Source: Candidatus Omnitrophota bacterium (GTDB lineage Bacteria; Ratteibacteria; UBA8468; B48-G9; JAFGKM01). From it: a stretch of DNA of 55,698 bases. The stretch lies in NCBI GenBank assembly GCA_023818645.1, contig JAMWCJ010000003.1, positions 1 through 55,698 on the forward strand, in the 5' to 3' direction. A model generated the notes under the pieces. That model was not told the origin of the DNA. It saw nothing but the letters and a program-made list of their open reading frames with translations, and searched no databases. The translations under genes and the position numbers were made by a program. Positions within the stretch are counted from its first letter, which is position 1. Every line of letters begins with the position of its first letter. This document shows positions 1 to 55,698 of the stretch, piece after piece.

Positions 1-557
1 TTTATGACCAGGAGGTAGTAGATGCGTTAAAGAAGGTCTGGTATATATTAGATATGCCGTGTGGTAAAAGACTTGCTCCATACTTAAAAGAGATAGTGCC
101 TGTCTTAGAGAAAAAGGGCGAATTGAAAATAAGTAATGAAGTGAGAGAGAAGTTGATAAAGATAAGTGCCGCCAGTATTGATAGATTATTAAAGGAAGAG
201 CGGAAAAGGAGTTATACCAAATCAGGGAGTTTATTAAAGAAGCAGATACCCATAAAGACATTTGCTGATTGGAATGAAAATAGGCCTGGTTTTATAGAGA
301 TAGACCTTGTTGACCATAGTGGTGGGCTATCCAGAGGAATATATGCTCAGACATTAGATGCTACTGATGTATTTACCGGTTGGACTGAGACTATATGTGT
401 AGAAAATAAATCCCAGATAAAAGAAGTTTATAAAAGTTTAAATCCAGCAGAATTACAGAGGCAGATTATACAACTACAAGAAAAACTGTTTGAGATAGTG
501 AGGAAAAAGAGAGTTTATGAAAAAAGAAGATTGGAAGAAGAAAAAATTTTTGTATAG
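1..557 (+). pseudogene. Internally deleted DDE (rve/integrase-core type) transposase remnant; frame is open to the window edge
   Basis: The frame of the 54..557 ORF is open back to nt 3 (YDQEVVDALKKVWYILD-MPCGKRL...). The N-terminal region is typical of IS481/ISNCY-like transposases, up to the first catalytic Asp region (IEIDLVDHSGG). It then jumps to a C-terminal-like tail (LNPAELQRQIIQLQEKL). At about 185 aa it is far too short for an intact enzyme. Confidence 0.55.
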
Positions 558-731
558 AAAAATTAATGAAGCAACAGGATTGACCATAAGTTTGCCAGCC
601 ACTGGTGCTATTGAAAAAGTTAGTTTTTCTTTCATCCTTTCCTGTATGTCATATCTACCTTCTTGTTAAAATAAAAAACACTCTCTTCTATATTGTATAA
701 ACTGATAGTAGTTTTATAGAACCAAAATAAC

Positions 732-760
732 TTGAAAAAAATTAAATCAGAATGTATAAT
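732..760 (+). promoter_or_regulatory. Sigma-70-type promoter for purE-purC-tsaC
   Basis: TTGAAA (732-737), a 17-nt spacer, then TATAAT (755-760). A GAGAGG Shine-Dalgarno lies about 6 nt before the ATG at 786. Confidence 0.6.
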
Positions 761-785
761 CTAAAAACTGAAATAGAGAGGCAAA

Positions 786-1262
786 ATGAAAATTGTTATA
801 ATTATGGGGTCACTGATAGATATTGAGTGGGCAAAAAAAATAGAAGATAAAATTAAGGAATTTGAAGTTGATGTTGATTTAAGAGTTGCTTCTGCTCATA
901 AGACACCTATCAAAGTTTTAGAAATAATAAAAGAATATGAAAAGGAAGATGTAGTTTTTATAACTGTTGCAGGAAGAAGCAATGCTTTAAGTGGATTTGT
1001 TGATGCTAATACAATAAAACCAGTTATTGCTTGTCCACCATATAATGAGAAGTTTTCTGGATTTGATATTTTTTCAAGTTTAAGGATGCCTTCAGGAGTT
1101 GCCCCTTTAATAGTACTTGAACCAGAGCAAGCAGCAATTGCAGCAATAAAAATTCTTTCTATAAAATATCCTCAATTAAATCTGAAGATTAAAGAGTTCC
1201 AGAAAAAAATGAAACAGGAGATAGAAAAACAGGATAGAGATTTAAAAAATGGGAAGTGTTAA
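786..1262 (+). CDS. purE: Class II PurE (AIR carboxylase type) of purine biosynthesis
   Basis: Motifs SAHKTP, AGRSNALSG, ACPP and SSLRMPSGV match the class II (PAICS/Treponema-type) signatures as I recall them, not class I (SAHRTP, AGGAAHLPG, GVPV, SIVQMP). Confidence 0.85.
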   Translation: MKIVIIMGSLIDIEWAKKIEDKIKEFEVDVDLRVASAHKTPIKVLEIIKEYEKEDVVFITVAGRSNALSGFVDANTIKPVIACPPYNEKFSGFDIFSSLRMPSGVAPLIVLEPEQAAIAAIKILSIKYPQLNLKIKEFQKKMKQEIEKQDRDLKNGKC

Positions 1263-2271
1263 AGACCTTGTTATACTTGAGAAAGCAAAGAAAGGGAAAG
1301 TTGGCGTAGGAAGATTTATTTTTACTGATAGATATTCTGTTTTTGATTGGGGAGAAATGCCAGACCATATACTGGGTAAAGGAAAATCTATATGTATTTC
1401 AACTGCATATTTTTTTGAAGAAATGGAAAAAAATGGGATAAAGACACATTATATTGGACTGGTTGATAAAAAAGGAAATTTGAAAAAACTTAATGAATTA
1501 GAACAGCCAACAGATACACTCCAATTTAGAATGTTAAGAGTTTTAAAACCAAAAATTAAAGGGAATTCTTATGACTATTCAGTTTATAAAAAAGAAAGGG
1601 TTAATTATCTTATTCCACTTGAAATAATTTATAGAAATTATCTTTCAGAAAATTCTTCAATTTTTAAAAGATTGAAAGAAGGGAGTATAACACTAGAAGA
1701 TATAGGTTTAAAAGAATATCCTACTATCGGTCAAATACTTGAAAAACCTATAATTGATATATCAACAAAACTTGAAACTACGGATAGATATTTAAAATGG
1801 GATGAGGCAAAAGAAATTGCAAACCTTACGGATTATGAAATAGAAGAAATAAAGTTAAAAACGTTAAAGATAAATGAAATTATAACAAAGGAAGTAGAAA
1901 AAGTTGGTCTTATAAACGAAGATGGAAAGATTGAATTTGGTTTTGATGAAGACAGAAATTTAATTCTTGTGGATGCAGTTGGAACACTTGATGAATGTAG
2001 ATTTACTTACAATGGGATACCTGTGAGTAAAGAGATAGCAAGGATATACTATAGAAAAACCGACTGGTTTAAAAATCTTGAAGAAGCAAAAAAGAAAGAT
2101 AAAATTAAATGGAGGGAATATGTAAATTTATACCCGCCTAAACTTCCTGAAAAATTATGTGTTTTAATATCAAGTATCTATGAAAGTTATGCAAATGAGA
2201 TTACACAGAGAAAATGGTTTGATGTACCTCCTCTAAAAGAAGTTCTTGCTGAAATTAAAAAATTTATTTAA
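1249..2271 (+). CDS. purC: SAICAR synthetase (long form)
   Basis: N-terminus GSVKDL...GRFIFTDRYSVFDWGEMPD is typical of PurC. It overlaps purE by 14 nt. Confidence 0.85.
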   Translation: MGSVKDLVILEKAKKGKVGVGRFIFTDRYSVFDWGEMPDHILGKGKSICISTAYFFEEMEKNGIKTHYIGLVDKKGNLKKLNELEQPTDTLQFRMLRVLKPKIKGNSYDYSVYKKERVNYLIPLEIIYRNYLSENSSIFKRLKEGSITLEDIGLKEYPTIGQILEKPIIDISTKLETTDRYLKWDEAKEIANLTDYEIEEIKLKTLKINEIITKEVEKVGLINEDGKIEFGFDEDRNLILVDAVGTLDECRFTYNGIPVSKEIARIYYRKTDWFKNLEEAKKKDKIKWREYVNLYPPKLPEKLCVLISSIYESYANEITQRKWFDVPPLKEVLAEIKKFI

Positions 2272-2272
2272 A

Positions 2273-3229
2273 ATGGCACAGATATTAAAATTTTCAGAAG
2301 AGGTAATAGAAAAAGCAGTTAATATTTTAAAAAAAGGTGGAGTTGTTGCTTTTCCTACTGAAACAGTTTACGGTCTTGGTGCAAATGGTTTGAATCCAGA
2401 AGCAGTTATAAAAATATTTGAAATTAAAAATAGACCATTTTTTTATCCATTAATACTTCATATCGGAAGAAAAGAGGATGCAAATAAATTTTGGAAAAAT
2501 ATTGATAGAAGAGGTGAAAAACTTATTGAAAAATTCTGGCCAGGGCCTTTAACAATTATATTACCAAAGTCAGAAATAGTTCCTTATGTTGTTAGTGCTG
2601 GTTTTGAAAATGTTGGAATTAGAATGCCTAAACATTCTGTTGCACTGGAGATCCTTAAAAAAGTTGATTTTCCTGTAGCGGCTCCAAGTGCAAATATTTC
2701 TGGTGGTTTAAGTCCAACAGAAGCAAAACATGTAGAACAGCAGATCGGAGATAAAATTGAATTGATTATTGATGGTGGAAGATGCCCTATTGGTATAGAA
2801 TCAACAGTAATTGATTTAACAACAGAAAAAAATGTTATTTTAAGACCTGGGGGAATAACAAAAGAGGAAATTGAAAAAGTAATTGGAAAGGTTAAAATTA
2901 TTGATAGAACAGATAAAAAATTAGGTCAATTTTCTTTACATTATTCTTTAAAAACTCCATTACAAATTTTGAGAGATTTAAGTGAAGTTAAATCAGGGAT
3001 AAGGGCTGGATTGCTTGCTTTTGGAGAAATTAAAGAAAAAGAAAAATTTGTGAAAATAGAAGTTCTTTCTGAAAAAGGAGATTTGAAAGAAGCAGCAAAT
3101 AAATTTTTTTCCTGTTTATATAATCTTGATAATGCAAATCTTGATATAATTTACGCACAACAAGTTCCTGAAAAAGGGCTTGGAATAGCGATAATGGATA
3201 GATTGAAAAAATTAGCAATAAAAAATTAA
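2273..3229 (+). CDS. tsaC: L-threonylcarbamoyladenylate synthase (YrdC + Sua5 domains)
   Basis: FPTETVYGLGANGLN and AAPSANISGG motifs, plus a C-terminal Sua5 extension. The likely true start is the ATG at 2273, right after the purC stop; the track ORF begins at an upstream TTG (2246). Confidence 0.85.
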   Translation: MAQILKFSEEVIEKAVNILKKGGVVAFPTETVYGLGANGLNPEAVIKIFEIKNRPFFYPLILHIGRKEDANKFWKNIDRRGEKLIEKFWPGPLTIILPKSEIVPYVVSAGFENVGIRMPKHSVALEILKKVDFPVAAPSANISGGLSPTEAKHVEQQIGDKIELIIDGGRCPIGIESTVIDLTTEKNVILRPGGITKEEIEKVIGKVKIIDRTDKKLGQFSLHYSLKTPLQILRDLSEVKSGIRAGLLAFGEIKEKEKFVKIEVLSEKGDLKEAANKFFSCLYNLDNANLDIIYAQQVPEKGLGIAIMDRLKKLAIKN

Positions 3230-3651
3230 GGTCATATTAAAAAATATAGTGGGTTTAAATTCATCTGAAGAAAAGAAAGAACTGGGTGGGAAATATTGCC
3301 AGTTTGAATTTAATTAGAATTAATTATCTTATATTAAAGAAGAGAGAAAGGAAGCATTAAAATGAATGAGAACTTGTGAGAGCGCTAATTTCCTCCTTAC
3401 GAGATAATTTTACTTCTCTGCTTGTAAGTTTGTTTTTTTTCGTCCTTTTCTTTGCACAAGATTTTTTTTAACATCTCAACCATAGTAAAAATATACTGAA
3501 AATCATGATACTCTGCCATGCAAATCAATTTTTGTTCATATCCTTCCTTTTTGATAAGAAAAAGTTAAACACAAATAAATAAAAATGTTAAATTCTTTCC
3601 TCTTTTAGTTAGAAAAGTTAGAATTTAGGAATTTTTTTAAAAAAATGTGGT

Positions 3652-6600
3652 TTAGAATTCAATCTTAATTGTTATAATTTCATAAGGTTTGTAATTTAAT
3701 ATCAGTTGTTTGTTTTTCAAAGTTAATTTTTTCAGATTTTCTTCTTTAACATTACTCATCCATATATTTTTAACATCCCTTTCAAAGATAATAGAGCATT
3801 TACCCTTTTTACCTTCATATTCAACCATCCTTAAGATAAATGTATTATCTTTAATTGATTTTTTAAAACAAGTTGGTATCAATTTCCCTTTTAATTTGAA
3901 GATTTTTTTTGTTTCAATTATCCCTTCAGTAAAAATTGGTGTATTATTATATTCAATAGCCATTTTTGTTATTTCTGTAATATCAGATTTTCCAAAAAAT
4001 AATCTATAAGAATATAAATGTTTTCCACTATCAGGGTCAGCATCTGGTTCATATGGATTCCTTAACAGAGTTAATGATAGATTATTTCCATCTACAGAAT
4101 ATCCATATTTTTCTTTATTAATTAAAACAACCCACCAGTTATTCTCTCTAAATCCAGCCCATCTTAATGAAGGATATTCTCGCGGTATATTTTTCCTTTT
4201 AATTACACCAAATGGTACTTCACAATAAAAATCAGCATTTTGAACATTAAAATTAAAATTCGACTTTATCATTGGAACTCCTATTTCATTATTTCCTTTT
4301 ATATTCCATTCTGTTTCAAATTCAAAGTCAATATATGGGAAGTCCCTGTAAAAGATTGTTCTTTGGATAATTTCTATTCCTTTATATTTTCTTGTAACTT
4401 CAAATAGTGTTTGTATATTTCCTTCTTTAATTTCTATTTTTTCCATATCAACTAAATTTTCAATTTTATAAATATTTCCAATTATCCATGCACTCATTGG
4501 ATGTGGTTTTTCCCAGTAGATTTTTATTAAATTTGCACAACTTTCTGCCCAGAATGAACTTCTATCTTCTGGAATTGAATTTGCTTTTGGTATAACTTCT
4601 TTTTTATTTTTTTTGTCATATATGTCTCTGATAAGACCACAATTTTTATCTATCCAAATGCGATAAAACTCATTCTCCCATCTCTCCTCTTTTTTTATAA
4701 ACCCCTCCCTTTCTATTTTCCCTTTTTTAAAATAAAACGATTTGAAATTATAAGCAGGGACAGAAATGCAATTAAATATCAAATTTTTCTCAGAAATTTC
4801 CGCATCTAATTTTATTCCTTTTTCGTCTTCAATATGTATATCTTTTTCTCCTTTATAGGGTATTTTTAAAGGCAAACTTATTTCCCAACCATTCGGATTA
4901 AAGATAGTTATTCCTTCTTTTCCAGTTTTCATTTTTTCTATGATTTCATTTATGATTATATTCCCTTGTTCTATAACATCTTTTGCAAGTTCATCGGAAT
5001 ATTCATATGATTTATGTATTGCTGAACCATCAAGTATATCGTGAAATTGATTAAAAAGTGTTTTTTTCCATAAATTTTCAATTTTGTCTTCTGGATATAT
5101 GTTTTTTTCAATTGCAAAAATTGAAGAAATTACTTCAAGTTTTAATAGTATATTTTCGCAATTTCTATTATTTTTCTTAATATCTGAATGTGTAGTATAA
5201 CACCCTTCAAAAATAAAATTTAATTCGTCTTTTACAACCGGTAACTTTTTTTTATATTTTTCAATTGATTTAAAATATTTTTCAGTTGTAGAAAACTCAA
5301 GATATGGATAACATGGTTTTTCATTCAATTTTATTTTTCTTTCAATATCCTGTTCAGTTGGTCCTCCTCCATGGTCTCCAACACCATAAACAAACATAAA
5401 CTCCTTTATTTTATATTTTTCGTAATATTCAACAAAAGAAGGAATAATTCTATCACTATCAATATGATTATTATAGATACTATTGAAAACGATTATCTTA
5501 CTTTTATCTGGTCCTTCCCATAAAAATAAAGGATAACCCTTTCCACATCTCATAAAATAATAGTATTTTATTTCTGCATTATTAAGTATTGTGGGTATTG
5601 TATGAGGATGGCCAAATGTATCAGGACACCACATTATTTTTACTTCTTCCCCAAAATTCTCATTTACATATTTTTTTGAATAAATTATATGTCTAACAAT
5701 GCTCTCACCATTAACCATATTCAGGTCATTTTCAACATAAGCATTTGCAGTTATCTCCCAGTTTCTATTTTTAACTTTTTCTTTTATCTTTTCAAAAAGT
5801 TTTTTATCTTTTTCCTGTGCGATTTCATAAACATGGGTCTGGCTCTGAGAAAAGGTTAAGTCCTTATATTTATCCATTAAATTTGTAACTGTTGTGAAAT
5901 CTCTTAAAACAACTGAAACTGTATCTTCATATGTCCATAGCCAGTTCATGTCAATATGAGCATGTCCTATAAGATGTACTTTAAATTTTTTAGCATAAGG
6001 CCTAAATGGTTCAAGTAGATTTTCAATTTCATTAATAAAATTTTTTATTTTTGTCCAATCTCTTTTTAAAATAAGTTCTGGATCAAGTTTTTCAATACTT
6101 TTTTTTAGAATATTTAGAAGTTTTTGTTCCTTTGTTTCTTTTACAATAATTTGAGCGAACTTTAGTTGATATAAAACAGATTTTAACTGAAAAATTAAAT
6201 CATCTATGTTTTTAATTGACAAATAAGACCAGAAAACACCAAGCCCATCTCCCTTTGCTGTTTTAAAAACAAGAAGAAACTTTTCATTTGGTTTAACATT
6301 TTCTGTTAGTAAAATCGGAGTTGCAATTTTATCAGCCCAGAATCTATGTGAATAGAGATTTTTACCATTTAGATAAAAACTAACTCCTGAAGGGAAAACA
6401 AATTTTAGATAAATTTTACTTCCTGTAATTTCTATTCCCTCAATTTCTTCTGGTATTTCTATCCACTTTCTTAAATATGCATCTCCATCTTTTAATGCCC
6501 AATTTATCGGTTGTTTTTTTATTTCCCAAACGCTGTCATCCAATTCAACTTTTTCTCCATCTGAAATATTCTGTCTAAATTTCCATTCATCAAGATACAA

Positions 6601-6663
6601 ATATTTGTTAATTTTTTGTTCTAAATCATTCAAAAATTCTGTCCATTTTAAAAGTAAATCCAT
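3652..6663 (-). CDS. Glycoside hydrolase family 38 alpha-mannosidase, cytosolic type
   Basis: 1003 aa with the GH38 metal site motif HLIGHAHIDMNWLWTYEDT, then WCPDTFGH and GVGDHGGGP. No signal peptide. Confidence 0.85.
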   Translation of the reverse strand: MDLLLKWTEFLNDLEQKINKYLYLDEWKFRQNISDGEKVELDDSVWEIKKQPINWALKDGDAYLRKWIEIPEEIEGIEITGSKIYLKFVFPSGVSFYLNGKNLYSHRFWADKIATPILLTENVKPNEKFLLVFKTAKGDGLGVFWSYLSIKNIDDLIFQLKSVLYQLKFAQIIVKETKEQKLLNILKKSIEKLDPELILKRDWTKIKNFINEIENLLEPFRPYAKKFKVHLIGHAHIDMNWLWTYEDTVSVVLRDFTTVTNLMDKYKDLTFSQSQTHVYEIAQEKDKKLFEKIKEKVKNRNWEITANAYVENDLNMVNGESIVRHIIYSKKYVNENFGEEVKIMWCPDTFGHPHTIPTILNNAEIKYYYFMRCGKGYPLFLWEGPDKSKIIVFNSIYNNHIDSDRIIPSFVEYYEKYKIKEFMFVYGVGDHGGGPTEQDIERKIKLNEKPCYPYLEFSTTEKYFKSIEKYKKKLPVVKDELNFIFEGCYTTHSDIKKNNRNCENILLKLEVISSIFAIEKNIYPEDKIENLWKKTLFNQFHDILDGSAIHKSYEYSDELAKDVIEQGNIIINEIIEKMKTGKEGITIFNPNGWEISLPLKIPYKGEKDIHIEDEKGIKLDAEISEKNLIFNCISVPAYNFKSFYFKKGKIEREGFIKKEERWENEFYRIWIDKNCGLIRDIYDKKNKKEVIPKANSIPEDRSSFWAESCANLIKIYWEKPHPMSAWIIGNIYKIENLVDMEKIEIKEGNIQTLFEVTRKYKGIEIIQRTIFYRDFPYIDFEFETEWNIKGNNEIGVPMIKSNFNFNVQNADFYCEVPFGVIKRKNIPREYPSLRWAGFRENNWWVVLINKEKYGYSVDGNNLSLTLLRNPYEPDADPDSGKHLYSYRLFFGKSDITEITKMAIEYNNTPIFTEGIIETKKIFKLKGKLIPTCFKKSIKDNTFILRMVEYEGKKGKCSIIFERDVKNIWMSNVKEENLKKLTLKNKQLILNYKPYEIITIKIEF

Positions 6664-6740
6664 TTTTTCTCCTTTTTTATTCTTATTATTTTAAATGGTA
6701 TTGAGATAAAATCAAGTTAATTTGTGAATTTTTGGAAAAT

Positions 6741-9317
6741 TTAACTATTCTTTTTGGAAAATTTTAAACTATTATTTTCCGCACCAACAATTATTATATC
6801 TCCTTCTTTAAATTCACCAGAAAGGATTTTTAATGCAAGAGAATTTTCAATTTCTTTTTGGATAACTCGCTTTAATGGCCTTGCTCCAAAGTTTTCATCA
6901 TAACCCTTTTCAGCAAGATAGTTTTTAGCTTTTTCAGTTAATTCTATTTGCATCTTTTTGTCACTCAATCTATTCTGTAAATATGAAATTTGAATATCAA
7001 CAATTTTCAGAATGTGTTCTTTTTTAAGTCGCTTAAAGATAATTATCTCATCAATTCTATTTAAAAATTCTGGTCTGAATTTTGATTTCAGTGCATCCAT
7101 TATTTTCTCTCTTATTAAATTTTCATCTGTGAAAGAAATAATTATTTGACTTCCAATGTTTGAAGTCATAATTATGACGGTATTTTTAAAATCAACAGTT
7201 CTACCTTGGCCATCGGTTAATCTTCCATCATCCAAAATTTGTAAAAGGATATTGAAAATATCGGGATGTGCTTTTTCAATTTCATCAAGTAAGATTACAC
7301 TATATGGCCTTCTTCTAATTCTTTCTGTTAACTGTCCACCTTCTTCATATCCAACATATCCTGGAGGAGCACCGATAAGGCGCGAGACAGTATGTTTTTC
7401 CATATATTCACTCATATCAAGACGAACAAGGGCATTTTCGTCATTAAATAAAAATTCAGCAAGTGTTTTTGCAAGTTCAGTTTTACCTACACCAGTTGGT
7501 CCAAGAAAGATAAAAGAACCTATAGGTCTATTTGGGTCTGAAAGCCCTGCTCTATTTCTTCTAATTGCTTCAGAAACTACTCTTATTGCTTCGTCCTGTC
7601 CAACAACTCTTTTTGCAAGTCGTTGTTCCATATTTATTAATTTTTCAATCTCTCCTTCAAGCATTTTATTAACAGGTATTCCAGTCCATTTTGATACAAT
7701 TTCAGCAATATCTTCTTCAGTAACCTCGTCTTTTAAAAGCCCTCTTCCTTTTTGTACCTCCTTCAACTTTTTTGTTTCTTGTTCAAGTTGTTTATTTAAT
7801 TCAATCAATTTTCCATATTTATACTCTGCTGCTTTATCAAGGTCTCCTTCTCTCTGGGCTTTTTCTATTATATTTCTTGCAATTTCTATCTGTTCCTTTA
7901 TTTTTCTTATTCTTTCAACTATTTCTTTTTCACTTGTCCATTGTGTATATAATTTTTCTCTTTCTACTTTTAGTTCTGAGAGTTCTTTTTCAAGTTTTTC
8001 AAGACGTTCTTTAATTTCTATAGAACTTTCTTTTTTCAATGCCTGTCTTTCAATTTCAAGTTGTGTAATTTTTCTATCAATTTCATCAAGTTCAACTGGC
8101 ATACTATCAATTTCCATTTTTAATTTACTTGCTGCTTCATCAATTAAATCTATTGCTTTATCAGGCAAAAATCTTCCGCTTATATACCTGTTGGACAAAA
8201 TTGCTGCTGCTACGATTGCACTATCGGTTATTTTAACCCCGTGATGGACTTCATATTTTTCTTTCAATCCTCTTAAAATTGAAATTGTCTCTTCAACAGT
8301 TGGCTCTTTTACATATAATGGCTGAAACCTCCTTTCAAGCGCCCTATCTTTTTCTATATATTTTCTATATTCATCAAGGGTTGTAGCACCTATACATCTT
8401 AATGTTCCTCTTGCAAGTTGAGGTTTTAACATATTTGATGCATCAATTGCACCTTCTGCAGCACCTGCTCCAACAAGTGTATGGAGTTCATCTATAAATA
8501 AAATTATCTCCCCTTCTCTTTTTTCTATCTCTTTTAAAATTGTTTTTAATCTTTCTTCAAATTCACCTCTAAACTTTGTGCCTGCAACTAAAGCTCCAAG
8601 ATCAAGAGCAAGTATTCTTTTATTTTTTAAATTTTCAGGGACATCGCCTGAAACAATTCTTCTTGCCAAACCCTCTACTATTGCTGTTTTCCCTACTCCT
8701 GCTTCTCCTATCAGAACAGGATTATTTTTTGTTCTCCTTGATAAAATTTGTATAACTCTTCTTATTTCTTCGTCTCTTCCAATAACAGGGTCAAGTTTTC
8801 CCTTTCTTGCAAGGTCTGTTAAATCTCTTGTAAATTTATCCAAAACTTTATATTTGATTTCTGCTTCTCTATCCGTAATTTTCTCTCCATTCCTCAGATT
8901 CTGGATAATTTTTATTAATCTGTCTCTGGTAATATTATGTTTCAAAAAGATTTGTTTAACTGGAGATTCAACTTCGCTCATAGATATTAAAAGATGTTCT
9001 ACTCCAATATATTCATCCTGGAAGAGTTTTGCATAGTTTTGAGATTTGTATAATAAGTGATTTAATGTAGGACTAATATATAAATTAGTTTTAGAACTGT
9101 AGATTTTTGGAAGATTATCTATCTCTTTTTCAATTTCATTTTTTAAAGTTTCTATATTTACATTCAATTCTTTTAAAATATCAACTATTTCATCATCTTC
9201 AACCATAACATATGCAAGATGAGGAACATCAATTTCATTATTATTTTTTTCTTGCGCCAATGCTTGAGAAGCCATTAATAATTCCTGTGCCTTTATTGTA
9301 AATTTTTCAATATTCAT
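6741..9317 (-). CDS. clpB: ClpB disaggregase (AAA+ chaperone)
   Basis: 858 aa with two Walker A sites ([16 protein letters not shown]), a long coiled-coil M-domain and a Clp N domain. Confidence 0.95.
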
Positions 9318-9373
9318 TTTACTCCTTTTTGTCTTTTTAATTTAGATAAATTTTTTTTAAAAAAGTTTCAAAT

Positions 9374-9739
9374 CTATTTTTCTACGAATTTACATTTGAT
9401 AGGTCCAAATCTTATTTCGTCATTGTCTTCGAGTTTATATGGTTTCTTTACTTCAAGACGAGCAACATTTACATATGTACCATACTGACTTCCTAAGCCA
9501 GTTGTTCCAATATCTTCAATATACCAACCATCCTGTCTTTTTGTTATTCTTGCATGAATTCTTGAGACTTTCATTAGATTATCAAGATATAACTTTTTTG
9601 TAGTATCAGGTAAATTTTTGAAATAATTATAGTTTGGGATAGAAATATCGTTTGTATTCTGTCTCCCTATATAAATCTTTTCTTTCGTTAACTCATATTC
9701 TTTATCCATAAAAGGATAGTCAAAAACAAGTTTAGCCAT
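9374..9739 (-). CDS. Small FHA-domain protein
   Basis: IGRQNTNDISIP...VSRIHARI...YIEDIG...GTYVN matches the FHA pattern. Confidence 0.7.
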   Translation of the reverse strand: MAKLVFDYPFMDKEYELTKEKIYIGRQNTNDISIPNYNYFKNLPDTTKKLYLDNLMKVSRIHARITKRQDGWYIEDIGTTGLGSQYGTYVNVARLEVKKPYKLEDNDEIRFGPIKCKFVEK

Positions 9740-10484
9740 TTGTTTTTTGAGTTTTTATGGTTTTTAAAATAATATATATTCCACCAATTATGAATATTAT
9801 AACTGCTATAATCTGTGTTGGGTAAAATCCAAGAGATGTCTTTTTAAGGTCCCCTCTTAAAAAATCTACAAAATATCTGATTAATGAAAAACCTATTAAA
9901 TAAGAAGAAAAAATTAATCCTTCGCCCTTTTTAAATTTTTGAGACAATTTTTTTAATAAAAAGAAAAGTATTATATATAAAAATGAATAATAAAGTTGTG
10001 TTGGATGGACTTTCTTTGCAAGAAATGGGAATTTAATACCAAGGAAAAAGTTTGTTTCCTTTCCATAACAACAACCGTTTAAAAAACATCCTATTCTGCC
10101 AATTGCCTGTCCAATAGGTACTGAAACAGAAATTGTATCAAGAAGTTTAATAGTTGAGATGTTTTTAAATTTAGAAAATAAAATTAAAAAGATAAGGGAA
10201 AACAAAATTGCTCCTTCTACTGCAAGACCTCCATTTCTTAATTTAAAAATTTCTAATGGATGAAAGAAATAATAGTTAATATTTACAAAAATATGTAAAA
10301 CTCTTGCTCCAATAATTCCTATAAGAATTGTCCAGAAAATGATCTGTGAAATTAATTTTTCATTATAACCCTCTTTTAAACATTCCTTTTGAAATAAAGA
10401 CACAGAAACAAAAACACCAATGGCAACAAAAACTCCATACCAGTATATAACAAAACTACCAATTTTTATAAATACAGGATGCAT
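9732..10484 (-). CDS. lgt: Prolipoprotein diacylglyceryl transferase
   Basis: Polytopic membrane protein with the WYGVFVAIG N-terminus, GGLAVEGA, GRIGCFLNGCCYG and HPTQLY motifs. Confidence 0.9.
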   Translation of the reverse strand: MHPVFIKIGSFVIYWYGVFVAIGVFVSVSLFQKECLKEGYNEKLISQIIFWTILIGIIGARVLHIFVNINYYFFHPLEIFKLRNGGLAVEGAILFSLIFLILFSKFKNISTIKLLDTISVSVPIGQAIGRIGCFLNGCCYGKETNFFLGIKFPFLAKKVHPTQLYYSFLYIILFFLLKKLSQKFKKGEGLIFSSYLIGFSLIRYFVDFLRGDLKKTSLGFYPTQIIAVIIFIIGGIYIILKTIKTQKTNG

Positions 10485-10485
10485 T

Positions 10486-10935
10486 TTATTCTTTCAAATA
10501 TTTTAAAAAAAATAAAATAATACCTATTGATACAAAAACATCTGCAAGGTTAAATACCGGGAAAAAGTGAAAGTTTATAAAATCAATCACATATCCATAT
10601 TTTATTCTATCAATTAAATTTCCAGTAATTCCTCCAGCAACCAGTCCTAAACAGAATTTGTGATATTTTTCAAATTTAAAAGTATAAAAAAAAATAAAAA
10701 AAATTGCAATTAAAGAAAAAAAGATTATAAAAATTTTTATTTTTTCACTACTAAATAAACCAAATACTATTCCTTTATTTTTAACAAGTGTTAGAGAGAA
10801 AAACCTTGTTATATATATATTTTCTCCAAATTTTTTTAGTAGATTTACAATATAAAATTTTGTAATTTGATCGAAAAAAACAACAAAAAAAGTAGTAATG
10901 AAGAAAATATTTGAAAATAGTTTATTTTTTTCCAC
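10486..10935 (-). CDS. lspA: Lipoprotein signal peptidase II
   Basis: 149 aa with 4 TM segments, DQITK, GNLIDR and FNLADVFVSIG motifs. Confidence 0.9.
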   Translation of the reverse strand: MEKNKLFSNIFFITTFFVVFFDQITKFYIVNLLKKFGENIYITRFFSLTLVKNKGIVFGLFSSEKIKIFIIFFSLIAIFFIFFYTFKFEKYHKFCLGLVAGGITGNLIDRIKYGYVIDFINFHFFPVFNLADVFVSIGIILFFLKYLKE

Positions 10936-11278
10936 TTTTTTCTCTTTCGGTTTGACATTTTATGCAAAATCTTGCATAAGGAAGTGCTTTTAATCTTTCT
11001 TTTGATATTGGTTGTTTACAGTTGTCACATTTACCATAAGTTCCTTCTTTTATTTTTTTTATAGCAAGATCAATCTCTACAAGTATTTTTCTTTCAGAGT
11101 TGGAAAGCCCTACTTCAAGATCTTTTTCAAATTCATCTGTTCCATAATCAGCAATATGTGTTGGAACCCCTTTTTCTCCTTTTTCAATTACTTCCCTTGC
11201 ATATGACAAATTTTTTAAAATTTTTTCTTTTTCTTTTTCAAGTAAATCAAGATAGTATTTTTTTTCTTCTTTTTTCAT
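10922..11278 (-). CDS. DksA/TraR-family C4 zinc-finger protein
   Basis: CDNCKQPI...ARFCIKCQ zinc finger with an upstream coiled coil. The likely start is the ATG at 11278 (GAGG SD upstream); the track ORF extends to 11302. Confidence 0.75.
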   Translation of the reverse strand: MKKEEKKYYLDLLEKEKEKILKNLSYAREVIEKGEKGVPTHIADYGTDEFEKDLEVGLSNSERKILVEIDLAIKKIKEGTYGKCDNCKQPISKERLKALPYARFCIKCQTEREKSGKK

Positions 11279-11291
11279 ATTTACCTCGCAT

Positions 11292-11705
11292 TTACAAATC
11301 AAAAATTATTGTTGTTTTATATTTACCGCTAATCTTTTCTATTTTTAAATTATGGTATGTCGCTGCTTTTATTTCCTTTTCTATATCCTTTATTTTCTTC
11401 ATTATAAGTTTAACAAAAAGATTATATTTATTATTTTCTCTTTCTATCTTTAATTGTTCTATTTCTCCAAAAATTTTCTTTGTTTCTGCATAATATATCA
11501 TCTCATTTAAAAACTTAACAAGTAAATTTTCAAGTTCTTCTTCTTGAATTCTTATTTCAACAGTATTTTCTATGTTATTAAGTTTAATTCTCATTATTTC
11601 ATATAAACCTTTTAATGAATTTATAAAAAGTTCCTCTATTGTTCTTCCATATACATTTACTCCTATATCAGCAGTATGATTTATAATTTCAATGTTTTTA
11701 TTCAT
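11292..11705 (-). CDS. Archease
   Basis: N-terminal [16 protein letters not shown] and C-terminal [10 protein letters not shown]....IIFDL match the archease pattern. Confidence 0.7.
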
Positions 11706-14133
11706 TGTTTTCTTTCTCTACTTTTGTTATATCTGTTATTTTATCGTCGTTAGGAAGATTTATAAGTTTCACACCAATTGTATTTCTTCCAACAATTCTT
11801 ATATCAGAAACTCTAATTCTTATAACAATTCCTTTTTTTGTAGTAATAATTATTTCATCTTCTTCTGAAACAAGTTTAGAACTGACGACTTCTCCATTTT
11901 TTGGACCAGTTTTTATATCTATAACTCCTTTTCCTCCTCTATGTTGAACTTTATATTCTTTTACTAATGTTCTTTTCCCATATCCCTTTTCACACACAGT
12001 AAGAAATGACATATTCTCTTCTTCAGGTTTTACAATCTCACAACTAACAACTTCGTCATTTTGTTTTTTAAACCTTATCCCTACAACTCCAAAAGCATCT
12101 CTACCAACAGGTCTTACTTCTTTTTCCGGAAATCTAATACTCAATCCTTTTTTAGTACTTAAAATAATATGATTATTACCATCTGTTAGTTTGACATCAA
12201 TAAGTTTGTCATTTTCCTTTAGACCAATCCCAATTATTCCACCTTTTCTCGGTCTACTATATTTTTCAAGTGATGTTTTTTTAACAAGTCCATTTTTAGT
12301 TATCATTATTAAAAATTTTTCTTTTGAAAATTCCTTTACTGGTATAACAGCAGAAATTTTTTCTCCTGGTTCTATCTTTAAAAGATTTATTATTGGTTTT
12401 CCTTTTGATACTCTGCTTCCTTCTGGAATTAGATATCCTTTAAGCCAGTAAACTTTGCCTTTGTCAGAAAAAAATAAAATTGTATCAGTTGTTGTTGTTA
12501 AAATAAGATGTTTTATAAAATCTTCTTCTTTAGTTGAAGCCCCAATTAATCCTTTCCCTCCCCTTCTTTGTCTTCTGAAAGAATCGAGTGCTGTTCTTTT
12601 TATATAACCTTCGTAAGAAATTGTTACAACAATATCTTCTGGTCTAATTAAATCAATATCTTCAAATTCTTCTATACTTTCAACTATTTCTGTTTTTCTT
12701 TTATCTCCAAACTTTTCTTTAATCATCAAAAGTTCGTTTTTTACTATTTCTTTTACTCTTATTTGACTTTCAAGAATTTCTTTATAATCTTTTATTTTTA
12801 ACTCAATTTCATCTTTTTCTTTCATTATTTTTTCTCTTTCTAAACCCGTTAATCTTGATAAAGTCATAGTTAGTATTGCATTTGCTTGAACTTCTGTGAT
12901 TTTAAAAGTTTTTATTAACTTTTCCTTTGCTTCGTCTACATTTTTAGAATTTCTAATTAAATCAATAGTTTTATCAAGATTGTCAAGAGCAACAATTAAT
13001 CCAAGAAGGATATGATGTCTTTCTTCTGCTTTTCTAAGATCATATTTAGTTCTTTTTATAACAATTTCTTCTCTAAAATCTATAAATAGTTGGAGCATTT
13101 CTTTAATATTCAAAAGACGGGGTTGTCTATTAACAAGTGCAAGATTGATTATTCCATATGAAGTTTGCAGTTGAGTGTGTTTATAAAGTTGATTTATTAT
13201 TATGTCAATATTTTCATTTTTTTTAGTTTCAAGAACAACTCTTATACCAGATTTATCCGATTCGTCTCTTACTTCACTTACACCCCCAATTTTCCCATTT
13301 TCAATAAGATTTGCTATTTCTTCAACAAGGTTTGCTTTATTTACTTCAAAAGGGATGCTTTTTATTACTATATTTACTTTATTTTTTTCTTCTTCAACTT
13401 CAATATGTCCCCGCAAAATAATTATTCCTTTTCCTGTAGTATATGCATTTTTAATTCCTTCTCTTCCACATATCATACCACCTGTTGGAAAATCTGGTCC
13501 TGGTAAGACCTCCATTAATTCTTCTATTGATATTTCTGGATTATCAATAAGTCTTATTAATGCGTCTATCACTTCTGATATATTGTGAGGAGGTATATTT
13601 GTAGCCATTCCAACCGCTATTCCTGATGAGCCATTTATAAGAAGATTAGGAATTTTACTTGGCAAAACAGTCGGCTCCATTAAAGATTCGTCAAAATTAG
13701 GCACAAACTCAACTGTTTCTTTTTCAATATCTGCAAGCATTTCCATAGTAATTGGTGCAAGCCGTGCTTCTGTATATCGCATAGCCGCTGGCGGATCTCC
13801 ATCAATAGAACCAAAATTACCTTGTCCTTCAATCAATGGATATCTTAAAGAAAAAGTTTGTGCCATTCTTGCGATTGATTCATAAATTGGAGCGTCTCCA
13901 TGGGGATGATATTTACCCATAACTTCTCCTACGATTCTTGCAGATTTTTTGAATGGCTTACCTGGTTCTAAACCAAGTTCAAACATTCCATATAGAATTC
14001 TTCTATGAACTGGTTTTAATCCATCTCTTATATCTGGTAATGCTCTTCCAATAATAACACTCATTGCATAATCAAGGTAAGACTCTTTCATTTCTTCTTC
14101 TATTCCGACAATTCTTATTTTTTCTCCTTCCAT
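11698..14133 (-). CDS. gyrA: DNA gyrase subunit A
   Basis: [28 protein letters not shown] and AAMRYTE (catalytic Tyr), plus a C-terminal beta-pinwheel region. Confidence 0.95.
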
Positions 14134-14145
14134 CTCTTTCTCTTT

Positions 14146-16521
14146 TTAAATATCAAGATTTTTGACTTCTCTAGCATATTTTTCAATAAATTCCCTTCTT
14201 GGTTCAACAAGTTCACCCATAAGAACTGTAAATATTTCTTCTGCTTTAATAGCATCTTCAATTGTAATTTTTTTCAACCTTCTTGTTTGAGGATTCATTG
14301 TTGTCTCCCAGAGTTGTTCTGGATTCATTTCTCCAAGTCCCTTATATCTCTGTATTGTAAAACCTTCTTTTTCTTTTTCCTTTATTTTGTCATATATTTC
14401 AATAATTGAAAGTTTTTCCTCTTTGCCTTTTTCATCTCTTATTAAAAAAATTTTTTCAAAAACTTTATCTACTTTTGCTTTTATTTCTTCTAATTTTTTA
14501 AAAATTTTTTGTAATTCTTTTGATTCGTATATTTCAAAAAGTTTATATTTTTTGTCTTCACTTTTTGAAAAAAGATCAAATTCTTCGCCTTTTTGATTCA
14601 AATATTCAGTTACTTCTTCTTCATCGGTTAAAAATAGTTTTTCATTATTATATATAAGAAAATATGAAGGCGTTTTTTTATTTTTCTTGTAGAAAGAGAT
14701 TATTTTTTTAATATCAATACCTCTTAGTGACAATGTTCTAATTATTTCTGAAAGTTTTTTACTTATTTCAAAAATTGTAGGGATTTGTTCATTATATTCA
14801 ATCAATTTTGAATCGTAACTTACAAAAAGTTTCACTCTTTCTGCTGCAAATTGAACAAGAACTTTGTCTAATTCATTTTCTGTATTTATATAAAATTCTT
14901 TTTTACCTTTTTTTACCTTATAAAGTGGTGGTTCAGCTATATATACATATCCGTGTTTTATAAGGTCTGTCATCTGTCTATAAAAAAAGGTCAAAAGTAA
15001 TGTCTTTATATGTGCTCCATCAATATCTGCGTCTGTCATTATTATAATTTTATGGTATCTCACTTTACTTATATCAAAGTCATCTCCAACTCCTCCTCCT
15101 ATAGCACTTATCATTGTTTTAATTTCATCATTGTTTAGAACTTTTTCTAAAGATGCCTTTTCTGTATTAATTATTTTCCCTTTTAGAGGTAAAATTGCTT
15201 GAAATGTTCTATCTCTTCCTTGTTTTGCACTTCCACCAGCAGAATCCCCTTCTACTATAAATAATTCTCTTTTTTCTGGTTCTTTTGTTGAACAATCAGC
15301 AAGTTTGCCTGGAAGTGCTCCTGTTTCTAATAATTTTTTCCTTGTTAATTCTCTTGCTTTTCTTGCTGCTTCTCTTGCTTTTGCAGTTGCTATACATTTA
15401 TTTAAAATTTCTCTCCCTGCTTCGGGATTTTCCTCAAGGAATGTTAAAACACTTTCATAAATTATTCCTTCTACAATAAATCTAACTTTTGAATTTCCAA
15501 GTTTTGCTTTTGTTTGACCTTCAAACTGTGGTTCTGGTAACTTAACTGCAATTATTCCAGTTAAACCTTCTTTTACATCTTCTCCTGTTAAATTCATACC
15601 TTCGAGGAATCCATTATTTTTACCATATTCATTTAATGCTCTTGTTAATCCACTTCTAAAACCTGTTAAATGTGTACCACCTTCTCGTGTATTCACATTA
15701 TTTGCAAATGAAATAAGTGTTTCGCTGTAACCATCGTTGTACTGAAAAACAGATTCTACTTCTATATCTTCTTCTATTTTTTTTATATAAAAAGGTTTAG
15801 AGTGAAGGACTCTTTTATTTTTATTAAGATACTCAACAAATGAAATTAGTCCACCTGTATATTTAAACTCTTCCCTTATATTTTTTCTATCATCTAAAAA
15901 TGTAATTTTTATACCAGCATTTAAAAAAGCAAGTTCTTTTAATCTGGCAATTAATATATTTTCATCAAAAACTATTGTTTCAAAAATTTCTTCATCAGGT
16001 TTGAAAGTTATTTTTGTTCCAGTTTTTTCTGTCTTTCCTATAACTTTAAGGGGTGTAACAGGTTTTCCTTTTTCATATTTCTGGTAATATACTTTTCCAT
16101 CTCTTTTTATCTCAACCTCAAGATACTCTGAAAGTGCATTAACAACAGATACACCTACACCGTGTAATCCTCCAGAGACCTTATAAACTTTTTTGTCAAA
16201 TTTACCTCCTGCATGTAATGTAGTCATTACAACTTCTACAGCAGGTTTTTTTTCTGTTAAATGTTGATCCACAGGGATTCCTCTTCCATTATCTTCTATT
16301 GTTACAATATTGTCTGGATGTATAATTACATTTATCTCATCACAAAATCCTGCCATTGCTTCATCTATACTATTATCAACAACTTCAAAAACAAGATGAT
16401 GGAGGCCGCCTATTGATGTATCTCCAATATACATCGCGGGTCTTTTTCTTACTGCTTCAATCCCGCCAAGAACCTGTATTGATGAGGCATCGTAAGAACT
16501 AAGATTTCTTTTATCTTCCAT
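14146..16521 (-). CDS. gyrB: DNA gyrase subunit B (long form with Toprim insertion)
   Basis: [34 protein letters not shown], a Toprim EGDSAGG motif and the C-terminal [19 protein letters not shown]. The probable start is the ATG at 16521, 8 nt after a GGAGG; the track ORF starts at 16536. Confidence 0.95.
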
Positions 16522-16548
16522 TAAAAAAACCTCCATTTTTAGTGTATT

Positions 16549-16577
16549 ATAATACCATTTTTTTTATTTTCTGTCAA
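16549..16577 (-). promoter_or_regulatory. Sigma-70-type promoter with extended -10 for gyrBA
   Basis: The minus strand reads TTGACA (16577-16572), a 17-nt spacer ending in TGg, then TATTAT (16554-16549). This is about 25 nt upstream of the gyrB start. Confidence 0.55.
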
Positions 16578-16834
16578 AAGAGTGTACAAACTGGGTATGT
16601 TAGTAGCACTTTTCCATTTTCGTCAAATTTATTTTTATATATATTTTTTATTACCAATTTTTTGTTTTTTGCATAGGGACTCAAATGGTATAAATTTACA
16701 AATATATCTCCAGCAAATTTCACCATCTTCTCCTTCCTATCTATATCTTTCAAAAAATGCAAACTGTTTCTATGCCTCTTAAATTTGAAGGTTAAATTAA
16801 AATAAATTAAAATATTTTAGGAAAAGAGGCGGTT

Positions 16835-17998
16835 ATGACAGGAAAAGAAAGGGTTTTGAATGCTTTTAACCATAAAGAAGGAGATTTTGTTCCTGTTTCT
16901 GACCAGTTAATTGTCTCAAAAGTTGCTTCTGAAATAATAGGAAGATATGCATATACAGGAGGTGGTGAATTTGAAAAGGATAAAATTGAACTTTTATATA
17001 AAAGAGAAAGAGATTTTTTAGTTGAAAGATATGTTGAAGATACTTTAAAACTTCATGAACAACTTGATTTAGATTTTATAAGAGTTGGTCTTGTTCCTTC
17101 AAGTGCCTATTCAATAGAAGATTTACCAAAAAGGATTGGAGAAAATACTTACTTATATGAAAATAAAGAAACAAAAAACTGGTCAATTTATAAATTTTCT
17201 GAATTATCTGGACAATTTTTTTGTCTTGATTCTTCAATAGATAAAGAAGGTTTTCCTGCTTTAGAAAGGGAGATTAAATATATAGAAAAAAAATTAAATG
17301 ATGATATTAAATTTGATGACAAAAGTATTTTTGAAGGTTGGGATAAAATTGTTGAGAAAGTTGGAGATAAAAAATCAATTGCATTTTCTGCTGGTATTTC
17401 AATACCAATGAGACAAGTATATCTTGAATCTATTATTTTAAAACCAGATTGGATAGAAATATATCTTGATTATAGAACAAAATGGACGATTGAATTTATT
17501 AAAGAGGCAAAAAAACATAATGCAGATTTCATTTTAGGAGGAGGAGACCTTGCAGATAAAAATGGACCAGTTTATAACCCGAATGTTTTTAGAAAATTTC
17601 TTATGCCAAGATATAAAAAAATACTTGATGTATGTAAATCTCTTGGCCTTTTTTATGTATATAGAAGTGATGGAAACACAAGACCTTTATGGAATATGTG
17701 GTTTTTAGAAATAGGTTTTGACGGATATGGTGAAATAGATAAATCTGCAGGAATAAAATTGAAGGAACTTAAAGAGAAGTATGGAGAAAAAATAACTTTA
17801 GTTGGGAATGTGGATTGTGCTAAGACGCTTGTATATGGGAATAAGGACCAAATATATGAAGAAGTAAAAGAATGTATTGAGGATGCAGCAAGAGGGGGTG
17901 GTTATATTCTGACTTCCTCAAATTCTATTCATTACAATGTTCCTGCTAAAAACTTTATATATATGGTAGAGGCAGCAAGAAAATTTGGGAAGTATTAA
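16835..17998 (+). CDS. Uroporphyrinogen decarboxylase (URO-D/MtaA-like) family protein
   Basis: 387 aa TIM-barrel-like protein with the family's typical N-terminus (ERVLNAFNHKEGDFVPV) and C-terminal GGYILTSSNSI. The substrate is unknown. Confidence 0.55.
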   Translation: MTGKERVLNAFNHKEGDFVPVSDQLIVSKVASEIIGRYAYTGGGEFEKDKIELLYKRERDFLVERYVEDTLKLHEQLDLDFIRVGLVPSSAYSIEDLPKRIGENTYLYENKETKNWSIYKFSELSGQFFCLDSSIDKEGFPALEREIKYIEKKLNDDIKFDDKSIFEGWDKIVEKVGDKKSIAFSAGISIPMRQVYLESIILKPDWIEIYLDYRTKWTIEFIKEAKKHNADFILGGGDLADKNGPVYNPNVFRKFLMPRYKKILDVCKSLGLFYVYRSDGNTRPLWNMWFLEIGFDGYGEIDKSAGIKLKELKEKYGEKITLVGNVDCAKTLVYGNKDQIYEEVKECIEDAARGGGYILTSSNSIHYNVPAKNFIYMVEAARKFGKY

Positions 17999-18006
17999 TT
18001 TATTGC

Positions 18007-19317
18007 CTAAATAATTTTTTTACCTGTCCAGCAGTAAAGACATAATTTTTCTTCCGGAATCCCAATACCTTTTACAAAATCCTCTATTGTATTATATTTT
18101 AGAGTATCTGCTCCTATTTTTTTTGCAATTTCTTCAATTTTATATTTTTTTGCTGCCAGTTCTTTGTAACTTCTTGTAGAAATATCATATAGACAGGGAG
18201 CAATTAAAGGAGGGCACCCTACTCTAACATGTACTTTTTTTGCTCCAAATTCTTTTAACTCAAGCACTTTATTTCTTATTTGAGTTCCACGAACTATAGA
18301 ATCGTCACAAAGAATAATATTTTTTCCCTTTACATTTGCTTCAATAACAGAAAGTTTTAATTCCGCTTCTTGCTCTCTTTCTTCCTGTGTAAGGGGTAAA
18401 TAACTTCTGCTTGCAAATCTATCAATCAAAAAAACTTCATCATAGGGAATTTTAGAACCTTTATGATAACCAAGCGCATAACCAATGCCAGAAAAAGGTA
18501 TTGCTGAAACAATGTCGGCTTCTACATTGTCCTTTTTTGCGAGAAAAAAACCAAGATTATTTCTTGCTTTTGCTACAGAGACGCCTTCAATTATTGAATC
18601 CATAGAAGCGATATAACCCCATTCAAAAGCACAGAAAGCAATTTTTGGACTTTTTATAATTTTTTGGGTCTGAATACCCTTTTCATTTATTAGAATAATC
18701 TCGCCAGGTTTTACATCCCTTATAATTTTAGCATCAAGAAAACTAAAAGGTCTTGATTCAGATGAAATTATATAATCATTACTACTTTTTCCAATAATTA
18801 GTGGTTTAAATCCATAAGGGTCTCTTGCAGCATAAATTCCATCTTTACAAAGAATCAAAACTGTATAGGATCCTTTTACTCTTTTTGAAAGTTTTTCAAG
18901 TCCTTCTACAAAATTATTGTTTTGAACAATTATTTTTGCAATAAGTTCTATTTGTGTATGACTGAAAAATGACTGCCCTTTATTTTTTTCTTCATTAAAT
19001 AATTGTTCAAAATTAATTACATTACCTGTAAAAGCGATAGAAAAAGTTCCTAATTTTGATTCAAGAGAAATTGGTTGCCTTTCTTTTAAACTTACATGTC
19101 CAATTCCATAGTTACCAATAAGTTTTTCTAATTCGAATTTTGTAAAAGAATGTCTTACAAAACCTTCATGGGTTATCAGATTGATTCCTTTATAATAAGT
19201 AGAAATTCCACAGTATTTTTGACCACGATGCTGTAATTTAAAAATTCCATAAAAAATCTTCTCGCTGCAATTTTTATTTGAGTAAATTCCAAAAACTCCA
19301 CAATTTTCCATATTCAT
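18007..19317 (-). CDS. purF: Amidophosphoribosyltransferase
   Basis: Short propeptide followed by CGVFGIY (Ntn Cys), a PRTase motif ILCDDSIVRGT and C-terminal Cys residues. Confidence 0.9.
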   Translation of the reverse strand: MNMENCGVFGIYSNKNCSEKIFYGIFKLQHRGQKYCGISTYYKGINLITHEGFVRHSFTKFELEKLIGNYGIGHVSLKERQPISLESKLGTFSIAFTGNVINFEQLFNEEKNKGQSFFSHTQIELIAKIIVQNNNFVEGLEKLSKRVKGSYTVLILCKDGIYAARDPYGFKPLIIGKSSNDYIISSESRPFSFLDAKIIRDVKPGEIILINEKGIQTQKIIKSPKIAFCAFEWGYIASMDSIIEGVSVAKARNNLGFFLAKKDNVEADIVSAIPFSGIGYALGYHKGSKIPYDEVFLIDRFASRSYLPLTQEEREQEAELKLSVIEANVKGKNIILCDDSIVRGTQIRNKVLELKEFGAKKVHVRVGCPPLIAPCLYDISTRSYKELAAKKYKIEEIAKKIGADTLKYNTIEDFVKGIGIPEEKLCLYCWTGKKII

Positions 19318-20021
19318 TTTTTCTCCTTTTTTATTTCATAAGTCAGTATTATTGCCTCAGCCACTTCTTTCATACTTATTCTTTTATTCATACTAAATTT
19401 TCTAATTTTATCATATGCCTGTTGTTCTGTTAAGTTTTCCTCCTTCATAAGAATGCCTTTGGCTTTTTCTATTTTTTTTCTTGTTTCAAGTTCTTCTTCA
19501 AGTATTTTTGTTCTTACTAAAAGTTCTGTATTTTCAATTACTATCGCTGCTTGATTTGCTATGGAAGAAATAATTTCTATTTCTCTTTCAGTAAATTTGT
19601 AAGGATATGTGGTATAAACATTCAAAACTCCTATTGCTTTATTTTTAACTATCATAGGAACTGACAACATTGATACAAGATTTTCTTTTTCAGCAATATC
19701 TCTATATTTATATTCTTTTTCTTTTCTAACATCTTCAACTATTATTGGTTTTTTTATTTCAAATACTTTACCTGTAATTCCTTCTCCTAATTTTAAAGGT
19801 GGTTTTTTCAAGTATTCATTACTCATTGCCTGTGTTGCTCTTATTTTTAAAACCTTTTCTTTTTCATCATAAAGGAATATTGAGCATATTTTTGATTTAA
19901 AAACTTCTGCAGTAACATTCACTATAAGTTTTAAAATATCTTCAAGATACATATCAGAAGTAATTGCACTACTGATTTTATAAAGTGCCTCTATTTCTTT
20001 ATTAATATTCTCCTTTTTCAT
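19314..20021 (-). CDS. GAF + ANTAR RNA-binding antiterminator-type regulator
   Basis: N-terminal GAF-like region and C-terminal ANTAR (IEKAKGILMKEENLTEQQAYDKIRKFSMNKRISMKEVAEAII). The ATG at 20021 avoids overlap with the upstream gene; the track ORF extends to 20054. Confidence 0.75.
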   Translation of the reverse strand: MKKENINKEIEALYKISSAITSDMYLEDILKLIVNVTAEVFKSKICSIFLYDEKEKVLKIRATQAMSNEYLKKPPLKLGEGITGKVFEIKKPIIVEDVRKEKEYKYRDIAEKENLVSMLSVPMIVKNKAIGVLNVYTTYPYKFTEREIEIISSIANQAAIVIENTELLVRTKILEEELETRKKIEKAKGILMKEENLTEQQAYDKIRKFSMNKRISMKEVAEAIILTYEIKKEKK

Positions 20022-20034
20022 TTTTATTTGTTTT

Positions 20035-21189
20035 TTACAGAAATAATTTTTCAAAGCTTTCTATAAAATATCTAAGGTATTTAGAAATTTCAGGATTAGT
20101 AAAATTGTCTACAAATGGTTGTCCATATTTATTCATTTCAGTTCCACATATTACAGGCATATTCATTTTTTGGCAAACAGTCATAAATTGATGAAGTTTT
20201 TTTATTTTTAATTTCTTTTCATCCTCGTTTTTTATGTTCCAGTTCCTCTCAGGTATTATTGTAATCCCTCTAATTCTTTTTGCTTTAAGTAATTCAAGTA
20301 AAGTTTCTGGATTTTTTTCCCCTTCATTTGTTCCATCCAGCCATGTACCAATGGGTAATCCACCACTTTTTTCTATTACTTCTACAACTCTATCAAAAGT
20401 TGGAAAATCAGCACTTTCAGATTTTATATAACCAGGGCCTCCAAATTTAATAAGTTTTTGTCTTATTTTTTCATATAAATCGCCTATATTTTTTTCTTTT
20501 AATTCAATAAATTTTTTATTTTCCATTTCCAGAATATCAGCCCAGAAAATATCTGCTTTTTCTTTCAAAAGTTCCTTTGATTTTATATAGTACGCATAGA
20601 TTATATGTCTTTCTGTAGGATTTTTTGATGGGGTTAGAGGAAGAACATCTTTTTCATAATCTATTTTTACATCTTTTAAATAATTATTAACTTTATCTAT
20701 AATTTTTTTATTTCTTTTCTGAGAAATCTCTTTTAAATCATCCAAAAATTTTTTCTCCAGAGTATTTTCTTCTGGAACCTTTTTAAATCCTTTACCACAT
20801 AAATAAAAAATTCCAGGTTCATTTGGAGAATTTATAACTTTCTCTTGCATCTCTCTTAAAAAAACTCTTGTTTCAAAACCGCTGGTTACTTTAAAATTTA
20901 ATAATTCACCAGCCCATAAAGTTTCTTCAAGTCCAGTTAGTGTATCAAAATCAACAGTTCCTAAATATAATAACCCTTTTTTCCATCCTTCAAAAATAAT
21001 TCTCAATGGAGACCAGTTTTTATAGTTAAAAGAATGGAATGTATGTATATGGGCATTAATAAAACCTTTAAATTCGTTATCTTTTTCAATTTTATTTTTT
21101 TTTATTAAATTACATAATTCAAGAAAACTTCTTTTTCTTGTCTCTATATTAAAATCAGAAAGAGATTCTAATAGTTTTTGGTTTTCCAT
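20035..21189 (-). CDS. PHP-domain metal-dependent phosphoesterase-like protein
   Basis: INAHIHTFHSFN...GTVDFDT resembles an N-terminal PHP motif; the rest is unassigned. The ATG at 21189 (MENQKLL) is more likely than the track's TTG at 21240, which sits inside a promoter-like sequence. Confidence 0.45.
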   Translation of the reverse strand: MENQKLLESLSDFNIETRKRSFLELCNLIKKNKIEKDNEFKGFINAHIHTFHSFNYKNWSPLRIIFEGWKKGLLYLGTVDFDTLTGLEETLWAGELLNFKVTSGFETRVFLREMQEKVINSPNEPGIFYLCGKGFKKVPEENTLEKKFLDDLKEISQKRNKKIIDKVNNYLKDVKIDYEKDVLPLTPSKNPTERHIIYAYYIKSKELLKEKADIFWADILEMENKKFIELKEKNIGDLYEKIRQKLIKFGGPGYIKSESADFPTFDRVVEVIEKSGGLPIGTWLDGTNEGEKNPETLLELLKAKRIRGITIIPERNWNIKNEDEKKLKIKKLHQFMTVCQKMNMPVICGTEMNKYGQPFVDNFTNPEISKYLRYFIESFEKLFL

Positions 21190-21255
21190 TTTTGTGAATA
21201 AGTTTTTTAAAATTTTACAATAAAATAGTATAATATTCAAAACGAAAGGAGAAAA

Positions 21256-21582
21256 ATGGGAGAAGGAATTGTAGTTTTGAATAGTGAAAATTTTGATGAG
21301 ACAATTAAAAATAATGAAAAAGTAGTAGTTGATTTTTGGGCAAGTTGGTGTATGCCATGTAAAATAGTCGCTCCAGCATTTGAAAATATTGCAAAAAAAT
21401 ATAAAGGTTCAATTGTTTTTGCAAAAGTAAATGTTGATGAAAATCCGGATATTGCTGCTAAGTTTGATATTATGTCAATCCCTAATTTTATAATCTTTAA
21501 AAATGGGGAGAAAATTGGTCAAATTGTAGGAGCGATGCCCGAAGAGATTTTAGAAGAAAAAATATTAAATTATTTCAAATAA
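21256..21582 (+). CDS. trxA: Thioredoxin (CMPC active site)
   Basis: VVDFWASWCMPCK motif, 108 aa, with a strong AAAGGAG SD. Confidence 0.9.
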   Translation: MGEGIVVLNSENFDETIKNNEKVVVDFWASWCMPCKIVAPAFENIAKKYKGSIVFAKVNVDENPDIAAKFDIMSIPNFIIFKNGEKIGQIVGAMPEEILEEKILNYFK

Positions 21583-22140
21583 TCAGTTATTCAAAATTAT
21601 TTTTTTAATTTTCTCAACTGTTTTTTTAATATCTTTGTTTATTAATCTTATATCATAAAATTTTAACAATATTTTTCTTTCTTCTTTTGATATTGATATT
21701 CTTTTTTGAATTTCTTCTTCATTCATATCTTTTCTTTCTCTCATTCGCCTTTCCTGTTCTTTTTGTGAAGGAGGCAGGATTCCAATTAAAAATACTTTAT
21801 CATTATAATTTTCTTTAATTTTCAATCCACCCTGTGTATCAATTACAAGAAGCATTTTTCTATTTCTTTTTAAATTTTCTTCTATTTCTTTTTTAGGGGT
21901 TCCATAATAATTACCATATACAATAGACCATTCAGCAAATTGATCATTTTTAATCATTTTTTTGAATATTTCTTCAGTCACAAAATTATAATCAATCCCT
22001 TTTATCTCACTTTTCCTTGGTTTTCTTGTAGTATAAGTTGTAATTATATCAATATCTTTTAACTCATTTTTTATTAATTTCTGTATTGTAGTTTTTCCTG
22101 TGCCTGATGGTGCAGAAAGAACAAATATTAAATGCTTCAT
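21583..22140 (-). CDS. gmk: Guanylate kinase
   Basis: SAPSGTGKTT P-loop, TTRKPRKSE and GIDYNFV motifs. Its stop codon abuts the trxA stop with zero intergenic bases. Confidence 0.9.
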   Translation of the reverse strand: MKHLIFVLSAPSGTGKTTIQKLIKNELKDIDIITTYTTRKPRKSEIKGIDYNFVTEEIFKKMIKNDQFAEWSIVYGNYYGTPKKEIEENLKRNRKMLLVIDTQGGLKIKENYNDKVFLIGILPPSQKEQERRMRERKDMNEEEIQKRISISKEERKILLKFYDIRLINKDIKKTVEKIKKIILNN

Positions 22141-23070
22141 TTATGGCGTAAATTTACCTGTAGTTTTTAATGAATAAATTGCTCTTACAGCGATAGAGTG
22201 AAAAGAAGTATTCAATAGTTTTTCCCATTGCTTTATTGCAAGGTCAATCTGTCCGTTTTTTTCGTAAGCATGGGCTAAAACATCATCAACAAATTCAGGA
22301 TGGGGGAATTTAATTGCTTTTTCTAAATATCTAACAGAATTAGGATAATCTTTTCCTTTATGATAATAAGTCCATCCAAGTTCAAAATAAAGGTCATATC
22401 TATCTTTGTTATATGTAATACCCTTTTTGAGAAAAGAAACACCATTACTATACCAGTAAAGCATTTCCATTGGAACACTTATAAATTCTTTTACAAGATT
22501 ATACATCTCTTTATTTCCTATTTTTTCTTTAAAATTATCTATTTTAACAAAACAATTATTTATAAAATCTAAATATTCTTTAATCTTTTCGTCTGTCTTA
22601 GCATAATCTCTTGCTAACCCTTCAATTAACTCTTTTATTTCATTTTTCAGTTTAATTATAACTTCTTTCTCTTGTTTATTTTCTAACTTTGACAATATCT
22701 TTTCAATTTGTTCTTCAATAGAATTAGCCCTTGCTCGAACATTAGAAAAAATATTATAAGCCATATGCCAACCACCAACTGCCCAGACAACTATATATGT
22801 TGGCTGGAGCCATGCTATTGCTTCAAGTAAAGGTAACATTTTATAATGTTGACCAGAGTGCCAATAATTTTCTATATTTAGCCATAAAAGATCTGCTGCC
22901 AATCCTTTAAAACCACTTAATATTAAACTACCGGCTATCTGTCCAGGCATCAATAAAATAGAACTTTCAAGATTTTCAATTTGTTTAGAGTAGTCAATAC
23001 TCACTTGTAAAAATCCAATTGGTATTAAAAGCAATATTGCAATAAATAATCTTACCCAATTTCTTTTCAT
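22141..23070 (-). CDS. Membrane-anchored protein with C-terminal TPR-like repeats
   Basis: N-terminal TM segments, a central coiled coil and TPR-like YFELGWTYYHKGKDYPNSVRYLEKAI. It is translationally coupled to the ABC-2 permease gene. Confidence 0.4.
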   Translation of the reverse strand: MKRNWVRLFIAILLLIPIGFLQVSIDYSKQIENLESSILLMPGQIAGSLILSGFKGLAADLLWLNIENYWHSGQHYKMLPLLEAIAWLQPTYIVVWAVGGWHMAYNIFSNVRARANSIEEQIEKILSKLENKQEKEVIIKLKNEIKELIEGLARDYAKTDEKIKEYLDFINNCFVKIDNFKEKIGNKEMYNLVKEFISVPMEMLYWYSNGVSFLKKGITYNKDRYDLYFELGWTYYHKGKDYPNSVRYLEKAIKFPHPEFVDDVLAHAYEKNGQIDLAIKQWEKLLNTSFHSIAVRAIYSLKTTGKFTP

Positions 23071-23831
23071 ATTTCCCTCTTTTGAATAAAATAGGAACCT
23101 ATTAAAAGGACAACTGCAAGATATAATATACCATAAATACCGGTTTTAAATATATACTGCCAACTTACATCAATTCCAACAACAACTTTATCTCTTATAT
23201 TAAAATTTTCATAATTTGGAACGACTGTATGAAGAATTTTCCATAAACCTTTTAAAATTACATTTTCTGTCCTATCTGCAAGTTGATTACCATATGAAGT
23301 CAAATGACCAACTATGTATAAGAAAAATGAAAAAATAACATTAAAAGCATCTGAAGCAAAAGTCGCAACAGTAAGAGTAATTGAAGCGATCAGAATAAGT
23401 TCAATAAATATTAATAATAGGGTTTTAAATACTTGTATATCGGGTGGACTTTTTTTAAAAATTAGTAATCCTATGAAAAAAAGAGACATAAGTATAAAAT
23501 TTAAAAGTAAAATTAAAATAGTACCAAAGAATTTTCCAATAAAGAAATTTTGTCTTGTAATTGGTTTTGAAAATAAAGTATAGATGGTCCTTTTTTCAAT
23601 TTCATTTGAAATTGCTGTAAGTGAAATAAAAATTGCAATTAAGGCACCAAAAAATTCTATTCCTGAGAAACTAACATCTTTAATCATTTTTAATTCTTCT
23701 TCTGCTGTCAAAAAAGAAAACGCTTTAGATGCTCCAATTACAACGAGTGCAACAACAAGCAATATATATAAAGTTTTTTTCCTCAAAGATTCTTTAAAAG
23801 TGTTTAATCCAATAAACCATGCTTTTTTCAT
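23067..23831 (-). CDS. ABC-2 type transporter permease
   Basis: 254 aa with about 6 TM segments, directly downstream of and overlapping the ABC ATPase gene. Confidence 0.7.
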   Translation of the reverse strand: MKKAWFIGLNTFKESLRKKTLYILLVVALVVIGASKAFSFLTAEEELKMIKDVSFSGIEFFGALIAIFISLTAISNEIEKRTIYTLFSKPITRQNFFIGKFFGTILILLLNFILMSLFFIGLLIFKKSPPDIQVFKTLLLIFIELILIASITLTVATFASDAFNVIFSFFLYIVGHLTSYGNQLADRTENVILKGLWKILHTVVPNYENFNIRDKVVVGIDVSWQYIFKTGIYGILYLAVVLLIGSYFIQKREI

Positions 23832-24583
23832 TTTTTTTCTCCTTTTCGGTCAAATTCTTGTATAGTTTTTACGAATAGATCTTCAAGTCCATCAGCATTA
23901 TATTTTTTTATCAATTCATCAAGTCCTCCTGTTGTAAGCAAATATCCTCTATGAAATATTGCAATTCTATCACAGACCCTTTCAACTTCTGAAAGGAAAT
24001 GGCTTGATAAAAGAATTGTTTTTCCTTCCATTTTTAATTGTATTAATAAATCTCTTGTTTCAATACATCCAATAGGGTCAAGACCAGTTGTTGGTTCATC
24101 AAGAATTAAAATTTTAGGGTCGTTTATTAAACTTGCTGCAAGACCAATTCTTTCAAGCATACCCTTAGAATAATGTCTTAAAGCAAGTTTTTTAACTTCA
24201 TGAAGTTTGACAAGGTATAACAGTTTTTCAATCCTTTCATTTACAGTTTTATCAGGGATTTCAAAAAGTTTTCCATAAAATTTTAGAAGTTCAGGACCGG
24301 TAAGATAATCATAATAATAGGGATTTTCAGGTAAAAAACCAACATTTTTCTTCATCTCTATATCAAATTGGTTTTTTCCAAGTATGCTTATTTCTCCAGA
24401 AGTAGGATATAAAATTCCAAGCAAAAGTTTTAAACATGTTGTTTTGCCAGAACCATTGGGACCAAGAATTCCATAAATTTCTCCCTCTTCTACACTAAAA
24501 GAAACATTTTCAAGACCTATAACTACCTTTTTTCTTCCAATATAATAATATTTTGTCAATTCCTTTATCTCTATTACATTCAT
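23828..24583 (-). CDS. ABC transporter ATP-binding protein
   Basis: Walker A GPNGSGKTT, signature YSKGMLERIGLA and Walker B ILILDEP. Confidence 0.9.
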   Translation of the reverse strand: MNVIEIKELTKYYYIGRKKVVIGLENVSFSVEEGEIYGILGPNGSGKTTCLKLLLGILYPTSGEISILGKNQFDIEMKKNVGFLPENPYYYDYLTGPELLKFYGKLFEIPDKTVNERIEKLLYLVKLHEVKKLALRHYSKGMLERIGLAASLINDPKILILDEPTTGLDPIGCIETRDLLIQLKMEGKTILLSSHFLSEVERVCDRIAIFHRGYLLTTGGLDELIKKYNADGLEDLFVKTIQEFDRKGEKK

Positions 24584-24625
24584 TTTGCCTCCTTATAAAA
24601 ATAATATTATATCATTAAAAATAAA

Positions 24626-25411
24626 TTACAAAAAATCAGAATAAATTTTATCAAAGATGTAAAGTAATAATTTCCCTTTTTCTCTCAGTTGCAGAGTGTC
24701 CTTTTTTAATTTATTGTATATATTTTTTAATTTTAACCTTAATTTTTCTATATCCCCTTCCCTATCTTCTATATCATCTCTTATTTGAAAAGCAATCCCA
24801 AAATTTTTTGCTATTTTCTCTACTAATTTCTTTTTTTCTACCTCTATATTTTTAAAATAAAATGGAACTTTAAAACAGATTTCAAAAAGTTTTCCTGTTT
24901 TTAAATAATCAATTTTTCTTTTTTCTTTTTCAGGAATTTTTTGTCCTTTGTAAATTAAATCAAGAGTTTGCCCTCCTGCCATCCCTTCATAGCCAATTGC
25001 TTTCGCAATATCTTTTAATAATAAAGAATTTCCACTTTCTGCAATAAGTTGAAACCCATATGCTAAAAGAGTATCTCCAACAAGAATAGCAATTCCCTCA
25101 CCAAATTTTTTATGGCATGTGGGTAGTCCCCTTCTAAAATCATCGTTATCCATAGAAGGAAGGTCGTCATGAACAAGTGAAAAATTGTGTATAAGTTCTA
25201 TCCCACTTGCAACAGGTAAAATTTTTTTTCTTTCAATCTCAAAAATATCACTTACACATAAAACCAAAATAGGTCTTAATCTTTTACCTTCAGAAAAAAC
25301 AACATATCTTATCGCCTCACATAGAATTTCGGGAGATCCTTTTTTACCAGGTAATTTTTTATCTAAATAATCTTCTATTTCTTTTTTCCAAATTTTAATT
25401 TTATCTTCCAT
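24626..25411 (-). CDS. Short-chain polyprenyl diphosphate synthase (FPP/GGPP synthase family)
   Basis: First Asp-rich motif LVHDDLPSMDNDDFRRG and second motif FQIRDDIED. Confidence 0.85.
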   Translation of the reverse strand: MEDKIKIWKKEIEDYLDKKLPGKKGSPEILCEAIRYVVFSEGKRLRPILVLCVSDIFEIERKKILPVASGIELIHNFSLVHDDLPSMDNDDFRRGLPTCHKKFGEGIAILVGDTLLAYGFQLIAESGNSLLLKDIAKAIGYEGMAGGQTLDLIYKGQKIPEKEKRKIDYLKTGKLFEICFKVPFYFKNIEVEKKKLVEKIAKNFGIAFQIRDDIEDREGDIEKLRLKLKNIYNKLKKDTLQLREKGKLLLYIFDKIYSDFL

Positions 25412-26504
25412 ATATATAAATTTTTTTCACTCTTTTACTGCCAAAACCACATAATATTTCTTGTGGAACAGTATTACATATTTCTGCCATAGTTTCAATT
25501 TCAAAATTGTCTCCAAAAATTTCTATTATATCTCCAATTTTAACATTTTTTCCAGTAACATCTATAAGTGTCTGATCCATACAAATGTTTCCAATAATCT
25601 TAACTTTTTTTCCATTCAATTTTAACCAGAACTTATTAGAAAGGTCTCTCCTTAAACCATCGCCATATCCAATGTTACAGGTTGCTACTTTTGTTTTTCT
25701 TTTAGTAATGAAAGAGAGACCGTAACTTAAAGGTGTTGACTTTTCAACATTTTTAATAAAAGCAATTCTTGTAAAACCTTTTATAGCACAATCAAATTTA
25801 ACCTTATTAGCAAGGTATTTTGCAGGATAAACTCCTAAGAGTAAAAGGCCAACCCTAACCATATCAAAATTCTGATAACTTTCAGGTAAGTTTAAAACTC
25901 CACCCGAATTTGCTATATGTTTAATCGGAATTTTGACTAAGTTTTCAACTTTATTGACTATTTTTTTAAAGGTATTCAATTGATATTTTGCATATGTTTT
26001 ATCTTTTGATTCAGAGGTTGCAAAATGCGAAAAGAGACCTTCAATTTCTATCCCTTTAAATTTTATAATTTTTTCAATAAATGGAATAATCTCTTTCTCC
26101 CTAAAACCAATCCTGCCAAGACCTGTATCAACTTTTATATGAACAATTGCTTTTTTTTGAAATTTTGTAGAAACTTTTTTTATTTTTTGAAAAATTTCAT
26201 CATTACATAAAGTTATTCTTATGTTATTTAAAATACATTGTTCAACATTTTCTGGTAAAATACTCCCCATTATAAGGATAGGTTTTTTAAGATTTAATTT
26301 TTTTAATTCCAATGCTTCATCAAGACATGCAACACCATAAAAATCAACCAGGTCATCTATCTTTTCTGCGACATTTTCTATCCCCATTCCATAAAGATTG
26401 CACTTAACACTTGCAAGGATTTTTTTCCCTGTTAAATTTTTAACTTTTAAAATATTTCTTCTTATTTTTTCAACATCTACTTCAATCCATGTTCTTGTTT
26501 CCAT
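25401..26504 (-). CDS. alr: Alanine racemase
   Basis: PLP-Lys motif ASVKCNLYGMG, with HFATSE and ICMDQ motifs. Confidence 0.85.
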   Translation of the reverse strand: METRTWIEVDVEKIRRNILKVKNLTGKKILASVKCNLYGMGIENVAEKIDDLVDFYGVACLDEALELKKLNLKKPILIMGSILPENVEQCILNNIRITLCNDEIFQKIKKVSTKFQKKAIVHIKVDTGLGRIGFREKEIIPFIEKIIKFKGIEIEGLFSHFATSESKDKTYAKYQLNTFKKIVNKVENLVKIPIKHIANSGGVLNLPESYQNFDMVRVGLLLLGVYPAKYLANKVKFDCAIKGFTRIAFIKNVEKSTPLSYGLSFITKRKTKVATCNIGYGDGLRRDLSNKFWLKLNGKKVKIIGNICMDQTLIDVTGKNVKIGDIIEIFGDNFEIETMAEICNTVPQEILCGFGSKRVKKIYIYGR

Positions 26505-27186
26505 TTTTAATTTTACTTAATATCTTTTCTACAATCTTTTCAGGTTCTTTATTTTCATAAATAGGTCTGCCTACAACTATAAAATCAGCTCCTTTCTTTA
26601 TCGCCTGTTCTGGTGTTGTAATTCTTTTCTGATCATCTTTTTTATTTTTTTCATCTATTCTTACTCCGGGTACAATTATTAAAAAAGGAGATTTATATTT
26701 TGTTCTAATCATTTCTAACTCTTGACCTGAACAAACGACACCATCTATTCCCCATTTATAACCATAATTTACAAGTTTTTCTACAAGTTTATCTATTTTT
26801 ATGTTTAGAAAATCAATTTCCTTTTCTACAAGTGATGTTAAAACAGTCACTCCAATTATTTTTGTTTCACTTTTTAATTTTTGTTTTACTTCAACTATAC
26901 TTTTTATTACCTGTTCTCCTGACATTAGGTGTACTGTAAACATATCAACTTCTTTTTCAATTAAAATTTTTGATGCATTTTTTACAGTGTTAGGTATATC
27001 AAAGAATTTAAAATCCAGAAAAATTTTTTTACCTTCTTTTTTTAATTTTTTTATAAGTTCGTCTCCACAGGTAAAATAAGAAATAATTCCTACTTTATAA
27101 AAATCAACTTTATTTCCTAATCTTTTAATTAATTCATAAATTCTTTTTTTATCATCTAAATCAAGTGCTACTATTAGTTTTCCCAT
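26482..27186 (-). CDS. pyrF: Orotidine 5'-phosphate decarboxylase
   Basis: LIVALDL...FLDFKFFDIPNTV...VHLMSG...VVGRPI matches the family pattern. Confidence 0.9.
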   Translation of the reverse strand: MGKLIVALDLDDKKRIYELIKRLGNKVDFYKVGIISYFTCGDELIKKLKKEGKKIFLDFKFFDIPNTVKNASKILIEKEVDMFTVHLMSGEQVIKSIVEVKQKLKSETKIIGVTVLTSLVEKEIDFLNIKIDKLVEKLVNYGYKWGIDGVVCSGQELEMIRTKYKSPFLIIVPGVRIDEKNKKDDQKRITTPEQAIKKGADFIVVGRPIYENKEPEKIVEKILSKIKNGNKNMD

Positions 27187-28247
27187 TTTCTTCCAAAAAA
27201 TTCAAGTATTGCAACGATTACAAGAATTAAAATAACTTCAAATAAGACCTCAATTCCTCCATAAACATTAAGATTTTTTAGAATTAAAGCATTTATACCT
27301 GTTGTAAGTGTTAAAAGATAGATAAATAAGATGGCTTGTTTTTGAGTCATACCTATTGAAACAAGCCGATGAGAAAGATGATTTTTATCTGCCTGAAATA
27401 TTGGGTATCCTCTTTTTTTTCTTATGACAATGACAGAGATTGTATCAAAAAATGGGACAGAGAAGACAATTAAGGGGATAAAGACTGGTAGAAAAGTTTT
27501 GCTTTCTTCATATTTATAATATGTTAATAGAATTGAAGTTATTCCAAGAAAATATCCTAAAAAACTACTTCCAGATTCACCCATAAATATTTTTGCTGGA
27601 GGGAAATTGTAAAAAAGGAAACCACAGGTACTCCCCAGGAAAACAGATAAAATTGTAGCAATAAATAATTGCTTCATTTCAAAAGCAAAAATAAATAAAA
27701 TAATTCCTGTAATAATTGCAACACCTGCGGAAAGTCCATCCATATTATCTAAAAGATTAAAAGAGTTCATCATAAGGATAATCCATAGACAGGTAATTAG
27801 ATAAGAAAGAAAGGTATTAGAGATAAAAAAAGTGATTCTTATTCCAGATAAAAAAATAATTGTGCCTGTGATAAACTGAAAAAACAACTTTTGAAGTGCT
27901 TTAAGTTCATAAACATCATCTATTAATCCAAAAAAAATTACTATAATACCACATAAAATTATACTTAATAATTTAGGTAAAACATAGTAAATCCCTGAAA
28001 TATATTTTTTTATAAATTCTGGCACAAGATTATAATTCACAAATAAAATACCTATTACAACAACAAGAAAGAAAGAGCAGAATATTCCAAGTCCTCCAAA
28101 AAGAGGAGTTGGTTTTTTATGTATCTTTCTTTCCGAAGGGATGGCTAAAATTCCTACCTTTTTAGCAAGTTTACCAAATAAAAAGGTCAAAAATAAAGAC
28201 ATGAAAAAAGATATAAAAAAAAGTATTAAATAAAGATATTCCCACAT
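27174..28247 (-). CDS. MraY/WecA-family polyprenyl-phosphate sugar-1-phosphate transferase
   Basis: 10-11 TM segments with GLIDDVYELKA and NLLDNMDGLSAG motifs. Confidence 0.85.
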   Translation of the reverse strand: MWEYLYLILFFISFFMSLFLTFLFGKLAKKVGILAIPSERKIHKKPTPLFGGLGIFCSFFLVVVIGILFVNYNLVPEFIKKYISGIYYVLPKLLSIILCGIIVIFFGLIDDVYELKALQKLFFQFITGTIIFLSGIRITFFISNTFLSYLITCLWIILMMNSFNLLDNMDGLSAGVAIITGIILFIFAFEMKQLFIATILSVFLGSTCGFLFYNFPPAKIFMGESGSSFLGYFLGITSILLTYYKYEESKTFLPVFIPLIVFSVPFFDTISVIVIRKKRGYPIFQADKNHLSHRLVSIGMTQKQAILFIYLLTLTTGINALILKNLNVYGGIEVLFEVILILVIVAILEFFGRKWEN

Positions 28248-28359
28248 TTTAAAAACCTTTTTACTTTAATTCTATTTTATTTTAGCATTAAAGTCAAACG
28301 AAAAAATTAAAGGTTTTGTAATCTTTCTGAATAACTATTAAAAATTTAAAATAAAAATT

Positions 28360-28842
28360 TTAATCTATTAAATTATTTACACTTTCTCTATATATTTCTT
28401 TTATTTTCTTATTTAATTCAGGATCTATAAAATCAGGAGTTATTTCTAAAAGTGGTTTTAATACAAAGATTCTTTTTCTATATTGAGGATGTGGTATTGT
28501 AATTTTTTTTGTTTTAATTTTTCTTTTCTCATAAAAAATTATATCAAGGTCAATCTCTCTTGCGTCTCCTTTTTTATGAGGAAACTTTCTTCCTATTTTT
28601 TTTTCAATATCTTTCAATCTTTCTAAAAGTTGTTCAGGAGATAAGTTTGTTTCAACTTCTATTGCACCGTTCAAGAAAAAACCGCCTTTTGCATTAACTG
28701 GAGGGTTTTCAAAGAAAGAAGATATTTTCTTAATTTTAAAGGATTTCCCAATTTTTTTTAATCCTCTTTTAATGTTTTTTGCTCTATCACCTTTATTACT
28801 TCCGATAGCAATATAAACTCTTTTCATTTTCTTATTATTCAA
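28360..28842 (-). CDS. folK: 6-hydroxymethyl-7,8-dihydropterin pyrophosphokinase
   Basis: VYIAIGSNKGDR, REIDLDII and IPHPQYRKRIFVLKPL motifs. Confidence 0.85.
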   Translation of the reverse strand: MNNKKMKRVYIAIGSNKGDRAKNIKRGLKKIGKSFKIKKISSFFENPPVNAKGGFFLNGAIEVETNLSPEQLLERLKDIEKKIGRKFPHKKGDAREIDLDIIFYEKRKIKTKKITIPHPQYRKRIFVLKPLLEITPDFIDPELNKKIKEIYRESVNNLID

Positions 28843-29857
28843 GGAAAGATTTAAACAAAACAGAAGGGTTTTTATATTTCTTTTTTTGTTTTCTTACAAA
28901 GTTTACTGAAAGAAAAATAGATGATAGTTTTTCATATTCATAATTTTCGTCCATAAATGGGTCAAAAATAAATAGGAATCTAATATCTTCTGAAAGAGTT
29001 AATTGTCTTAATATATTTTTTGATATTGTTTCAAAATTTTTTACCCAGATTGAAGGAGTTTCCTTTGAATTAAGAGCAAAATTAAACCAGTAAAATGATC
29101 TATTTTTTATATTGGGAAATTTGTCTATTTTTTCAATATTGAGAAAGATTCTTAATCCTTCAAGAGTTTCTGAATCTGAAAAATAAAATGTATCTTTTCC
29201 AATTTTATCTGAAAAAACGAGTTTCTCACTAAATTTTCCCATTCCATAAAGATATAAGAAATTTGCGACAGGTTCATTTAAATCAATCCTAATTTTGTTT
29301 ATCGGGTGTAAATTTAGAATTTTAAATGAATTTGTCATAATTGCATTAATCTCTTCAAATTGCTCATTCTTAAATTTAATCTCATCAAAATTTTTATCCC
29401 TTATTTTATTAGGAAAATTATTTTCTAAAAGAGGCAAATCTTTAGAAATTTTTAAGATTATATCTTTTTCGTAAACATAAAATTCATTATTTTTATTTCC
29501 CTTTTTGATTTCCTCAATAAGTTTCTGTTTTTCTTTTAGATTTAAACTCACTTCTGTTTCAATTATTTTATTTTCCAAGGCAGATACGAATTTACAAAGA
29601 AAAAAAAGATCGTTTTTTTTGGAGGGGATAGGATATTTTAATGCACGTAAGAAACTATGCCCAGGGAAAAAACTATCAGGTAATAAAAATTTGAAATAAC
29701 TTTTTTCAATTGTTTTATCAAGAAGAAGATAACCCCATCGTCCTTTTTCCATAAATGTTTCAAAATTTTCTTTTTTTGCATATTCAAATAATGTTTTCTG
29801 TCCCCTTTTTTTGAAAAGTTCCAAATATCCATGGAGAGCAAAAAGAACAAGTTTCAT
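28835..29857 (-). CDS. Hypothetical protein, possibly a degenerate cofactor-independent phosphoglycerate mutase (ApgM)-like / alkaline-phosphatase-superfamily homologue
   Basis: HPINKIRIDLNEPVANFLYLYGMGK resembles the ApgM HP.N..R...G...AN..W.WG.G block. The N-terminal metal-binding DG motif is replaced (FALHGY) and the C-terminal His/Asp motifs are unclear. Confidence 0.3.
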   Translation of the reverse strand: MKLVLFALHGYLELFKKRGQKTLFEYAKKENFETFMEKGRWGYLLLDKTIEKSYFKFLLPDSFFPGHSFLRALKYPIPSKKNDLFFLCKFVSALENKIIETEVSLNLKEKQKLIEEIKKGNKNNEFYVYEKDIILKISKDLPLLENNFPNKIRDKNFDEIKFKNEQFEEINAIMTNSFKILNLHPINKIRIDLNEPVANFLYLYGMGKFSEKLVFSDKIGKDTFYFSDSETLEGLRIFLNIEKIDKFPNIKNRSFYWFNFALNSKETPSIWVKNFETISKNILRQLTLSEDIRFLFIFDPFMDENYEYEKLSSIFLSVNFVRKQKKKYKNPSVLFKSFLE

Positions 29858-29866
29858 ATCTGTTAT

Positions 29867-31165
29867 TTATTCTATATATTTAAAAATTTTTTCTATATTT
29901 TTTAAAAACTGATGTATATCAAAAATTTTGTTAAGTTCATCCTCTTTAATATACTTTTTTATAGAATCATCTTTTTTAATAAGTTCACAGAAATCAACCT
30001 TCTTTTTCATTGCTTCAAAGGATATTTTTTGTATTTTTTCATATGCATCTTTTCTTGACCAACCTTTTAAAACAAGAAAATTCAGTAATTTTTGTGAAAA
30101 ATAGACATTATTTAAAATTTTCATATTCTTCTCTATATTTTCTATATTTATTTCCATACCATCAATAATCTTTGTGAGTAAGTTTAATATATAATCAAGA
30201 AGAATTGTTGATTCAGGTAATATTAATCTTTCAGCAGAAGAATGGCTTATATCCCTCTCATGCCATAAAGCAACATTTTCTAAGGCAACATTTACATTTT
30301 TCTTTATAATTCTTGAAAGGCCACAGATTCTCTCACATAAAATAGGATTTCTTTTATGAGGCATTGCAGAAGAACCCTTTTGTTTTTTCCCAAATGGTTC
30401 AAAAACTTCCGATATTTCTGTTTGTTGTAAAAGTCGGAATTGTAAAGCAATTTTTTCACATGAACAGGCAATAATTCCAAGGACAGTTATAAAATAAGCA
30501 TATCTATCTCTTGAAATTATTTGAGTTGAAAACTTTTCCCTTTTTAAATTAAATTTATTACATACATATTCTTCAATTTCTGGTTCTATATTTGAAAAGG
30601 TTCCAACAGCACCTGATATTTTACCCACACTTATTTCATTAATTGCCCTTTCAATCCTTTCTTTATTTCTTAAAAATTCAAAATACCATGTTCCAATTTT
30701 AAAACCCAATGTTATTGGTTCTGCATGAATTCCATGTGTTCTTCCAATTATTAAAATGTCTTTATATTGAATGGCTTTCTTTTTTAAAACTTCAAGTAAA
30801 TTTTTTATATCATCCAAAATTATATTTCCTGCCTCTCTTAAAATTAATGCAAAGGAAGTATCAATAATATCAGAAGATGTAAGTCCTAAATGAATATATT
30901 TCCCTTCATCCCCTACAGTTTCACTAATTTGTTCAATAAAAGCAATAACATCATGATTTGTAATTTTTTCAATTTCATTTATTCTCTCAATGTTAATCTT
31001 TGCTTTTTCTTTAACTTTTTCTACAATATCATATGGTATAACCCCAATTTTACTCCATCCTTCCAGAACAGCTATTTCTAGTTCAAGATATTTTTTAAAT
31101 TTATTTTCATCAGTCCAAACTTCTTCCATTTCCTTTCTTGTATATCTTGGTATCATATTTTTCAC
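29867..31165 (-). CDS. purB: Adenylosuccinate lyase
   Basis: RYTRKEM N-terminus, GLTSSDIIDT and the fumarate-lyase signature GSSAMPHKRNP. Confidence 0.95.
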   Translation of the reverse strand: MKNMIPRYTRKEMEEVWTDENKFKKYLELEIAVLEGWSKIGVIPYDIVEKVKEKAKINIERINEIEKITNHDVIAFIEQISETVGDEGKYIHLGLTSSDIIDTSFALILREAGNIILDDIKNLLEVLKKKAIQYKDILIIGRTHGIHAEPITLGFKIGTWYFEFLRNKERIERAINEISVGKISGAVGTFSNIEPEIEEYVCNKFNLKREKFSTQIISRDRYAYFITVLGIIACSCEKIALQFRLLQQTEISEVFEPFGKKQKGSSAMPHKRNPILCERICGLSRIIKKNVNVALENVALWHERDISHSSAERLILPESTILLDYILNLLTKIIDGMEINIENIEKNMKILNNVYFSQKLLNFLVLKGWSRKDAYEKIQKISFEAMKKKVDFCELIKKDDSIKKYIKEDELNKIFDIHQFLKNIEKIFKYIE

Positions 31166-31214
31166 CTCCTGAAAAATTATATATTATTGATGTTTAACTT
31201 GCAAGATAACTTTA

Positions 31215-31958
31215 TTAAGGAATAAGGAAAAATTTAAAGACAAGATAGAGTATGAATAAAAATAACATTAATGAGAAATATAAAGGTAAAAATTTGATTA
31301 TAATGAAGATTAACAAGACAATAATTGGTAGAATTAAAAGAAAAATAATATATTTTTTTGTTTCTTTTATGTCTTGCGCAATAGATTTTATAACATCTTT
31401 TTCTTCACCGCAATTTTTACATCTTTGTTGTTCTTGTGCATTTTCTTCTCCACAATTTCTACAAATCCATATAACTCCTTCTTTTCTTCTATTTTCTTTC
31501 TCTGATACTAATATTTTATGCCTGATTAAAGGTAAATCTTTAATTCTATACGCAGTTTTATAAAATTGAAGTGCCTGTGAATATTCTTCTTTTTTAAAAT
31601 AAATATCCCCAAGTTCAATATATGCTTTATAATTGTTTGGTTGTTGAGATATTATGTCTTTTAGTTCATTGATTCTTCTAATTTCTGATTTCTCTGTTAT
31701 TTTTTTTTCTTTTTTCTCTTGTAAAAAATGAATGAAAATATATCCGGAAAGAGGGATAAATATTGAAATGAGAGAAATTTTTAATATAGTTAACATAATA
31801 CTTATAATAAAAAGGAGAGAAAAAATTGTCATTTCCTGATATGATATATCTTTCTCTATCCATTTTTCAAAAACGATAAAATAAAACTCTATTCCAAGAA
31901 TTATAAGAATAAATCCGAGTTTTAAACCTAAAAAATATCCTGAACCCCAATTAATCAT
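31215..31958 (-). CDS. Polytopic membrane protein with a cytoplasmic TPR unit and a CxxC..CxxC zinc ribbon
   Basis: TM clusters at both ends. The central part has NYKAYIELGDIYFKKEEYSQALQFYKTAY (TPR) and CRNCGEENAQEQQRCKNCG. Confidence 0.4.
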   Translation of the reverse strand: MINWGSGYFLGLKLGFILIILGIEFYFIVFEKWIEKDISYQEMTIFSLLFIISIMLTILKISLISIFIPLSGYIFIHFLQEKKEKKITEKSEIRRINELKDIISQQPNNYKAYIELGDIYFKKEEYSQALQFYKTAYRIKDLPLIRHKILVSEKENRRKEGVIWICRNCGEENAQEQQRCKNCGEEKDVIKSIAQDIKETKKYIIFLLILPIIVLLIFIIIKFLPLYFSLMLFLFILYLVFKFFLIP

Positions 31959-32874
31959 TTCTATATACTTTTAGTATTTTTTCAATTACTTCCTGTTCAT
32001 CTGAAAAGTTTATAAATATTCCTTTTTCTTTTTTAAACCATATAATTTGTTTTCTCGCATATTCCTTCGTTCTTTTTATGATTAATTTTTTTAATTCTTC
32101 AAAGTCAAATTTATTATTTAAAAATTCAAGTATTTCATTATATCCAATAGGTGCTTTTATATTTAAATATTTTTCAAAACTTTCTTCTTTTAATTTCTTA
32201 ACTTCTTCAATCCACCCATTTTTAAACATCTTTTCTATTCTTTTTTCTATTCGTTGATAAATTTCTTTTCTATCCCTCATTAAAATAAAATACATTATAT
32301 TGCCTATCTCTTTTAATGTTTTTTCGGGTTTTTGAGTTCTCCAGTAACTCATATTTTTTCCTGTCATGTCATAGATTTCAATTATTCTTTTAATTCTATA
32401 TCTGTCATTTGGATGTATTTTTTCTGCACAGACCGGGTCAATTTCTTTTAATCTTTGATAAAGATTTTCGGTAGTTTCTTTTTCAAGTTTTTCCCTTATT
32501 TCTTTTTGTTTAATTTTTAACTCAGGTGATAAGTTAAATAAACCATTAATTAGAACTCTAATATAAAAACCGCTACCTCCAACAATTATTGGTATTTTCC
32601 CTTTTGAAATTATTTCCTTAACCTTTTCAAAAACCATGTTTGAATATTGATAAACATCAAAATCTTCTTTTAATGAAAGAAAGTCAATAAAATAATGTGG
32701 GATTTTTTCTCTCATTGATAAAGAAGGTTTGTCGGTTCCAATATTTATTTCTTTGTAAAACTGTCTGCTATCGCAGGATATAATTTCTCCATCTATTTTT
32801 TCGGCAAGTTTAAAAGATATTATTGTTTTACCAGAAGCAGTAGGTCCTCCAATTATGAGTATTTTATTACTCAT
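31951..32874 (-). CDS. miaA: tRNA dimethylallyltransferase
   Basis: IIGGPTASGKT P-loop, ISCDSRQFYKEINIGTDKP and GGSGFY motifs. Confidence 0.9.
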   Translation of the reverse strand: MSNKILIIGGPTASGKTIISFKLAEKIDGEIISCDSRQFYKEINIGTDKPSLSMREKIPHYFIDFLSLKEDFDVYQYSNMVFEKVKEIISKGKIPIIVGGSGFYIRVLINGLFNLSPELKIKQKEIREKLEKETTENLYQRLKEIDPVCAEKIHPNDRYRIKRIIEIYDMTGKNMSYWRTQKPEKTLKEIGNIMYFILMRDRKEIYQRIEKRIEKMFKNGWIEEVKKLKEESFEKYLNIKAPIGYNEILEFLNNKFDFEELKKLIIKRTKEYARKQIIWFKKEKGIFINFSDEQEVIEKILKVYRND

Positions 32875-32898
32875 TAAAGATGTTTAAAATAAAGATGT

Positions 32899-33789
32899 TT
32901 AAAATAAAGTTCCTAATTTTCCTGTCTTTTTTTCCATTTCTATAAGTTGTTTTCCATATTCAAATCCAGCAATAGCAATTGGGTCATCACTTCTTAAAGT
33001 TCTACTTTTTGTATGGTCAGGATTGAAAAAATCTCTTTTTTCAAGAGAAGTCAAAAATCTATTTTTAAAGTCATCAAAACTTTCTCCATAAATATGGTAA
33101 GAATCAGAAATGTCAACATATTGACCAACTTTAACTTCTCTCCCAGTTTTTTTTGATATTTCATCTGCAATAAACTTTTGAAGCGAAGTCAGTCCAAATA
33201 GATTCATAAAAGCAGCTCTATAAGCATCTCTTGAACGCCAGTGGGTATTCATATTTAAAAATAATTCACCATCTTTTTCTATTATTCTGCACCATATTCT
33301 TTGTAAACAAGGAGGGTCATAAGTAAAAGGATCATAAAATGGTATCCATGTTATACCCTGGGCTCTTCTTGAATAAGGGACCTCTGAAAGTTTATTTACT
33401 ATATAAACAATTTGGTTAATTTTCTCTTCTTTACCAGGTATGTGATAATTTGCAAGACGGTCATGATAAGTATATGTCCATTTTTTTTCTTCTGGACTAA
33501 TCCATAAGTCGTGTATTCCATAAACAACTTCTTGTCTATATTTTTCAAGGTCTTCAATACCTCCAGGAAACGCAAGATGTATTCTTGGTTCAGAAAAAGG
33601 ATTTTTTATAACCATAATCATTGTGCAATCCTTACTCGGCTTATCATTTTTTTTATCATACTCAGTTTTTACATTTATCCCTTTTTCCCATAATTCTAAT
33701 AAACTTTTCTCCCATACCTCTGGAATATTTTCACCTTCAACTTTTATAACTGGTATCATCTCTTCCTCCTGAGTGGCATTTCTTTCCAA
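32899..33789 (-). CDS. Thymidylate synthase (ThyA) family protein, archaeal-like divergent type
   Basis: YSRRAQ, catalytic PPCLQ, HWRSRDAY and DSYHIY blocks appear in ThyA order. The N-terminal region is divergent. Confidence 0.65.
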   Translation of the reverse strand: MERNATQEEEMIPVIKVEGENIPEVWEKSLLELWEKGINVKTEYDKKNDKPSKDCTMIMVIKNPFSEPRIHLAFPGGIEDLEKYRQEVVYGIHDLWISPEEKKWTYTYHDRLANYHIPGKEEKINQIVYIVNKLSEVPYSRRAQGITWIPFYDPFTYDPPCLQRIWCRIIEKDGELFLNMNTHWRSRDAYRAAFMNLFGLTSLQKFIADEISKKTGREVKVGQYVDISDSYHIYGESFDDFKNRFLTSLEKRDFFNPDHTKSRTLRSDDPIAIAGFEYGKQLIEMEKKTGKLGTLF

Positions 33790-35456
33790 TCATAAGTATT
33801 TAAAATTTCATTTTTTGTAAGCCATCCTCTTCTGGCCATACCTATTCCAAATTTTATATATTTTAACATACCGATATTGTGAGCATCTGTTCCTAATGCA
33901 AATTTTAGATTTTTCGCTTTACCTTTTAATATATTAATATCATTTAAATCCAATCTATCTGGATAACAGTTTATTTCCAGAGCAACATTATATTTGGAAG
34001 CATATTCAATTATTTCGTCAATATCAACTTCATAACCTTCCCTTCCGCTTAAAAGACGACCTGTTGGATGAGCAATTATATCAACATATGGATTTTCAAT
34101 TGCTTTTTTTATCCTTTCTGTTACATTTTTTTTAAATCCTTGATGAATTGAAGCAATAACAAAATCAAGTTGTTCAAGTATTTTATCTGAATAATCAAGT
34201 GAACCATCTGCAAGAATGTCAACCTCCATCCCTTTTAAAATTCTTATCTCTTTTATATTTTCATTAATTTTATCTATTTCCTCATTTCTTCTTTTTAGTC
34301 CTTCTTCATCAAGTCCACCTGCTATTTTTGATGTTTTTGAATGGTCACATATTCCAATATAGTCATAACCAAAAGTTTTCGCTTTAATTGCAATCTCTTG
34401 GATTGTTTCTACTCCATCAGAATATTTTGAGTGAACATGAAGGTCTCCCTTTATGTCACTTTCTTCAACTAAACTCGGTAATTTATTGCTTAATGCTGCT
34501 TCTATTTCTCCTCTATCCTCTCTTATTTCAGGTGGTATCCATATAAGGTCAAGTGTTTTATAAATATCTTCTTCTTTTTCTCCCGCTATTTTTTTATTTC
34601 CTTTGAAAACACCGTATTCACTAATTTTTAGTCCTTTATCCTTCGCCATCCCTCTAAGTTTTATATTATGTGCTTTTGAGCCAGTAAAATATTGAAGTGC
34701 TGCTCCAAATGAATCTGGGGGAACTACTCTTAAGTCAACCTGCAGATTATTTGTTTTTACAATTACAGATGCTTTTGTATCTCCTTTTGCAAGGACTTCT
34801 TTAACAAAAGGCAATGTAACAAATTTTTCAATAATTTCGTTGTTATTTTCTCCTGTTGCAAGTATATCAATATCTCCAATTGTTTCTTTCATTCTTCTTA
34901 AAGAGCCGGCTGGTTCAATTTTTTTTGTATATTTTTTCAATTCATTTATAATTTCTTCAACTATGGGTAAGGCAATTCCAAGAGGTATTCTTTCTTTCCC
35001 TTGTTTGTAAAGTTCAATTCCCCTTTTAATATTTTCAACCTTTTTTTCTCCCATACCAAAGAGTTTTACCAATTGTCCATTTTCTATGACTCTTTCAAGG
35101 TCTTCTAAACTTTTCACACCAAGTTTATTATATACAAGATTCAATGTCTTTGGTCCAAGATTAGGAATTTCAAGCAATTGTAATAATCCTTCGGGTATTT
35201 CTTCAATTACTTCATAATATTTTTTAATTTTACCTGTCTCTAAATATTCTACAATTTTTTCAGCCATCCCTTTGCCTATACCCGGTATTTTTTGAATTTC
35301 ACCTTTTTTATAAATGTCCTCTATATCTTCTGGATATTCTTTTAAAATCCTACTTGCTTTTCTATAGGCACTGATACGAAAAGAATCTTCTCCTTTGAAT
35401 TCAAGTGCATCAGCAATTTTATCAAATATTTCTGCAATTTCTTGATTTTTATTCAT
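33756..35456 (-). CDS. polX: Family X DNA polymerase with C-terminal PHP phosphoesterase domain
   Basis: HhH motifs (IPGIGKGMAEKI, IPNLGPKT), GSLRR..ETIGDIDIL, then a PHP domain (GDLHVHSKYSDG...CDHS...GTDAH). Confidence 0.9.
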   Translation of the reverse strand: MNKNQEIAEIFDKIADALEFKGEDSFRISAYRKASRILKEYPEDIEDIYKKGEIQKIPGIGKGMAEKIVEYLETGKIKKYYEVIEEIPEGLLQLLEIPNLGPKTLNLVYNKLGVKSLEDLERVIENGQLVKLFGMGEKKVENIKRGIELYKQGKERIPLGIALPIVEEIINELKKYTKKIEPAGSLRRMKETIGDIDILATGENNNEIIEKFVTLPFVKEVLAKGDTKASVIVKTNNLQVDLRVVPPDSFGAALQYFTGSKAHNIKLRGMAKDKGLKISEYGVFKGNKKIAGEKEEDIYKTLDLIWIPPEIREDRGEIEAALSNKLPSLVEESDIKGDLHVHSKYSDGVETIQEIAIKAKTFGYDYIGICDHSKTSKIAGGLDEEGLKRRNEEIDKINENIKEIRILKGMEVDILADGSLDYSDKILEQLDFVIASIHQGFKKNVTERIKKAIENPYVDIIAHPTGRLLSGREGYEVDIDEIIEYASKYNVALEINCYPDRLDLNDINILKGKAKNLKFALGTDAHNIGMLKYIKFGIGMARRGWLTKNEILNTYDWKEMPLRRKR

Positions 35457-36136
35457 TTTTTACCTACAGGGCATAAATAAAAAATCTCTTCTTTTATTCC
35501 AAGAACATTTTTTACTTTTTCATCTTCAAAAGCACCTATCATTACTGTTCCTAAACCAAGTGATTCTGCTTGTAAATGAATATTTTGTCCACAATGTCCT
35601 ACTTCCATGAACACATATCTTTCTCCTCTTTTTCCATATCTTCCAGTCGTTCTTTGAAAAATACCAGCAATAACAATAACAATTGGAGCAGATTTCACAG
35701 AAGTTTGATTTAAGGCACTTCGCGAAAGTTCTATCCTTAAGTCTCCTTCTTTTATAAGTTGTAGAGAATGAGCATCTATGTCATAATGATAAAGACCAGG
35801 TTTTAAGTTTTCAACATTGCCCACTACTACATAAATTTCAAGAGGATAAGTAGCACCTGCAGAAGGTGCAGTTCTTCCTCCCCAGTCGGCTGTTTTTCCA
35901 TCAGTTGCCCATAAAATTTGTGATAGTTCTTTTAATGTCAAAGGTATTTGTTTATAATTTCTTATCGATCTTCTTCTTTTTAATGCTTCTTCAACAGAAA
36001 TTTCTCCTTTAAAATTAGGGGGTGGTAGTTTTATTTTTTCCATATTTTCACTCCTTGTAATAATTGAAATAATAAAGTATAAACAAATAAATATCTTCAT
36101 AGTATAAATTTTAGTTTTAATAGATAAATTTTTCAA
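35453..36136 (-). CDS. SagB-type dehydrogenase / nitroreductase-family protein with an N-terminal hydrophobic leader
   Basis: RRSIRNY and PSAGATYPLEIYVVV....GLYHYD..AHSL (SagB-type signature). The N-terminal MKIFICLYFIISII looks like a signal peptide or anchor; an alternative internal start is MEKIKL. Confidence 0.7.
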   Translation of the reverse strand: MKNLSIKTKIYTMKIFICLYFIISIITRSENMEKIKLPPPNFKGEISVEEALKRRRSIRNYKQIPLTLKELSQILWATDGKTADWGGRTAPSAGATYPLEIYVVVGNVENLKPGLYHYDIDAHSLQLIKEGDLRIELSRSALNQTSVKSAPIVIVIAGIFQRTTGRYGKRGERYVFMEVGHCGQNIHLQAESLGLGTVMIGAFEDEKVKNVLGIKEEIFYLCPVGKK

Positions 36137-36162
36137 GTTTTTGAAAAATTATATTGTTTTTG

Positions 36163-36618
36163 TTAAAAGCCCTTTAGAATTACATCAATTATTTTTTCAA
36201 CTTCTTCTTCATTAATATATTCTAAATTTTGTATAATCTCTTCTTCTGTAAATGGTAATTCATAATTTATAATTTCAATTTTTGCAGCAGATATAGATTT
36301 TTTTAAATTTGAATTGTATGTTCTTGTAAACAAAAAAGTTAAAAGAAATATTATACAAAGAGAGATGTTTACAATTAGAGGTTTTAATTTAAAATTAGGT
36401 AACTTTTTTTCCTTAATATATTTTATCCTTTCTTTCCAGAAATTTTCATCATAACTTGGCATTGTGATTTTATTTGAGTTATCTAAAATCAGTAAAAAAT
36501 CATTATATAAATTTCTGCATTTACTACATTTTTCTAAATGTTCTCTAATTTTCTCTTTTTCCTTTGTTTTCCCTTCAATAAAATCTAAAATATTTTTTTC
36601 TACATTTTTACATTTCAT
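36163..36618 (-). CDS. Anti-sigma factor (zf-HC2 type, single TM)
   Basis: C..(x)..H..C..C pattern (CKNVEKN...HLEKCSKC) and one TM segment (LIVNISLCIIFLLTFLF). It overlaps the sigma gene by 11 nt. Confidence 0.65.
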   Translation of the reverse strand: MKCKNVEKNILDFIEGKTKEKEKIREHLEKCSKCRNLYNDFLLILDNSNKITMPSYDENFWKERIKYIKEKKLPNFKLKPLIVNISLCIIFLLTFLFTRTYNSNLKKSISAAKIEIINYELPFTEEEIIQNLEYINEEEVEKIIDVILKGF

Positions 36619-37135
36619 TTTTTATCACCCCTTTCTTTTTTAAATTTTCTCTTATTTTTTGTAACGATTGAAAATAGGTTGCTTTGACAGTTCCAATTCT
36701 ACTCTTTAAAATATTTGCAATCTCTTGATAAGTAAATTCTTCATATGTTTTTAAAATAAAAACAATTTTTTGTTTTTCTGTTAAATTATCCACTTCTTTT
36801 TCTATTTGTTCTGCTATGTCATCACAACGAATACAATCTTCAAAATTTCTTTTGTTACTATAAAATGGAAAATTTTCATAGTTTAAATTTTCAATTTTTT
36901 TTATTTTAGATTTTTTCCTTAAAAAATCATATGATAAATTAACTGCTATTCTATAAAGATAAGTTGAAAATTTTGAAAGACCTTTAAAACTATTCTTTTT
37001 TTTATAAGCACGAAAAAAAGATTCCTGAACTATATCTAAAGCATCATTATGGTCGTTTAACAATCTGAAAGCCAATCCATAAATCTTATTTGCATAAGTT
37101 AAATAATATTCCTCAAATCTTTTTTCATCTATCAT
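36608..37135 (-). CDS. ECF-type RNA polymerase sigma-70 family factor
   Basis: Region 2 (DALDIVQESFFRAYKK...FSTYLYRIAVN) and region 4 HTH (FTYQEIANILKSRIGTVKATYFQSLQKIR). Confidence 0.85.
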   Translation of the reverse strand: MIDEKRFEEYYLTYANKIYGLAFRLLNDHNDALDIVQESFFRAYKKKNSFKGLSKFSTYLYRIAVNLSYDFLRKKSKIKKIENLNYENFPFYSNKRNFEDCIRCDDIAEQIEKEVDNLTEKQKIVFILKTYEEFTYQEIANILKSRIGTVKATYFQSLQKIRENLKKKGVIKNEM

Positions 37136-37154
37136 ATTATTTAGACATAAAAAC

Positions 37155-37183
37155 TTGATTAATGGTTTATTCTATGATATATT
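37155..37183 (+). promoter_or_regulatory. Sigma-70-type promoter (extended -10) for rpsT
   Basis: TTGATT (37155-37160), a 17-nt spacer ending in TGa, then TATATT (37178-37183). An AAGGGAGGA SD precedes the ATG at 37209. Confidence 0.55.
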
Positions 37184-37208
37184 ATACAACAAATCTAAGG
37201 GAGGATAT

Positions 37209-37496
37209 ATGGCTAAGAAAAAAAGAAGTGTTTTAAAAAAACAAAGGCAGGAAATAAAAAGAAGGTTGAGAAATAAAATGTTTAAATCAAAAATAAAGAC
37301 ATTAATTAAAAAAACAAAAGAAGCAGTTTTAAATAACAATCCAGATTTTAATGAAATTTTAAGAGAAACAATAAAGGAGATTGACAAAGGTGTTGCAAAG
37401 GGGATCATACATAAAAATAATGGCGCAAGAAAAAAAAGTAGATTAATGAAATTTATAAAAAAATATAAAGTTCAGATAGAATTGGAAAAAAAATAA
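37209..37496 (+). CDS. rpsT: 30S ribosomal protein S20
   Basis: MAKKKRSVLKKQRQEIKRRLRNKMFKSKIKT is a typical S20 N-terminus. The start was chosen from SD placement; the track ORF begins at an upstream TTG (37155). Confidence 0.9.
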   Translation: MAKKKRSVLKKQRQEIKRRLRNKMFKSKIKTLIKKTKEAVLNNNPDFNEILRETIKEIDKGVAKGIIHKNNGARKKSRLMKFIKKYKVQIELEKK

Positions 37497-38104
37497 CTAA
37501 GTAGATATATTTCTAATTCTGCTCCTGGTTCAACTATGCCTACTTTTAAAGAATAATCAAGATCGTGAAGTAAATTAATTTTTTTTGTAATTTCTTCTGT
37601 TAACTTTTTTTCCTTGATTAAAATATTTCTTAAATAAATTTCAATGCCACTTATAAGAGTAGTAAAATTTTTTTCTCTAACTTTAATATAATTTCTTAAA
37701 GTTTCTATCATCTTTTTTCTATCATCCACTTTTAAACTATAGATATCCTTAAAAAATATATTTTCAGGAGAAACTATTTCTTTTTTTAATTTACTTTCTT
37801 CAAATGGAGGATTTATTGACATTCCATAAAGTATAACAATAATATAAGAGGGGAGTTTTTTAATGTGGTTATAAAGTATTTCACAATCATTTTTTGAAAT
37901 TTTTTCTGTATTTTTTATTACAAAAATTGACTTTTCAGAAAAAATAGGATAATAATCAAATTCACTCAGTATTCTTTTTATTTCAATTTTTTCAACATCG
38001 TAAACCTTTATATCAAAATCATTTATATTATATTTTTCTTTAAATTCACGAACTTTCTCTTTTAACTCATCAATATCTTTCAGAATTACTATTAGATTTT
38101 TCAT
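37472..38104 (-). CDS. holA: Minimal DNA polymerase III delta subunit-like protein
   Basis: Sits immediately downstream of an LptE-like lipoprotein gene (the lptE-holA order known from Proteobacteria). The pattern PIFSEKSIFVIKN....L..H.K.LP....IIV and the C-terminal D..LK match weakly. At 210 aa it is short. Confidence 0.45.
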   Translation of the reverse strand: MKNLIVILKDIDELKEKVREFKEKYNINDFDIKVYDVEKIEIKRILSEFDYYPIFSEKSIFVIKNTEKISKNDCEILYNHIKKLPSYIIVILYGMSINPPFEESKLKKEIVSPENIFFKDIYSLKVDDRKKMIETLRNYIKVREKNFTTLISGIEIYLRNILIKEKKLTEEITKKINLLHDLDYSLKVGIVEPGAELEIYLLSYFFSNSI

Positions 38105-38597
38105 CTTTTTTAATATTTAGAAGTTCAAAATATATTTTTTTAGCAATCTGTTCAGAAAGTTTGCTAAATATTTCTCCTTCTTTAAAATCCTTATAAATAG
38201 AAGATGAAATAGTTTCTGTCAAATTTTTATTTATAAAAATACTATTTTTCCCCTTTACTTCAATATTAAATTCAATTCTGTGTTTTACACCAACTATATT
38301 GTCAGGGTCTTTTTTATCAAAGAAAAGTGGTATTCTTTCATATTTAAGAATTTTAATAAGAAGTATATAATCTGAACCCTCTTTTAGATCTGTTATTGTA
38401 AAATAGGGATAATTCATAATTATCTCTTTTAATTTTTCATTGATAAGAAAACTTAAAAGCAATTGATTGGAATAATTCTCAATTTTTTCTACATATATTT
38501 TATTTTTTACTGAAATATTTTTATTTATATAACAGGAAGTCAATAATAAAAAAAAACTACATACCTTTACTAATTTTTTCATTAGCAATTTTTCCAT
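38070..38597 (-). CDS. LptE-like outer-membrane lipoprotein
   Basis: Lipobox LLLTSC after a signal peptide, about 150 aa mature size, and a position upstream of the holA-like gene. Direct sequence similarity cannot be judged by eye. Confidence 0.4.
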   Translation of the reverse strand: MEKLLMKKLVKVCSFFLLLTSCYINKNISVKNKIYVEKIENYSNQLLLSFLINEKLKEIIMNYPYFTITDLKEGSDYILLIKILKYERIPLFFDKKDPDNIVGVKHRIEFNIEVKGKNSIFINKNLTETISSSIYKDFKEGEIFSKLSEQIAKKIYFELLNIKKDEKSNSNSERY

Positions 38598-39519
38598 ATT
38601 TTGTATCTGGAAAAAGGGTGATTAGTTTTTTGTAGTAATATATTGCACTTTTTTTCTTACCTGCTTTTTCATAATATCTTGCAATTTGATAATATTTTTC
38701 CGCCTCTTTATTATTGAGAGTAATTTCTATATTTTTTACTTCATTTTTAAATCTACTTTCTGGATATTCAATTAAGAACTCATTTATCTGTTGTTTTATA
38801 TCTTCTATAATGTCTGTGTCAAGAGATGCTTCAGGTATTGAATTTACAGAATATTTTATTTTTAAAAATTTTGCTTCTTCTTCATAGGTTGTTTCTGAAA
38901 AATTTTTTATTATTTTATCTAAAACTTCTATACTTTTATCGTATTCTTTTAATTCATAATAAAAATTTGCTAATTTAAACATTCTATTCACTGCTTCAAT
39001 ATCATATGGGCTATTTTCTATAACTTTATTCATAAATTCTGCTTTTTCTTCTGTATTTTTAAAAAGACCAGAAAATAACCTTCTTCCACTTTTCAAATTT
39101 CTTTCTGCTATTTCTGACTGAACTTTTATTGCAGAGATAACAAGTGATGAGGAAGGATATTCTTCTACAATTTTTTGATAATAATCAAATGCTTTTTTAT
39201 AGTCACCCTTTTCTTTATAAATATTACCGAGTATAAAACAAGATGATGCAGCATATTCTGATTTTGGATAATGTTTTAATAATTTTTTATGTTCTCTTAT
39301 AGAAGTTTCTATTTCACCATTTTTTCTGAATTGTTCAGCATATTCAAACTGTTCTTTAGGAGTATCTTGCACTACATATTTAGGATTTATCCACTTTTTT
39401 GTTTGAGGTGTCCATTCCCAATAAGAATAAGAAAAAAATCTTAATAGAAGGAATATCAAAAAAATTTTACTTTTGTTCATAATTATATTCTTAACTAAAT
39501 AAACATTTTTGTCAATCAT
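38557..39519 (-). CDS. TPR-repeat envelope protein, BamD/YbgF-like (no lipobox Cys)
   Basis: Signal/anchor segment KIFLIFLLLRFF and several TPR units (YPKSEYAASSCFILGNIYKEKGDYKKAFDYYQKIVEEYP...). There is no Cys for lipidation. Confidence 0.5.
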   Translation of the reverse strand: MIDKNVYLVKNIIMNKSKIFLIFLLLRFFSYSYWEWTPQTKKWINPKYVVQDTPKEQFEYAEQFRKNGEIETSIREHKKLLKHYPKSEYAASSCFILGNIYKEKGDYKKAFDYYQKIVEEYPSSSLVISAIKVQSEIAERNLKSGRRLFSGLFKNTEEKAEFMNKVIENSPYDIEAVNRMFKLANFYYELKEYDKSIEVLDKIIKNFSETTYEEEAKFLKIKYSVNSIPEASLDTDIIEDIKQQINEFLIEYPESRFKNEVKNIEITLNNKEAEKYYQIARYYEKAGKKKSAIYYYKKLITLFPDTKYGKIANEKISKGM

Positions 39520-41923
39520 TTATATCCTCCATTTCAAGAAAGTTTCTACCCTTTTTAATATCTACTTTAATGGGGACCTTCAGAATTATTGCATTTTTCA
39601 TAATTTCTTTTACAATTTCTATAACTTTATTTTCTTCATCAGGTAATACTTCAAACAAAAGTTCATCATGAATTTGTAAAACAAGTTTACTTTTTAGATT
39701 CTCATGTTTAAATTTTTGATATATTCTATTCATCGCCACCTTTATTATTTCGGAAGCAGTGCCCTGAATTGGCATATTTATTGCTACTCTTTTTCCAAAT
39801 TCTCTCTCATTTTTATTAGGACTTTTTAATTCTGGTATATATCTTCTTCTTTTTAATAATGTTTCCACATAACCATTTTCTTCGGCTTTTTTTGTAATGT
39901 TTTCAATATAGAGTTTAACTTTTTTAAATTTTTCAAAATATTTCTCTATAAAATTTGAACTTTCTTCAACCGATATTCCAAGTTCTTGTGATAATCCATA
40001 AGGACTTATTCCATATATAATTCCAAAATTTATTGTTTTTGCAATCCTTCTTTTTTCTTCTTTTGTAAGTTCACTAAAATTTAGTGGAGTAAAAAGAGAA
40101 TTAGAAGCAAGAATAAGTTCAGCAGTTTCAGAATGGATGTCCTTATCTTTTTCAAAAGCATTTATTAAAACTGGGTCTTCTGAAAAATGTGCAAGGACTC
40201 TTAGTTCTATCTGACTATAATCAAAAGAAATGAGCAAATTATCTTTTTCAGCACAGAATGCTTTCCTAACCAATCCTCCTTTTTGAGTTTTTACTGGTAG
40301 ATTTTGTAAATTTGGATTTGAACAAGTTAATCTTCCTGTTGAAGTAGAAATTTGACTATAATTAGGATGAATTCTACCTGTTTTTTCATTAACAAAACCT
40401 AAAAGTCCTTCTATATATGTAGATTTTATCTTATGTATTTCTCTGTAGTCAAGGATATATTTTGGTAATGGATGGAAAGACGAAAGTTCTTTTAAAACAT
40501 GAGTATCTGTTGCATAAGTAGTTTTTGTCTTTTTGATCACAGGTAATTTTAATTTTTCAAAAAGTATTTCTCCGACTTGAGATGGAGAGTTAAGATTGAA
40601 TACCTCTCCAGTTAAAGAATAAATTTTATTTACAATTTCTTCTATTTCTATGTTAAACTTTTCATCCAATTGTTTTAAATATTCAATATCAACTTTTATA
40701 CCATTAGTTTCTAACCATGCAATAACTTCAATAAGAGGCATTTCAACATTTGTGAAAAGTTCATACATATTTAATTCTGTTAAAATATTTTCATACTTAT
40801 TTTTCAATTTGAATATATCTCTATCATAAATAATTTTCCCTGTAAGATGTTTTGCAATAGAAAAATCAAAATCAATGTTTTCAAATTCAATCCCCCTGGT
40901 TTTCAACTCAACAATTTTACTTTTGAGATCAAAACCAATTTTTTTTATATTTTTATCTTCAATAATTTCTTTATATTTCTCAGGATTTTTCAAAATTTCA
41001 GTATATCTTATAAATTTGCCAATGGAAAAACCTATGTAATCTTCTATTTCTTTGATATTCTCAAGTTCTGGATAAATCTTTTTTATAACTTCCTTTAATT
41101 TTTTAAATTCAAAAGAATCAAAAATTTCTAATAGTTTAGAAATATTAGGACGACTAATTTTTATATCTTCTAGATCTATTTCATTTAAAGCATCTTTATC
41201 AAGGATTGAAAGTTTCTTACTCAAAAAAGCAATATCTTTATTTTGCTCAAGTTTTGTTTTTAAACTTTTTGATTCAATTTTTTCTATGTTTTCGTAAATT
41301 TCTTCAATTGAATTAAATCTTGAGAGAAGAAAAGTTGCAGTTTTTTCTCCAATCCCCTGTATACCAGGGATATTATCAGAGGCATCTCCAGCAAGTCCTA
41401 TAAAATCAATTATTTTTTCTGGTTTAAATCCATATTTTTGAAGTATAGATTTTTCATCTATCAAACTGTAATTTACAGGATTGATAATAAAGACATTTTT
41501 ATTAACCAATTGTAAAATATCCTTATCGCTTGATATTATGAAAAAAATCAAATCATCTCTTCTTAATTTTTTAATAGCACTTGCGATAAGGTCATCTGCT
41601 TCATAGCCCTCTTTCTCAAAATATTTTATACCAAAACAGGTTGTTATCTCTTTAATTTTCGTAATCTGTCCTGAAAGTTCATCTGGCATTGGTTTTCTTT
41701 TTTCTTTATATTTTTCAAAAGTTATATGTCTGAATGTTGGAACATGAAGATCAAAAAAAATAGCCATATACTCTGGTTTTTTTTCTTTTAAAATTTTAAT
41801 TAAAGTTGTGGTGAAACCATATATTGCATTTGTTGTTATACCTGTTGAAGTTTTTAATTTAGGTAAAGCATAGAAACTTCTGTAAATTAAACAGGACCCA
41901 TCTATAAGATATATTTCTTTCAT
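39512..41923 (-). CDS. polA: DNA polymerase I
   Basis: 5' nuclease domain (LIDGSCLIYRSFYA, GIPGIQGIGEKTA) and polymerase motifs (DYSQIELRVLAH, RRIAKTINFGIIYG, QIHDELLFE). Confidence 0.95.
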   Translation of the reverse strand: MKEIYLIDGSCLIYRSFYALPKLKTSTGITTNAIYGFTTTLIKILKEKKPEYMAIFFDLHVPTFRHITFEKYKEKRKPMPDELSGQITKIKEITTCFGIKYFEKEGYEADDLIASAIKKLRRDDLIFFIISSDKDILQLVNKNVFIINPVNYSLIDEKSILQKYGFKPEKIIDFIGLAGDASDNIPGIQGIGEKTATFLLSRFNSIEEIYENIEKIESKSLKTKLEQNKDIAFLSKKLSILDKDALNEIDLEDIKISRPNISKLLEIFDSFEFKKLKEVIKKIYPELENIKEIEDYIGFSIGKFIRYTEILKNPEKYKEIIEDKNIKKIGFDLKSKIVELKTRGIEFENIDFDFSIAKHLTGKIIYDRDIFKLKNKYENILTELNMYELFTNVEMPLIEVIAWLETNGIKVDIEYLKQLDEKFNIEIEEIVNKIYSLTGEVFNLNSPSQVGEILFEKLKLPVIKKTKTTYATDTHVLKELSSFHPLPKYILDYREIHKIKSTYIEGLLGFVNEKTGRIHPNYSQISTSTGRLTCSNPNLQNLPVKTQKGGLVRKAFCAEKDNLLISFDYSQIELRVLAHFSEDPVLINAFEKDKDIHSETAELILASNSLFTPLNFSELTKEEKRRIAKTINFGIIYGISPYGLSQELGISVEESSNFIEKYFEKFKKVKLYIENITKKAEENGYVETLLKRRRYIPELKSPNKNEREFGKRVAINMPIQGTASEIIKVAMNRIYQKFKHENLKSKLVLQIHDELLFEVLPDEENKVIEIVKEIMKNAIILKVPIKVDIKKGRNFLEMEDIND

Positions 41924-41925
41924 AA

Positions 41926-42438
41926 TTAAATATTGGTTTTTGATTTATTTAACTGTAAACAAGAAATTATCATTGAAGTATTTAGAAGATATGGTTTATT
42001 TTTGTCTCTTTTCATTTCAAATTGATAGATATAAATACCTTTTGTTTTTTCAAGTTTTTCAAGTATAGAAAGAAGTTGTTCAATTGTTATAAGATTTATT
42101 TGTATCTCAATTTTTTCTAATAGATATTCATTTATCTTCTCTTTTGGTAAAATATTAATATCACTAATATTTGTTTTTATTGATGAAACTTCAATTAAAT
42201 CATTTAAATAAGAAAATAAAGAAAATCTATCCGTAGCAACTTCAACAGAATAATTCTTTTCTTTAATTTCACCTTTTTTATATTTTTCACACAATTCAAT
42301 AAATTCGTTATATTCTTTTTCTTTTTTTAAAATTAAATTTTCTAAATTTTTGACTTTTCTCTTATTCGGAATATAAATATATTGGTATTCAAAAATAATA
42401 ATAAAGGCAATCAAAATTAAAATAATTCTTCTGTCCAT
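41926..42438 (-). CDS. GspM/PilO-like bitopic inner-membrane assembly protein
   Basis: 170 aa with one N-terminal TM segment (RIILILIAFIIIF) followed by a coiled coil. It is the last gene of the gsp cluster, with start/stop overlap to the L-like gene. Confidence 0.45.
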   Translation of the reverse strand: MDRRIILILIAFIIIFEYQYIYIPNKRKVKNLENLILKKEKEYNEFIELCEKYKKGEIKEKNYSVEVATDRFSLFSYLNDLIEVSSIKTNISDINILPKEKINEYLLEKIEIQINLITIEQLLSILEKLEKTKGIYIYQFEMKRDKNKPYLLNTSMIISCLQLNKSKTNI

Positions 42439-43655
42439 TAAATTACCATTTTTAATAAGATATTAAATTTTACTTTATTCTCTTTTGTAAAAGATATATC
42501 GTTAATTATAAAATCTGTAAAAATCTTTGATTTTCTTACTTTCCCCTCAATAATATCAAAATCCTTTAAACTTTCAACTGTACATATTAAATTTAAATTT
42601 TTATTATTTATTAAAACTTCTTCAACCTCTACATTAATATTTTCTGGAAAAAGATTTGTTATTTCTTCAAGAATTTTTATAATAGGAATTTTGTAAATAG
42701 GGGCTGGAGAATAATTTTTATCTTCCAACATCTTTTCTTTAATTTGTATCAGAGGGTTTATGATTTTTTTTGTTTCAGGAAAGATTGACTTATAAAGATT
42801 TTCCATTCTTTTATTAATTTCCTCTACTTTCTTTTCTTTTTCTATTTTTTCAAAATGTGGATTTATGAAAAATAAAGTACATATGACTAAAAGGAAAAAA
42901 TAAAATATATATTCAAGATTTATTTTTTTCCGTGGCAACAAAATTTCCTGAAAGGAGATGCTTTTAATTTTTTTTGTTTCTTCTAATATGTTGAAAAAAG
43001 TTGCCTCTGATAAAAAATGTATTCCCTCTATTTTTATCTCTTGATAAATTTTTCTATCTCCAATAAAGTAAACAGGGTGTTTTTTAGTTGAAAATAAAGA
43101 AGGAAGGATTTCTGAAATATGTTCTTTTATGTTATCTGAAGAATAAGAATAAACACCAGAAATTACAGAATTTTCAATAAGATTTATTAAAAAATAATCA
43201 TTTTCAGCAAAAAGTTCAATAAAATTGTTTTCTTTAATTTTATTTTTAAAAAATTGGTCAAGCAAGAGAGAATCAATTAAAAATATATATTTTGCCTTAT
43301 TTATTTTAAAAATTTCTTTCAGATAGTTTATTTTATCTTTTTCAATAGCAAAAATTCCAACGATGGTCTTATTCTTCTCAGGATATTGAAAATTTAAATA
43401 AAAATAAAAATTATCAATAGGTAATGGTAACTTACCCTCAATTTCTTGACTTAAGATTAAACTTATTTTCTTTTTGTCAACAAAATCAAATTCTACTTTT
43501 CTAAAAAAAACATTTAATTTAGAAAAAATTAAAACAAAATAATTCCCTCTATTTTCTTTTATAAAATTTTCTAAATTTTCAAAAACGATTTCTCTTTTTT
43601 CACTATTTTTGTAACAATAAACCGTTTCACCCTTTATATATAAATAAATTTTCAT
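42438..43655 (-). CDS. GspL-like (PilM/PilN-type architecture) assembly-platform protein
   Basis: 405 aa with a cytoplasmic about 240-aa domain, a single TM (YIFYFFLLVICTLFFINP) and a periplasmic tail. It sits between gspK and the gspM-like gene. Confidence 0.5.
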   Translation of the reverse strand: MKIYLYIKGETVYCYKNSEKREIVFENLENFIKENRGNYFVLIFSKLNVFFRKVEFDFVDKKKISLILSQEIEGKLPLPIDNFYFYLNFQYPEKNKTIVGIFAIEKDKINYLKEIFKINKAKYIFLIDSLLLDQFFKNKIKENNFIELFAENDYFLINLIENSVISGVYSYSSDNIKEHISEILPSLFSTKKHPVYFIGDRKIYQEIKIEGIHFLSEATFFNILEETKKIKSISFQEILLPRKKINLEYIFYFFLLVICTLFFINPHFEKIEKEKKVEEINKRMENLYKSIFPETKKIINPLIQIKEKMLEDKNYSPAPIYKIPIIKILEEITNLFPENINVEVEEVLINNKNLNLICTVESLKDFDIIEGKVRKSKIFTDFIINDISFTKENKVKFNILLKMVI

Positions 43656-44572
43656 ATAACATCCTTTTTAATCAAATTAGTAGTTTTATCTTTTTTTAAT
43701 ATTCCTTCTGTAATCTTTTCGTCCCCTTTTTCGTTTTTTATTTTAATAAAGACATGAAAATAATTGCTTTTATATTTTATCAAACTTTTGTTTTTTAAAA
43801 AAGTATTTCTGTTTATTTCTAAAAGAAATCTTTCATTCAATGGTCTGTTTTCTCTTTCTTCAATAATTCTATTTACCTGCTCAGTTGTAAAACCAATAGA
43901 ATTTAATATTTCACTTTTACAAGTATTTACATTTATTTTATCATCAGAATATATAGTAATAAAATCTAAAAGTCCCTTCTTTTCTTCTTTCCCATAAACA
44001 ATTTCTTTATTAAACCCTTTTATTAATAAGAGTTCTTTTAGAGATAGCAGATTTCTATTTGGCGGTGTATAACTTAATCCTTCAATTGAATAAGCAAGAT
44101 CTTCTGCTCCATTAGGTCTTGGCAAATTGTCTTCATCTATCCAGTCAAGTAAACAGTCCAAGATAAAGGTTGGATATTCAACGATTGAAATTAGGTTCTT
44201 TAAAATCTCCAAAAGTAGTTGATTGGTTTTACCTTTTTCTCCTATAATTTTATTTATGTTTATCTTTGAATTTTCATCTTCAATTTTAATATATAGGTCA
44301 TAGTTTCCAATTTTATAATTTCTTTCTTGCGTCCAATTTTCTTTTATCCAGTCATAGTTATTTTCATCTTTTTCAAGAATTTTTTTTGCAATTTCAAATC
44401 CAATGTCAGAAATCCTATCCATTTCAATAAAATCATAATAATTTTTGAAAGATTCAAGATACTTTTTTGTTTTATAATTAAAAAATAAAACCACAGATGT
44501 AAGTATAAGAGAAAAACCTAAAACAAAAATTAAAATAAAACCTTTATTTTTTTTCCTCATTTTTTTCTTCAA
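43652..44572 (-). CDS. gspK: Type II secretion minor pseudopilin GspK
   Basis: N-terminal hydrophobic helix (KGFILIFVLGFSLILTSVV) and WIDEDNLPRPNGAEDLAYS...YTPPNRNLLSLKELLLIKGF, typical of GspK. Confidence 0.75.
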   Translation of the reverse strand: MKKKMRKKNKGFILIFVLGFSLILTSVVLFFNYKTKKYLESFKNYYDFIEMDRISDIGFEIAKKILEKDENNYDWIKENWTQERNYKIGNYDLYIKIEDENSKININKIIGEKGKTNQLLLEILKNLISIVEYPTFILDCLLDWIDEDNLPRPNGAEDLAYSIEGLSYTPPNRNLLSLKELLLIKGFNKEIVYGKEEKKGLLDFITIYSDDKINVNTCKSEILNSIGFTTEQVNRIIEERENRPLNERFLLEINRNTFLKNKSLIKYKSNYFHVFIKIKNEKGDEKITEGILKKDKTTNLIKKDVI

Positions 44573-45086
44573 TAATGTTCAATAATACTGGATAAAAAAT
44601 TTCTTCTCCAGAATAGTTTAGTTCAATGGCAATTCCTTTGATGGTTTTATCAGTTTCTGCTATATAATTCCATTTTTCCTCTTGAAAAAAAAGAAAATTT
44701 ATACTTTGACATTTTAAAACAGGGAAACTATATGTATATCCTGAAAAAATATTTTTTTGTTTTCTTATCAATGTTTCTTCTTCATTAACTTTTACTGTAT
44801 AAGTTATTTCAACTGGAAATTCTATATCTTGAATAAAAGTAGAGAAAACAATTTCTTTTTTATCAAGTTTTAAATTATGGAAATCAATAATTCCGTTTAT
44901 CTCAGATTTAAATGAGTAAAGAAAATTAAATAAAAGTTCCTTATTTTTAATTTCTTTTTCAAGATCTTTAACATTTTTTTGAACTGTAAAAACTATTCTA
45001 TAAATGATTAAAAAACTTAAAAGAATTAATGAGAGCGAAATTAAAATTTCAATAAGTGTAAATCCAAGTTTTTTTAAATTATTCAT
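44544..45086 (-). CDS. gspJ: Minor pseudopilin, GspJ-like
   Basis: Prepilin motif KLG-FTLIEILISL. Size (180 aa) and order fit GspJ. Confidence 0.6.
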   Translation of the reverse strand: MNNLKKLGFTLIEILISLSLILLSFLIIYRIVFTVQKNVKDLEKEIKNKELLFNFLYSFKSEINGIIDFHNLKLDKKEIVFSTFIQDIEFPVEITYTVKVNEEETLIRKQKNIFSGYTYSFPVLKCQSINFLFFQEEKWNYIAETDKTIKGIAIELNYSGEEIFYPVLLNIIEEKNEEKK

Positions 45087-45462
45087 TTTTTAAAGATGTT
45101 TTTAAAAATGGAATAAAAGTGGAATAATATTCATCTTTCCATTCTATTATTAATTTATAAGGAATCATTTCAATATCTTGTTCTGTATCTTTTATTGTTA
45201 TATCTGAGATTTTAATTTCCCATATATACTCACTATCTGGTTCATCAAAATTTCCTCTCCCCTCTTTTATTTCTTCGCCTTTTAATTTAATTTCTTCAAT
45301 TTTCTTTTCTGCAAGAAGAATTATTTTTACTTTATCATTTATAATTTTTATCTCTTTTAGACACATTAAAAAATTTGTTAAACATACAGTTGCAACAATT
45401 CCAAAAATTCCAATAGCAACCATTATTTCAAGAAAAGTAAATCCATTTTTATATATTTTCAA
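45079..45462 (-). CDS. gspI: Minor pseudopilin, GspI-like
   Basis: Prepilin motif KNG-FTFLEIMVAIGIFGI. Size (127 aa) and order fit GspI. Confidence 0.6.
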   Translation of the reverse strand: MKIYKNGFTFLEIMVAIGIFGIVATVCLTNFLMCLKEIKIINDKVKIILLAEKKIEEIKLKGEEIKEGRGNFDEPDSEYIWEIKISDITIKDTEQDIEMIPYKLIIEWKDEYYSTFIPFLKTSLKNE

Positions 45463-45912
45463 AATTTATTTCTCCTTTTAAAATTTCTATATCTGAAAAA
45501 GGATTGCTGAAAAGAGTATATTTTAAATTCTTTTCAGAGTCGTAAATGTATAATAGCATAAAATCCTTTTTTCCGTTCGGTTTAATTTTAAAAAAAATTG
45601 TTCCGCTATTCTTTTCTTCAATTTCATTTTTACCTTTATAAAAATCAAAGTTTGAAATAATTGGTTCAACTTGATTTTCTTCGTCATTTCCAAACCAAAA
45701 GGAATTTTCGTCAAGATTAAAAAAGAAATATATCGTTTGTTTATTAGAAATTGCAATTTTTTCTGCTTGTTTAATTTTATCCATTAATTTATTTAATTCT
45801 TCATCAGAAATCTCTAAAAAAAAAGATTTGAAAGAGGGTAAAATTAGAGAAAAAAAAACGAAATTATTAATAAAACCACCATCATTTCAAAAAAAGTGAA
45901 TCCCTTACTCAA
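45449..45912 (-). pseudogene. gspH: Minor pseudopilin GspH-like, split by a -1 frame change inside a T9 run (A9 on the + strand, 45850-45858)
   Basis: Minus-strand frame A (45912-45844) reads TTG-start M-SKG-FTFFEMMVVLLIISFFFL-stop, a prepilin leader plus helix. Frame C is open 45886-45449 and continues FFSLILPSFKSFFLEISDEELNKL-MDKIKQ.... One extra T, or a -1 slip in the run, fuses them into an about 154-aa pseudopilin. Confidence 0.75.
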
Positions 45913-46345
45913 TCTTTGAACTTGATATATCTGCATCTGCCCCTTCTCCTCCTTCTTTTCCATCCCTTCCATATGAAATAATTTCATAATCTTCTCCATT
46001 TCTTCCAGGACTTAAGTATACATAATCATTGTTCCACGGATCTTTTGGAATAGAAGGTTTATCAAGATATCCTCCTTCTCTCCACTTTTGAGGGATTCTA
46101 CCTGATGTGGGTTTTTCTATCAATGCTTTTAGTCCTTGTTCTGTAGAAGGATAGAAACCATTATCAAGATAAAATAATTTAAGTCCACTTTCTAAACTTT
46201 TTATCTGTACTTTTGCAGCAGTAATTTTTGCATCTTCAACTCTTTTTAAAAAAGAAGGGAAAACTAACATTGTAAGCAAACCAAGGATTATAATAACTAC
46301 CATAAGTTCAATAAATGTGAAGCCCTTTTTCATGCTTATCTTCAA
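45905..46345 (-). CDS. gspG: Type II secretion major pseudopilin GspG
   Basis: MKKG-FTFIELMVVIIILGLL, then GFYPSTEQGLKAL and DPWNNDYVYLSPGRNGEDYEIISYGRDGKEGG, the classic GspG core. Confidence 0.9.
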   Translation of the reverse strand: MKISMKKGFTFIELMVVIIILGLLTMLVFPSFLKRVEDAKITAAKVQIKSLESGLKLFYLDNGFYPSTEQGLKALIEKPTSGRIPQKWREGGYLDKPSIPKDPWNNDYVYLSPGRNGEDYEIISYGRDGKEGGEGADADISSSKIE

Positions 46346-46350
46346 CTCCT

Positions 46351-47547
46351 TTATTTTATTGACTGCGATATCTGAAAAATTGGCAATAAAACAGATATAA
46401 CAATAAAACCTATTATACCACCCATAAAAAGTATCATAAATGGTTCTAAAAATGTAACAAATCTCATAGATTTTTGAGAAAGTTCTTCTTGATAAATATC
46501 ACCAACTTTATCAAGCATCTCAGATAAATTTCCACTTCTTTCACCAGCACTTACAAGTTGAGTGAATAAATATGGGAAATATTTACATTTGCTAAAACCA
46601 GAAGAAATAGATCCTCCCTTTGAAACATATTCTGTTAATTTTTCTATTTCCTTTTTAATATTAATGCTATTTAAAACTTCTTTCCCTATATTCAGAGAAT
46701 CAATAATATCAACTCCTCCATTTATTAAAGTAGAAAGTGTTTTAGAAAAATTAATAATTTCTCTTTTTAAAAATATATCGTTTAAAAAAGGTACTTTCCA
46801 TAAAATGTTTTCAAAAATCATTTTTCCCTTTTTTGTCTTTAAAAAGTTTTTGACTAATAATAAAAGCAAAATAACAAAAAGAAAAGAATATATCCAGAAA
46901 AATCTAAGAAAATTAGCAATTTTAATTAATATTTTCGTTAATATAGGTAAATTTAATGAAATTTCAGAAAAAATTCTTGTTATTGTTGGAACAATAAATG
47001 ACAGAATAAAAATCAACACAAAAAAAGCAACAATACACATAAAAACAGGATATGTCATAATGACTTTTATTTTATTTTTAAAGGCATTCCTTTTTTCAAG
47101 GAAATCTGCTATTCTTGATAAAACAAGGTCAAGATTTCCTGTTTCTTCGCCAACTTTTACCATAGATATAAACATATTTGAAAATAAATCAGAATATTTT
47201 TTTAAAGCATTTGAAAAAGATACTCCTTCCCTTATACTTTTTTGTATATCCATAAAAATGTTTTTTAATTTCCCTTCTTTCATTTGTATAATTAGTCCAG
47301 AAAGTGCTTCATCAAGAGGAATTTTAGAACTTAAAAAGGTTGAAAGTTCTTTTATTGCTACAATTAAATCCTCTTCTCTTATTCTATTAAAAACAAGAAA
47401 GTTTAATTTTTTCCACTCTTTGATACTTAATATGTAATATCCTTCTTTTTGAATTTCATCCTTTAATTTGTTTAAATTTTCACTATCTTTTTTACCTTTT
47501 TTTATTTTCCCCTTTTTATCTAAAATTGTATATATAAAGGTGGGCAT
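46351..47547 (-). CDS. gspF: Type II secretion inner-membrane platform protein GspF
   Basis: 398 aa with a duplicated T2SSF domain (MVKVGEETGNLD / LVSAGERSGNLSEML) and 3 TM segments. Confidence 0.9.
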   Translation of the reverse strand: MPTFIYTILDKKGKIKKGKKDSENLNKLKDEIQKEGYYILSIKEWKKLNFLVFNRIREEDLIVAIKELSTFLSSKIPLDEALSGLIIQMKEGKLKNIFMDIQKSIREGVSFSNALKKYSDLFSNMFISMVKVGEETGNLDLVLSRIADFLEKRNAFKNKIKVIMTYPVFMCIVAFFVLIFILSFIVPTITRIFSEISLNLPILTKILIKIANFLRFFWIYSFLFVILLLLLVKNFLKTKKGKMIFENILWKVPFLNDIFLKREIINFSKTLSTLINGGVDIIDSLNIGKEVLNSINIKKEIEKLTEYVSKGGSISSGFSKCKYFPYLFTQLVSAGERSGNLSEMLDKVGDIYQEELSQKSMRFVTFLEPFMILFMGGIIGFIVISVLLPIFQISQSIK

Positions 47548-47549
47548 TT

Positions 47550-49067
47550 TTAAACATCCTGTGTCACTCTTAATACCTCTGATATTGTTGTAAGTCCTTT
47601 TTTTACTTTGTCTATTCCATCCATTCTTAATGTTTTCATTCCTCTTTTTATACCTTCTTTTTTAATCTCGCTTGAAGATGCTCTTTTTAAAATAAGTTCT
47701 TTTATTCCTTCATCAATAACAAGTAATTCAAAAATACCTGTTCTACCATAATATCCCTCATTTAAACAATATTTACAACCTTTTCCCACCATAAATTTAC
47801 TATTTATTAAATCTTTTTCATCAACTTCGGGAATTAATTCAGAAGGTGGTTTTTCTATAACAGAACATTTTGGACAATTTAATCTTACCAACCTTTGAGC
47901 CATAACACCTATTAAAGAAGAGGCGAGTAAATATGGTTCTATTCCCATATCTGTCAATCTCACTATTGCACTTGAAGCATCATTTGTATGTAAAGTGCTG
48001 AAAACAAGATGTCCTGTTAAAGATGCTTGTATTGCCATTTCCGCTGTTTCCCTATCTCTTATTTCTCCAACCATTATAACATTAGGGTCGTGTCTTAATA
48101 TAGACCTTAAACCATTTGCAAAAGTTAATCCTACTTTAGGATTTACTTGTATTTGATTTATCCCTTCAAGATTATATTCAACTGGATCTTCAAGAGTTAT
48201 TATATTTATTCCAGGATTATTGATTTTAGATAAAGCAGCATAGAGTGTTGTTGTTTTTCCACTTCCTGTTGGGCCTGTTAATAAAATAATTCCATGGTCG
48301 TAATGGATTAGTTGGTTAAATTTAATATAATTATCTTCAGAAAAACCAAGTTGTTCAAGACTTAACAAAAAAGTTGCTCTATCAAGCAATCTCAATACAA
48401 CTGATTCACCAAAAAAAGTAGGTATTATAGAAATTCTTATATCAATTTTTTTACTATCAACTTTTATTGATGTTCTTCCATCCTGTGGAATCCTTTTTTC
48501 TGCAATATCAAGATTAGACATTATTTTAATTCTTGTTATGATTGGTGGATGATATTTTTTGGGGAGAACAAAAATGTCGTGAAGAATTCCGTCTATTCTA
48601 TATCTAACTTTTAAAGAAGTTTCCATAACTTGAAGGTGAATATCACTTGCTCTCATTGAGATTGCTCTATAAATTATTTGATTTACTATTCTGATAACAG
48701 GTGCTTTATTGGCAAGGTCAAGAAGGTTAGATGTTTCAGTATCAATATTTTCGTCTAAATGTAATGATTCTTCTGTACGCAGATCATCAATCACTTTTTT
48801 TGAAGAACTTGGATGATAATAAAATTTTTCAATAGTTTCATTTATTTTCTCTTCGCTTGAAATGGCTATTTTTATGTCCTTTTTAAGAATTGTTTTTATC
48901 TCTCCTATATCAAGATTTAAAGGATTATTTGTGATAATAAGGATTTCTCCATTTTCACCATTAACAGGAATAAAACAATTATTTTTTAAAAAATTATAAG
49001 GGAAAATATTCAAAATTTCAGGGTCTATCCTGTCTTCAAAATTTTCTATCCATCTCAATTTATCCAT
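47550..49067 (-). CDS. gspE: Type II secretion ATPase GspE
   Basis: N-terminal GspE_N-like domain, Walker A GPTGSGKTT, Asp box, Walker B VIMVGEIRD, His box, and a tetracysteine CPKC...CKYC. Confidence 0.95.
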   Translation of the reverse strand: MDKLRWIENFEDRIDPEILNIFPYNFLKNNCFIPVNGENGEILIITNNPLNLDIGEIKTILKKDIKIAISSEEKINETIEKFYYHPSSSKKVIDDLRTEESLHLDENIDTETSNLLDLANKAPVIRIVNQIIYRAISMRASDIHLQVMETSLKVRYRIDGILHDIFVLPKKYHPPIITRIKIMSNLDIAEKRIPQDGRTSIKVDSKKIDIRISIIPTFFGESVVLRLLDRATFLLSLEQLGFSEDNYIKFNQLIHYDHGIILLTGPTGSGKTTTLYAALSKINNPGINIITLEDPVEYNLEGINQIQVNPKVGLTFANGLRSILRHDPNVIMVGEIRDRETAEMAIQASLTGHLVFSTLHTNDASSAIVRLTDMGIEPYLLASSLIGVMAQRLVRLNCPKCSVIEKPPSELIPEVDEKDLINSKFMVGKGCKYCLNEGYYGRTGIFELLVIDEGIKELILKRASSSEIKKEGIKRGMKTLRMDGIDKVKKGLTTISEVLRVTQDV

Positions 49068-50652
49068 CTTTATTTATCCCTTCTATTAATTTTTCTTTCT
49101 CTTGTTTTATTTTTTCTGCCTGTTCAAATGTTGAAATTATATGAGGTGTAATAAATATCATTAAGTTTGTTTTTATTGATTTAGTTGTCTCTTTTCTGAA
49201 TAACCTGCCGAGAAGTGGGATGTCTCCAAAGAATGGAACTTTTTGAAGCGATTTTTCTGAATCGTTTCTTAATAATCCACCGAGAACAACAGTTTTTCCA
49301 TTTGGAATTATTAAAGTTGTTTCTGCCTGTCTTTTTGCTGTTGTTGGTGCTTCAGGTATTCCTCCTTCAACAAGTTTTGTAACCTCTTGAGAAATTTTTA
49401 ATCTTACATATTTATCCTGACTTATCTGCGGAGTTATTTTTAATATAATCCCAACATCTTTATAATCATAACTTTTAACAACATCGCTACCCTGTCCACT
49501 TGAATAAGTGTAAAACCTTGTTTCTTTTAAATAAGGTATATTTTCACTTATATTTATTTTTGCTTCCTGATTATCTGCGGTTACAATTTGTGGTGTTGAA
49601 AGTATATTGAACTGACTATCTTTTGCATACATATTTATTAAAGCGCCTACACTTAAAGGGAAAGTAAAATCACCTTTATAAAAAGCAAGAGAAAGTCCTG
49701 ATGGTGGAACTCCTGATGCAATATAAGAAGCAATATCTCCAAAGTTAGTTCCTGTAACACCTGTATAATTTTCATTATTAAATTTCCAAGATGTTGCCCA
49801 TTCTATTCCAAGTTGTTTTGTTTTATCAATAGTTACTTCTGCAATTAATGCTTCAATTAAAACTTGGTTTGTTAAAACATCCAGTTCTTTTATAATTTTT
49901 TCAATTGTATCAAAATCATTAGGGTCTGCATAAACAATTAGTGAATTTGTTGCTTTTACACTAACAACCTGTGGTTGTATAGGTGCTGTTCTTGCTATAG
50001 GTCTAACAGCAGAAATCTTTTTTTGTAAAATTTGACCTAAAACTTTAGCAATTTCTTCAGCATCAGCATTTTGTAATTTAAATATTCTTATTTCCTCTTG
50101 TCCTGGTGGACTTGGTTTATCTATTTTTTCAATAATACTAATTATTTTTTTAATATTTTCACCGACATCTGCAATAATTAAGGTATTTGTTCTTGCATCA
50201 ATTGTAATCTGTCCTCCTTTAGAAATATATGGTGTTATTATTTGAGAGATTGTATCTGAGGGATAATATTTTAGAGGAATTACTTGGATTATAAAATTCT
50301 CTTCTTTATTTTCTGGTATGTCAGAAATATTTATATCTTTTGCTCTTATTTTACCTTCAGAAATAGGAATAATCAGTGATAGATTTTCTTTTTTTATAAC
50401 TGTAAAACCATAAAAGTTTAATACAGATTTAAAAACTCTGTCAATATTTTCAACAGGTACAGGAGTTGTTGAATAAATAGTTATAGTTCCTCTTACATTT
50501 GGGTCTAATACATAGTTTTCTTTCGTTAATTCACCTATAAATTTAATAAATGTCTTTATATCAACATTATTGAAGTTCAAATAAAAATTGCTTTCGGATA
50601 AAATAACTATTGAAGAAAAAAAATAAATAATAAAATAAAGAACCTTTTTCAT
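49060..50652 (-). CDS. gspD: Secretin, GspD type (compact, 530 aa)
   Basis: Signal peptide, an N0-like domain (FNNVDIKTFIKFIGELTKENYVLDPNVRGTITIY), N1/N2-like repeats, a secretin core (QVLIEALIAEVT...) and the C-terminal VPFFGDIPLLGRLFRK....NLMIFITPHII. Confidence 0.9.
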   Translation of the reverse strand: MKKVLYFIIYFFSSIVILSESNFYLNFNNVDIKTFIKFIGELTKENYVLDPNVRGTITIYSTTPVPVENIDRVFKSVLNFYGFTVIKKENLSLIIPISEGKIRAKDINISDIPENKEENFIIQVIPLKYYPSDTISQIITPYISKGGQITIDARTNTLIIADVGENIKKIISIIEKIDKPSPPGQEEIRIFKLQNADAEEIAKVLGQILQKKISAVRPIARTAPIQPQVVSVKATNSLIVYADPNDFDTIEKIIKELDVLTNQVLIEALIAEVTIDKTKQLGIEWATSWKFNNENYTGVTGTNFGDIASYIASGVPPSGLSLAFYKGDFTFPLSVGALINMYAKDSQFNILSTPQIVTADNQEAKINISENIPYLKETRFYTYSSGQGSDVVKSYDYKDVGIILKITPQISQDKYVRLKISQEVTKLVEGGIPEAPTTAKRQAETTLIIPNGKTVVLGGLLRNDSEKSLQKVPFFGDIPLLGRLFRKETTKSIKTNLMIFITPHIISTFEQAEKIKQEKEKLIEGINKDG

Positions 50653-50681
50653 TTTTATAATTCTGGTGTCAATCTTAAATT

Positions 50682-51749
50682 TTACCTAATAACTCCACCT
50701 TGAGTTCCTATTGTTCTTGCTCTTTCGCGTGTATAGGTATCTATTGCATTTTCTATTGCTTGTTTTACCTCATCGTCTGTTTCTTTTTTTAATCTTTCAA
50801 GTAAAATATTCAAAATCTGGGGATTGTATTCCATTGCAGAAATAATCTTAACTGCATTTTTTCTAATCTCTGGATTATCATCATTAAGATATTTAATTAT
50901 TGAAGGGTCAACGCCAAATATTCCAGTTATACTTGTTCCCCTTGTTCCACCTTGTCCTTCTCTACTTAGACCAACACTTTGTAGATATAACTCAATTGAA
51001 TCAGTCAATACTTTTCTCACTCCTTCATCTTTTTCATATTTTAATCTTACAAGTAATGTTCTTAAAGCAATAAGTTCCTGTAAACTCCCTGCTTCATATT
51101 CATCTCTTTGTGAACCAGTTCTATTTCTTGTATCGGTTCCTGCAAAACTTCTTGTTGAAAAGATTTTTGTAGCATACTGTCTAACTACAGGGTCAGGATC
51201 ATCCATAAATCTTAAAATAGTTACATCTGTTTCAAATAGAATATCAAGTCCCATAGATGCCATATCTTGAACTTCAGGGTCAGGGTCATTTAAAAGCACA
51301 AAAAGGTCTGGGATAAAAATTGCTCCTCCAACTCCTTCTCCACCTCTATCTCTACTATCTCTACCAATATCCATACCAAATAACCCTCTTACTCCACTCC
51401 TATTATCTGAAGTTCCTCTTGTTCCCTCTCCGCTTACCATTGCTCCTGTTAATGATTGAATTGCTTGAATTCTTACTTTTGGGTCAGGGTGTCTTAAATA
51501 ACTTCCAATTATTGCTGCTAAGAAATTTGCAAGTTGTGAACTTCTATAATCTTCTTCTCTACCAGATTGACCCCTAATTCCTCTTCCCAATCCTCCCTGT
51601 CCAAATGTACCTGTTCTTGAACCAATACTTCCCTGCCTTGATATATTAGAAATTCTTGTTGCTTGTTGTGTTGAAGTTGTTTGAGAAAAAAGCACTGTAG
51701 TAGCCAATAACACTATTATAAACACCATACTTTTTATTATTTTCTTCAT
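50682..51749 (-). CDS. Secreted/periplasmic HEAT-repeat protein with Gly/Arg/Ser/Thr-rich linkers
   Basis: Signal peptide MKKIIKSMVFIIVLLATTVLFS-QTT. Five HEAT-like units (HPDPKVRIQAIQSL, NDPDPEVQDMASMGL, DDPDPVVRQYATKIF, NDDNPEIRKNAVKII, ETDDEVKQAIENAI) are separated by GTRGTS/GRG-type low-complexity segments. Confidence 0.7.
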   Translation of the reverse strand: MKKIIKSMVFIIVLLATTVLFSQTTSTQQATRISNISRQGSIGSRTGTFGQGGLGRGIRGQSGREEDYRSSQLANFLAAIIGSYLRHPDPKVRIQAIQSLTGAMVSGEGTRGTSDNRSGVRGLFGMDIGRDSRDRGGEGVGGAIFIPDLFVLLNDPDPEVQDMASMGLDILFETDVTILRFMDDPDPVVRQYATKIFSTRSFAGTDTRNRTGSQRDEYEAGSLQELIALRTLLVRLKYEKDEGVRKVLTDSIELYLQSVGLSREGQGGTRGTSITGIFGVDPSIIKYLNDDNPEIRKNAVKIISAMEYNPQILNILLERLKKETDDEVKQAIENAIDTYTRERARTIGTQGGVIR

Positions 51750-51808
51750 TTTCCCCTCCCTTTTTGTTTATATATTACCTTAACTTTTTATAAATGTCAA
51801 TATTTTCT

Positions 51809-53671
51809 TTAAAACTTTTCAAGTAATCCACCTTCTATCTTTTCTTCTGACTTTTTAACATCTGGTTTTGTAATTTCAACTGATTCTTCATAAGATGAGA
51901 TAATATGAGGAGTTATAAAAATTAATAGTTCACTTTTATTTCTATCAAAACTTGGTTTTTTAAATAAATATCCAAGGATAGGAATTCTTCTTAAAAAAGG
52001 AATGCCAGATTCTTTTGCTTCTTCTCTACTTCTTATCATTCCACCTATAACAAGTGTTTCTTTGTCATATAGAACAACGCTTTGAGTTGTCATTCTTTCA
52101 GATAAAATTGGGATTTCAATTGAATATCTTTGGTCAGCAGTCATTGCTTCAAGTTTTCTCCTTTCAATTAGATTTGAATCATATATGTTTAGATTAAGCA
52201 TAATTGTTCTGTTTCTTTGTATCAAAGGTGTAACTTCAAATTCAGTTCCAATTATTTCTTCTTGTAGATTTATTGCACTTGCAGTAGTTACTGTTGGTGC
52301 TCCTGTTGCTGGTGTTGTTATTGTTTGTTGTGTTTCAGGTATTATATAAGGTTCATTTTGTGTTACTGCTATATATGCAGTTGTTCCGTTTATACAGGTA
52401 ATTTTTGGTGCTTGAATTATTTTTGCCTTACCCCTTGTTGCAAGTGCCTGAATTAATGTATTGAAATCTCTATTGGTTACTCCAAAAGAAAATCCAGTTG
52501 GTAATGTTTGTGTTAATCCAGGAGTATATGTGATATTATCTCCAAATCTTGGGCCAGTTAAAGTTCCGTCAATAGCGTTAATCATTCTTGAACTTATCAT
52601 CCAGTCAATAGAAAATTGATTACCTTCAGAAGTTGCTACTTCTACAATTTTACATTCAAGAAGAACTTGAGAAACAGGTGTATCAAGTGTAGAAATAACA
52701 CCTTCTATATTTCTTAAAATATTTTCACTTTGTGCTTCAGCTATTATTGAATTTGTTGTTGGTTCAGGATAAGCAGTTATTCCTTTAAAAACTTCTCTTA
52801 ACGCTTTTACAATTGTACTGGCATCTGTGTAATAAAGTTTAAATACTCTTCTTGCTTTCTGGATCTCTTTAATTTTTTCCTGATATTCTTCTTTTGTCAT
52901 TATCTTTATTATTCCATTTTCTTCTATATATTTAAGTCCATTCTGTTCACATATAGTATCAAGAACTATTCTAATTGGTATATCTTTGAAACTGAGTGTA
53001 ACCTTTCCAGAAACATTAGGACTTAAAATATAACTTACTCCAGTAATTTGATACAATTCATCCAATGCTTCTTTGAGGTTCATATCTTTTAATTCAATCG
53101 TTACTTTTTTATTCCCTATTTCACCTAATTTTGGTCTTTCTTCTTCAATTTTTCTCAAAACTATTTCTTCCATCTGTCTTCTTGCTTTACTTGCAAGTCG
53201 TATTGTTTCAGTAAACATATTACTTTCATATGATTTTTGAGCAAGATTGAAAGTAGATGTTGGTTCCAATTTTTCTATATCTGAAAGGTTATATTTTTCA
53301 TTAACTTCATTAAAATATTTACTTGTTTCTAATAATGCCTGTTGTGCCTGAAATGCCAATTTTTCGAACTCCTCTTCCCTATTAACTATAATCTCACCTT
53401 TTAAATCTTCACCTATCTTAAATTCCTCTTTTGTATTAAGTTTTCCAAGTCGTGCCTGTGAATTTTTAAGATATCTATCAACATCTGATTTTCTGTAATT
53501 TGGGTTTATTGATTTTATTTTAGTGAAAGTTGCAATTGCATTAGGATAGTCCTTTTTGAGATAATAAGAAACTCCAAGATTATATAAATCCCTCAAATTT
53601 TCTTGAGTATATAAGTTAAAATTCAAAAAAATTAAAATCAATAGTAAAATTAACCCACTTTTTCTTATCAT
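51809..53671 (-). CDS. Second secretin, PilQ-like, with an N-terminal TPR-like/helical extension
   Basis: Signal peptide, a TPR-like unit (LYNLGVSYYLKKDYPNAIATFTKIKSINPNY), an N0/STN-like domain (LKDMNLKEALDELYQITGVSYILSPNVSGKVTLSFKDIP), a secretin core (QVLLECKIVEVAT...) and GIPFLRRIPILGYLFKK....ELLIFITPHII. Confidence 0.85.
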   Translation of the reverse strand: MIRKSGLILLLILIFLNFNLYTQENLRDLYNLGVSYYLKKDYPNAIATFTKIKSINPNYRKSDVDRYLKNSQARLGKLNTKEEFKIGEDLKGEIIVNREEEFEKLAFQAQQALLETSKYFNEVNEKYNLSDIEKLEPTSTFNLAQKSYESNMFTETIRLASKARRQMEEIVLRKIEEERPKLGEIGNKKVTIELKDMNLKEALDELYQITGVSYILSPNVSGKVTLSFKDIPIRIVLDTICEQNGLKYIEENGIIKIMTKEEYQEKIKEIQKARRVFKLYYTDASTIVKALREVFKGITAYPEPTTNSIIAEAQSENILRNIEGVISTLDTPVSQVLLECKIVEVATSEGNQFSIDWMISSRMINAIDGTLTGPRFGDNITYTPGLTQTLPTGFSFGVTNRDFNTLIQALATRGKAKIIQAPKITCINGTTAYIAVTQNEPYIIPETQQTITTPATGAPTVTTASAINLQEEIIGTEFEVTPLIQRNRTIMLNLNIYDSNLIERRKLEAMTADQRYSIEIPILSERMTTQSVVLYDKETLVIGGMIRSREEAKESGIPFLRRIPILGYLFKKPSFDRNKSELLIFITPHIISSYEESVEITKPDVKKSEEKIEGGLLEKF

Positions 53672-53719
53672 ATACTTCCTCCTTTTATAATTTTATTTCT
53701 TTTAATTAGTTTTGTCAAG

Positions 53720-55698
53720 TTATTTTACATCTATTGAATATATCAACCCTTCCTTTGATAAAATTAATTTTTTATCCTCTCTTTTCATTAATCTGTACCC
53801 TTCTACTTCATCTCCTATTGTTACTTTATATGTTTTTTTCTCTCCTTCAATAAAGAAATATTCAACACCTTCTAATATCATTCTGCCTCTATAAATAAGT
53901 TTACATTCTTTTTGAGGAAGAATAAATGGAGTGGTTTTTACTTCTGGGACTTTTTCAATTTCTGACAGTTTTGTAGATATAGAAACTTGTTCTGGTTTAG
54001 TAATAATTGGCTTTTCAACAGGAGATACTTTTGGTACTTCTGGCTTTTCAACAGGAGAGATTTTTGGTACTTCTGGTTTTTCAGGTTCAGTTATTTTTTC
54101 TTCTGCCTTTAAAATACTTACAAATTTTTGTGTTTTCATAATTGAGATAACATCGGGTTTTTTAGCATATATTATATTTGTAGGAGTAGGTTTTTTCATA
54201 ACTTCCATCGTTAACCTTCCAGTAGAAAATGGGTCTCTTTTTCCCTCTATGTCAATTTTTTCTTTTGTATAGTAAACAAGTTTTTCTTCTTCTATAACCT
54301 CTTTTTTCTTTTCCGGTGCAGGTCTTACTTCTGCCATTTCACCTACTATAAGTTTTAATCTTTCTTCAGGAGAAACTAATTTTTTGAGATATAATAATAG
54401 TTCTACAATCCACGCAAATATAAGAACTATAAAAACAAATTTAAATATATTTCTTCTTAAAAAGGACCTGAGATTGAAAGGTTCTTTATAAACAGCAACC
54501 TTAACTTTTTCTTTTGGAATAATTTTTGCTTTTTCAGGAACAATTTTTACACGTTTTTTCTTTAGAATTTCTTTTTTCTTAAGATTTATAAGATTTGTAA
54601 TGTTCTTTTTTGTATCATTTAATTGAAATTCTGGAATTTTATCTGTTTCAACAACTATTTTAGATATGTTGTCTATATATGTTTTAATTTTTTGTTGTTC
54701 TTCTTTTCTTCTTATTATTTCTTCTTTTTCAGGTCTTGTTATTTTTATCTCTTTTACAGGTATCTTTTCTTTCTTTTTTAGAAGGATTTCTTTTCTTTCT
54801 TTTTCAAGTTTTTTTGCTATTTCAATAAGTTCTAGTTTTCTTTGTCTTTCAATTGTTTTTTTGTAAAGAATAAGATTGGTGTAAAGGAGGTTTTTTTCCT
54901 TTTCTATTTGATTTAGAAGTGCTTTATATCTTATAAAATTGAATAAATTCTGTTTGTTTTTTATTCGTAAGTTCTTTTGCTCTAATTTCTTTTGAAGTTT
55001 CCTTTTCTCTCTTTCTTTCTGCCTTTCTTTCTCTAACTCTAACTTCTTCTTTAACTCCTCTTGCTTTTTCTCCTCTAACTGCTTCCTTAACTCTTCCTTT
55101 TCCTTCCTCTGTCTTTCTCTTTCCTCCTGTATTTTCTTTATTTGCTCCTGTCTTTCTCTCTCTTTCTCCTCCTTCTCTTTTTCTTTTAATTCTAATACCT
55201 TTTGTTTCTCCTTGCTTCTCCTTTCCTTTAATTCCTGTTTTTCTAATAGTAACTTTTCCCTTAATCTCTTATTCTCTTCTACTTTCTTCTTTAATAACTC
55301 TAATATCTCCTCTCTTTTCTTTAATTTTTCTTGCTTTTCTTTTCTAACTTGCTCTAATCTTTTCTCTTTTTCCTGTTCTCTTTCCTTTAATAGTTCCTGT
55401 TTCCTTTTCTCTCTTTCTTTCTGCCTTTCTTTCTCTAACTCTAACTTCTTCTTTAACTCCTCTTGCTTTTTCTCCTCTAACTGCTTCCTTAACTCTTCCT
55501 TTTCCTTCCTCTGTCTTTCTCTTTCCTCCTGTATTTTCTTTATTTGCTCCTGTCTTTCTCTCTCTTTCTCTTCCTTCTGCTTTTCTTTTAATTCTAAATA
55601 TTTTTTTCTTTTTTCTTTTCTTCTTTTACTATTTAATATAAATGCTTTGTCTGCTTCTTCTGGTTTTTTTTCTTTGTTTATTTCCTTATCAGTCCAAT
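53720..55698 (-). CDS. PilP/GspC-like secretin-docking protein fused to a very long Glu/Lys/Arg coiled-coil N-terminal region (5' end outside the window)
   Basis: I checked every in-frame triplet from 54338 to 55696 on the minus strand and found no stop and no ATG/GTG/TTG. The 205-aa track ORF (53720..54337) is therefore only the tail of an ORF of at least 658 aa. Layout: over 430 aa of polyampholyte coiled coil, one TM (IFKFVFIVLIFAWIVELLLYL, about 54386-54448), an RDPF motif, Pro-rich PEVPK(I/V)SPVEK repeats, and a C-terminal beta domain LIYRGRMILEGVEYFFIEGEKKTYKVTIGDEVEGYRL that fits the PilP/GspC HR pattern. Confidence 0.7.
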   Translation of the reverse strand, partial: WTDKEINKEKKPEEADKAFILNSKRRKEKRKKYLELKEKQKEEKERERQEQIKKIQEERERQRKEKEELRKQLEEKKQEELKKKLELEKERQKEREKRKQELLKEREQEKEKRLEQVRKEKQEKLKKREEILELLKKKVEENKRLREKLLLEKQELKERRSKEKQKVLELKEKEKEEKERERQEQIKKIQEERERQRKEKEELRKQLEEKKQEELKKKLELEKERQKEREKRKLQKKLEQKNLRIKNKQNLFNFIRYKALLNQIEKEKNLLYTNLILYKKTIERQRKLELIEIAKKLEKERKEILLKKKEKIPVKEIKITRPEKEEIIRRKEEQQKIKTYIDNISKIVVETDKIPEFQLNDTKKNITNLINLKKKEILKKKRVKIVPEKAKIIPKEKVKVAVYKEPFNLRSFLRRNIFKFVFIVLIFAWIVELLLYLKKLVSPEERLKLIVGEMAEVRPAPEKKKEVIEEEKLVYYTKEKIDIEGKRDPFSTGRLTMEVMKKPTPTNIIYAKKPDVISIMKTQKFVSILKAEEKITEPEKPEVPKISPVEKPEVPKVSPVEKPIITKPEQVSISTKLSEIEKVPEVKTTPFILPQKECKLIYRGRMILEGVEYFFIEGEKKTYKVTIGDEVEGYRLMKREDKKLILSKEGLIYSIDVK
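54011..54076. repeat. 33-bp tandem repeat (2 copies plus a partial third) encoding the Pro-rich spacer
   Basis: Copy 1 is cttttcaacaggagatacttttggtacttctgg (54011-54043) and copy 2 is cttttcaacaggagagatttttggtacttctgg (54044-54076). They encode PEVPKVSPVEK and PEVPKISPVEK. Confidence 0.8.
54997..55597. repeat. In-frame intragenic direct duplication, two copies 402 bp apart
   Basis: 54997-55168 is identical to 55399-55570 (172 bp). Similarity extends to about 199 bp (to 55195/55597) with 3 mismatches. The 402-bp offset equals 134 codons. Confidence 0.85.

What the first reader, a model, noticed from the sequence alone, without database searches (positions are those of the whole stretch)
41926..55698. 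One operon joins a complete Gsp-type T2SS set to a PilP/PilQ-type module, giving two different secretins in one machine
Thirteen minus-strand genes are packed with gaps of 0-60 bp. The order is PilP/GspC-like, PilQ-like secretin (620 aa), secreted HEAT protein, GspD-type secretin (530 aa), GspE, GspF, GspG, H, I, J, K, L-like and M-like. Both secretin ORFs carry the C-terminal secretin signature (..P.LG.LF.....L(M/L)IFITPHII) and their own N0-like domains, so neither is a fragment. Canonical T2SS and T4aP operons each encode a single secretin. A GspC partner for GspD, GspN and a prepilin peptidase are absent from the window. The only HR/PilP-like docking protein is encoded next to the other secretin. 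The arrangement suggests either a dual-channel or stacked outer-membrane assembly, or one secretin acting as an accessory or cargo-specific gate. I do not recognise this layout as a described subtype.
Basis: partly seen in the sequence, partly recalled or inferred. Interest (0 to 1): 0.8.

Follow-up and report, generated by a model that had tools for sequence, protein, structure and literature searches.

The report
Type II secretion operon, two secretins
A candidate-phylum (Ratteibacteria-type) bacterium keeps a pilus-type outer-membrane pore gene directly in front of a complete type II secretion gene set that already has its own pore. This pairing is conserved in about 30 related genomes and I found no description of it, but whether both pores serve one machine is still unproven.

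Summary
Window 41926-55698 (minus strand) encodes two full-length secretins of different types plus a full Gsp set: a GspD above its NCBIfam cut-off, and GspE, F, G, H, I, J, K, L and M. The 620-aa secretin has a PilQ-like layout (TPR, N0, one N1, secretin domain). In a tree it groups with PilQ-type secretins and is never sister to the GspD.

The protein upstream of it ends in a GspC-HR/PilP-fold domain (AlphaFold model plus Foldseek). It is a roughly 700-aa membrane-anchored protein cut by the window edge. Relatives show a PilM-PilN fusion, a PilO-like (Amuc_1100-like) gene and a tRNA-Met further upstream.

The secretin pairing is conserved:
- 29 of 31 informative loci have secretin-(HEAT or GspC)-GspD.
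- It persists where the PilM/O/HR genes are absent (L012, L050).
- A conserved sigma-70-like promoter sits just before the 620-aa secretin, so this secretin belongs with the gsp genes.

"One machine with two pores" remains inference. Two co-regulated conduits sharing one motor is my best reading (about 0.45). Two separate systems is the main rival.

I found no description of this layout. Its upstream half resembles the Akkermansia Amuc_1098-1102 cluster.

Side finding: gspH needs a -1 frame change at an invariant T9 run in all 15 distinct loci.

The parts
53720..55698 (-). Membrane-anchored HR-domain protein (PilP/GspC/GspB-like). The 5' end is cut by the window edge (about 45 codons missing). 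It comprises a Lys/Glu-rich cytoplasmic region, a TM segment, a Pro-rich linker and a C-terminal HR domain.
   Evidence: The frame is open to 55698. There is no Pfam or PDB sequence hit. The family is lineage-restricted (16 hits). The start was inferred from L047.
53723..53896 (-). C-terminal six-strand beta domain with the GspC-HR/PilP fold.
   Evidence: AF2 model with core pLDDT above 90. The Foldseek top 14 are all GspC-HR, PilP or GspB: 3oss_C TM 0.74, 6hcg_e 0.70, 2y4y 0.61; E-values are weak, 0.01-0.3. The domain is strongly conserved, and duplicated in L008.
54386..54445 (-). Predicted single transmembrane segment (FKFVFIVLIFAWIVELLLYL) of the HR-domain protein.
   Evidence: Read from the translation. 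Inference from hydrophobicity only.
54997..55626 (-). Two copies of a 228-nt direct repeat (54997-55224 and 55399-55626, 93% identical) inside the Lys/Glu-rich coding region.
   Evidence: The same region carries scaffold gaps or contig ends in relatives.
53690..53718 (-). Conserved sigma-70-like promoter (TTGACA-17-TAAAAT), starting two bases after the stop codon (one intervening C), about 20 nt before the RBS of the 620-aa secretin.
   Evidence: 11 of 12 match. The same element sits at the same place across the family. A score of 10/12 or better occurs in 39% of 46 upstream stretches, against 3% of shuffles and 0% upstream of gspE/F/K/L.
51809..53671 (-). PilQ-type secretin (620 aa): signal peptide, TPR/helical N-terminal region, N0/STN, one N1, secretin domain.
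   Evidence: In the tree the family is monophyletic in 99% of replicates. It lies on the PilQ/AMIN side of the split in 191 of 200 bootstraps and is never sister to the GspD family.
51772..51800 (-). Promoter-like site (TTGACA-17-TAATAT) in the 59-nt gap before the HEAT gene. It is conserved only in part of the family.
   Evidence: Some relatives have gaps of only 11-21 nt here.
50682..51749 (-). Periplasmic or secreted HEAT-repeat protein (signal peptide without a lipobox Cys, Gly/Arg/Ser-rich stretches).
   Evidence: Pfam HEAT and HEAT_2. It follows the 620-aa-type secretin in every locus of the HEAT-type (main) lineage with enough downstream sequence, including L006 and L018 where GspD is absent. 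A sister lineage has GspC in this slot.
49060..50652 (-). GspD, the T2SS secretin (530 aa).
   Evidence: TIGR02517 453.7 bits against a 351.35 cut-off. Pfam N0, Secretin_N x2 and Secretin. The PDB top 10 are all GspD.
47550..49067 (-). GspE ATPase with an N-terminal MshEN domain.
   Evidence: Pfam T2SSE 6.8e-136 and MshEN 9.4e-12.
46351..47547 (-). GspF platform protein.
   Evidence: Pfam T2SSF 2.4e-60, two stretches.
45905..46345 (-). GspG, the major pseudopilin.
   Evidence: TIGR01710 165.2 bits against an 88.85 cut-off; Pfam T2SSG 1e-40.
45449..45912 (-). gspH-position minor pseudopilin, split over two frames. TTG start at 45912-45910; prepilin motif and helix in frame 0; stop at 45846-45844; the rest is in the -1 frame.
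   Evidence: The fused product has an N_methyl motif. There is no GspH family hit, so the name rests on position.
45850..45858 (-). Invariant T9 run (A9 on the + strand): the candidate site of +1U transcriptional slippage or -1 ribosomal frameshift in gspH.
   Evidence: Exactly T9, at the same codon, with the downstream frame at -1, in the window and 14 other distinct loci (15 in all) whose locus GC ranges from 27 to 51%.
45079..45462 (-). Minor pseudopilin (GspI-like).
   Evidence: N_methyl. gspI TIGR01707 hit at 5.9e-6, below cut-off.
44544..45086 (-). Minor pseudopilin (GspJ position).
   Evidence: N_methyl. T2SSJ is 'faint' in relatives.
43652..44572 (-). GspK minor pseudopilin.
   Evidence: Pfam T2SSK_1st 3.7e-14, above cut-off. 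NF037980 hit at 1e-25, below cut-off.
42438..43655 (-). GspL: actin-like cytoplasmic domain, TM/coiled helix, ferredoxin-like periplasmic domain.
   Evidence: GspL_C in 18 of 19 family members. AF2 pLDDT 81. Foldseek: 1yf5 TM 0.67, 4pht 0.64, 5hl8 0.80.
41926..42438 (-). GspM.
   Evidence: T2SSM in 7 of 8 family members (best 3.5e-9; window member 0.012). N-terminal TM, by reading.

Best explanation
The region is most of a conserved Ratteibacteria-type locus with this order: tRNA-Met, PilM-PilN fusion, PilO-like (Amuc_1100-like), membrane-anchored HR-domain connector, PilQ-type secretin with an N-terminal TPR region, periplasmic HEAT protein, then GspD-E-F-G-H-I-J-K-L-M.

My best reading is a single co-regulated type II secretion-type system with two different outer-membrane conduits. 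GspE, GspF, GspL, GspM and the G-K pseudopilins form the only motor and filament set in the locus. GspD is the canonical exit pore. The PilQ-type secretin forms a second pore that works with the same motor and pilins, as an alternative or additional outlet. It is transcribed from its own conserved promoter together with HEAT and the gsp genes. It is tied to the inner membrane by the HR-domain protein and, in this lineage, by PilMN and PilO.

Shown: gene identities, folds, conserved order, the promoter motif, and the separability of the modules.

Inferred: co-transcription, sharing of the motor, and which secretin N0 domain the HR domain binds.
For: - Gene identities.
- The two secretins are different types and not recent paralogs: sister in 0 of 200 bootstraps, with the PilQ-side split in 191 of 200. 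The 620-aa family profile aligns collinearly with PilQ from N0 to the C-terminus.
- Conserved pairing: 26 loci have secretin-HEAT-GspD and 3 have secretin-GspC-GspD, out of 31 distinct informative loci.
- The pairing survives loss of the PilM/O/HR genes. In L012 unrelated genes and then a TTGACA-16-TATAAT element lie directly upstream of the secretin. In L050 gltX and transporter genes lie upstream.
- It also survives where gspF-M are elsewhere: the cluster then ends at gspE (L001, L014, L015, L021, L024, L044).
- In L018 and L023 the order is secretin-HEAT-gspE with no gspD between.
- Promoter-like sites are enriched before the PilQ-type secretin (39% at 10/12 or better) and before HEAT (27%). 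They are not enriched before gspD (4%) or gspE/F/K/L (0%); shuffles give 3%.
- No terminator-like site lies on the coding strand.
- The only HR-domain protein in the window sits next to the PilQ-type secretin, and its best structural match is GspC bound to GspD (3oss_C).
- No other ATPase, platform or pilin gene is present in the 55.7-kb window.
Against: - pilMNOPQ operons of model organisms normally lack their motor and pilin genes, so the absence of such genes here proves nothing. PilB, PilT, PilC and a major pilin could lie elsewhere in these genomes, and I could not survey whole genomes.
- The locus holds two full inner-membrane platforms (PilMN/PilO and GspL/GspM). That is what two separate machines would need.
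- L006 has the PilQ-type secretin and HEAT with no gspD/E next to them.
- The sister lineage has its own GspC for GspD, so the T2SS part can be self-sufficient.
- Dense co-directional packing is genome-wide, and polA is packed just as tightly against gspM.
- The promoter calls are motif matches, not transcript data.
- As far as I know, no two-secretin type IV filament machine has been demonstrated.
Confidence: 0.45

Rival explanations
1. Two independent type IV filament systems lie side by side through shared ancestry. One is a PVC-type pilus module of the Akkermansia Amuc_1098-1102 kind (PilMN, PilO, PilP-like, TPR-PilQ, HEAT accessory). Its ATPases, platform and pilins would be encoded elsewhere. 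The other is an ordinary T2SS that has lost GspC in this lineage.
For: - The upstream genes follow the canonical M-N-O-P-Q order. PilM matches the Myxococcus PilM at 1e-43, the next gene hits PilO in 11 of 11 members, and the third has the PilP/HR fold.
- The secretin falls on the PilQ side of the tree and has the TPR-plus-secretin layout reported for Akkermansia PilQ (PMC4960237).
- GspL and GspM give the T2SS its own platform.
- L006/L007 carry the module without gspD/E.
- The sister lineage has its own GspC.
- Tight packing is genome-wide.
Against: - The PilQ-type secretin stays with gspC/D/E when PilM/O/HR are absent (L012, L050).
- The conserved promoter separates it from pilMNOP rather than from the gsp genes.
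- The adjacency is kept at secretin identities down to about 34%.
- No T4P motor or pilin genes were seen in any fetched flank.
Confidence: 0.33
2. The PilQ-type secretin is an accessory to the T2SS rather than a filament conduit. It could be a cargo-specific or HEAT-specific gate, or a partner that co-assembles or stacks with GspD. HEAT and the HR protein would act as its assembly or anchoring factors (pilotin/GspB-like roles).
For: - HEAT always follows this secretin.
- The HR protein's architecture (cytoplasmic region, TM, Pro-rich linker, C-terminal HR domain, no PDZ) resembles GspB/OutB, and 4wfw is among the fold hits.
- The secretin's own TPR region resembles the pilotin-like TPR noted for Akkermansia PilQ (PMC4960237).
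Against: - There is no precedent for mixed or stacked secretin rings.
- The secretin has a complete N0-N1-secretin architecture, typical of an autonomous pore.
- PilMN and PilO upstream imply a full trans-envelope scaffold rather than a simple gate.
Confidence: 0.12
3. One of the two secretins is a decaying or redundant duplicate with no current function.
For: The 620-aa family evolves faster than GspD. For example in L012 it is 53% identical to the window protein, against 83% for GspD.
Against: - Both are intact, full-length and conserved in about 30 species-level genomes.
- They are not recent paralogs.
- The 620-aa secretin has its own conserved promoter.
Confidence: 0.03

Closest known systems
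Canonical type II secretion system (gspC-M operons of Proteobacteria, e.g. Pul, Eps, Xcp)
   Same: GspD (above the equivalog cut-off), GspE, GspF, GspG (above cut-off), four minor pseudopilins including GspK, GspL and GspM, in the canonical D-E-F-G-H-I-J-K-L-M order.
   Different: - There is no GspC (T2SSC/PDZ) in this lineage. A HEAT-repeat gene occupies the slot before gspD.
- A second, PilQ-type secretin with its own promoter heads the gene string.
- No prepilin peptidase is found in the window's scanned ORFs.
- gspH needs a frame change at a T9 run.
T4aP alignment subcomplex PilMNOPQ (Pseudomonas, Myxococcus, Neisseria)
   Same: Same gene order and the same roles by homology or fold: PilM actin-like domain, PilO-like protein, PilP-fold domain, and a secretin with N0, one N1 and a secretin domain.
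   Different: - PilM and the PilN-like part are fused, giving a GspL-like architecture.
- The PilP-like protein is about 700 aa and TM-anchored, with a long Lys/Glu-rich cytoplasmic region. It is not a lipoprotein.
- The secretin has a TPR/helical N-terminus instead of AMIN domains.
- No PilB/PilT/PilC or T4a pilin is known for it.
- It is directly followed by gsp genes.
Akkermansia muciniphila Amuc_1098-1102 'type IV pili' cluster (PVC superphylum; PMC5332112, PMC4960237, PMC10688800)
   Same: - It has a PilM/FtsA-like gene, an Amuc_1100-type gene (precomputed PF28028 hits on the relatives' gene), a further unannotated protein, and a secretin with an N-terminal TPR region.
- The host belongs to the PVC group.
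   Different: - The window secretin scores 76 bits against the 750-bit cut-off of the Amuc_1098 family model and is about 290 aa shorter.
- No adjacency to gspD-M is mentioned in the Akkermansia papers I read.
- I could not inspect the Akkermansia genome itself.
GspB/OutB/ExeB secretin-anchoring proteins
   Same: A bitopic inner-membrane protein with a periplasmic linker and a C-terminal HR-type domain. GspB (4wfw) is among the fold matches.
   Different: - There is no sequence similarity.
- The cytoplasmic Lys/Glu-rich region is much longer.
- It is encoded next to a PilQ-type secretin rather than a GspD.
Programmed transcriptional slippage at T9/A9 runs (Shigella mxiE, Thermus dnaX, IS elements; PMC1088944)
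   Same: For the side finding in gspH. A 9-nt homopolymer joins two overlapping frames, and one extra U would restore the long product, as described for mxiE.
   Different: It lies in a minor pseudopilin gene of a secretion system. The mechanism (RNA polymerase slippage or -1 ribosomal frameshift) is untested. A full-text search for 'transcriptional slippage' plus 'pseudopilin' found no paper.

Membership tests
Type II secretion system (Gsp) | GspD-type secretin with N0-N1-N2-N3 and a secretin domain | tested here: met
   TIGR02517 453.7 bits against a 351.35 cut-off. Pfam N0, 2x Secretin_N and Secretin. PDB top 10 all GspD.
Type II secretion system (Gsp) | GspE ATPase and GspF platform | tested here: met
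   Pfam T2SSE 6.8e-136 and T2SSF 2.4e-60.
Type II secretion system (Gsp) | Major pseudopilin GspG and minor pseudopilins H, I, J, K | tested here: met
   GspG is above the TIGR01710 cut-off. GspK is above the T2SSK_1st cut-off. I and J have prepilin motifs. H is present only as a two-frame gene, and no GspH model hits it.
Type II secretion system (Gsp) | GspL and GspM assembly platform | tested here: met
   GspL_C in 18 of 19 and T2SSM in 7 of 8 family members. The GspL model matches 1yf5, 4pht and 5hl8. The window members themselves score weakly (0.13 and 0.012).
Type II secretion system (Gsp) | GspC (TM, HR domain, PDZ or coiled coil) encoded with GspD | tested here: not met
   No T2SSC or PDZ hit in the window. 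An HR-fold domain exists only in the protein upstream of the other secretin. The sister lineage does have T2SSC+PDZ.
Type II secretion system (Gsp) | Prepilin peptidase (GspO/PilD) | tested here: not met
   None among the window's ORFs scanned with Pfam (most of those of 120 aa or more). The rest of the genome was not available.
T4aP machine (PilMNOPQ plus PilB/C/T and pilins) | PilM, PilN and PilO alignment proteins | tested here: met
   Seen in relatives only, because these genes lie beyond the window edge. PilM matches 3jc8_Ma at 1e-43 and is followed in the same protein by a TM and periplasmic part. PilO is hit in 11 of 11 members (best 1.5e-4).
T4aP machine (PilMNOPQ plus PilB/C/T and pilins) | PilP lipoprotein with a beta-sandwich that binds PilQ N0 | tested here: inconclusive
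   The fold matches PilP and GspC-HR. However, the protein is TM-anchored with no lipobox, has no sequence hit, and its binding partner is untested.
T4aP machine (PilMNOPQ plus PilB/C/T and pilins) | PilQ secretin (TIGR02515), usually with AMIN domains | tested here: not met
   175.7 bits against a 284.35 cut-off. No AMIN domain; a TPR region instead. The tree and the collinear PDB matches still place it on the PilQ side.
T4aP machine (PilMNOPQ plus PilB/C/T and pilins) | Dedicated PilB/PilT ATPases, PilC platform and a T4a major pilin | not testable with these tools
   None in the window or in the roughly 10-kb flanks of about 50 loci. Whole genomes could not be scanned.
Amuc_1098 family PVC pilus secretin (NF042912) | Score above the family cut-off | tested here: not met
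   76.4 bits against a 750 cut-off. The TPR-plus-secretin layout is shared (PMC4960237).
Programmed slippage site (mxiE-type), for gspH | Conserved homopolymer joining two overlapping frames, with the long product requiring a shift | tested here: met
   Exactly T9 with the downstream frame at -1 in 15 distinct loci, locus GC 27-51%. Heterogeneous transcripts or a frameshift product were not testable.

The most novel reading that the evidence does not exclude
A type II secretion-type nanomachine in Ratteibacteria uses one motor and one pseudopilin set (GspE/F, G-K) but two structurally distinct secretin channels. Each channel has its own inner-membrane platform: GspL/M with GspD, and PilMN/PilO/HR-protein with a TPR-PilQ. 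The system would thus be a dual-outlet or switchable secretion/pilus apparatus. The level of one minor pseudopilin (GspH) would be set by obligatory slippage at a T9 run.
Probability: 0.3. Interest if true: 0.85.

Novelty: new variant of a known kind. Interest (0 to 1): 0.6.

Why it matters
As usually described, secretin-based machines (T2SS, T4P, T3SS, filamentous phage export) have one secretin type per apparatus. A gsp gene string conserved across much of a candidate phylum and headed by a second, PilQ-type secretin has two possible meanings. It could show how one motor is plugged into two outer-membrane exits. Or it could capture an intermediate between pilus and secretion machines, which bears on how T2SS arose from T4aP.

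The locus also gives a genomic context for the poorly understood PVC-type Amuc_1098-1102 cluster. One of that cluster's proteins, Amuc_1100, has been shown to improve metabolic measures in mice.

The invariant T9 run in gspH would be, as far as I could find, the first recoding site reported in a pseudopilin gene. It also explains why gene callers leave that gene unannotated.

Tried and rejected
- Sequence searches with the HR domain found nothing: a profile against PDB and Pfam scans of its members. Only the structure model revealed the fold.
- Profile searches of the L-like and M-like alignments against PDB sequences gave only a weak PilM hit (0.08) or nothing. hhalign of the M-like against the PilO-like alignment was negative. 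Per-member Pfam scans and the model settled both.
- The first tree script timed out, and the second had a distance overflow that capped support at 66%. Only one search is used.
- Rfam found no RNA family in the window, and ARAGORN found no tRNA in it.
- Literature searches gave nothing on this layout: 'two secretins' + T2SS, Omnitrophota + secretin, PVC + PilQ, and transcriptional slippage + pseudopilin.
- I rejected 'the 620-aa secretin is a recent GspD duplicate' (sister in 0 of 200 bootstraps).
- I rejected 'a standard pilMNOPQ operon ends at 51809 with a terminator' (no terminator-like site, and the promoter lies before the secretin).
- I rejected 'the gspH split is an assembly error' (the same T9 in 15 independent assemblies).
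- I could not test whether these genomes hold PilB/PilT/PilC elsewhere.
- A chimeric HR-N0 construct for complex prediction was not attempted.

Full report
**What is in the window**

The window has about 27% GC. From about 3.6 kb to its right-hand end it is almost entirely a minus-strand gene string.

Pfam and NCBIfam give clear identities for most of them.
- 49060-50652 is a GspD. It scores 453.7 bits on TIGR02517 against a cut-off of 351.35, and has N0, two Secretin_N stretches and a Secretin domain. Its ten best PDB sequence matches are all T2SS GspD.
- 47550-49067 is GspE, with an MshEN N-terminal domain, and 46351-47547 is GspF.
- 45905-46345 is GspG, above its equivalog cut-off, and 43652-44572 is GspK (T2SSK_1st).
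- 45079-45462 and 44544-45086 are prepilin-type minor pseudopilins.

The two last genes gave no hit on their own, so I tested them through their families.
- For the L-like protein, 18 of 19 family members hit Pfam GspL_C and 11 hit PilN. An AlphaFold model (pLDDT 81) matches cyto-EpsL (1yf5, TM 0.67), GspL in the GspE-GspL complex (4pht, 0.64) and the PulL periplasmic domain (5hl8, 0.80).
- For the M-like protein, 7 of 8 family members hit T2SSM (best 3.5e-9).

The Gsp set D-E-F-G-H-I-J-K-L-M is therefore real and in canonical order.

**The second secretin**

51809-53671 (620 aa) has a signal peptide, a TPR hit, STN/N0, a single Secretin_N and a Secretin domain. It is below every NCBIfam equivalog cut-off, and PilQ and GspD score almost equally (175.7 and 166.5 bits).

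A profile of its family aligns collinearly, from N0 to the C-terminus, with PilQ of Myxococcus, Pseudomonas, Vibrio and Neisseria. It aligns with GspD only over N3 plus the secretin domain.

I built a neighbour-joining tree of 58 secretins (410 columns, 200 bootstraps).
- The 620-aa family is monophyletic in 99% of replicates and the GspD family in 95%.
- The two are never sisters (0 of 200).
- A split that puts the 620-aa family with AMIN/PilQ-type secretins, away from named GspD/XpsD and the local GspD family, appears in 191 of 200.

The tree is crude and its outgroups were sampled through hits to the 620-aa protein. Even so, it excludes a recent duplication.

**The protein upstream of it**

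It has these parts:
- a Lys/Glu-rich region that contains a 228-nt direct repeat;
- one hydrophobic segment;
- a Pro-rich linker;
- a strongly conserved C-terminal module of about 60 aa.

Sequence searches found nothing for that module, and the family is lineage-restricted.

An AlphaFold model of the last 80 residues (core pLDDT above 90) gave Foldseek hits whose best 14 are all GspC-HR, PilP or GspB. These include 3oss_C (GspC bound to GspD, TM 0.74), PulC-HR (6hcg_e, 0.70) and PilP (2y4y, 0.61). E-values are weak, 0.01-0.3. The architecture (long cytoplasmic part, TM, linker, HR domain, no PDZ, no lipobox) fits neither PilP nor GspC exactly and is closest to GspB/OutB.

**What lies beyond the window edge**

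Homologues of the 620-aa secretin come from MAGs labelled Ratteibacteria or Omnitrophica/Omnitrophota. A preprint notes that such 'Omnitrophica' records are Ratteibacteria in GTDB (10.1101/2023.11.21.568195).

In relatives the order upstream is proB-proA-nadD-pheS-pheT-zapA, then a tRNA-Met, then three genes.
- The first is a protein of about 570 aa. Its first 330 residues match PilM (3jc8_Ma, 1e-43). It continues with a TM segment, a coiled coil, a Pro-rich linker and an alpha/beta domain, so it is a PilM-PilN-type fusion.
- The second is a protein of about 250 aa with precomputed Amuc_1100 (PF28028) hits. It hits PilO in 11 of 11 members.
- The third is the HR-domain protein.

By comparison with L047 (88% identical secretin), the window lacks only about 45 codons of the HR-domain protein.

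The upstream half is thus a complete PilMNOPQ-type set. Its closest named analogue is the Akkermansia Amuc_1098-1102 cluster, whose PilQ also has an N-terminal TPR region (PMC5332112, PMC4960237, PMC10688800). The window secretin does not reach that family's cut-off (76 bits against 750).

**Conservation of the two-secretin arrangement**

A genome-collection scan gave 38 loci. Look-ups and a metagenome scan added more. I mapped all window proteins onto them and tallied distinct loci.

Of 31 loci with at least 3 kb downstream of the secretin:

| Arrangement | Loci |
|---|---|
| secretin-HEAT-GspD | 26 |
| secretin-GspC-GspD | 3 |
| secretin-HEAT-GspE, no GspD | 1 (L018; the shorter L023 is the same) |
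| neither | 1 (L006) |

Of 20 loci with at least 5.5 kb upstream, 18 have PilM, PilO and the HR protein, and two have none (L012, L050).

The variants are informative.
- In one subgroup the string stops after gspE, and gspF-M must be elsewhere (L001, L014, L015, L021, L024, L044). In L001 a tRNA-Gln follows gspE.
- In L012, a fairly close relative (GspD 83% identical), unrelated genes and a TTGACA-16-TATAAT element lie directly upstream of the secretin.
- In a sister lineage (secretin about 34% identical) a true GspC (T2SSC+PDZ) replaces HEAT. In L050 of that lineage the upstream genes are gltX, a CBS-domain gene and transporters.
- In L006 the secretin and HEAT are followed by unrelated genes, with transposases nearby.

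The PilQ-type secretin (with HEAT) is thus the hinge. It is usually joined to both modules. It stays with the gsp genes in two settings that lack PilM/O/HR: L012, and L050 of the sister lineage. It stays with the PilMNOP-type genes alone in a single case.

**Transcription signals**

No terminator-like site lies on the coding strand anywhere in 41000-55698.

A sigma-70-like element starts two bases after the HR-protein stop codon (one intervening C) and about 20 nt before the secretin's ribosome-binding site (53718-53690, 11 of 12). It recurs at that position across the family.

The table gives the share of 80-nt upstream stretches that score 10 of 12 or better.

| Upstream of | Share at 10/12 or better |
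|---|---|
| PilQ-type secretin (46 stretches) | 39% |
| HEAT | 27% |
| gspD | 4% |
| gspE, gspF, gspK, gspL | 0% |
| Shuffled controls | 3% |

These are motif matches, not transcript data. They still argue that a transcription unit starts at the PilQ-type secretin and runs into the gsp genes. That is the opposite of the 'pilMNOPQ ends here' scenario that would have refuted the finding.

Two cautions apply. Dense packing is genome-wide in this window (median same-strand gap -4 nt). And polA abuts gspM with 2 nt here and follows it in relatives too. Packing alone is therefore not evidence of a functional unit.

**Interpretation**

Gene identities, folds, conserved order, promoter motifs and the separability of the modules are shown. 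Co-transcription, sharing of the motor, and the binding partner of the HR domain are inferred.

My best reading (0.45) is one co-regulated T2SS-type system with two distinct outer-membrane conduits that share the only motor and pseudopilin set in the locus.

The main rival (0.33) is two independent type IV filament systems kept adjacent by descent, with pilus motor and pilin genes elsewhere. I could not exclude this because whole genomes could not be surveyed. The presence of two complete inner-membrane platforms (PilMN/PilO and GspL/GspM) is what two machines would need.

An accessory-gate or co-assembly role (0.12) and a decaying duplicate (0.03) are less likely.

I found no description of this layout. 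The type IV filament survey (PMC6668835) did not contain the secretin-number phrases I searched for, and targeted searches returned nothing relevant. I therefore class it as a new variant of known kinds rather than a new kind.

**Side finding: gspH**

The 120-bp 'gap' between gspG and the listed H ORF is coding.
- A TTG at 45912-45910 opens a frame that encodes MSK-GFTFFEMMVVLLIISFFF, a prepilin motif plus the start of the helix.
- That frame stops at 45846-45844, just after a T9 run at 45858-45850.
- The rest of the protein continues in the -1 frame.

The window and 14 other distinct loci (15 in all) that cover this gene have exactly T9 at the same codon, with the downstream part in the -1 frame. 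This holds although locus GC ranges from 27 to 51% and the protein is only 22-55% identical. The downstream ORF has no ribosome-binding site of its own (my reading). Gene callers leave the gene uncalled or call only its 3' part.

One extra U in the mRNA, or a -1 ribosomal shift, would give a pseudopilin of about 150 aa. This parallels slippage at the run of Us in Shigella mxiE (described in PMC1088944, which also analyses 9A/9T runs). A full-text search for 'transcriptional slippage' plus 'pseudopilin' found no paper.

Noticed in passing
window 45844-45912 (minus strand); T9 at 45850-45858; also L003, L013, L022, L027, L031-L036, L039, L043, L045, L047: gspH is split over two frames at an invariant T9 run. 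The prepilin motif and the start of the helix are in frame 0, and the globular part is in the -1 frame. The split is conserved in all 15 distinct loci (locus GC 27-51%). It is a candidate programmed +1U transcriptional slippage or -1 frameshift, and gene callers skip the gene.
   Followed up: yes
window 53690-53718 and 51772-51800; the equivalent gaps in about 45 loci: Sigma-70-like promoter motifs are conserved immediately upstream of the PilQ-type secretin and, in part of the family, upstream of the HEAT gene. They are absent before the other gsp genes.
   Followed up: yes
L003, L027, L031-L034, L045: the 70-80 nt gap between the secretin and the HEAT gene: In one subgroup a short hairpin lies just 5' of the HEAT ribosome-binding site. 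Its stem changes by compensating substitutions, for example GCCGTG..CACGGC, CTGCGG..CCGCAG and TGCGA..TCGCA. It is not present in the window's own lineage, and its function is unknown.
   Followed up: no
window 54997-55224 and 55399-55626: A 228-nt direct repeat (93% identical, 402 nt apart) lies inside the Lys/Glu-rich coding region of the HR-domain protein. Relatives have scaffold gaps or contig ends here, which probably explains why the window ends at this gene.
   Followed up: partly
L001 5571-5645, L003 4486-4560, L005 5181-5252, L013 5493-5566: A tRNA-Met (CAT) gene sits between zapA and the pilM-pilN fusion in relatives checked (ARAGORN in 4 loci; the same sequence visible in all 16 zapA-pilM gaps printed), marking the upstream end of the locus. 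In L001 a tRNA-Gln follows gspE.
   Followed up: partly
window 39512-41926: polA starts 2 nt after the gspM stop codon, and it follows gspM in relatives too (L003, L013, L027, L033, L034, L039). Same-strand gaps across the rest of the window have a median of -4 nt, so this genome is packed throughout.
   Followed up: partly
L018 5089-7783 and L023 1681-4473: Two related contigs have secretin-HEAT-gspE with only 127-159 nt between HEAT and gspE and no gspD. The gene has been lost or moved.
   Followed up: partly
L008 113-1933: In the sister lineage the HR-type domain is present twice in tandem at the C-terminus of the 607-aa upstream protein. A 122-aa protein with a weak SpoIIIAH-like hit precedes GspC.
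   Followed up: no
window 47550-49067: GspE carries an N-terminal MshEN domain (Pfam 9.4e-12), the domain type reported as a c-di-GMP receptor in some of these ATPases. Binding residues were not checked.
   Followed up: no
loci L010, L018, L025, L033, L045 (record titles): Several public MAG records holding this locus carry taxon labels that disagree with the others (Pacearchaeota, Vermiphilus, Elusimicrobia, TA06). These are probably binning or labelling errors.
   Followed up: no
window 36163-37135 and 38557-39519: Downstream of polA lie a TPR/YfiO(BamD)-like lipoprotein gene and an ECF-type sigma factor with a zf-HC2 anti-sigma gene. I saw no link to the secretion locus.
   Followed up: no

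What the first reader, a model, noticed from the sequence alone, without database searches (positions are those of the whole stretch)
50682..51749. A signal-peptide-bearing HEAT-repeat protein with GTRGTS/GRG linkers sits between the two secretin genes and is a compositional outlier
HEAT/PBS-lyase-like repeats (five units of the (D/N)PDP.V(R/Q)..A...L type) are typically cytoplasmic scaffolds. This one has a clear Sec signal peptide and sits between the two secretins. The repeats alternate with Gly/Arg/Ser/Thr-rich segments that recur (EGTRGTSDNRSGVRGLFGMD vs GGTRGTSITGIFGVD). This implies an internal two-fold architecture. By eye the gene is visibly GC-richer, and the protein is Arg-rich and Lys-poor compared with the Lys/Ile/Asn-rich neighbours. 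Candidate roles are a periplasmic adaptor bridging the two secretins, a pilotin-like factor, or the system's cargo.
Basis: partly seen in the sequence, partly recalled or inferred. Interest (0 to 1): 0.65.

Follow-up and report, generated by a model that had tools for sequence, protein, structure and literature searches.

The report
Exported HEAT protein between two secretins
An uncultured hot-spring bacterium (Ratteibacteria group) encodes an exported helical-repeat protein that always sits right after one outer-membrane secretin gene and usually just before a second, so it is probably an undescribed accessory part of that secretion/pilus machine, though its exact job is not yet known.

Summary
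Window 50682-51749 (-) encodes a 355-aa protein with a Sec-type signal peptide and six HEAT units, not five. The units are separated by four disordered Gly/Arg/Ser/Thr linkers. It lies between a TPR+STN secretin (51809-53671) and a bona fide GspD (49060-50652).

It is the strongest compositional outlier among 54 ORFs: GC 0.348 vs 0.272, R/(R+K) 0.70 vs ≤0.41. GC3 (0.149) and Arg codon choice are native, so this reflects amino-acid content, not foreign DNA.

The family is small and discrete, with 25 representatives among 1.84 billion proteins, and is found only in Ratteibacteria-like MAGs. The STN-secretin is immediately upstream in 26/26 loci. GspD follows in 24/27; in three species GspE follows directly.

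A sister lineage has a 111-122-aa "mini-HEAT" (signal peptide, linker, two HEAT units) in the same slot. It is homologous to the N-terminal third of this protein, and its stop codon overlaps the start of gspC. The six-HEAT loci contain no gspC.

My best reading is a soluble periplasmic accessory or adaptor of this hybrid T4P/T2SS-like apparatus, tied mainly to the STN-secretin. A pilotin is unlikely because there is no lipobox. Cargo or chaperone roles are not excluded. The proposed L1/L3 two-fold repeat is not supported. This is a new variant of a known kind, of moderate interest.

The parts
50682..51749 (-). Gene for the 355-aa exported six-HEAT protein (stop codon 50682-50684)
   Evidence: ORF. 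Pfam HEAT/HEAT_2. 78 homologues. AF2 model.
51753..51760 (-). Shine-Dalgarno GGGAGGGG upstream of the ATG at 51749
   Evidence: Read directly from the sequence.
51684..51749 (-). Signal peptide, residues 1-22 (MKKIIKSMVFIIVLLATTVLFS | Q)
   Evidence: n-h-c layout. The (A/S/G)|Q site is conserved: +1 is Q in 54/59 homologues.
51561..51683 (-). Linker L0, residues 23-63: disordered, Gly/Arg/Ser/Thr/Gln-rich, no Lys
   Evidence: pLDDT below 50 for residues 22-61. Composition.
51426..51560 (-). HEAT unit H1, residues 64-108 (loop HPDPKVR)
   Evidence: Helices 64-85 and 90-108. hhalign H1~H5 97.1%. Aligns to mini-HEAT unit 1.
51324..51425 (-). Linker L1, residues 109-142 (GTRGTS...GVRGLFGMD...); length conserved, sequence not, apart from a G-x-(L/I)-F motif
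   Evidence: pLDDT below 50. Alignment A1. Linker statistics.
51141..51323 (-). HEAT units H2 and H3, residues 143-203 (loops DPDPEVQ, DPDPVVR)
   Evidence: H2 aligns to mini-HEAT unit 2.
51105..51140 (-). Linker L2, residues 204-215
   Evidence: pLDDT below 50 for residues 207-214.
50961..51104 (-). HEAT unit H4, residues 216-263, carrying the family signature ALRTLLVRLKYEKD
   Evidence: Invariant R230, L236, K237, E239. H4~H6 97.4%.
50913..50960 (-). Linker L3, residues 264-279 (second GTRGTS)
   Evidence: pLDDT below 50 for residues 263-279..
50706..50912 (-). HEAT units H5 and H6, residues 280-348 (IFGVD cap, DDNPEIR, ETDDEVK)
50685..50705 (-). C-terminal tail TQGGVIR; a terminal ...G-x-x-R is common in the family
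51809..53671 (-). TPR + STN/N0 + Secretin_N + Secretin outer-membrane secretin (620 aa), the invariant upstream neighbour
49060..50652 (-). GspD secretin (530 aa), the downstream neighbour
   Evidence: TIGR02517 453.7 bits against cutoff 351..
53720..55696 (-). Long bitopic protein (at least 658 aa, runs off the window end): charged repeated N-terminus, one TM helix, Pro-rich linker, conserved C-terminal beta-rich domain. It is not a 205-aa ORF.
   Evidence: Open frame. No Pfam match. Conserved in relatives. PilP-likeness is not demonstrated.
41926..49067 (-). Rest of the T2SS set: GspE, GspF, GspG, three or four minor pseudopilins, GspK, GspL-like, GspM-like
   Evidence: Synteny in relatives.

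Best explanation
The gene encodes a Sec-exported, SPase-I-processed, soluble periplasmic alpha-solenoid. It has six HEAT units strung on flexible, Lys-free Gly/Ser/Thr/Arg linkers. I read it as a lineage-specific accessory subunit of a hybrid type IV pilus / type II secretion-like apparatus.

Its constant partner is the TPR+STN secretin encoded immediately upstream. It most likely docks on periplasmic parts of that secretin through its HEAT surfaces and, via the linkers, reaches neighbouring components such as GspD or the inner-membrane platform. That would make it an adaptor or scaffold.

Shown: export signal features, HEAT fold with disordered linkers, native origin, a discrete family, invariant linkage to the STN-secretin, and homology of its N-terminal third to a stand-alone two-HEAT protein. 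In a sister lineage that mini-HEAT occupies the same slot and its stop codon overlaps the gspC start.

Inferred: periplasmic residence rather than secretion, physical binding to the secretin(s), and the scaffold or adaptor role.
For: - HEAT fold and disordered linkers.
- Signal peptide conserved, with (A/S/G)|Q in 54-55 of 59 homologues, a 16-residue h-region and no lipobox.
- Native gene: GC3 0.149 and AGA Arg codons match the neighbours.
- Discrete family: 25 representatives at E ≤ 1e-30, then a sharp drop to generic HEAT proteins. It occurs in 26 GTDB species, all Ratteibacteria-like MAGs.
- Synteny: STN-secretin upstream in 26/26 loci, GspD next in 24/27.
- Same-strand array with 59-nt and 29-nt gaps, no terminator, and a strong SD.
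- Sister lineage: STN-secretin, then mini-HEAT (111-122 aa, four helices), then gspC whose start overlaps the mini-HEAT stop, then gspD, in 4/4 loci.
- Profile-profile alignment of mini-HEAT to residues 73-175 of this protein: 95.9%, E 6e-9.
- Evolutionary distances of the HEAT protein co-vary with each secretin after controlling for the other (partial r 0.49 and 0.53, Mantel p about 5e-4). The two secretins barely co-vary with each other once GspE is controlled for (0.14). This is suggestive only.
- Precedents for accessory secretin scaffolds exist, for example GspB/OutB (PMC9239104).
Against: - There is no direct evidence of binding. No multimer prediction could be run.
- Foldseek and PDB searches give only generic ARM/HEAT matches, none to a T2SS or T4P component.
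- The protein evolves faster than the secretins: mean Kimura distance 0.90 vs 0.58 and 0.47.
- Linker charge ranges from +8 to -14 across the family, so no single electrostatic mechanism fits.
- All six-HEAT loci also share the housekeeping flanks PheST-ZapA and PolA, so part of the synteny may be phylogenetic inertia.
- No expression data: only hot-spring DNA runs hold the sequence.
- Mirror-tree correlations are confounded by shared phylogeny and saturation.
Confidence: 0.45

Rival explanations
1. Secretin assembly or stability chaperone. This would be a soluble, non-lipidated functional analogue of the alpha-helical-repeat pilotins PilF/PilW/Tgl. The HEAT groove would bind an unfolded or C-terminal segment of the secretin monomers in the periplasm and protect them until they insert into the outer membrane.
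For: - The gene is adjacent to secretin genes in every locus.
- It has an alpha-solenoid, peptide-binding-type fold.
- Both secretins carry short 24-29-aa tails after the Pfam Secretin domain, which ends at 506/530 and 591/620.
- The strong SD suggests an abundant product.
- Known T4P pilotins are helical-repeat (TPR) proteins (general knowledge).
Against: - There is no lipobox Cys, although Lgt and LspA are encoded in the same window.
- There is no homology to PulS, AspS or TPR pilotins.
- The STN-secretin already carries its own N-terminal TPR.
- In the sister lineage the mini-HEAT stop overlaps the gspC start, pointing to the inner-membrane/periplasmic platform rather than to outer-membrane targeting.
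Confidence: 0.2
2. Secreted or surface-displayed cargo of the system. The HEAT protein would be exported to the periplasm by Sec and then pushed out through one of the secretins, acting outside the cell, for example in adhesion to other cells.
For: - It has a cleavable signal peptide and no membrane anchor.
- Long low-complexity Ser/Thr/Gly linkers are typical of surface proteins.
- It is the fastest-evolving gene of the locus.
- HEAT repeats are reported exclusively in extracellular regions of Omnitrophota giant proteins encoded next to T2SS-like loci (bioRxiv 10.1101/2023.11.21.568195).
Against: - It is embedded between structural genes rather than at the operon edge.
- It is single-copy, with a conserved size and a conserved core (18 invariant columns).
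- The 111-122-aa mini-HEAT has a stop overlapping the gspC start, which is unusual for a substrate.
- It has no enzymatic or adhesin domain.
Confidence: 0.15
3. A periplasmic protein with a role unrelated to the secretins, kept next to them only by synteny inherited within one narrow lineage.
For: Even the housekeeping flanks (PheS/PheT/ZapA upstream, PolA downstream) are conserved in the six-HEAT loci, so gene order in this lineage is generally static.
Against: - The association survives other rearrangements of the locus: presence or loss of gspC, and loss of gspD in three species.
- It holds across lineages whose STN-secretin N-terminal regions (the 400-aa query) share only 35% identity.
- The mini-HEAT stop overlaps the gspC start.
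Confidence: 0.1
4. The N-terminal hydrophobic segment is an uncleaved signal anchor. The protein would then be an inner-membrane-tethered, GspC-like bitopic protein rather than a soluble one.
For: - It occupies the gspC position directly upstream of gspD.
- GspC also has an N-terminal TM segment followed by a low-complexity linker (general knowledge; PMC3169554).
Against: - The h-region is only about 16 residues.
- A small residue at -1 followed by Q at +1 is conserved in 54-55 of 59 members.
- There is no cytoplasmic N-terminal extension.
Confidence: 0.07

Closest known systems
Unnamed 'mini-HEAT' proteins (111-122 aa) of a sister lineage labelled Candidatus Omnitrophica (e.g. P0276, P0291; GCA_030637775.1)
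   Same: - Same slot directly after the STN-type secretin.
- Signal peptide followed by a short Arg/Ser-rich disordered linker.
- Two HEAT units that align collinearly with H1 and H2 of the window protein (hhalign 95.9%).
- Some members already carry Pfam HEAT hits.
   Different: - Only two HEAT units and no L1 insertion.
- Followed by a gspC (T2SSC+PDZ) gene whose start overlaps the mini-HEAT stop. That gene is missing from the six-HEAT loci.
GspC (T2SSC; e.g. EpsC, OutC, PulC)
   Same: - Gene position immediately upstream of gspD.
- N-terminal hydrophobic segment followed by a low-complexity linker.
- Periplasmic protein-interaction module at the C-terminus.
- GspC links the secretin N0 domain to the platform, and its PDZ domain affects substrate choice (PMC3169554, PMC12369372).
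   Different: - No HR domain and no PDZ or coiled coil.
- The N-terminus looks cleaved rather than a TM anchor.
- It is not homologous.
TPR-type secretin pilotins PilF / PilW / Tgl
   Same: Alpha-helical repeat proteins of the cell envelope that act on a PilQ-type secretin and are often encoded near pilus genes (general knowledge).
   Different: They are outer-membrane lipoproteins built of TPR repeats. This protein has HEAT repeats and no lipobox.
GspB/OutB and TsaP-type secretin-associated scaffolds
   Same: Lineage-restricted accessory proteins that attach to the periplasmic side of a secretin and anchor it to other envelope layers (PMC9239104).
   Different: They use HR-like, LysM or peptidoglycan-binding domains. 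None is detected here.
Extracellular HEAT repeats of Omnitrophota giant proteins ('Archaeovorins')
   Same: Extracytoplasmic HEAT repeats encoded next to T2SS-like loci in a related PVC-group phylum (bioRxiv 10.1101/2023.11.21.568195).
   Different: Those are domains inside proteins of more than 10,000 aa that lie downstream of the secretion locus. That paper reports no predicted proteins of 5,000 aa or more in its 34 Ratteibacteria genomes. Generic giant HEAT proteins score below 100 bits against this family's profile.
Akkermansia Amuc_1098-Amuc_1101 pilus-like cluster
   Same: In relatives, the module upstream of the HEAT gene is PilM/FtsA-like, then Amuc_1100-like, then a long protein, then a secretin. 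This has the same order and Pfam families (PMC5332112).
   Different: No HEAT protein or adjoining gspD-M set is described for Akkermansia in that paper. This was not examined here.

Membership tests
HEAT-repeat alpha-solenoid (Pfam PF02985 / PF13646) | Sequence match above the curated gathering score | tested here: met
   HEAT 62.6 bits (cutoff 23.5); HEAT_2 59.8 bits (cutoff 27.7); HEAT_EZ 30 bits (cutoff 27).
HEAT-repeat alpha-solenoid (Pfam PF02985 / PF13646) | Tandem helix-turn-helix hairpins stacked into a solenoid | tested here: met
   The AF2 model has 12 repeat helices at pLDDT mostly above 90. Foldseek top hits are designed armadillo, alphaRep and karyopherin structures at probability 1.0, with low TM-scores (0.2-0.3) because of the linkers.
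Sec / signal peptidase I substrate | Positively charged n-region, 7-16-residue h-region, small residues at -1/-3, no lipobox | tested here: met
   MKKIIK / SMVFIIVLLATTVLF / S|Q. The same layout appears in 58/59 homologues: -1 is A/S/G in 55 and +1 is Q in 54. SignalP itself was not available.
Secretin pilotins (PulS/GspS, AspS, PilF/PilW/Tgl) | Outer-membrane lipoprotein: lipobox with an invariant Cys at +1 | tested here: not met
   The window protein has no Cys. 39/59 family members have none, and no lipobox precedes the cleavage site.
Secretin pilotins (PulS/GspS, AspS, PilF/PilW/Tgl) | Homology to a known pilotin family or TPR architecture | tested here: not met
   No such Pfam, NCBIfam or PDB hit.
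Secretin pilotins (PulS/GspS, AspS, PilF/PilW/Tgl) | Binds the secretin and is required for its outer-membrane localisation or multimerisation | not testable with these tools
   Needs pull-downs or heterologous co-expression.
GspC (T2SSC) | HR (homology region) domain that binds GspD N0 | tested here: not met
   No PF11356 hit. The sister-lineage GspC gives no tblastn hit in the window or in any six-HEAT locus.
GspC (T2SSC) | C-terminal PDZ or coiled-coil domain | tested here: not met
   No PDZ hit in this protein or in the other ORFs of at least 100 aa scanned in the window.
GspC (T2SSC) | Gene immediately upstream of gspD | tested here: met
   29-nt gap to gspD. A canonical example is L038, with gspC then gspD.
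Type II secretion substrate | Sec/Tat export followed by T2SS-dependent release from the cell | not testable with these tools
   Only the Sec signal can be assessed. There is no universal T2SS secretion motif.
Six-HEAT / mini-HEAT secretin-linked family (defined here) | Signal peptide with A|Q site, low-complexity linker, HPDP-type first HEAT unit, gene directly downstream of a TPR/STN secretin | tested here: met

The most novel reading that the evidence does not exclude
The expanded six-HEAT protein is a non-homologous replacement for GspC, a component treated as core in classical T2SS. An ancestral two-HEAT periplasmic partner of GspC would have grown by adding H3 to H6, which form a duplicated pair of HEAT units. 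It would then have taken over the periplasmic coupling or substrate-recruitment job when gspC was lost. In doing so it would tie a PilQ-like TPR/STN secretin module and a GspD module into one trans-envelope machine with two secretins.
Probability: 0.15. Interest if true: 0.75.

Novelty: new variant of a known kind. Interest (0 to 1): 0.48.

Why it matters
T2SS and T4P machines are described as having a fixed core plus a few lineage-specific accessories, and none of the known accessories is a HEAT protein. This is a discrete family of exported HEAT proteins. It is locked to a TPR/STN secretin in a locus that carries two secretins and both PilM/O-type and GspL/M-type platform genes, and in the six-HEAT lineage that locus has no gspC.

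If the protein is a structural adaptor, it shows that an alpha-solenoid can serve in the periplasmic coupling layer of these machines. It also gives a natural series for studying how that layer is rewired: mini-HEAT with GspC, then six-HEAT without GspC, then six-HEAT without adjacent GspD. It adds to evidence that extracytoplasmic HEAT repeats are a recurring theme around secretion loci in the Omnitrophota/Ratteibacteria group.

The limits are that the organisms are uncultured and there are no expression or interaction data.

Tried and rejected
1. Horizontal transfer as the cause of the GC outlier. Rejected: GC3 (0.149) and codon choice are native, and the excess is in GC2 and GC1 from Gly, Arg, Asp and Pro.

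2. Two-fold architecture from the linker repeats (EGTRGTS...GLFGMD vs GGTRGTS...GIFGVD). hhalign of linker 1 vs linker 3 gives 1.8% probability. GTRGTS is not conserved at both sites even at 68-81% identity. IFGVD is the cap of HEAT unit 5.

3. Specific structural homologue. The PDB profile search and Foldseek of both models returned only generic ARM, HEAT or designed repeats.

4. A nucleic-acid- or anion-binding role for the RG-rich linkers. Rejected as a family trait, because linker net charge ranges from +8 to -14.

5. 'PilP-like domain' in the upstream protein. There are no PilP, T2SSC or PDB hits, even with a profile. Only weak CdsD_C matches appear, in 9/14 members with best E 0.0026. 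Left as undemonstrated.

6. Expression evidence. Only DNA runs from hot-spring metagenomes hold the sequence.

7. Promoter in the 59-nt gap. One 10/12 sigma-70-like match exists, but the region has fewer matches than shuffled controls, so no claim is made.

8. A fused-chain AF2 run to mimic a complex. Not attempted, because the tool returns no PAE or coordinates and an interface could not be judged.

9. Literature. No paper links a HEAT protein to secretins or describes this locus.
Full report
**1. What is in the sequence**

Window 50682-51749 on the minus strand is an ATG-initiated ORF of 355 aa. A strong Shine-Dalgarno sequence (GGGAGGGG, 51760-51753) precedes it. It lies in a same-strand gene array, 59 nt after the stop of the upstream gene and 29 nt before the start of the downstream gene. 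No terminator-like site lies between them. One sigma-70-like match sits in the upstream gap, but the region has fewer such matches than shuffled controls, so I make nothing of it.

Pfam assigns HEAT (1.3e-17), HEAT_2 (3.3e-16) and HEAT_EZ, all above their gathering scores. The downstream gene (49060-50652) is a GspD secretin: TIGR02517 scores 453.7 bits against a cutoff of 351. The upstream gene (51809-53671) is a 620-aa secretin with an N-terminal TPR, an STN/N0 domain, Secretin_N and Secretin domains. It resembles PilQ most but falls below every NCBIfam cutoff. GspE, GspF, GspG, minor pseudopilins, GspK, a GspL-like and a GspM-like gene follow, then PolA.

**2. Anatomy of the protein**

The N-terminus is MKKIIK / SMVFIIVLLATTVLF / S|QTT. 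SignalP was not available, so I tested the signal by conservation. In 59 aligned homologues:
- The presequence has a median of 23 residues and a 16-residue uncharged run.
- The -1 residue is A, S or G in 55.
- The +1 residue is Gln in 54.
- There is no lipobox, and 39 proteins have no Cys at all.

This is the signature of a cleaved Sec/SPase I signal rather than a membrane anchor or a lipoprotein.

The AF2 model (59-sequence alignment, mean pLDDT 72) has helices at pLDDT mostly above 90. Segments 22-61, 108-121, 126-139, 207-214, 263-279 and 350-355 fall below 50.

There are six HEAT units. The loops are HPDPKVR87, DPDPEVQ155, DPDPVVR184, EKDEGVR239, DDNPEIR290 and ETDDEVK323. Profile comparison groups them into two types: DPDP-type units H1, H2, H3 and H5 (95-97.6% mutual probability), and a second type comprising H4 and H6 (97.4%).

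The GTRGTS hexapeptide does occur twice, at residues 109 and 270, but it is not conserved at both sites even in the closest relatives. The two linkers do not align at profile level (1.8%). 'IFGVD' aligns with 'LFETD' (family consensus LFGTD), which is the N-cap of a HEAT helix.

**3. Composition**

The gene has the highest GC of the 54 ORFs of at least 100 aa (0.348 vs 0.272 for the window) and by far the highest GC2 (0.434). Its GC3 (0.149) is average. Its Arg codons are AGA in 26 of 32 cases, compared with 84 of 104 in neighbouring genes. R/(R+K) is 0.70, against no more than 0.41 in any other ORF.

The 110 linker residues are 28% Gly, 24% Ser+Thr, 14.5% Arg and 0% Lys. The HEAT core is acidic, with net charge -11.

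The outlier status is therefore real, but it reflects the protein's amino-acid make-up rather than foreign origin.

Across the family, linker positions and lengths are conserved, but composition varies between Ser/Thr-rich, Asp/Glu/Asn-rich and Gly/Arg-rich, with net charge from +8 to -14. Lys stays rare (median 1.3%; median R/(R+K) 0.89). Many members end in ...G-x-x-Arg. I have no explanation for the Lys avoidance or the terminal Arg.

**4. Family and distribution**

- The word-indexed search found 78 proteins of about 300-375 aa. They are un-named or called 'HEAT repeat domain-containing protein', and come from MAGs labelled Ratteibacteria, Omnitrophica or 'bacterium'.
- A full HMMER scan of 1.84 billion cluster representatives found 25 with E ≤ 1e-30. 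Scores then drop abruptly from 135 to 99 bits into long, generic multi-HEAT proteins.
- A scan of one genome per GTDB species found the family in 26 species, all MAGs of this group.
- The only runs holding near-identical DNA are hot-spring metagenomes.
- PDB sequence and fold searches return only designed alphaRep and armadillo proteins, karyopherins and adaptins.

**5. Gene neighbourhood**

In relatives with long contigs the locus reads:

PheS - PheT - ZapA | PilM-like (560-590 aa) - Amuc_1100-like (about 250 aa) - long unannotated protein (570-940 aa) - TPR/STN secretin - HEAT - GspD - GspE - GspF - GspG - pseudopilins - GspK - GspL-like - GspM-like | PolA.

The upstream module has the order and Pfam families of the Akkermansia Amuc_1101-1098 pilus-like cluster (PMC5332112).

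Counting 30 loci with distinct HEAT DNA:
- The STN-secretin is the immediate upstream gene in 26 of the 26 loci that have enough upstream flank.
- GspD is the next gene in 24 of 27 loci with enough downstream flank.
- In three GTDB species representatives (L010, L017, L023) the HEAT gene is followed directly by GspE.

So the HEAT gene is tied more tightly to the STN-secretin than to GspD.

In the window, the 'long unannotated protein' is truncated by the window end. The frame is open from 55696 to 53720 (at least 658 aa), so it is not the 205-aa ORF listed mechanically. It has:
- a Lys/Glu/Arg-rich repeated N-terminus containing a 228-nt direct repeat;
- one TM helix;
- a Pro-rich linker;
- a conserved C-terminal domain.

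I could not confirm this. There are no PilP, T2SSC or PDB matches even with a profile, only weak CdsD_C hits.

**6. The sister lineage**

I searched with the N-terminal 400 residues of the STN-secretin. The most divergent full-architecture homologue was P0258, at 35% identity. Its locus (L037) reads: long protein - STN-secretin - 122-aa ORF - GspC (T2SSC + PDZ) - GspD - GspE.

The 122-aa protein has a signal peptide, an Arg/Ser/Gly-rich disordered stretch and four helices that form two HEAT units. It defines a family of 17 proteins of 111-122 aa, some with Pfam HEAT hits. Three further loci show the same order, and the mini-HEAT stop codon overlaps the gspC start.

Profile-profile alignment places the mini-HEAT collinearly on residues 73-175 of the window protein: H1, a skip over linker 1, then H2 (95.9%, E 6e-9).

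The window protein is therefore an expanded version of an older, small, exported HEAT protein that already sat behind the STN-secretin. The added C-terminal part (H3-H4 and H5-H6) looks like a duplicated pair.

No T2SSC or PDZ gene is present in the six-HEAT loci or in the other ORFs of at least 100 aa scanned in the 55.7-kb window. Whether gspC exists elsewhere in those genomes could not be checked.

**7. Rate covariation**

For 20 species with all four genes, mean Kimura distances are 0.90 (HEAT), 0.58 (STN-secretin), 0.47 (GspD) and 0.32 (GspE).

HEAT distances correlate with those of each secretin after controlling for the other (partial r 0.49 and 0.53, Mantel p about 5e-4). The two secretins correlate only 0.14 with each other once GspE is controlled for.

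This fits a protein that contacts both secretins, but mirror-tree signals are weak evidence.

**8. Interpretation**

*Shown:* an exported, native, HEAT-repeat protein with flexible linkers, belonging to a discrete lineage-restricted family, whose gene is locked to a TPR/STN secretin inside a T4P/T2SS-like locus in two divergent lineages.

*Inferred:* it stays in the periplasm and acts as an accessory adaptor or scaffold of the apparatus, docking on the STN-secretin and possibly reaching GspD or the platform. I put this at 0.45.

*Rivals:*
- A soluble secretin chaperone (0.2). The classical pilotin definition fails for lack of a lipid anchor, although Lgt and LspA are encoded in the window.
- Secreted or surface cargo (0.15). 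Extracellular HEAT repeats occur next to T2SS-like loci in Omnitrophota (bioRxiv 10.1101/2023.11.21.568195). However, the gene's position inside the operon and the overlap of the mini-HEAT stop with the gspC start argue against this.
- An unrelated periplasmic protein kept by inherited synteny (0.1).
- An uncleaved signal anchor (0.07).

*Most novel reading not excluded:* the six-HEAT protein took over GspC's coupling or substrate-recruitment role when gspC was lost (0.15). GspC's HR domain binds GspD N0, and its PDZ domain influences substrate choice (PMC3169554, PMC12369372).

**9. Verdict**

Linkage to secretins is robust, 'pilotin' fails a defining test, 'bridge between two secretins' is weakened by the three species lacking an adjacent GspD, and 'cargo' remains open.

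I found no literature on this family or locus. It is a new variant of a known kind, namely a lineage-specific accessory of secretin-based machines. Interest is moderate, limited by the lack of any interaction or expression data in uncultured organisms.

Noticed in passing
window 53720-55696 (-): The gene upstream of the STN-secretin is not the 205-aa ORF that the ORF list gives. The frame stays open to the window end (at least 658 aa). The protein has a Lys/Glu/Arg-rich N-terminus, one TM helix (FKFVFIVLIFAWIVELLLYL), a Pro-rich EKPEVPK linker and a conserved C-terminal domain. Its 'PilP-like' nature could not be confirmed: there are no PilP or T2SSC hits, only weak CdsD_C matches in 9/14 homologues.
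   Followed up: partly
window 54997-55224 and 55399-55626: A 228-nt direct repeat (93% identity, 402-nt spacing) lies inside the charged N-terminal region of that upstream gene. It encodes a duplicated block of about 62 aa with EKERERQEQIKKIQEERERQRKEKEEL... sequence.
   Followed up: partly
L010, L017, L023 (three GTDB species representatives): In these loci the six-HEAT gene is followed directly by gspE. No gspD lies between them, so the locus has only the STN-type secretin. Either GspD was lost or moved, or the T2SS part uses the STN-secretin.
   Followed up: partly
L037 4276-5420; L040 121-1208; L041 2591-3663; L042 1872-2944: The sister lineage has a 111-122-aa exported two-HEAT protein whose stop codon overlaps the start of a gspC (T2SSC+PDZ) gene, between the same two kinds of secretin. 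In L037 the long upstream protein carries its conserved C-terminal domain twice in tandem.
   Followed up: yes
window 41926-55696 and loci L001-L007: The locus combines two kinds of platform genes, a PilM-like plus Amuc_1100-like module and a GspL-like plus GspM-like pair, and two secretins. It has only one ATPase (GspE), one GspF and one major pseudopilin. It is unclear whether this is one hybrid machine or two machines sharing parts.
   Followed up: no
window 51809-53671 (-), residues about 29-59: The STN-type secretin carries a TPR motif fused at its N-terminus (Pfam TPR_1 just below cutoff, TPR_2 weaker). This is reminiscent of the separate TPR pilotins of T4P systems. Its predicted signal peptide also appears to end before a Gln (LYT|QEN), as in the HEAT family.
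   Followed up: no
HEAT family alignment A1 (window residues 23-63, 109-142, 204-215, 264-279, 349-355): Linkers are almost free of Lys across the whole family (median 1.3%, median R/(R+K) 0.89), even in AT-rich genomes. Many members end in ...G-x-x-Arg. No explanation was found.
   Followed up: partly
window 45449-45784 (-): The 111-aa ORF in the GspH position has no N-terminal methylation motif by Pfam, unlike its neighbours. Relatives call ORFs of 36 to 152 aa in this slot, so the start may be mis-set or the gene degenerate.
   Followed up: no
window 50640-50700 vs 51750-51765: The HEAT gene has a strong Shine-Dalgarno sequence (GGGAGGGG). The gspD start 29 nt downstream of its stop has no recognisable one (…AGAATTATAAAAATG).
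   Followed up: no
window 9732-10935 (-): Lgt and signal peptidase II (LspA) genes are adjacent in the window, so the organism can make lipoproteins. The absence of a lipobox in the HEAT protein is therefore meaningful.
   Followed up: yes

What the first reader, a model, noticed from the sequence alone, without database searches (positions are those of the whole stretch)
53720..55698. The PilP/GspC-like protein is much longer than the ORF track shows, with a polyampholyte coiled coil of over 430 aa, one TM, and RDPF plus a Pro-rich spacer and HR-like domain
The ORF track reports only 205 aa. However, the minus-strand frame has no stop and no start codon between 54338 and the window edge, so the protein has at least 658 aa. 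The visible N-terminal part is almost pure E/K/R/Q/L heptad-like sequence (e.g. KEKEELRKQLEEKKQEELKKKLELEKERQKEREKRK). It is followed by a single hydrophobic helix, then a periplasmic part that resembles PilP. That part has KRDPFS, PEVPK(I/V)SPVEK repeats and a C-terminal beta-domain pattern Y.G...L.G..YFFIE....YKV..GD.V.GY.L. PilP proteins are normally small lipoproteins, and GspC has only a short cytoplasmic tail. A huge charged cytoplasmic extension on the secretin-docking subunit would be unusual. It could be a ruler, tether or cytoskeletal anchor.
Basis: partly seen in the sequence, partly recalled or inferred. Interest (0 to 1): 0.75.

Follow-up and report, generated by a model that had tools for sequence, protein, structure and literature searches.

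The report
Secretin-docking protein with giant cytoplasmic helix
An uncultured Omnitrophota/Ratteibacteria-type bacterium encodes the inner-membrane protein that links a pilus/secretion machine to its outer-membrane pore, but with a roughly 450-residue, highly charged helical tail inside the cell that textbook versions lack and whose role is unknown.

Summary
The minus-strand frame ending at 53720 stays open to the window edge (658 codons; shuffles give about 42 stops). A database fragment identical over 41 residues supplies the missing 37-residue N-terminus, giving 695 aa as assembled, with no signal peptide. There is one TM helix (visible residues 417-437). Two AlphaFold models give a confident C-terminal beta-domain whose best PDB matches are all GspC-HR, PilP, PulC, LspC or GspB. 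In relatives the gene lies between a PilO-like (Amuc_1100-type) gene and a secretin, at the head of a gspD-M cluster. The PilP/GspC reading therefore holds by fold and position, though no curated sequence threshold is met. The "coiled coil" part does not hold. The cytoplasmic region is three long predicted helices (about 340 residues). They show no heptad periodicity, are 58-69% charged and net basic (+52), and resemble ER/K single alpha-helices. The architecture is family-wide but rare: 40 representatives among 1.84 billion proteins and 20 of 185,579 species genomes, all Omnitrophota-type MAGs. Complete genes run 543-858 aa with lineage-specific internal duplications, which break half of the assemblies. 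I call it a new variant of a known kind, with the tail's function unresolved. In passing, the gspH-like pseudopilin gene carries an invariant T9 tract needing a -1 frameshift in 14/14 loci.

The parts
53720..55698 (-). Visible part of the gene: 658 codons plus the stop at 53720-53722. The 5' end (37 codons) lies beyond the window edge. Full length as assembled is 695 aa.
55589..55669 (-). Conserved N-terminal motif 2 (KKPEEADKAFILNSKRRKEKRKKYLEL; visible residues 10-36). Motif 1 (REEKKKxLLxFIxxKK, here RENKKRKLIEFINRRKK) lies just outside the window.
   Evidence: alignment A6
55241..55663 (-). Predicted cytoplasmic helix 1 (residues 12-152, about 21 nm if straight), ER/K-like, pLDDT 80-89
54767..55207 (-). 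Predicted cytoplasmic helix 2 (residues 164-310, about 22 nm). It contains the second repeat copy and a third LLxFI-like motif (KQNLFNFIRYKALL, 54914-54955).
55399..55626 (-). Internal direct repeat, copy A. About 199 nt are nearly identical to copy B, at a spacing of 402 nt (134 aa).
54997..55224 (-). Internal direct repeat, copy B
54563..54724 (-). Predicted cytoplasmic helix 3 (residues 325-378), amphipathic and conserved (QKIKTYIxxISK...)
54485..54562 (-). K/P-rich disordered cytoplasmic linker (residues 379-404)
54449..54490 (-). Juxtamembrane motif YKEPFxLxxFLRRN (residues 403-416). E405, P406, F412, R414 and N416 are invariant in 12 sequences.
54386..54448 (-). Single transmembrane helix (residues 417-437; Kyte-Doolittle 19-mer maximum 2.66)
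54107..54268 (-). Most conserved periplasmic module (residues 477-530, EKIDIEGKRDPFSTGRLTMEVMKKPxPTNII...SILK). A beta-hairpin is predicted at low confidence. By analogy with PilP, this is the candidate PilN/O-binding segment.
53912..54106 (-). Pro-rich disordered periplasmic spacer (residues 531-595), including the 2 x 33-nt tandem repeat PEVPK(I/V)SPVEK at 54008-54073. Its length varies among homologues.
53723..53911 (-). C-terminal HR (GspC/PilP-type) beta-sandwich domain (residues 596-658; pLDDT 83-93)
51809..53671 (-). Downstream neighbour, 48 nt away: secretin 1 (signal peptide, TPR, STN/N0, N1, secretin domain). It is one of the two candidate docking partners of the HR domain.
49060..50652 (-). 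Secretin 2 (GspD equivalog, 453.7 bits against a cutoff of 351), the alternative docking partner. It is followed by gspE-F-G-(H)-I-J-K-L-M-like genes.

Best explanation
This is the inner-membrane, secretin-coupling subunit (HR-domain class: GspC/PilP/GspB) of a PVC-type pilus/type II secretion machine in an Omnitrophota/Ratteibacteria-like bacterium. Shown or strongly supported: it is one polypeptide of about 695 aa, N-in/C-out with a single TM. Its periplasmic part has a conserved RDPF module, a Pro-rich spacer and a C-terminal HR beta-sandwich. Its cytoplasmic part (about 453 aa) has two short conserved basic-amphipathic motifs at the N-terminus, then three long, highly charged, net-basic helices without heptad periodicity, then a conserved juxtamembrane YKEPF...FLRRN motif. 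Inferred: the HR domain binds the N0 domain of one or both neighbouring secretins, as all characterised HR domains do. The RDPF module contacts the PilN/PilO-like periplasmic domains, as the PilP N-terminal region does. The charged helices act as a length-variable, semi-rigid ER/K-type spacer. This spacer would hold the conserved N-terminal motifs tens of nanometres (up to about 50 nm if extended) from the membrane, tethering a still unknown cytoplasmic partner to the envelope-spanning machine. Spacer length evolves by recurrent tandem duplication of 47-159-aa units.
For: Gene integrity. True N-terminus without a signal peptide. TM and charge asymmetry. An independent full-length model gives the same list (3oss_C: E 0.006). 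Weak transitive sequence links: family members hit Pfam CdsD_C, T2SSC, TcpS, T2SSB and PilP below threshold, and the distant member P0048 hits NCBIfam GspC models at 1e-6 and 5.6e-6. Synteny, seen in four lineages with 43-75% identity: PilM-N fusion (Amuc_1101 family, 1e-61), Amuc_1100/PilO-like gene, this gene, secretin, HEAT protein, then GspD-E-F-G.... It is the only HR domain in the window. Helices: residues 12-152, 164-310 and 325-378 at pLDDT about 80-89. No heptad periodicity, and ER/K-like charge pattern. Family-wide architecture: 40 representatives, many of 554-771 aa. 10 complete genes in GTDB genomes are 543-858 aa, with the TM at residues 320-625. The cytoplasmic region is always net positive, +23 to +92. 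Constraint: the charged region aligns to the L001 ortholog without gaps over 146 aa (66% identical, 90% similar), with pN 0.15 against pS 0.79. Length dynamics: lineage-specific exact internal repeats in 11 of 16 full-length members. P0017 (699 aa) and L018 (858 aa) are 697/699 identical apart from one 159-aa indel in the repeat region. Within-genome repeat copies are more alike than orthologous copies.
Against: No curated sequence model (Pfam PilP or T2SSC; NCBIfam GspC or PilP) reaches threshold, and the target itself gives zero hits. PDB sequence-profile searches find nothing. Foldseek E-values are modest (0.006-0.02), and the models rest on alignments of only 11-12 sequences. Docking to N0 was not tested, and which of the two secretins is the partner is unknown. 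Short local heptad stretches or oligomer-only packing are not excluded. No partner for the N-terminal motifs was identified; the motif profile finds only fragments of the same family. Repeat copy number, and hence length, is assembly-dependent: the contig ends at this gene, and half of the homologous loci are truncated or gapped.
Confidence: 0.55

Rival explanations
1. The cytoplasmic helices are a genuine intermolecular coiled coil. The 12-15 copies expected around the secretin would bundle their tails into a cage or ring under the inner-membrane platform, analogous to the cytoplasmic rings of T3SS and T4P machines.
For: Long uninterrupted helices are predicted. Leu plus Ile make up about 19% of the region. 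Short segments reach a/d occupancy of 0.62-0.88, around residues 113-140 and 253-280. HR-domain proteins are present in multiple copies per machine (PMC3169554).
Against: There is no 3.5- or 7-residue hydrophobic periodicity above shuffles in any of the three helices, in contrast to the tropomyosin control. Mean a/d occupancy is 0.37, and no 28-residue window within residues 1-240 reaches 0.75. The region is 69% charged with i/i+3 and i/i+4 opposite-charge patterning typical of single alpha-helices.
Confidence: 0.2
2. The tail is a polyanion-binding module. Its strong net positive charge would bind DNA/RNA (the nucleoid), polyphosphate or the anionic inner leaflet. This would localise the machine, or lay the helices flat along the membrane via the basic-amphipathic LLxFI motifs.
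For: Net charge is +52 here and +23 to +92 in every family member, despite sequence turnover. The recurring motifs (K/R-flanked LLxFI) resemble membrane-targeting amphipathic helices (the resemblance is from general knowledge).
Against: No nucleic-acid-binding domain or fold was detected. Acidic residues are nearly as abundant as basic ones in the repeats. The hydrophobic moment of the motifs is only moderately above background. This reading is also compatible with the spacer model rather than exclusive of it.
Confidence: 0.2
3. The tail is a neutral low-complexity expansion: purine-rich slippage or duplication junk, tolerated because it faces the cytoplasm and has no specific function.
For: Recent lineage-specific duplications are seen and length varies from 128 to 625 aa. 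Composition is extreme. Some family members have short tails: P0040 has 128 aa, and the distant P0045 and P0048 have fewer than 10 aa.
Against: The charged region aligns without gaps and is 90% similar to a genus-level ortholog, with pN/pS of about 0.19, similar to the rest of the protein. Conserved motifs sit at both ends. All ten complete genes in species-representative genomes keep 320-625 residues before the TM helix, and the tail of every family member scored carries a net positive charge.
Confidence: 0.1
4. Artefact: the long frame is a chance open frame or an assembly chimera, and the real gene is the 205-aa ORF.
For: The contig or window ends inside the gene, and a near-identical 199-nt repeat lies within it.
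Against: Shuffles never give fewer than 22 stops. Ten independently assembled complete orthologs have the same architecture. The internal Met is not conserved. A TM helix and conserved motifs lie upstream of that Met.
Confidence: 0.02

Closest known systems
GspC (T2SS inner-membrane secretin-coupling protein)
   Same: It is bitopic N-in/C-out with a single TM, a Pro-rich periplasmic linker and an HR beta-domain (best structural match 3oss_C). The gene lies at the head of a gspD-E-F-G...-M-like cluster, and no other HR protein is in the window.
   Different: GspC has a short cytoplasmic N-terminus and a C-terminal PDZ or coiled-coil domain after the HR (PMC3169554). Here the cytoplasmic part is about 453 aa and the protein ends with the HR domain. 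The Pfam T2SSC and NCBIfam GspC thresholds are not met.
PilP (T4aP alignment-complex lipoprotein)
   Same: It has an R(D/N)PF-type motif followed by a linker and a C-terminal HR beta-sandwich (2y4y, 2ivw and 2lc4 among the top hits). The gene lies between a PilO-like gene and a PilQ-like secretin in relatives.
   Different: PilP is a small lipoprotein with a lipobox signal peptide and no cytoplasmic part (general knowledge; PMC3169554 calls it a lipoprotein). Here there is no signal peptide or lipobox, but a TM anchor and a huge cytoplasmic region.
GspB/OutB (T2SS scaffolding protein)
   Same: It has a single TM, a variable periplasmic linker and an HR domain near the C-terminus that binds secretin N0 (PMC9239104); 4wfw is among the hits. 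Some GspBs (Alteromonas) carry an extra cytoplasmic domain, DUF3391, which sets a precedent for cytoplasmic add-ons.
   Different: There is no gspA partner and no peptidoglycan-binding C-terminal extension. The cytoplasmic add-on here is a charged helical repeat region, not a globular DUF.
SctD (PrgH/YscD/CdsD) of type III secretion
   Same: It works alike in outline: a bitopic inner-membrane ring protein whose periplasmic part contacts the secretin and whose N-terminal cytoplasmic domain links to cytoplasmic components (general knowledge). The best sub-threshold Pfam match of the family's HR domains is CdsD_C (7/21 members).
   Different: SctD has FHA-type cytoplasmic domains and ring-building motifs. 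There is no sequence or fold match to those here.
ER/K single alpha-helix (SAH) spacers (myosin X/VI, caldesmon-type) and the TolA domain II stalk
   Same: It shows very high E/K/R content, i/i+4 opposite-charge patterning, a charge period of about 7.5 residues, no hydrophobic heptads, and long uninterrupted predicted helices.
   Different: Known SAHs are mostly eukaryotic and 30-200 residues long. Here there are two helices of about 140 residues plus one of 54, net basic, attached to a bacterial secretion-machine subunit. The monomeric state is not shown.
Amuc_1099 of the Akkermansia Amuc_1098-1102 pilus-like cluster
   Same: It holds the same position, between the Amuc_1100-type gene and the secretin. 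The flanking genes match the NCBIfam Amuc_1101, Amuc_1100 and Amuc_1098 families below their cutoffs (PMC5332112).
   Different: Amuc_1099 is reported to have an N-terminal signal sequence (PMC5332112). No sequence similarity was detected, and I could not retrieve its sequence to compare directly.
FimV/HubP-type T4P-associated hub proteins
   Same: These are single-pass proteins associated with secretin assembly that carry a large, highly charged, repeat-rich cytoplasmic region (general knowledge).
   Different: Their topology is the opposite (periplasmic LysM domain at the N-terminus, acidic cytoplasmic C-terminus), and they have no HR domain.

Membership tests
GspC (T2SS protein C) | HR (homology region) beta-domain in the periplasm | tested here: met
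   Met by fold only. 3oss_C: TMt 0.74, prob 1.0, E 0.019 and 0.006 from two models. The distant family member P0048 hits NCBIfam GspC models at 1e-6.
GspC (T2SS protein C) | Match to the curated sequence models (Pfam PF11356 T2SSC; TIGR01713) | tested here: not met
   The target gives 0 hits at E<=1. One of 21 family HR domains hits T2SSC at 0.0015.
GspC (T2SS protein C) | Short N-terminal cytoplasmic segment followed by one TM | tested here: not met
   One TM is present, but it is preceded by 416 visible residues (453 in total).
GspC (T2SS protein C) | C-terminal PDZ or coiled-coil domain after the HR | tested here: not met
   The protein ends 2-3 residues after the last HR strand.
GspC (T2SS protein C) | Gene adjacent to gspD within a gsp operon | tested here: met
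   The order is: target, secretin 1, HEAT protein, GspD (453.7 bits against cutoff 351), GspE, F, G, (H), I, J, K, L-like, M-like.
PilP (T4aP) | Lipoprotein signal peptide with lipobox Cys | tested here: not met
   The true N-terminus MSRENKKRKLIEF... is hydrophilic. The same holds in 10 complete orthologs.
PilP (T4aP) | C-terminal beta-sandwich of the PilP/HR fold | tested here: met
   2y4y_C (E 0.026, TMt 0.61), 2y4x, 2ivw, 2lc4 and 4av2_M are among the top hits.
PilP (T4aP) | Match to Pfam PF04351 / TIGR03021 | tested here: not met
   There are no hits for the target. The best family member reaches E 0.023-0.075, below the cutoffs.
PilP (T4aP) | Gene order pilM-N-O-P-Q | tested here: met
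   Met in relatives L001, L002-4 and L005: PilM_2 (PilM-N fusion), Amuc_1100/PilO-like gene, target, secretin. The upstream genes lie beyond the window edge.
PilP (T4aP) | N-terminal periplasmic segment binds the PilN/PilO heterodimer | not testable with these tools
   The conserved RDPF module (residues 477-530) is a candidate by analogy only.
GspB/OutB | TM + linker + HR domain binding secretin N0, usually next to gspA, with a PG-binding C-terminal extension | tested here: inconclusive
   The TM, linker and HR are present (4wfw hit). No gspA-like gene is seen in the window or in relatives, and there is no C-terminal extension.
Canonical coiled coil | Heptad (3.5-residue) periodicity of hydrophobic residues | tested here: not met
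   FFT power at period 3.5 is 0.06-0.33, against a shuffle mean of 0.15-0.22. Tropomyosin scores 8.0 against 0.24. a/d occupancy is 0.37.
ER/K charged single alpha-helix (SAH) | High E/K/R content with i/i+3 and i/i+4 opposite-charge pattern and few hydrophobic residues | tested here: met
   Residues 1-240 are 69% charged with 17% core hydrophobics. The SAH-type score is 0.42, with peaks of 0.66, against Myo10 SAH at 0.60 and tropomyosin at 0.13. The charge period is about 7.5 residues.
ER/K charged single alpha-helix (SAH) | Monomeric, stable helix in solution | not testable with these tools
   This needs CD, SEC-MALS or AUC. AlphaFold predicts helices but cannot give the oligomeric state.

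The most novel reading that the evidence does not exclude
The tail is a length-tunable molecular ruler. It would be an ER/K-type single alpha-helix array on the secretin-coupling subunit that physically connects the envelope-spanning pilus/T2SS machine to a cytoplasmic structure or partner, via the conserved N-terminal (R/K)EKLLxFI motifs, in ultra-small Omnitrophota cells. Its reach would be reset repeatedly in evolution by duplication or loss of 47-159-aa helical units. That would make it the first SAH spacer built into a bacterial secretion or pilus machine.
Probability: 0.2. Interest if true: 0.7.

Novelty: new variant of a known kind. Interest (0 to 1): 0.5.

Why it matters
HR-domain proteins (GspC, PilP, GspB) are seen as purely periplasmic couplers between the inner-membrane platform and the secretin. 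Here a whole clade adds hundreds of residues of charged helix on the cytoplasmic side. This suggests that in these candidate-phylum bacteria, proposed to be ultra-small and host-dependent (PMC10066038), the coupler also communicates with, or is positioned by, something in the cytoplasm. It offers a natural series of length variants for testing spacer or ruler ideas. There is also a practical consequence. The internal repeats break short-read assemblies: 10 of 20 species-representative loci are truncated or gapped. As a result the gene is almost always annotated as a partial hypothetical protein, with spurious antisense ORFs called over it. The family, and the completeness of the T2SS/T4P cluster, is therefore systematically under-recognised in MAG surveys.

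Tried and rejected
1. Pfam and NCBIfam scans of the target gave no hits.
2. PDB sequence searches with the periplasmic profile (A2) and the HR-only profile (A5) gave nothing meaningful.
3. I searched for the N-terminal motif module in other protein architectures, using the A6 profile against 5.8 billion proteins. Only three fragments of the same family came back, so there is no functional clue.
4. Foldseek of the full-length model gave no match for the cytoplasmic helices, only the HR hits.
5. A hydrophobic-moment scan, meant to test whether the LLxFI motifs stand out as membrane-targeting helices, was not discriminating.
6. I considered co-folding the HR domain with a secretin N0 domain (a chimera with a linker). 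I abandoned it because the structure tool returns neither coordinates nor PAE, so an interface could not be judged. 
7. A look-up of the contig carrying P0051, to see this genome's upstream genes, found nothing on record.
8. Literature searches found no description of this protein or of a cytoplasmic extension of this kind. Terms covered Amuc_1099, Omnitrophota plus pili/secretin, PilP plus cytoplasmic domain/coiled coil, and CdsD/PilP/GspC.
9. The idea that the 205-aa ORF is the real gene was rejected.
Full report
**1. The observation**

The ORF table lists only 53720..54337 (-), 205 aa. That tool does not list ORFs that run off the source. Translating the minus strand from 55696 to 53720 gives 658 sense codons and then a stop. 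The other two frames of that strand contain 38 and 75 stops. Among 2000 shuffles of 54338-55696, the mean was 41.6 stops and none had fewer than 22.

The Met that begins the 205-aa ORF sits in a conserved stretch (IVGEMAE) where homologues have Thr, Ile or Glu. It is therefore not a start site.

The described features are all present:
- one hydrophobic helix, at visible residues 417-437 (54448-54386)
- KRDPFS
- two PEVPK(I/V)SPVEK units, encoded by a 33-nt tandem repeat at 54008-54073
- the C-terminal Y.G...EGVEYFFIEG...YKVTIGD.VEGY motif.

**2. The true N-terminus and topology**

Only 13 homologues were found among 5.8 billion clustered proteins, and nearly all are annotated "partial". In the 110-kb contig of a relative (L001, 75% identity) the gene starts at an ATG 7 nt after the upstream gene. 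The window aligns to it from residue 39.

A profile of the N-terminal module then retrieved P0051 (78 aa). Its last 41 residues are identical to the window's first 41 codons. Its first 37 residues are MSRENKKRKLIEFINRRKKERLTHKEKILKKIKEKND. The protein is thus 695 aa as assembled.

It has no signal peptide and no second hydrophobic segment. The same holds for 10 complete orthologs of 543-858 aa in species-representative genomes. The N-terminal region carries net charge +52, and the HR domain must be periplasmic. The topology is therefore N-in/C-out.

**3. What the periplasmic part is**

Pfam, NCBIfam and PDB sequence searches are silent for the target.

AlphaFold2 with an 11-sequence alignment gives a confident beta-domain for the last 60 residues (pLDDT above 90). 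Foldseek against the PDB returns, as its top 14 hits, only HR-fold proteins:
- GspC-HR from the GspC-GspD complex (3oss_C: E 0.019, prob 1.0, TM 0.74 over 65/65 columns)
- P. aeruginosa and N. meningitidis PilP
- PulC-HR
- LspC
- GspB.

A second, independent full-length model gives the same list (3oss_C: E 0.006).

Sequence-level links exist but stay below threshold. Family HR domains hit Pfam CdsD_C (7/21), T2SSC, TcpS, T2SSB and PilP. The most distant member of the family profile (P0048) hits NCBIfam GspC models at 1e-6 and 5.6e-6.

Between the TM and the HR domain lie two regions. The first is the most conserved segment of the protein (EKIDIEGKRDPFSTGRLTMEVMKKPxPTNII...; omega 0.17 against L001). 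The second is a disordered, length-variable Pro-rich spacer.

**4. Genomic context**

In the window the gene is followed, on the same strand, by:
- secretin 1 (signal peptide, TPR, STN/N0, N1, secretin domain)
- a signal-peptide-bearing HEAT-repeat protein
- a GspD-equivalog secretin
- GspE, GspF, GspG, minor pseudopilins, GspK
- weakly GspL- and GspM-like proteins
- polA.

In relatives spanning 43-75% identity, the genes directly upstream are a PilM-PilN fusion (NCBIfam Amuc_1101 family, 1e-61) and an Amuc_1100-type (PilO-like) protein. The gene therefore sits in the pilP slot of a pilMNOPQ-like module. At the same time it sits in the gspC slot of a gspC-M-like operon. It is the only HR-domain ORF in the window. 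The cluster is the Omnitrophota counterpart of the Akkermansia Amuc_1098-1102 cluster, in which Amuc_1099 holds this position (PMC5332112).

**5. What the cytoplasmic part is**

AlphaFold predicts three long helices, at residues 12-152, 164-310 and 325-378 (pLDDT about 80-89). These are followed by a K/P-rich disordered linker and a short juxtamembrane helix leading into the TM. There is no compact fold (pTM 0.22).

The "heptad-like coiled coil" reading fails two tests:
- Best-register a/d hydrophobic occupancy is 0.37 for residues 1-240. The controls give 0.85 (GCN4) and 0.57 (tropomyosin).
- Fourier power of hydrophobic residues at 3.5 residues is indistinguishable from shuffles in every helix. 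Tropomyosin gives 8.0 against 0.24.

Residues 1-240 are instead 69% charged, with an i/i+3 and i/i+4 opposite-charge score of 0.42 and peaks of 0.66. By comparison, Myo10 SAH scores 0.60 and tropomyosin 0.13. The charge period is about 7.5 residues. This matches ER/K single-alpha-helix-like sequence.

Conserved islands flank the variable helices:
- motif 1, REEKKKxLLxFIxxKK, at the N-terminus
- motif 2, KPxE...SKRRKERREKLLE, about 50 residues later (visible at 55589-55669)
- a third LLxFI-like motif after the repeats
- an amphipathic helix (residues 335-348)
- an invariant juxtamembrane motif, YKEPFxLxxFLR(R/K)N.

**6. Family, constraint and dynamics**

A profile of the periplasmic part finds only 40 representatives among 1.84 billion proteins. 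Many are full-length at 554-771 aa. It also finds 20 loci in 185,579 species genomes. All are MAGs labelled Omnitrophota, Ratteibacteria or "bacterium", plus a few obviously mis-binned labels. The cytoplasmic region ranges from 128 to 625 aa and is always net positive, +23 to +92.

The tail is not drifting junk. Against L001 the charged region aligns without a gap over 146 residues (66% identical, 90% similar). Its pN is 0.15 against a saturated pS of 0.79.

Length nevertheless turns over. The window has a 402-nt unit present 1.5 times, with about 199 nt nearly identical between the copies. L001 has its own pair of copies that match each other better than they match the window's. 11 of 16 full-length members carry lineage-specific exact repeats with periods of 47-152 aa. 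P0017 (699 aa) and L018 (858 aa) are 697/699 identical except for one 159-aa indel in the repeats.

These repeats explain why 8 of 20 loci end inside the gene and 2 more carry N-gaps there. They also make the 695-aa length assembly-dependent.

**7. Mechanism**

Shown or strongly supported: this is a single-pass N-in/C-out protein with a periplasmic HR domain, sitting next to secretins and platform genes.

Inferred from characterised HR proteins (PMC3169554, PMC9239104): the HR domain docks onto secretin N0, and the RDPF module contacts the PilN/O-like proteins.

Inferred from anatomy: the cytoplasmic helices form a semi-rigid, length-variable spacer of 21 + 22 + 8 nm if extended. This spacer would present the conserved N-terminal motifs to an unknown partner.

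Rival readings:
- an oligomeric coiled-coil cage
- a polyanion- or membrane-binding basic domain
- neutral expansion
- artefact (refuted).

**8. Comparison and novelty**

The protein works like GspC, PilP or GspB, but it fails defining features of each. Unlike GspC it lacks a short cytoplasmic tail and a PDZ or coiled-coil C-terminal domain. Unlike PilP it has no lipobox. Unlike GspB it has no gspA neighbour and no C-terminal extension. No curated sequence threshold is met.

The nearest precedent for a cytoplasmic add-on is the DUF3391 domain of Alteromonas GspB (PMC9239104). The nearest functional analogue is SctD of type III systems. I found no description in the searchable literature.

Verdict: a real, family-wide, new variant of a known kind. 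Its PilP/GspC interpretation is supported by fold and synteny, its "coiled coil" label is corrected to ER/K-like helices, and its functional idea remains untested.

**9. Side finding**

The gspH-like minor pseudopilin gene in the same cluster is split at an invariant T9 tract (45850-45858, minus strand). A -1 shift restores a canonical pilin N-terminal helix. The same tract, at the same offset, is present in 14 of 14 loci examined, with GC from 23% to 45% and variable flanking codons. This suggests programmed frameshifting or transcriptional slippage.

Noticed in passing
window 45449-45936 (-); T9 tract at 45850-45858; 0-frame stop at 45844-45846. Also L001 ~18830-19275, L002 ~18279-19006, L006 ~9200-9707, L028-L037: The gspH-like minor pseudopilin gene is split. 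The prepilin leader plus N-terminal helix (MQIYQVQRLSKG|FTFFEMMVVLLIISFFFL*) stops right after a T9 run, and the remaining ~130 aa (SLILPSFKSFF...) lie in the -1 frame. The T9 run, at exactly the same offset (45 nt after the Gly codon), and the -1 requirement recur in 14/14 loci (GC 23-45%). Flanking codons vary but the T9 is invariant. This points to a selected recoding site, either a programmed -1 frameshift or U9 transcriptional slippage, rather than an error or a pseudogene. Gene callers leave a gap or call only the 3' part. One literature search found no report.
   Followed up: partly
window 49060-53671 (-): Two secretin genes sit in one cluster: 620 aa (TPR + STN/N0 + secretin) and 530 aa (GspD equivalog). 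They are separated by a 355-aa HEAT-repeat protein (50682-51749) that has a signal peptide and Gly/Arg-rich low-complexity stretches. The arrangement is conserved in L001, L002 and L006. There is only one HR-domain protein, one ATPase and one GspF.
   Followed up: partly
window 41926-43655 (-) together with L001 6406-8882: The cluster seems to carry two sets of platform proteins. A PilM-PilN fusion plus a PilO-like (Amuc_1100-type) gene lie upstream of the target in relatives. A weakly GspL-like (405 aa) gene and a GspM-like (170 aa) gene lie at the distal end. The Pfam/NCBIfam support for the latter pair is only E 0.01-0.1.
   Followed up: no
P0032, P0034, P0036, P0038, P0040, P0042, P0043: A sub-branch of the family carries two HR domains in tandem at the C-terminus. 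This is intriguing given the two secretins per cluster. Their genomic context was not examined.
   Followed up: no
window edge 55574-55698, against P0051: The window's last 41 codons are identical to the C-terminal 41 residues of P0051, a 78-aa product on record from a 3.8-kb contig. If P0051 is cut off by the end of that contig, the two contigs overlap by about 123-127 nt, roughly one assembler k-mer. P0051 ends (...LELKEKQK) about six residues into repeat copy A (LELKEK...). This would be consistent with an assembly-graph break at the repeat and an uncertain repeat copy number.
   Followed up: partly
L001 9055-9465 (-); window 53931-54272 (+) and 54666-54866 (+): Long ORFs appear on the antisense strand of the charged or Pro-rich coding regions. 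One of them is a called gene in the public record (136 aa in L001). These are almost certainly spurious products of the strand's purine/pyrimidine skew.
   Followed up: no
L009, L026; P0002, P0004: Contigs carrying this bacterial outer-membrane machine are deposited in MAGs labelled Pacearchaeota, Aenigmarchaeota and Vermiphilus. This probably reflects mis-binning of low-GC Omnitrophota/Ratteibacteria contigs.
   Followed up: no
window 54008-54073 (-): A 33-nt perfect-register tandem duplication (94% identical) encodes PEVPKISPVEK/PEVPKVSPVEK in the periplasmic spacer. Homologues have 0-2 such units, so the periplasmic linker length also varies.
   Followed up: partly
window 1-41923: The rest of the window is ordinary chromosomal housekeeping: GH38 alpha-mannosidase, ClpB, Lgt, GyrA, GyrB, adenylosuccinate lyase, PolX and PolA. 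There are no tRNAs. GC is 21-31%, with a consistent negative GC skew on the + strand from about 4 kb onward.
   Followed up: partly
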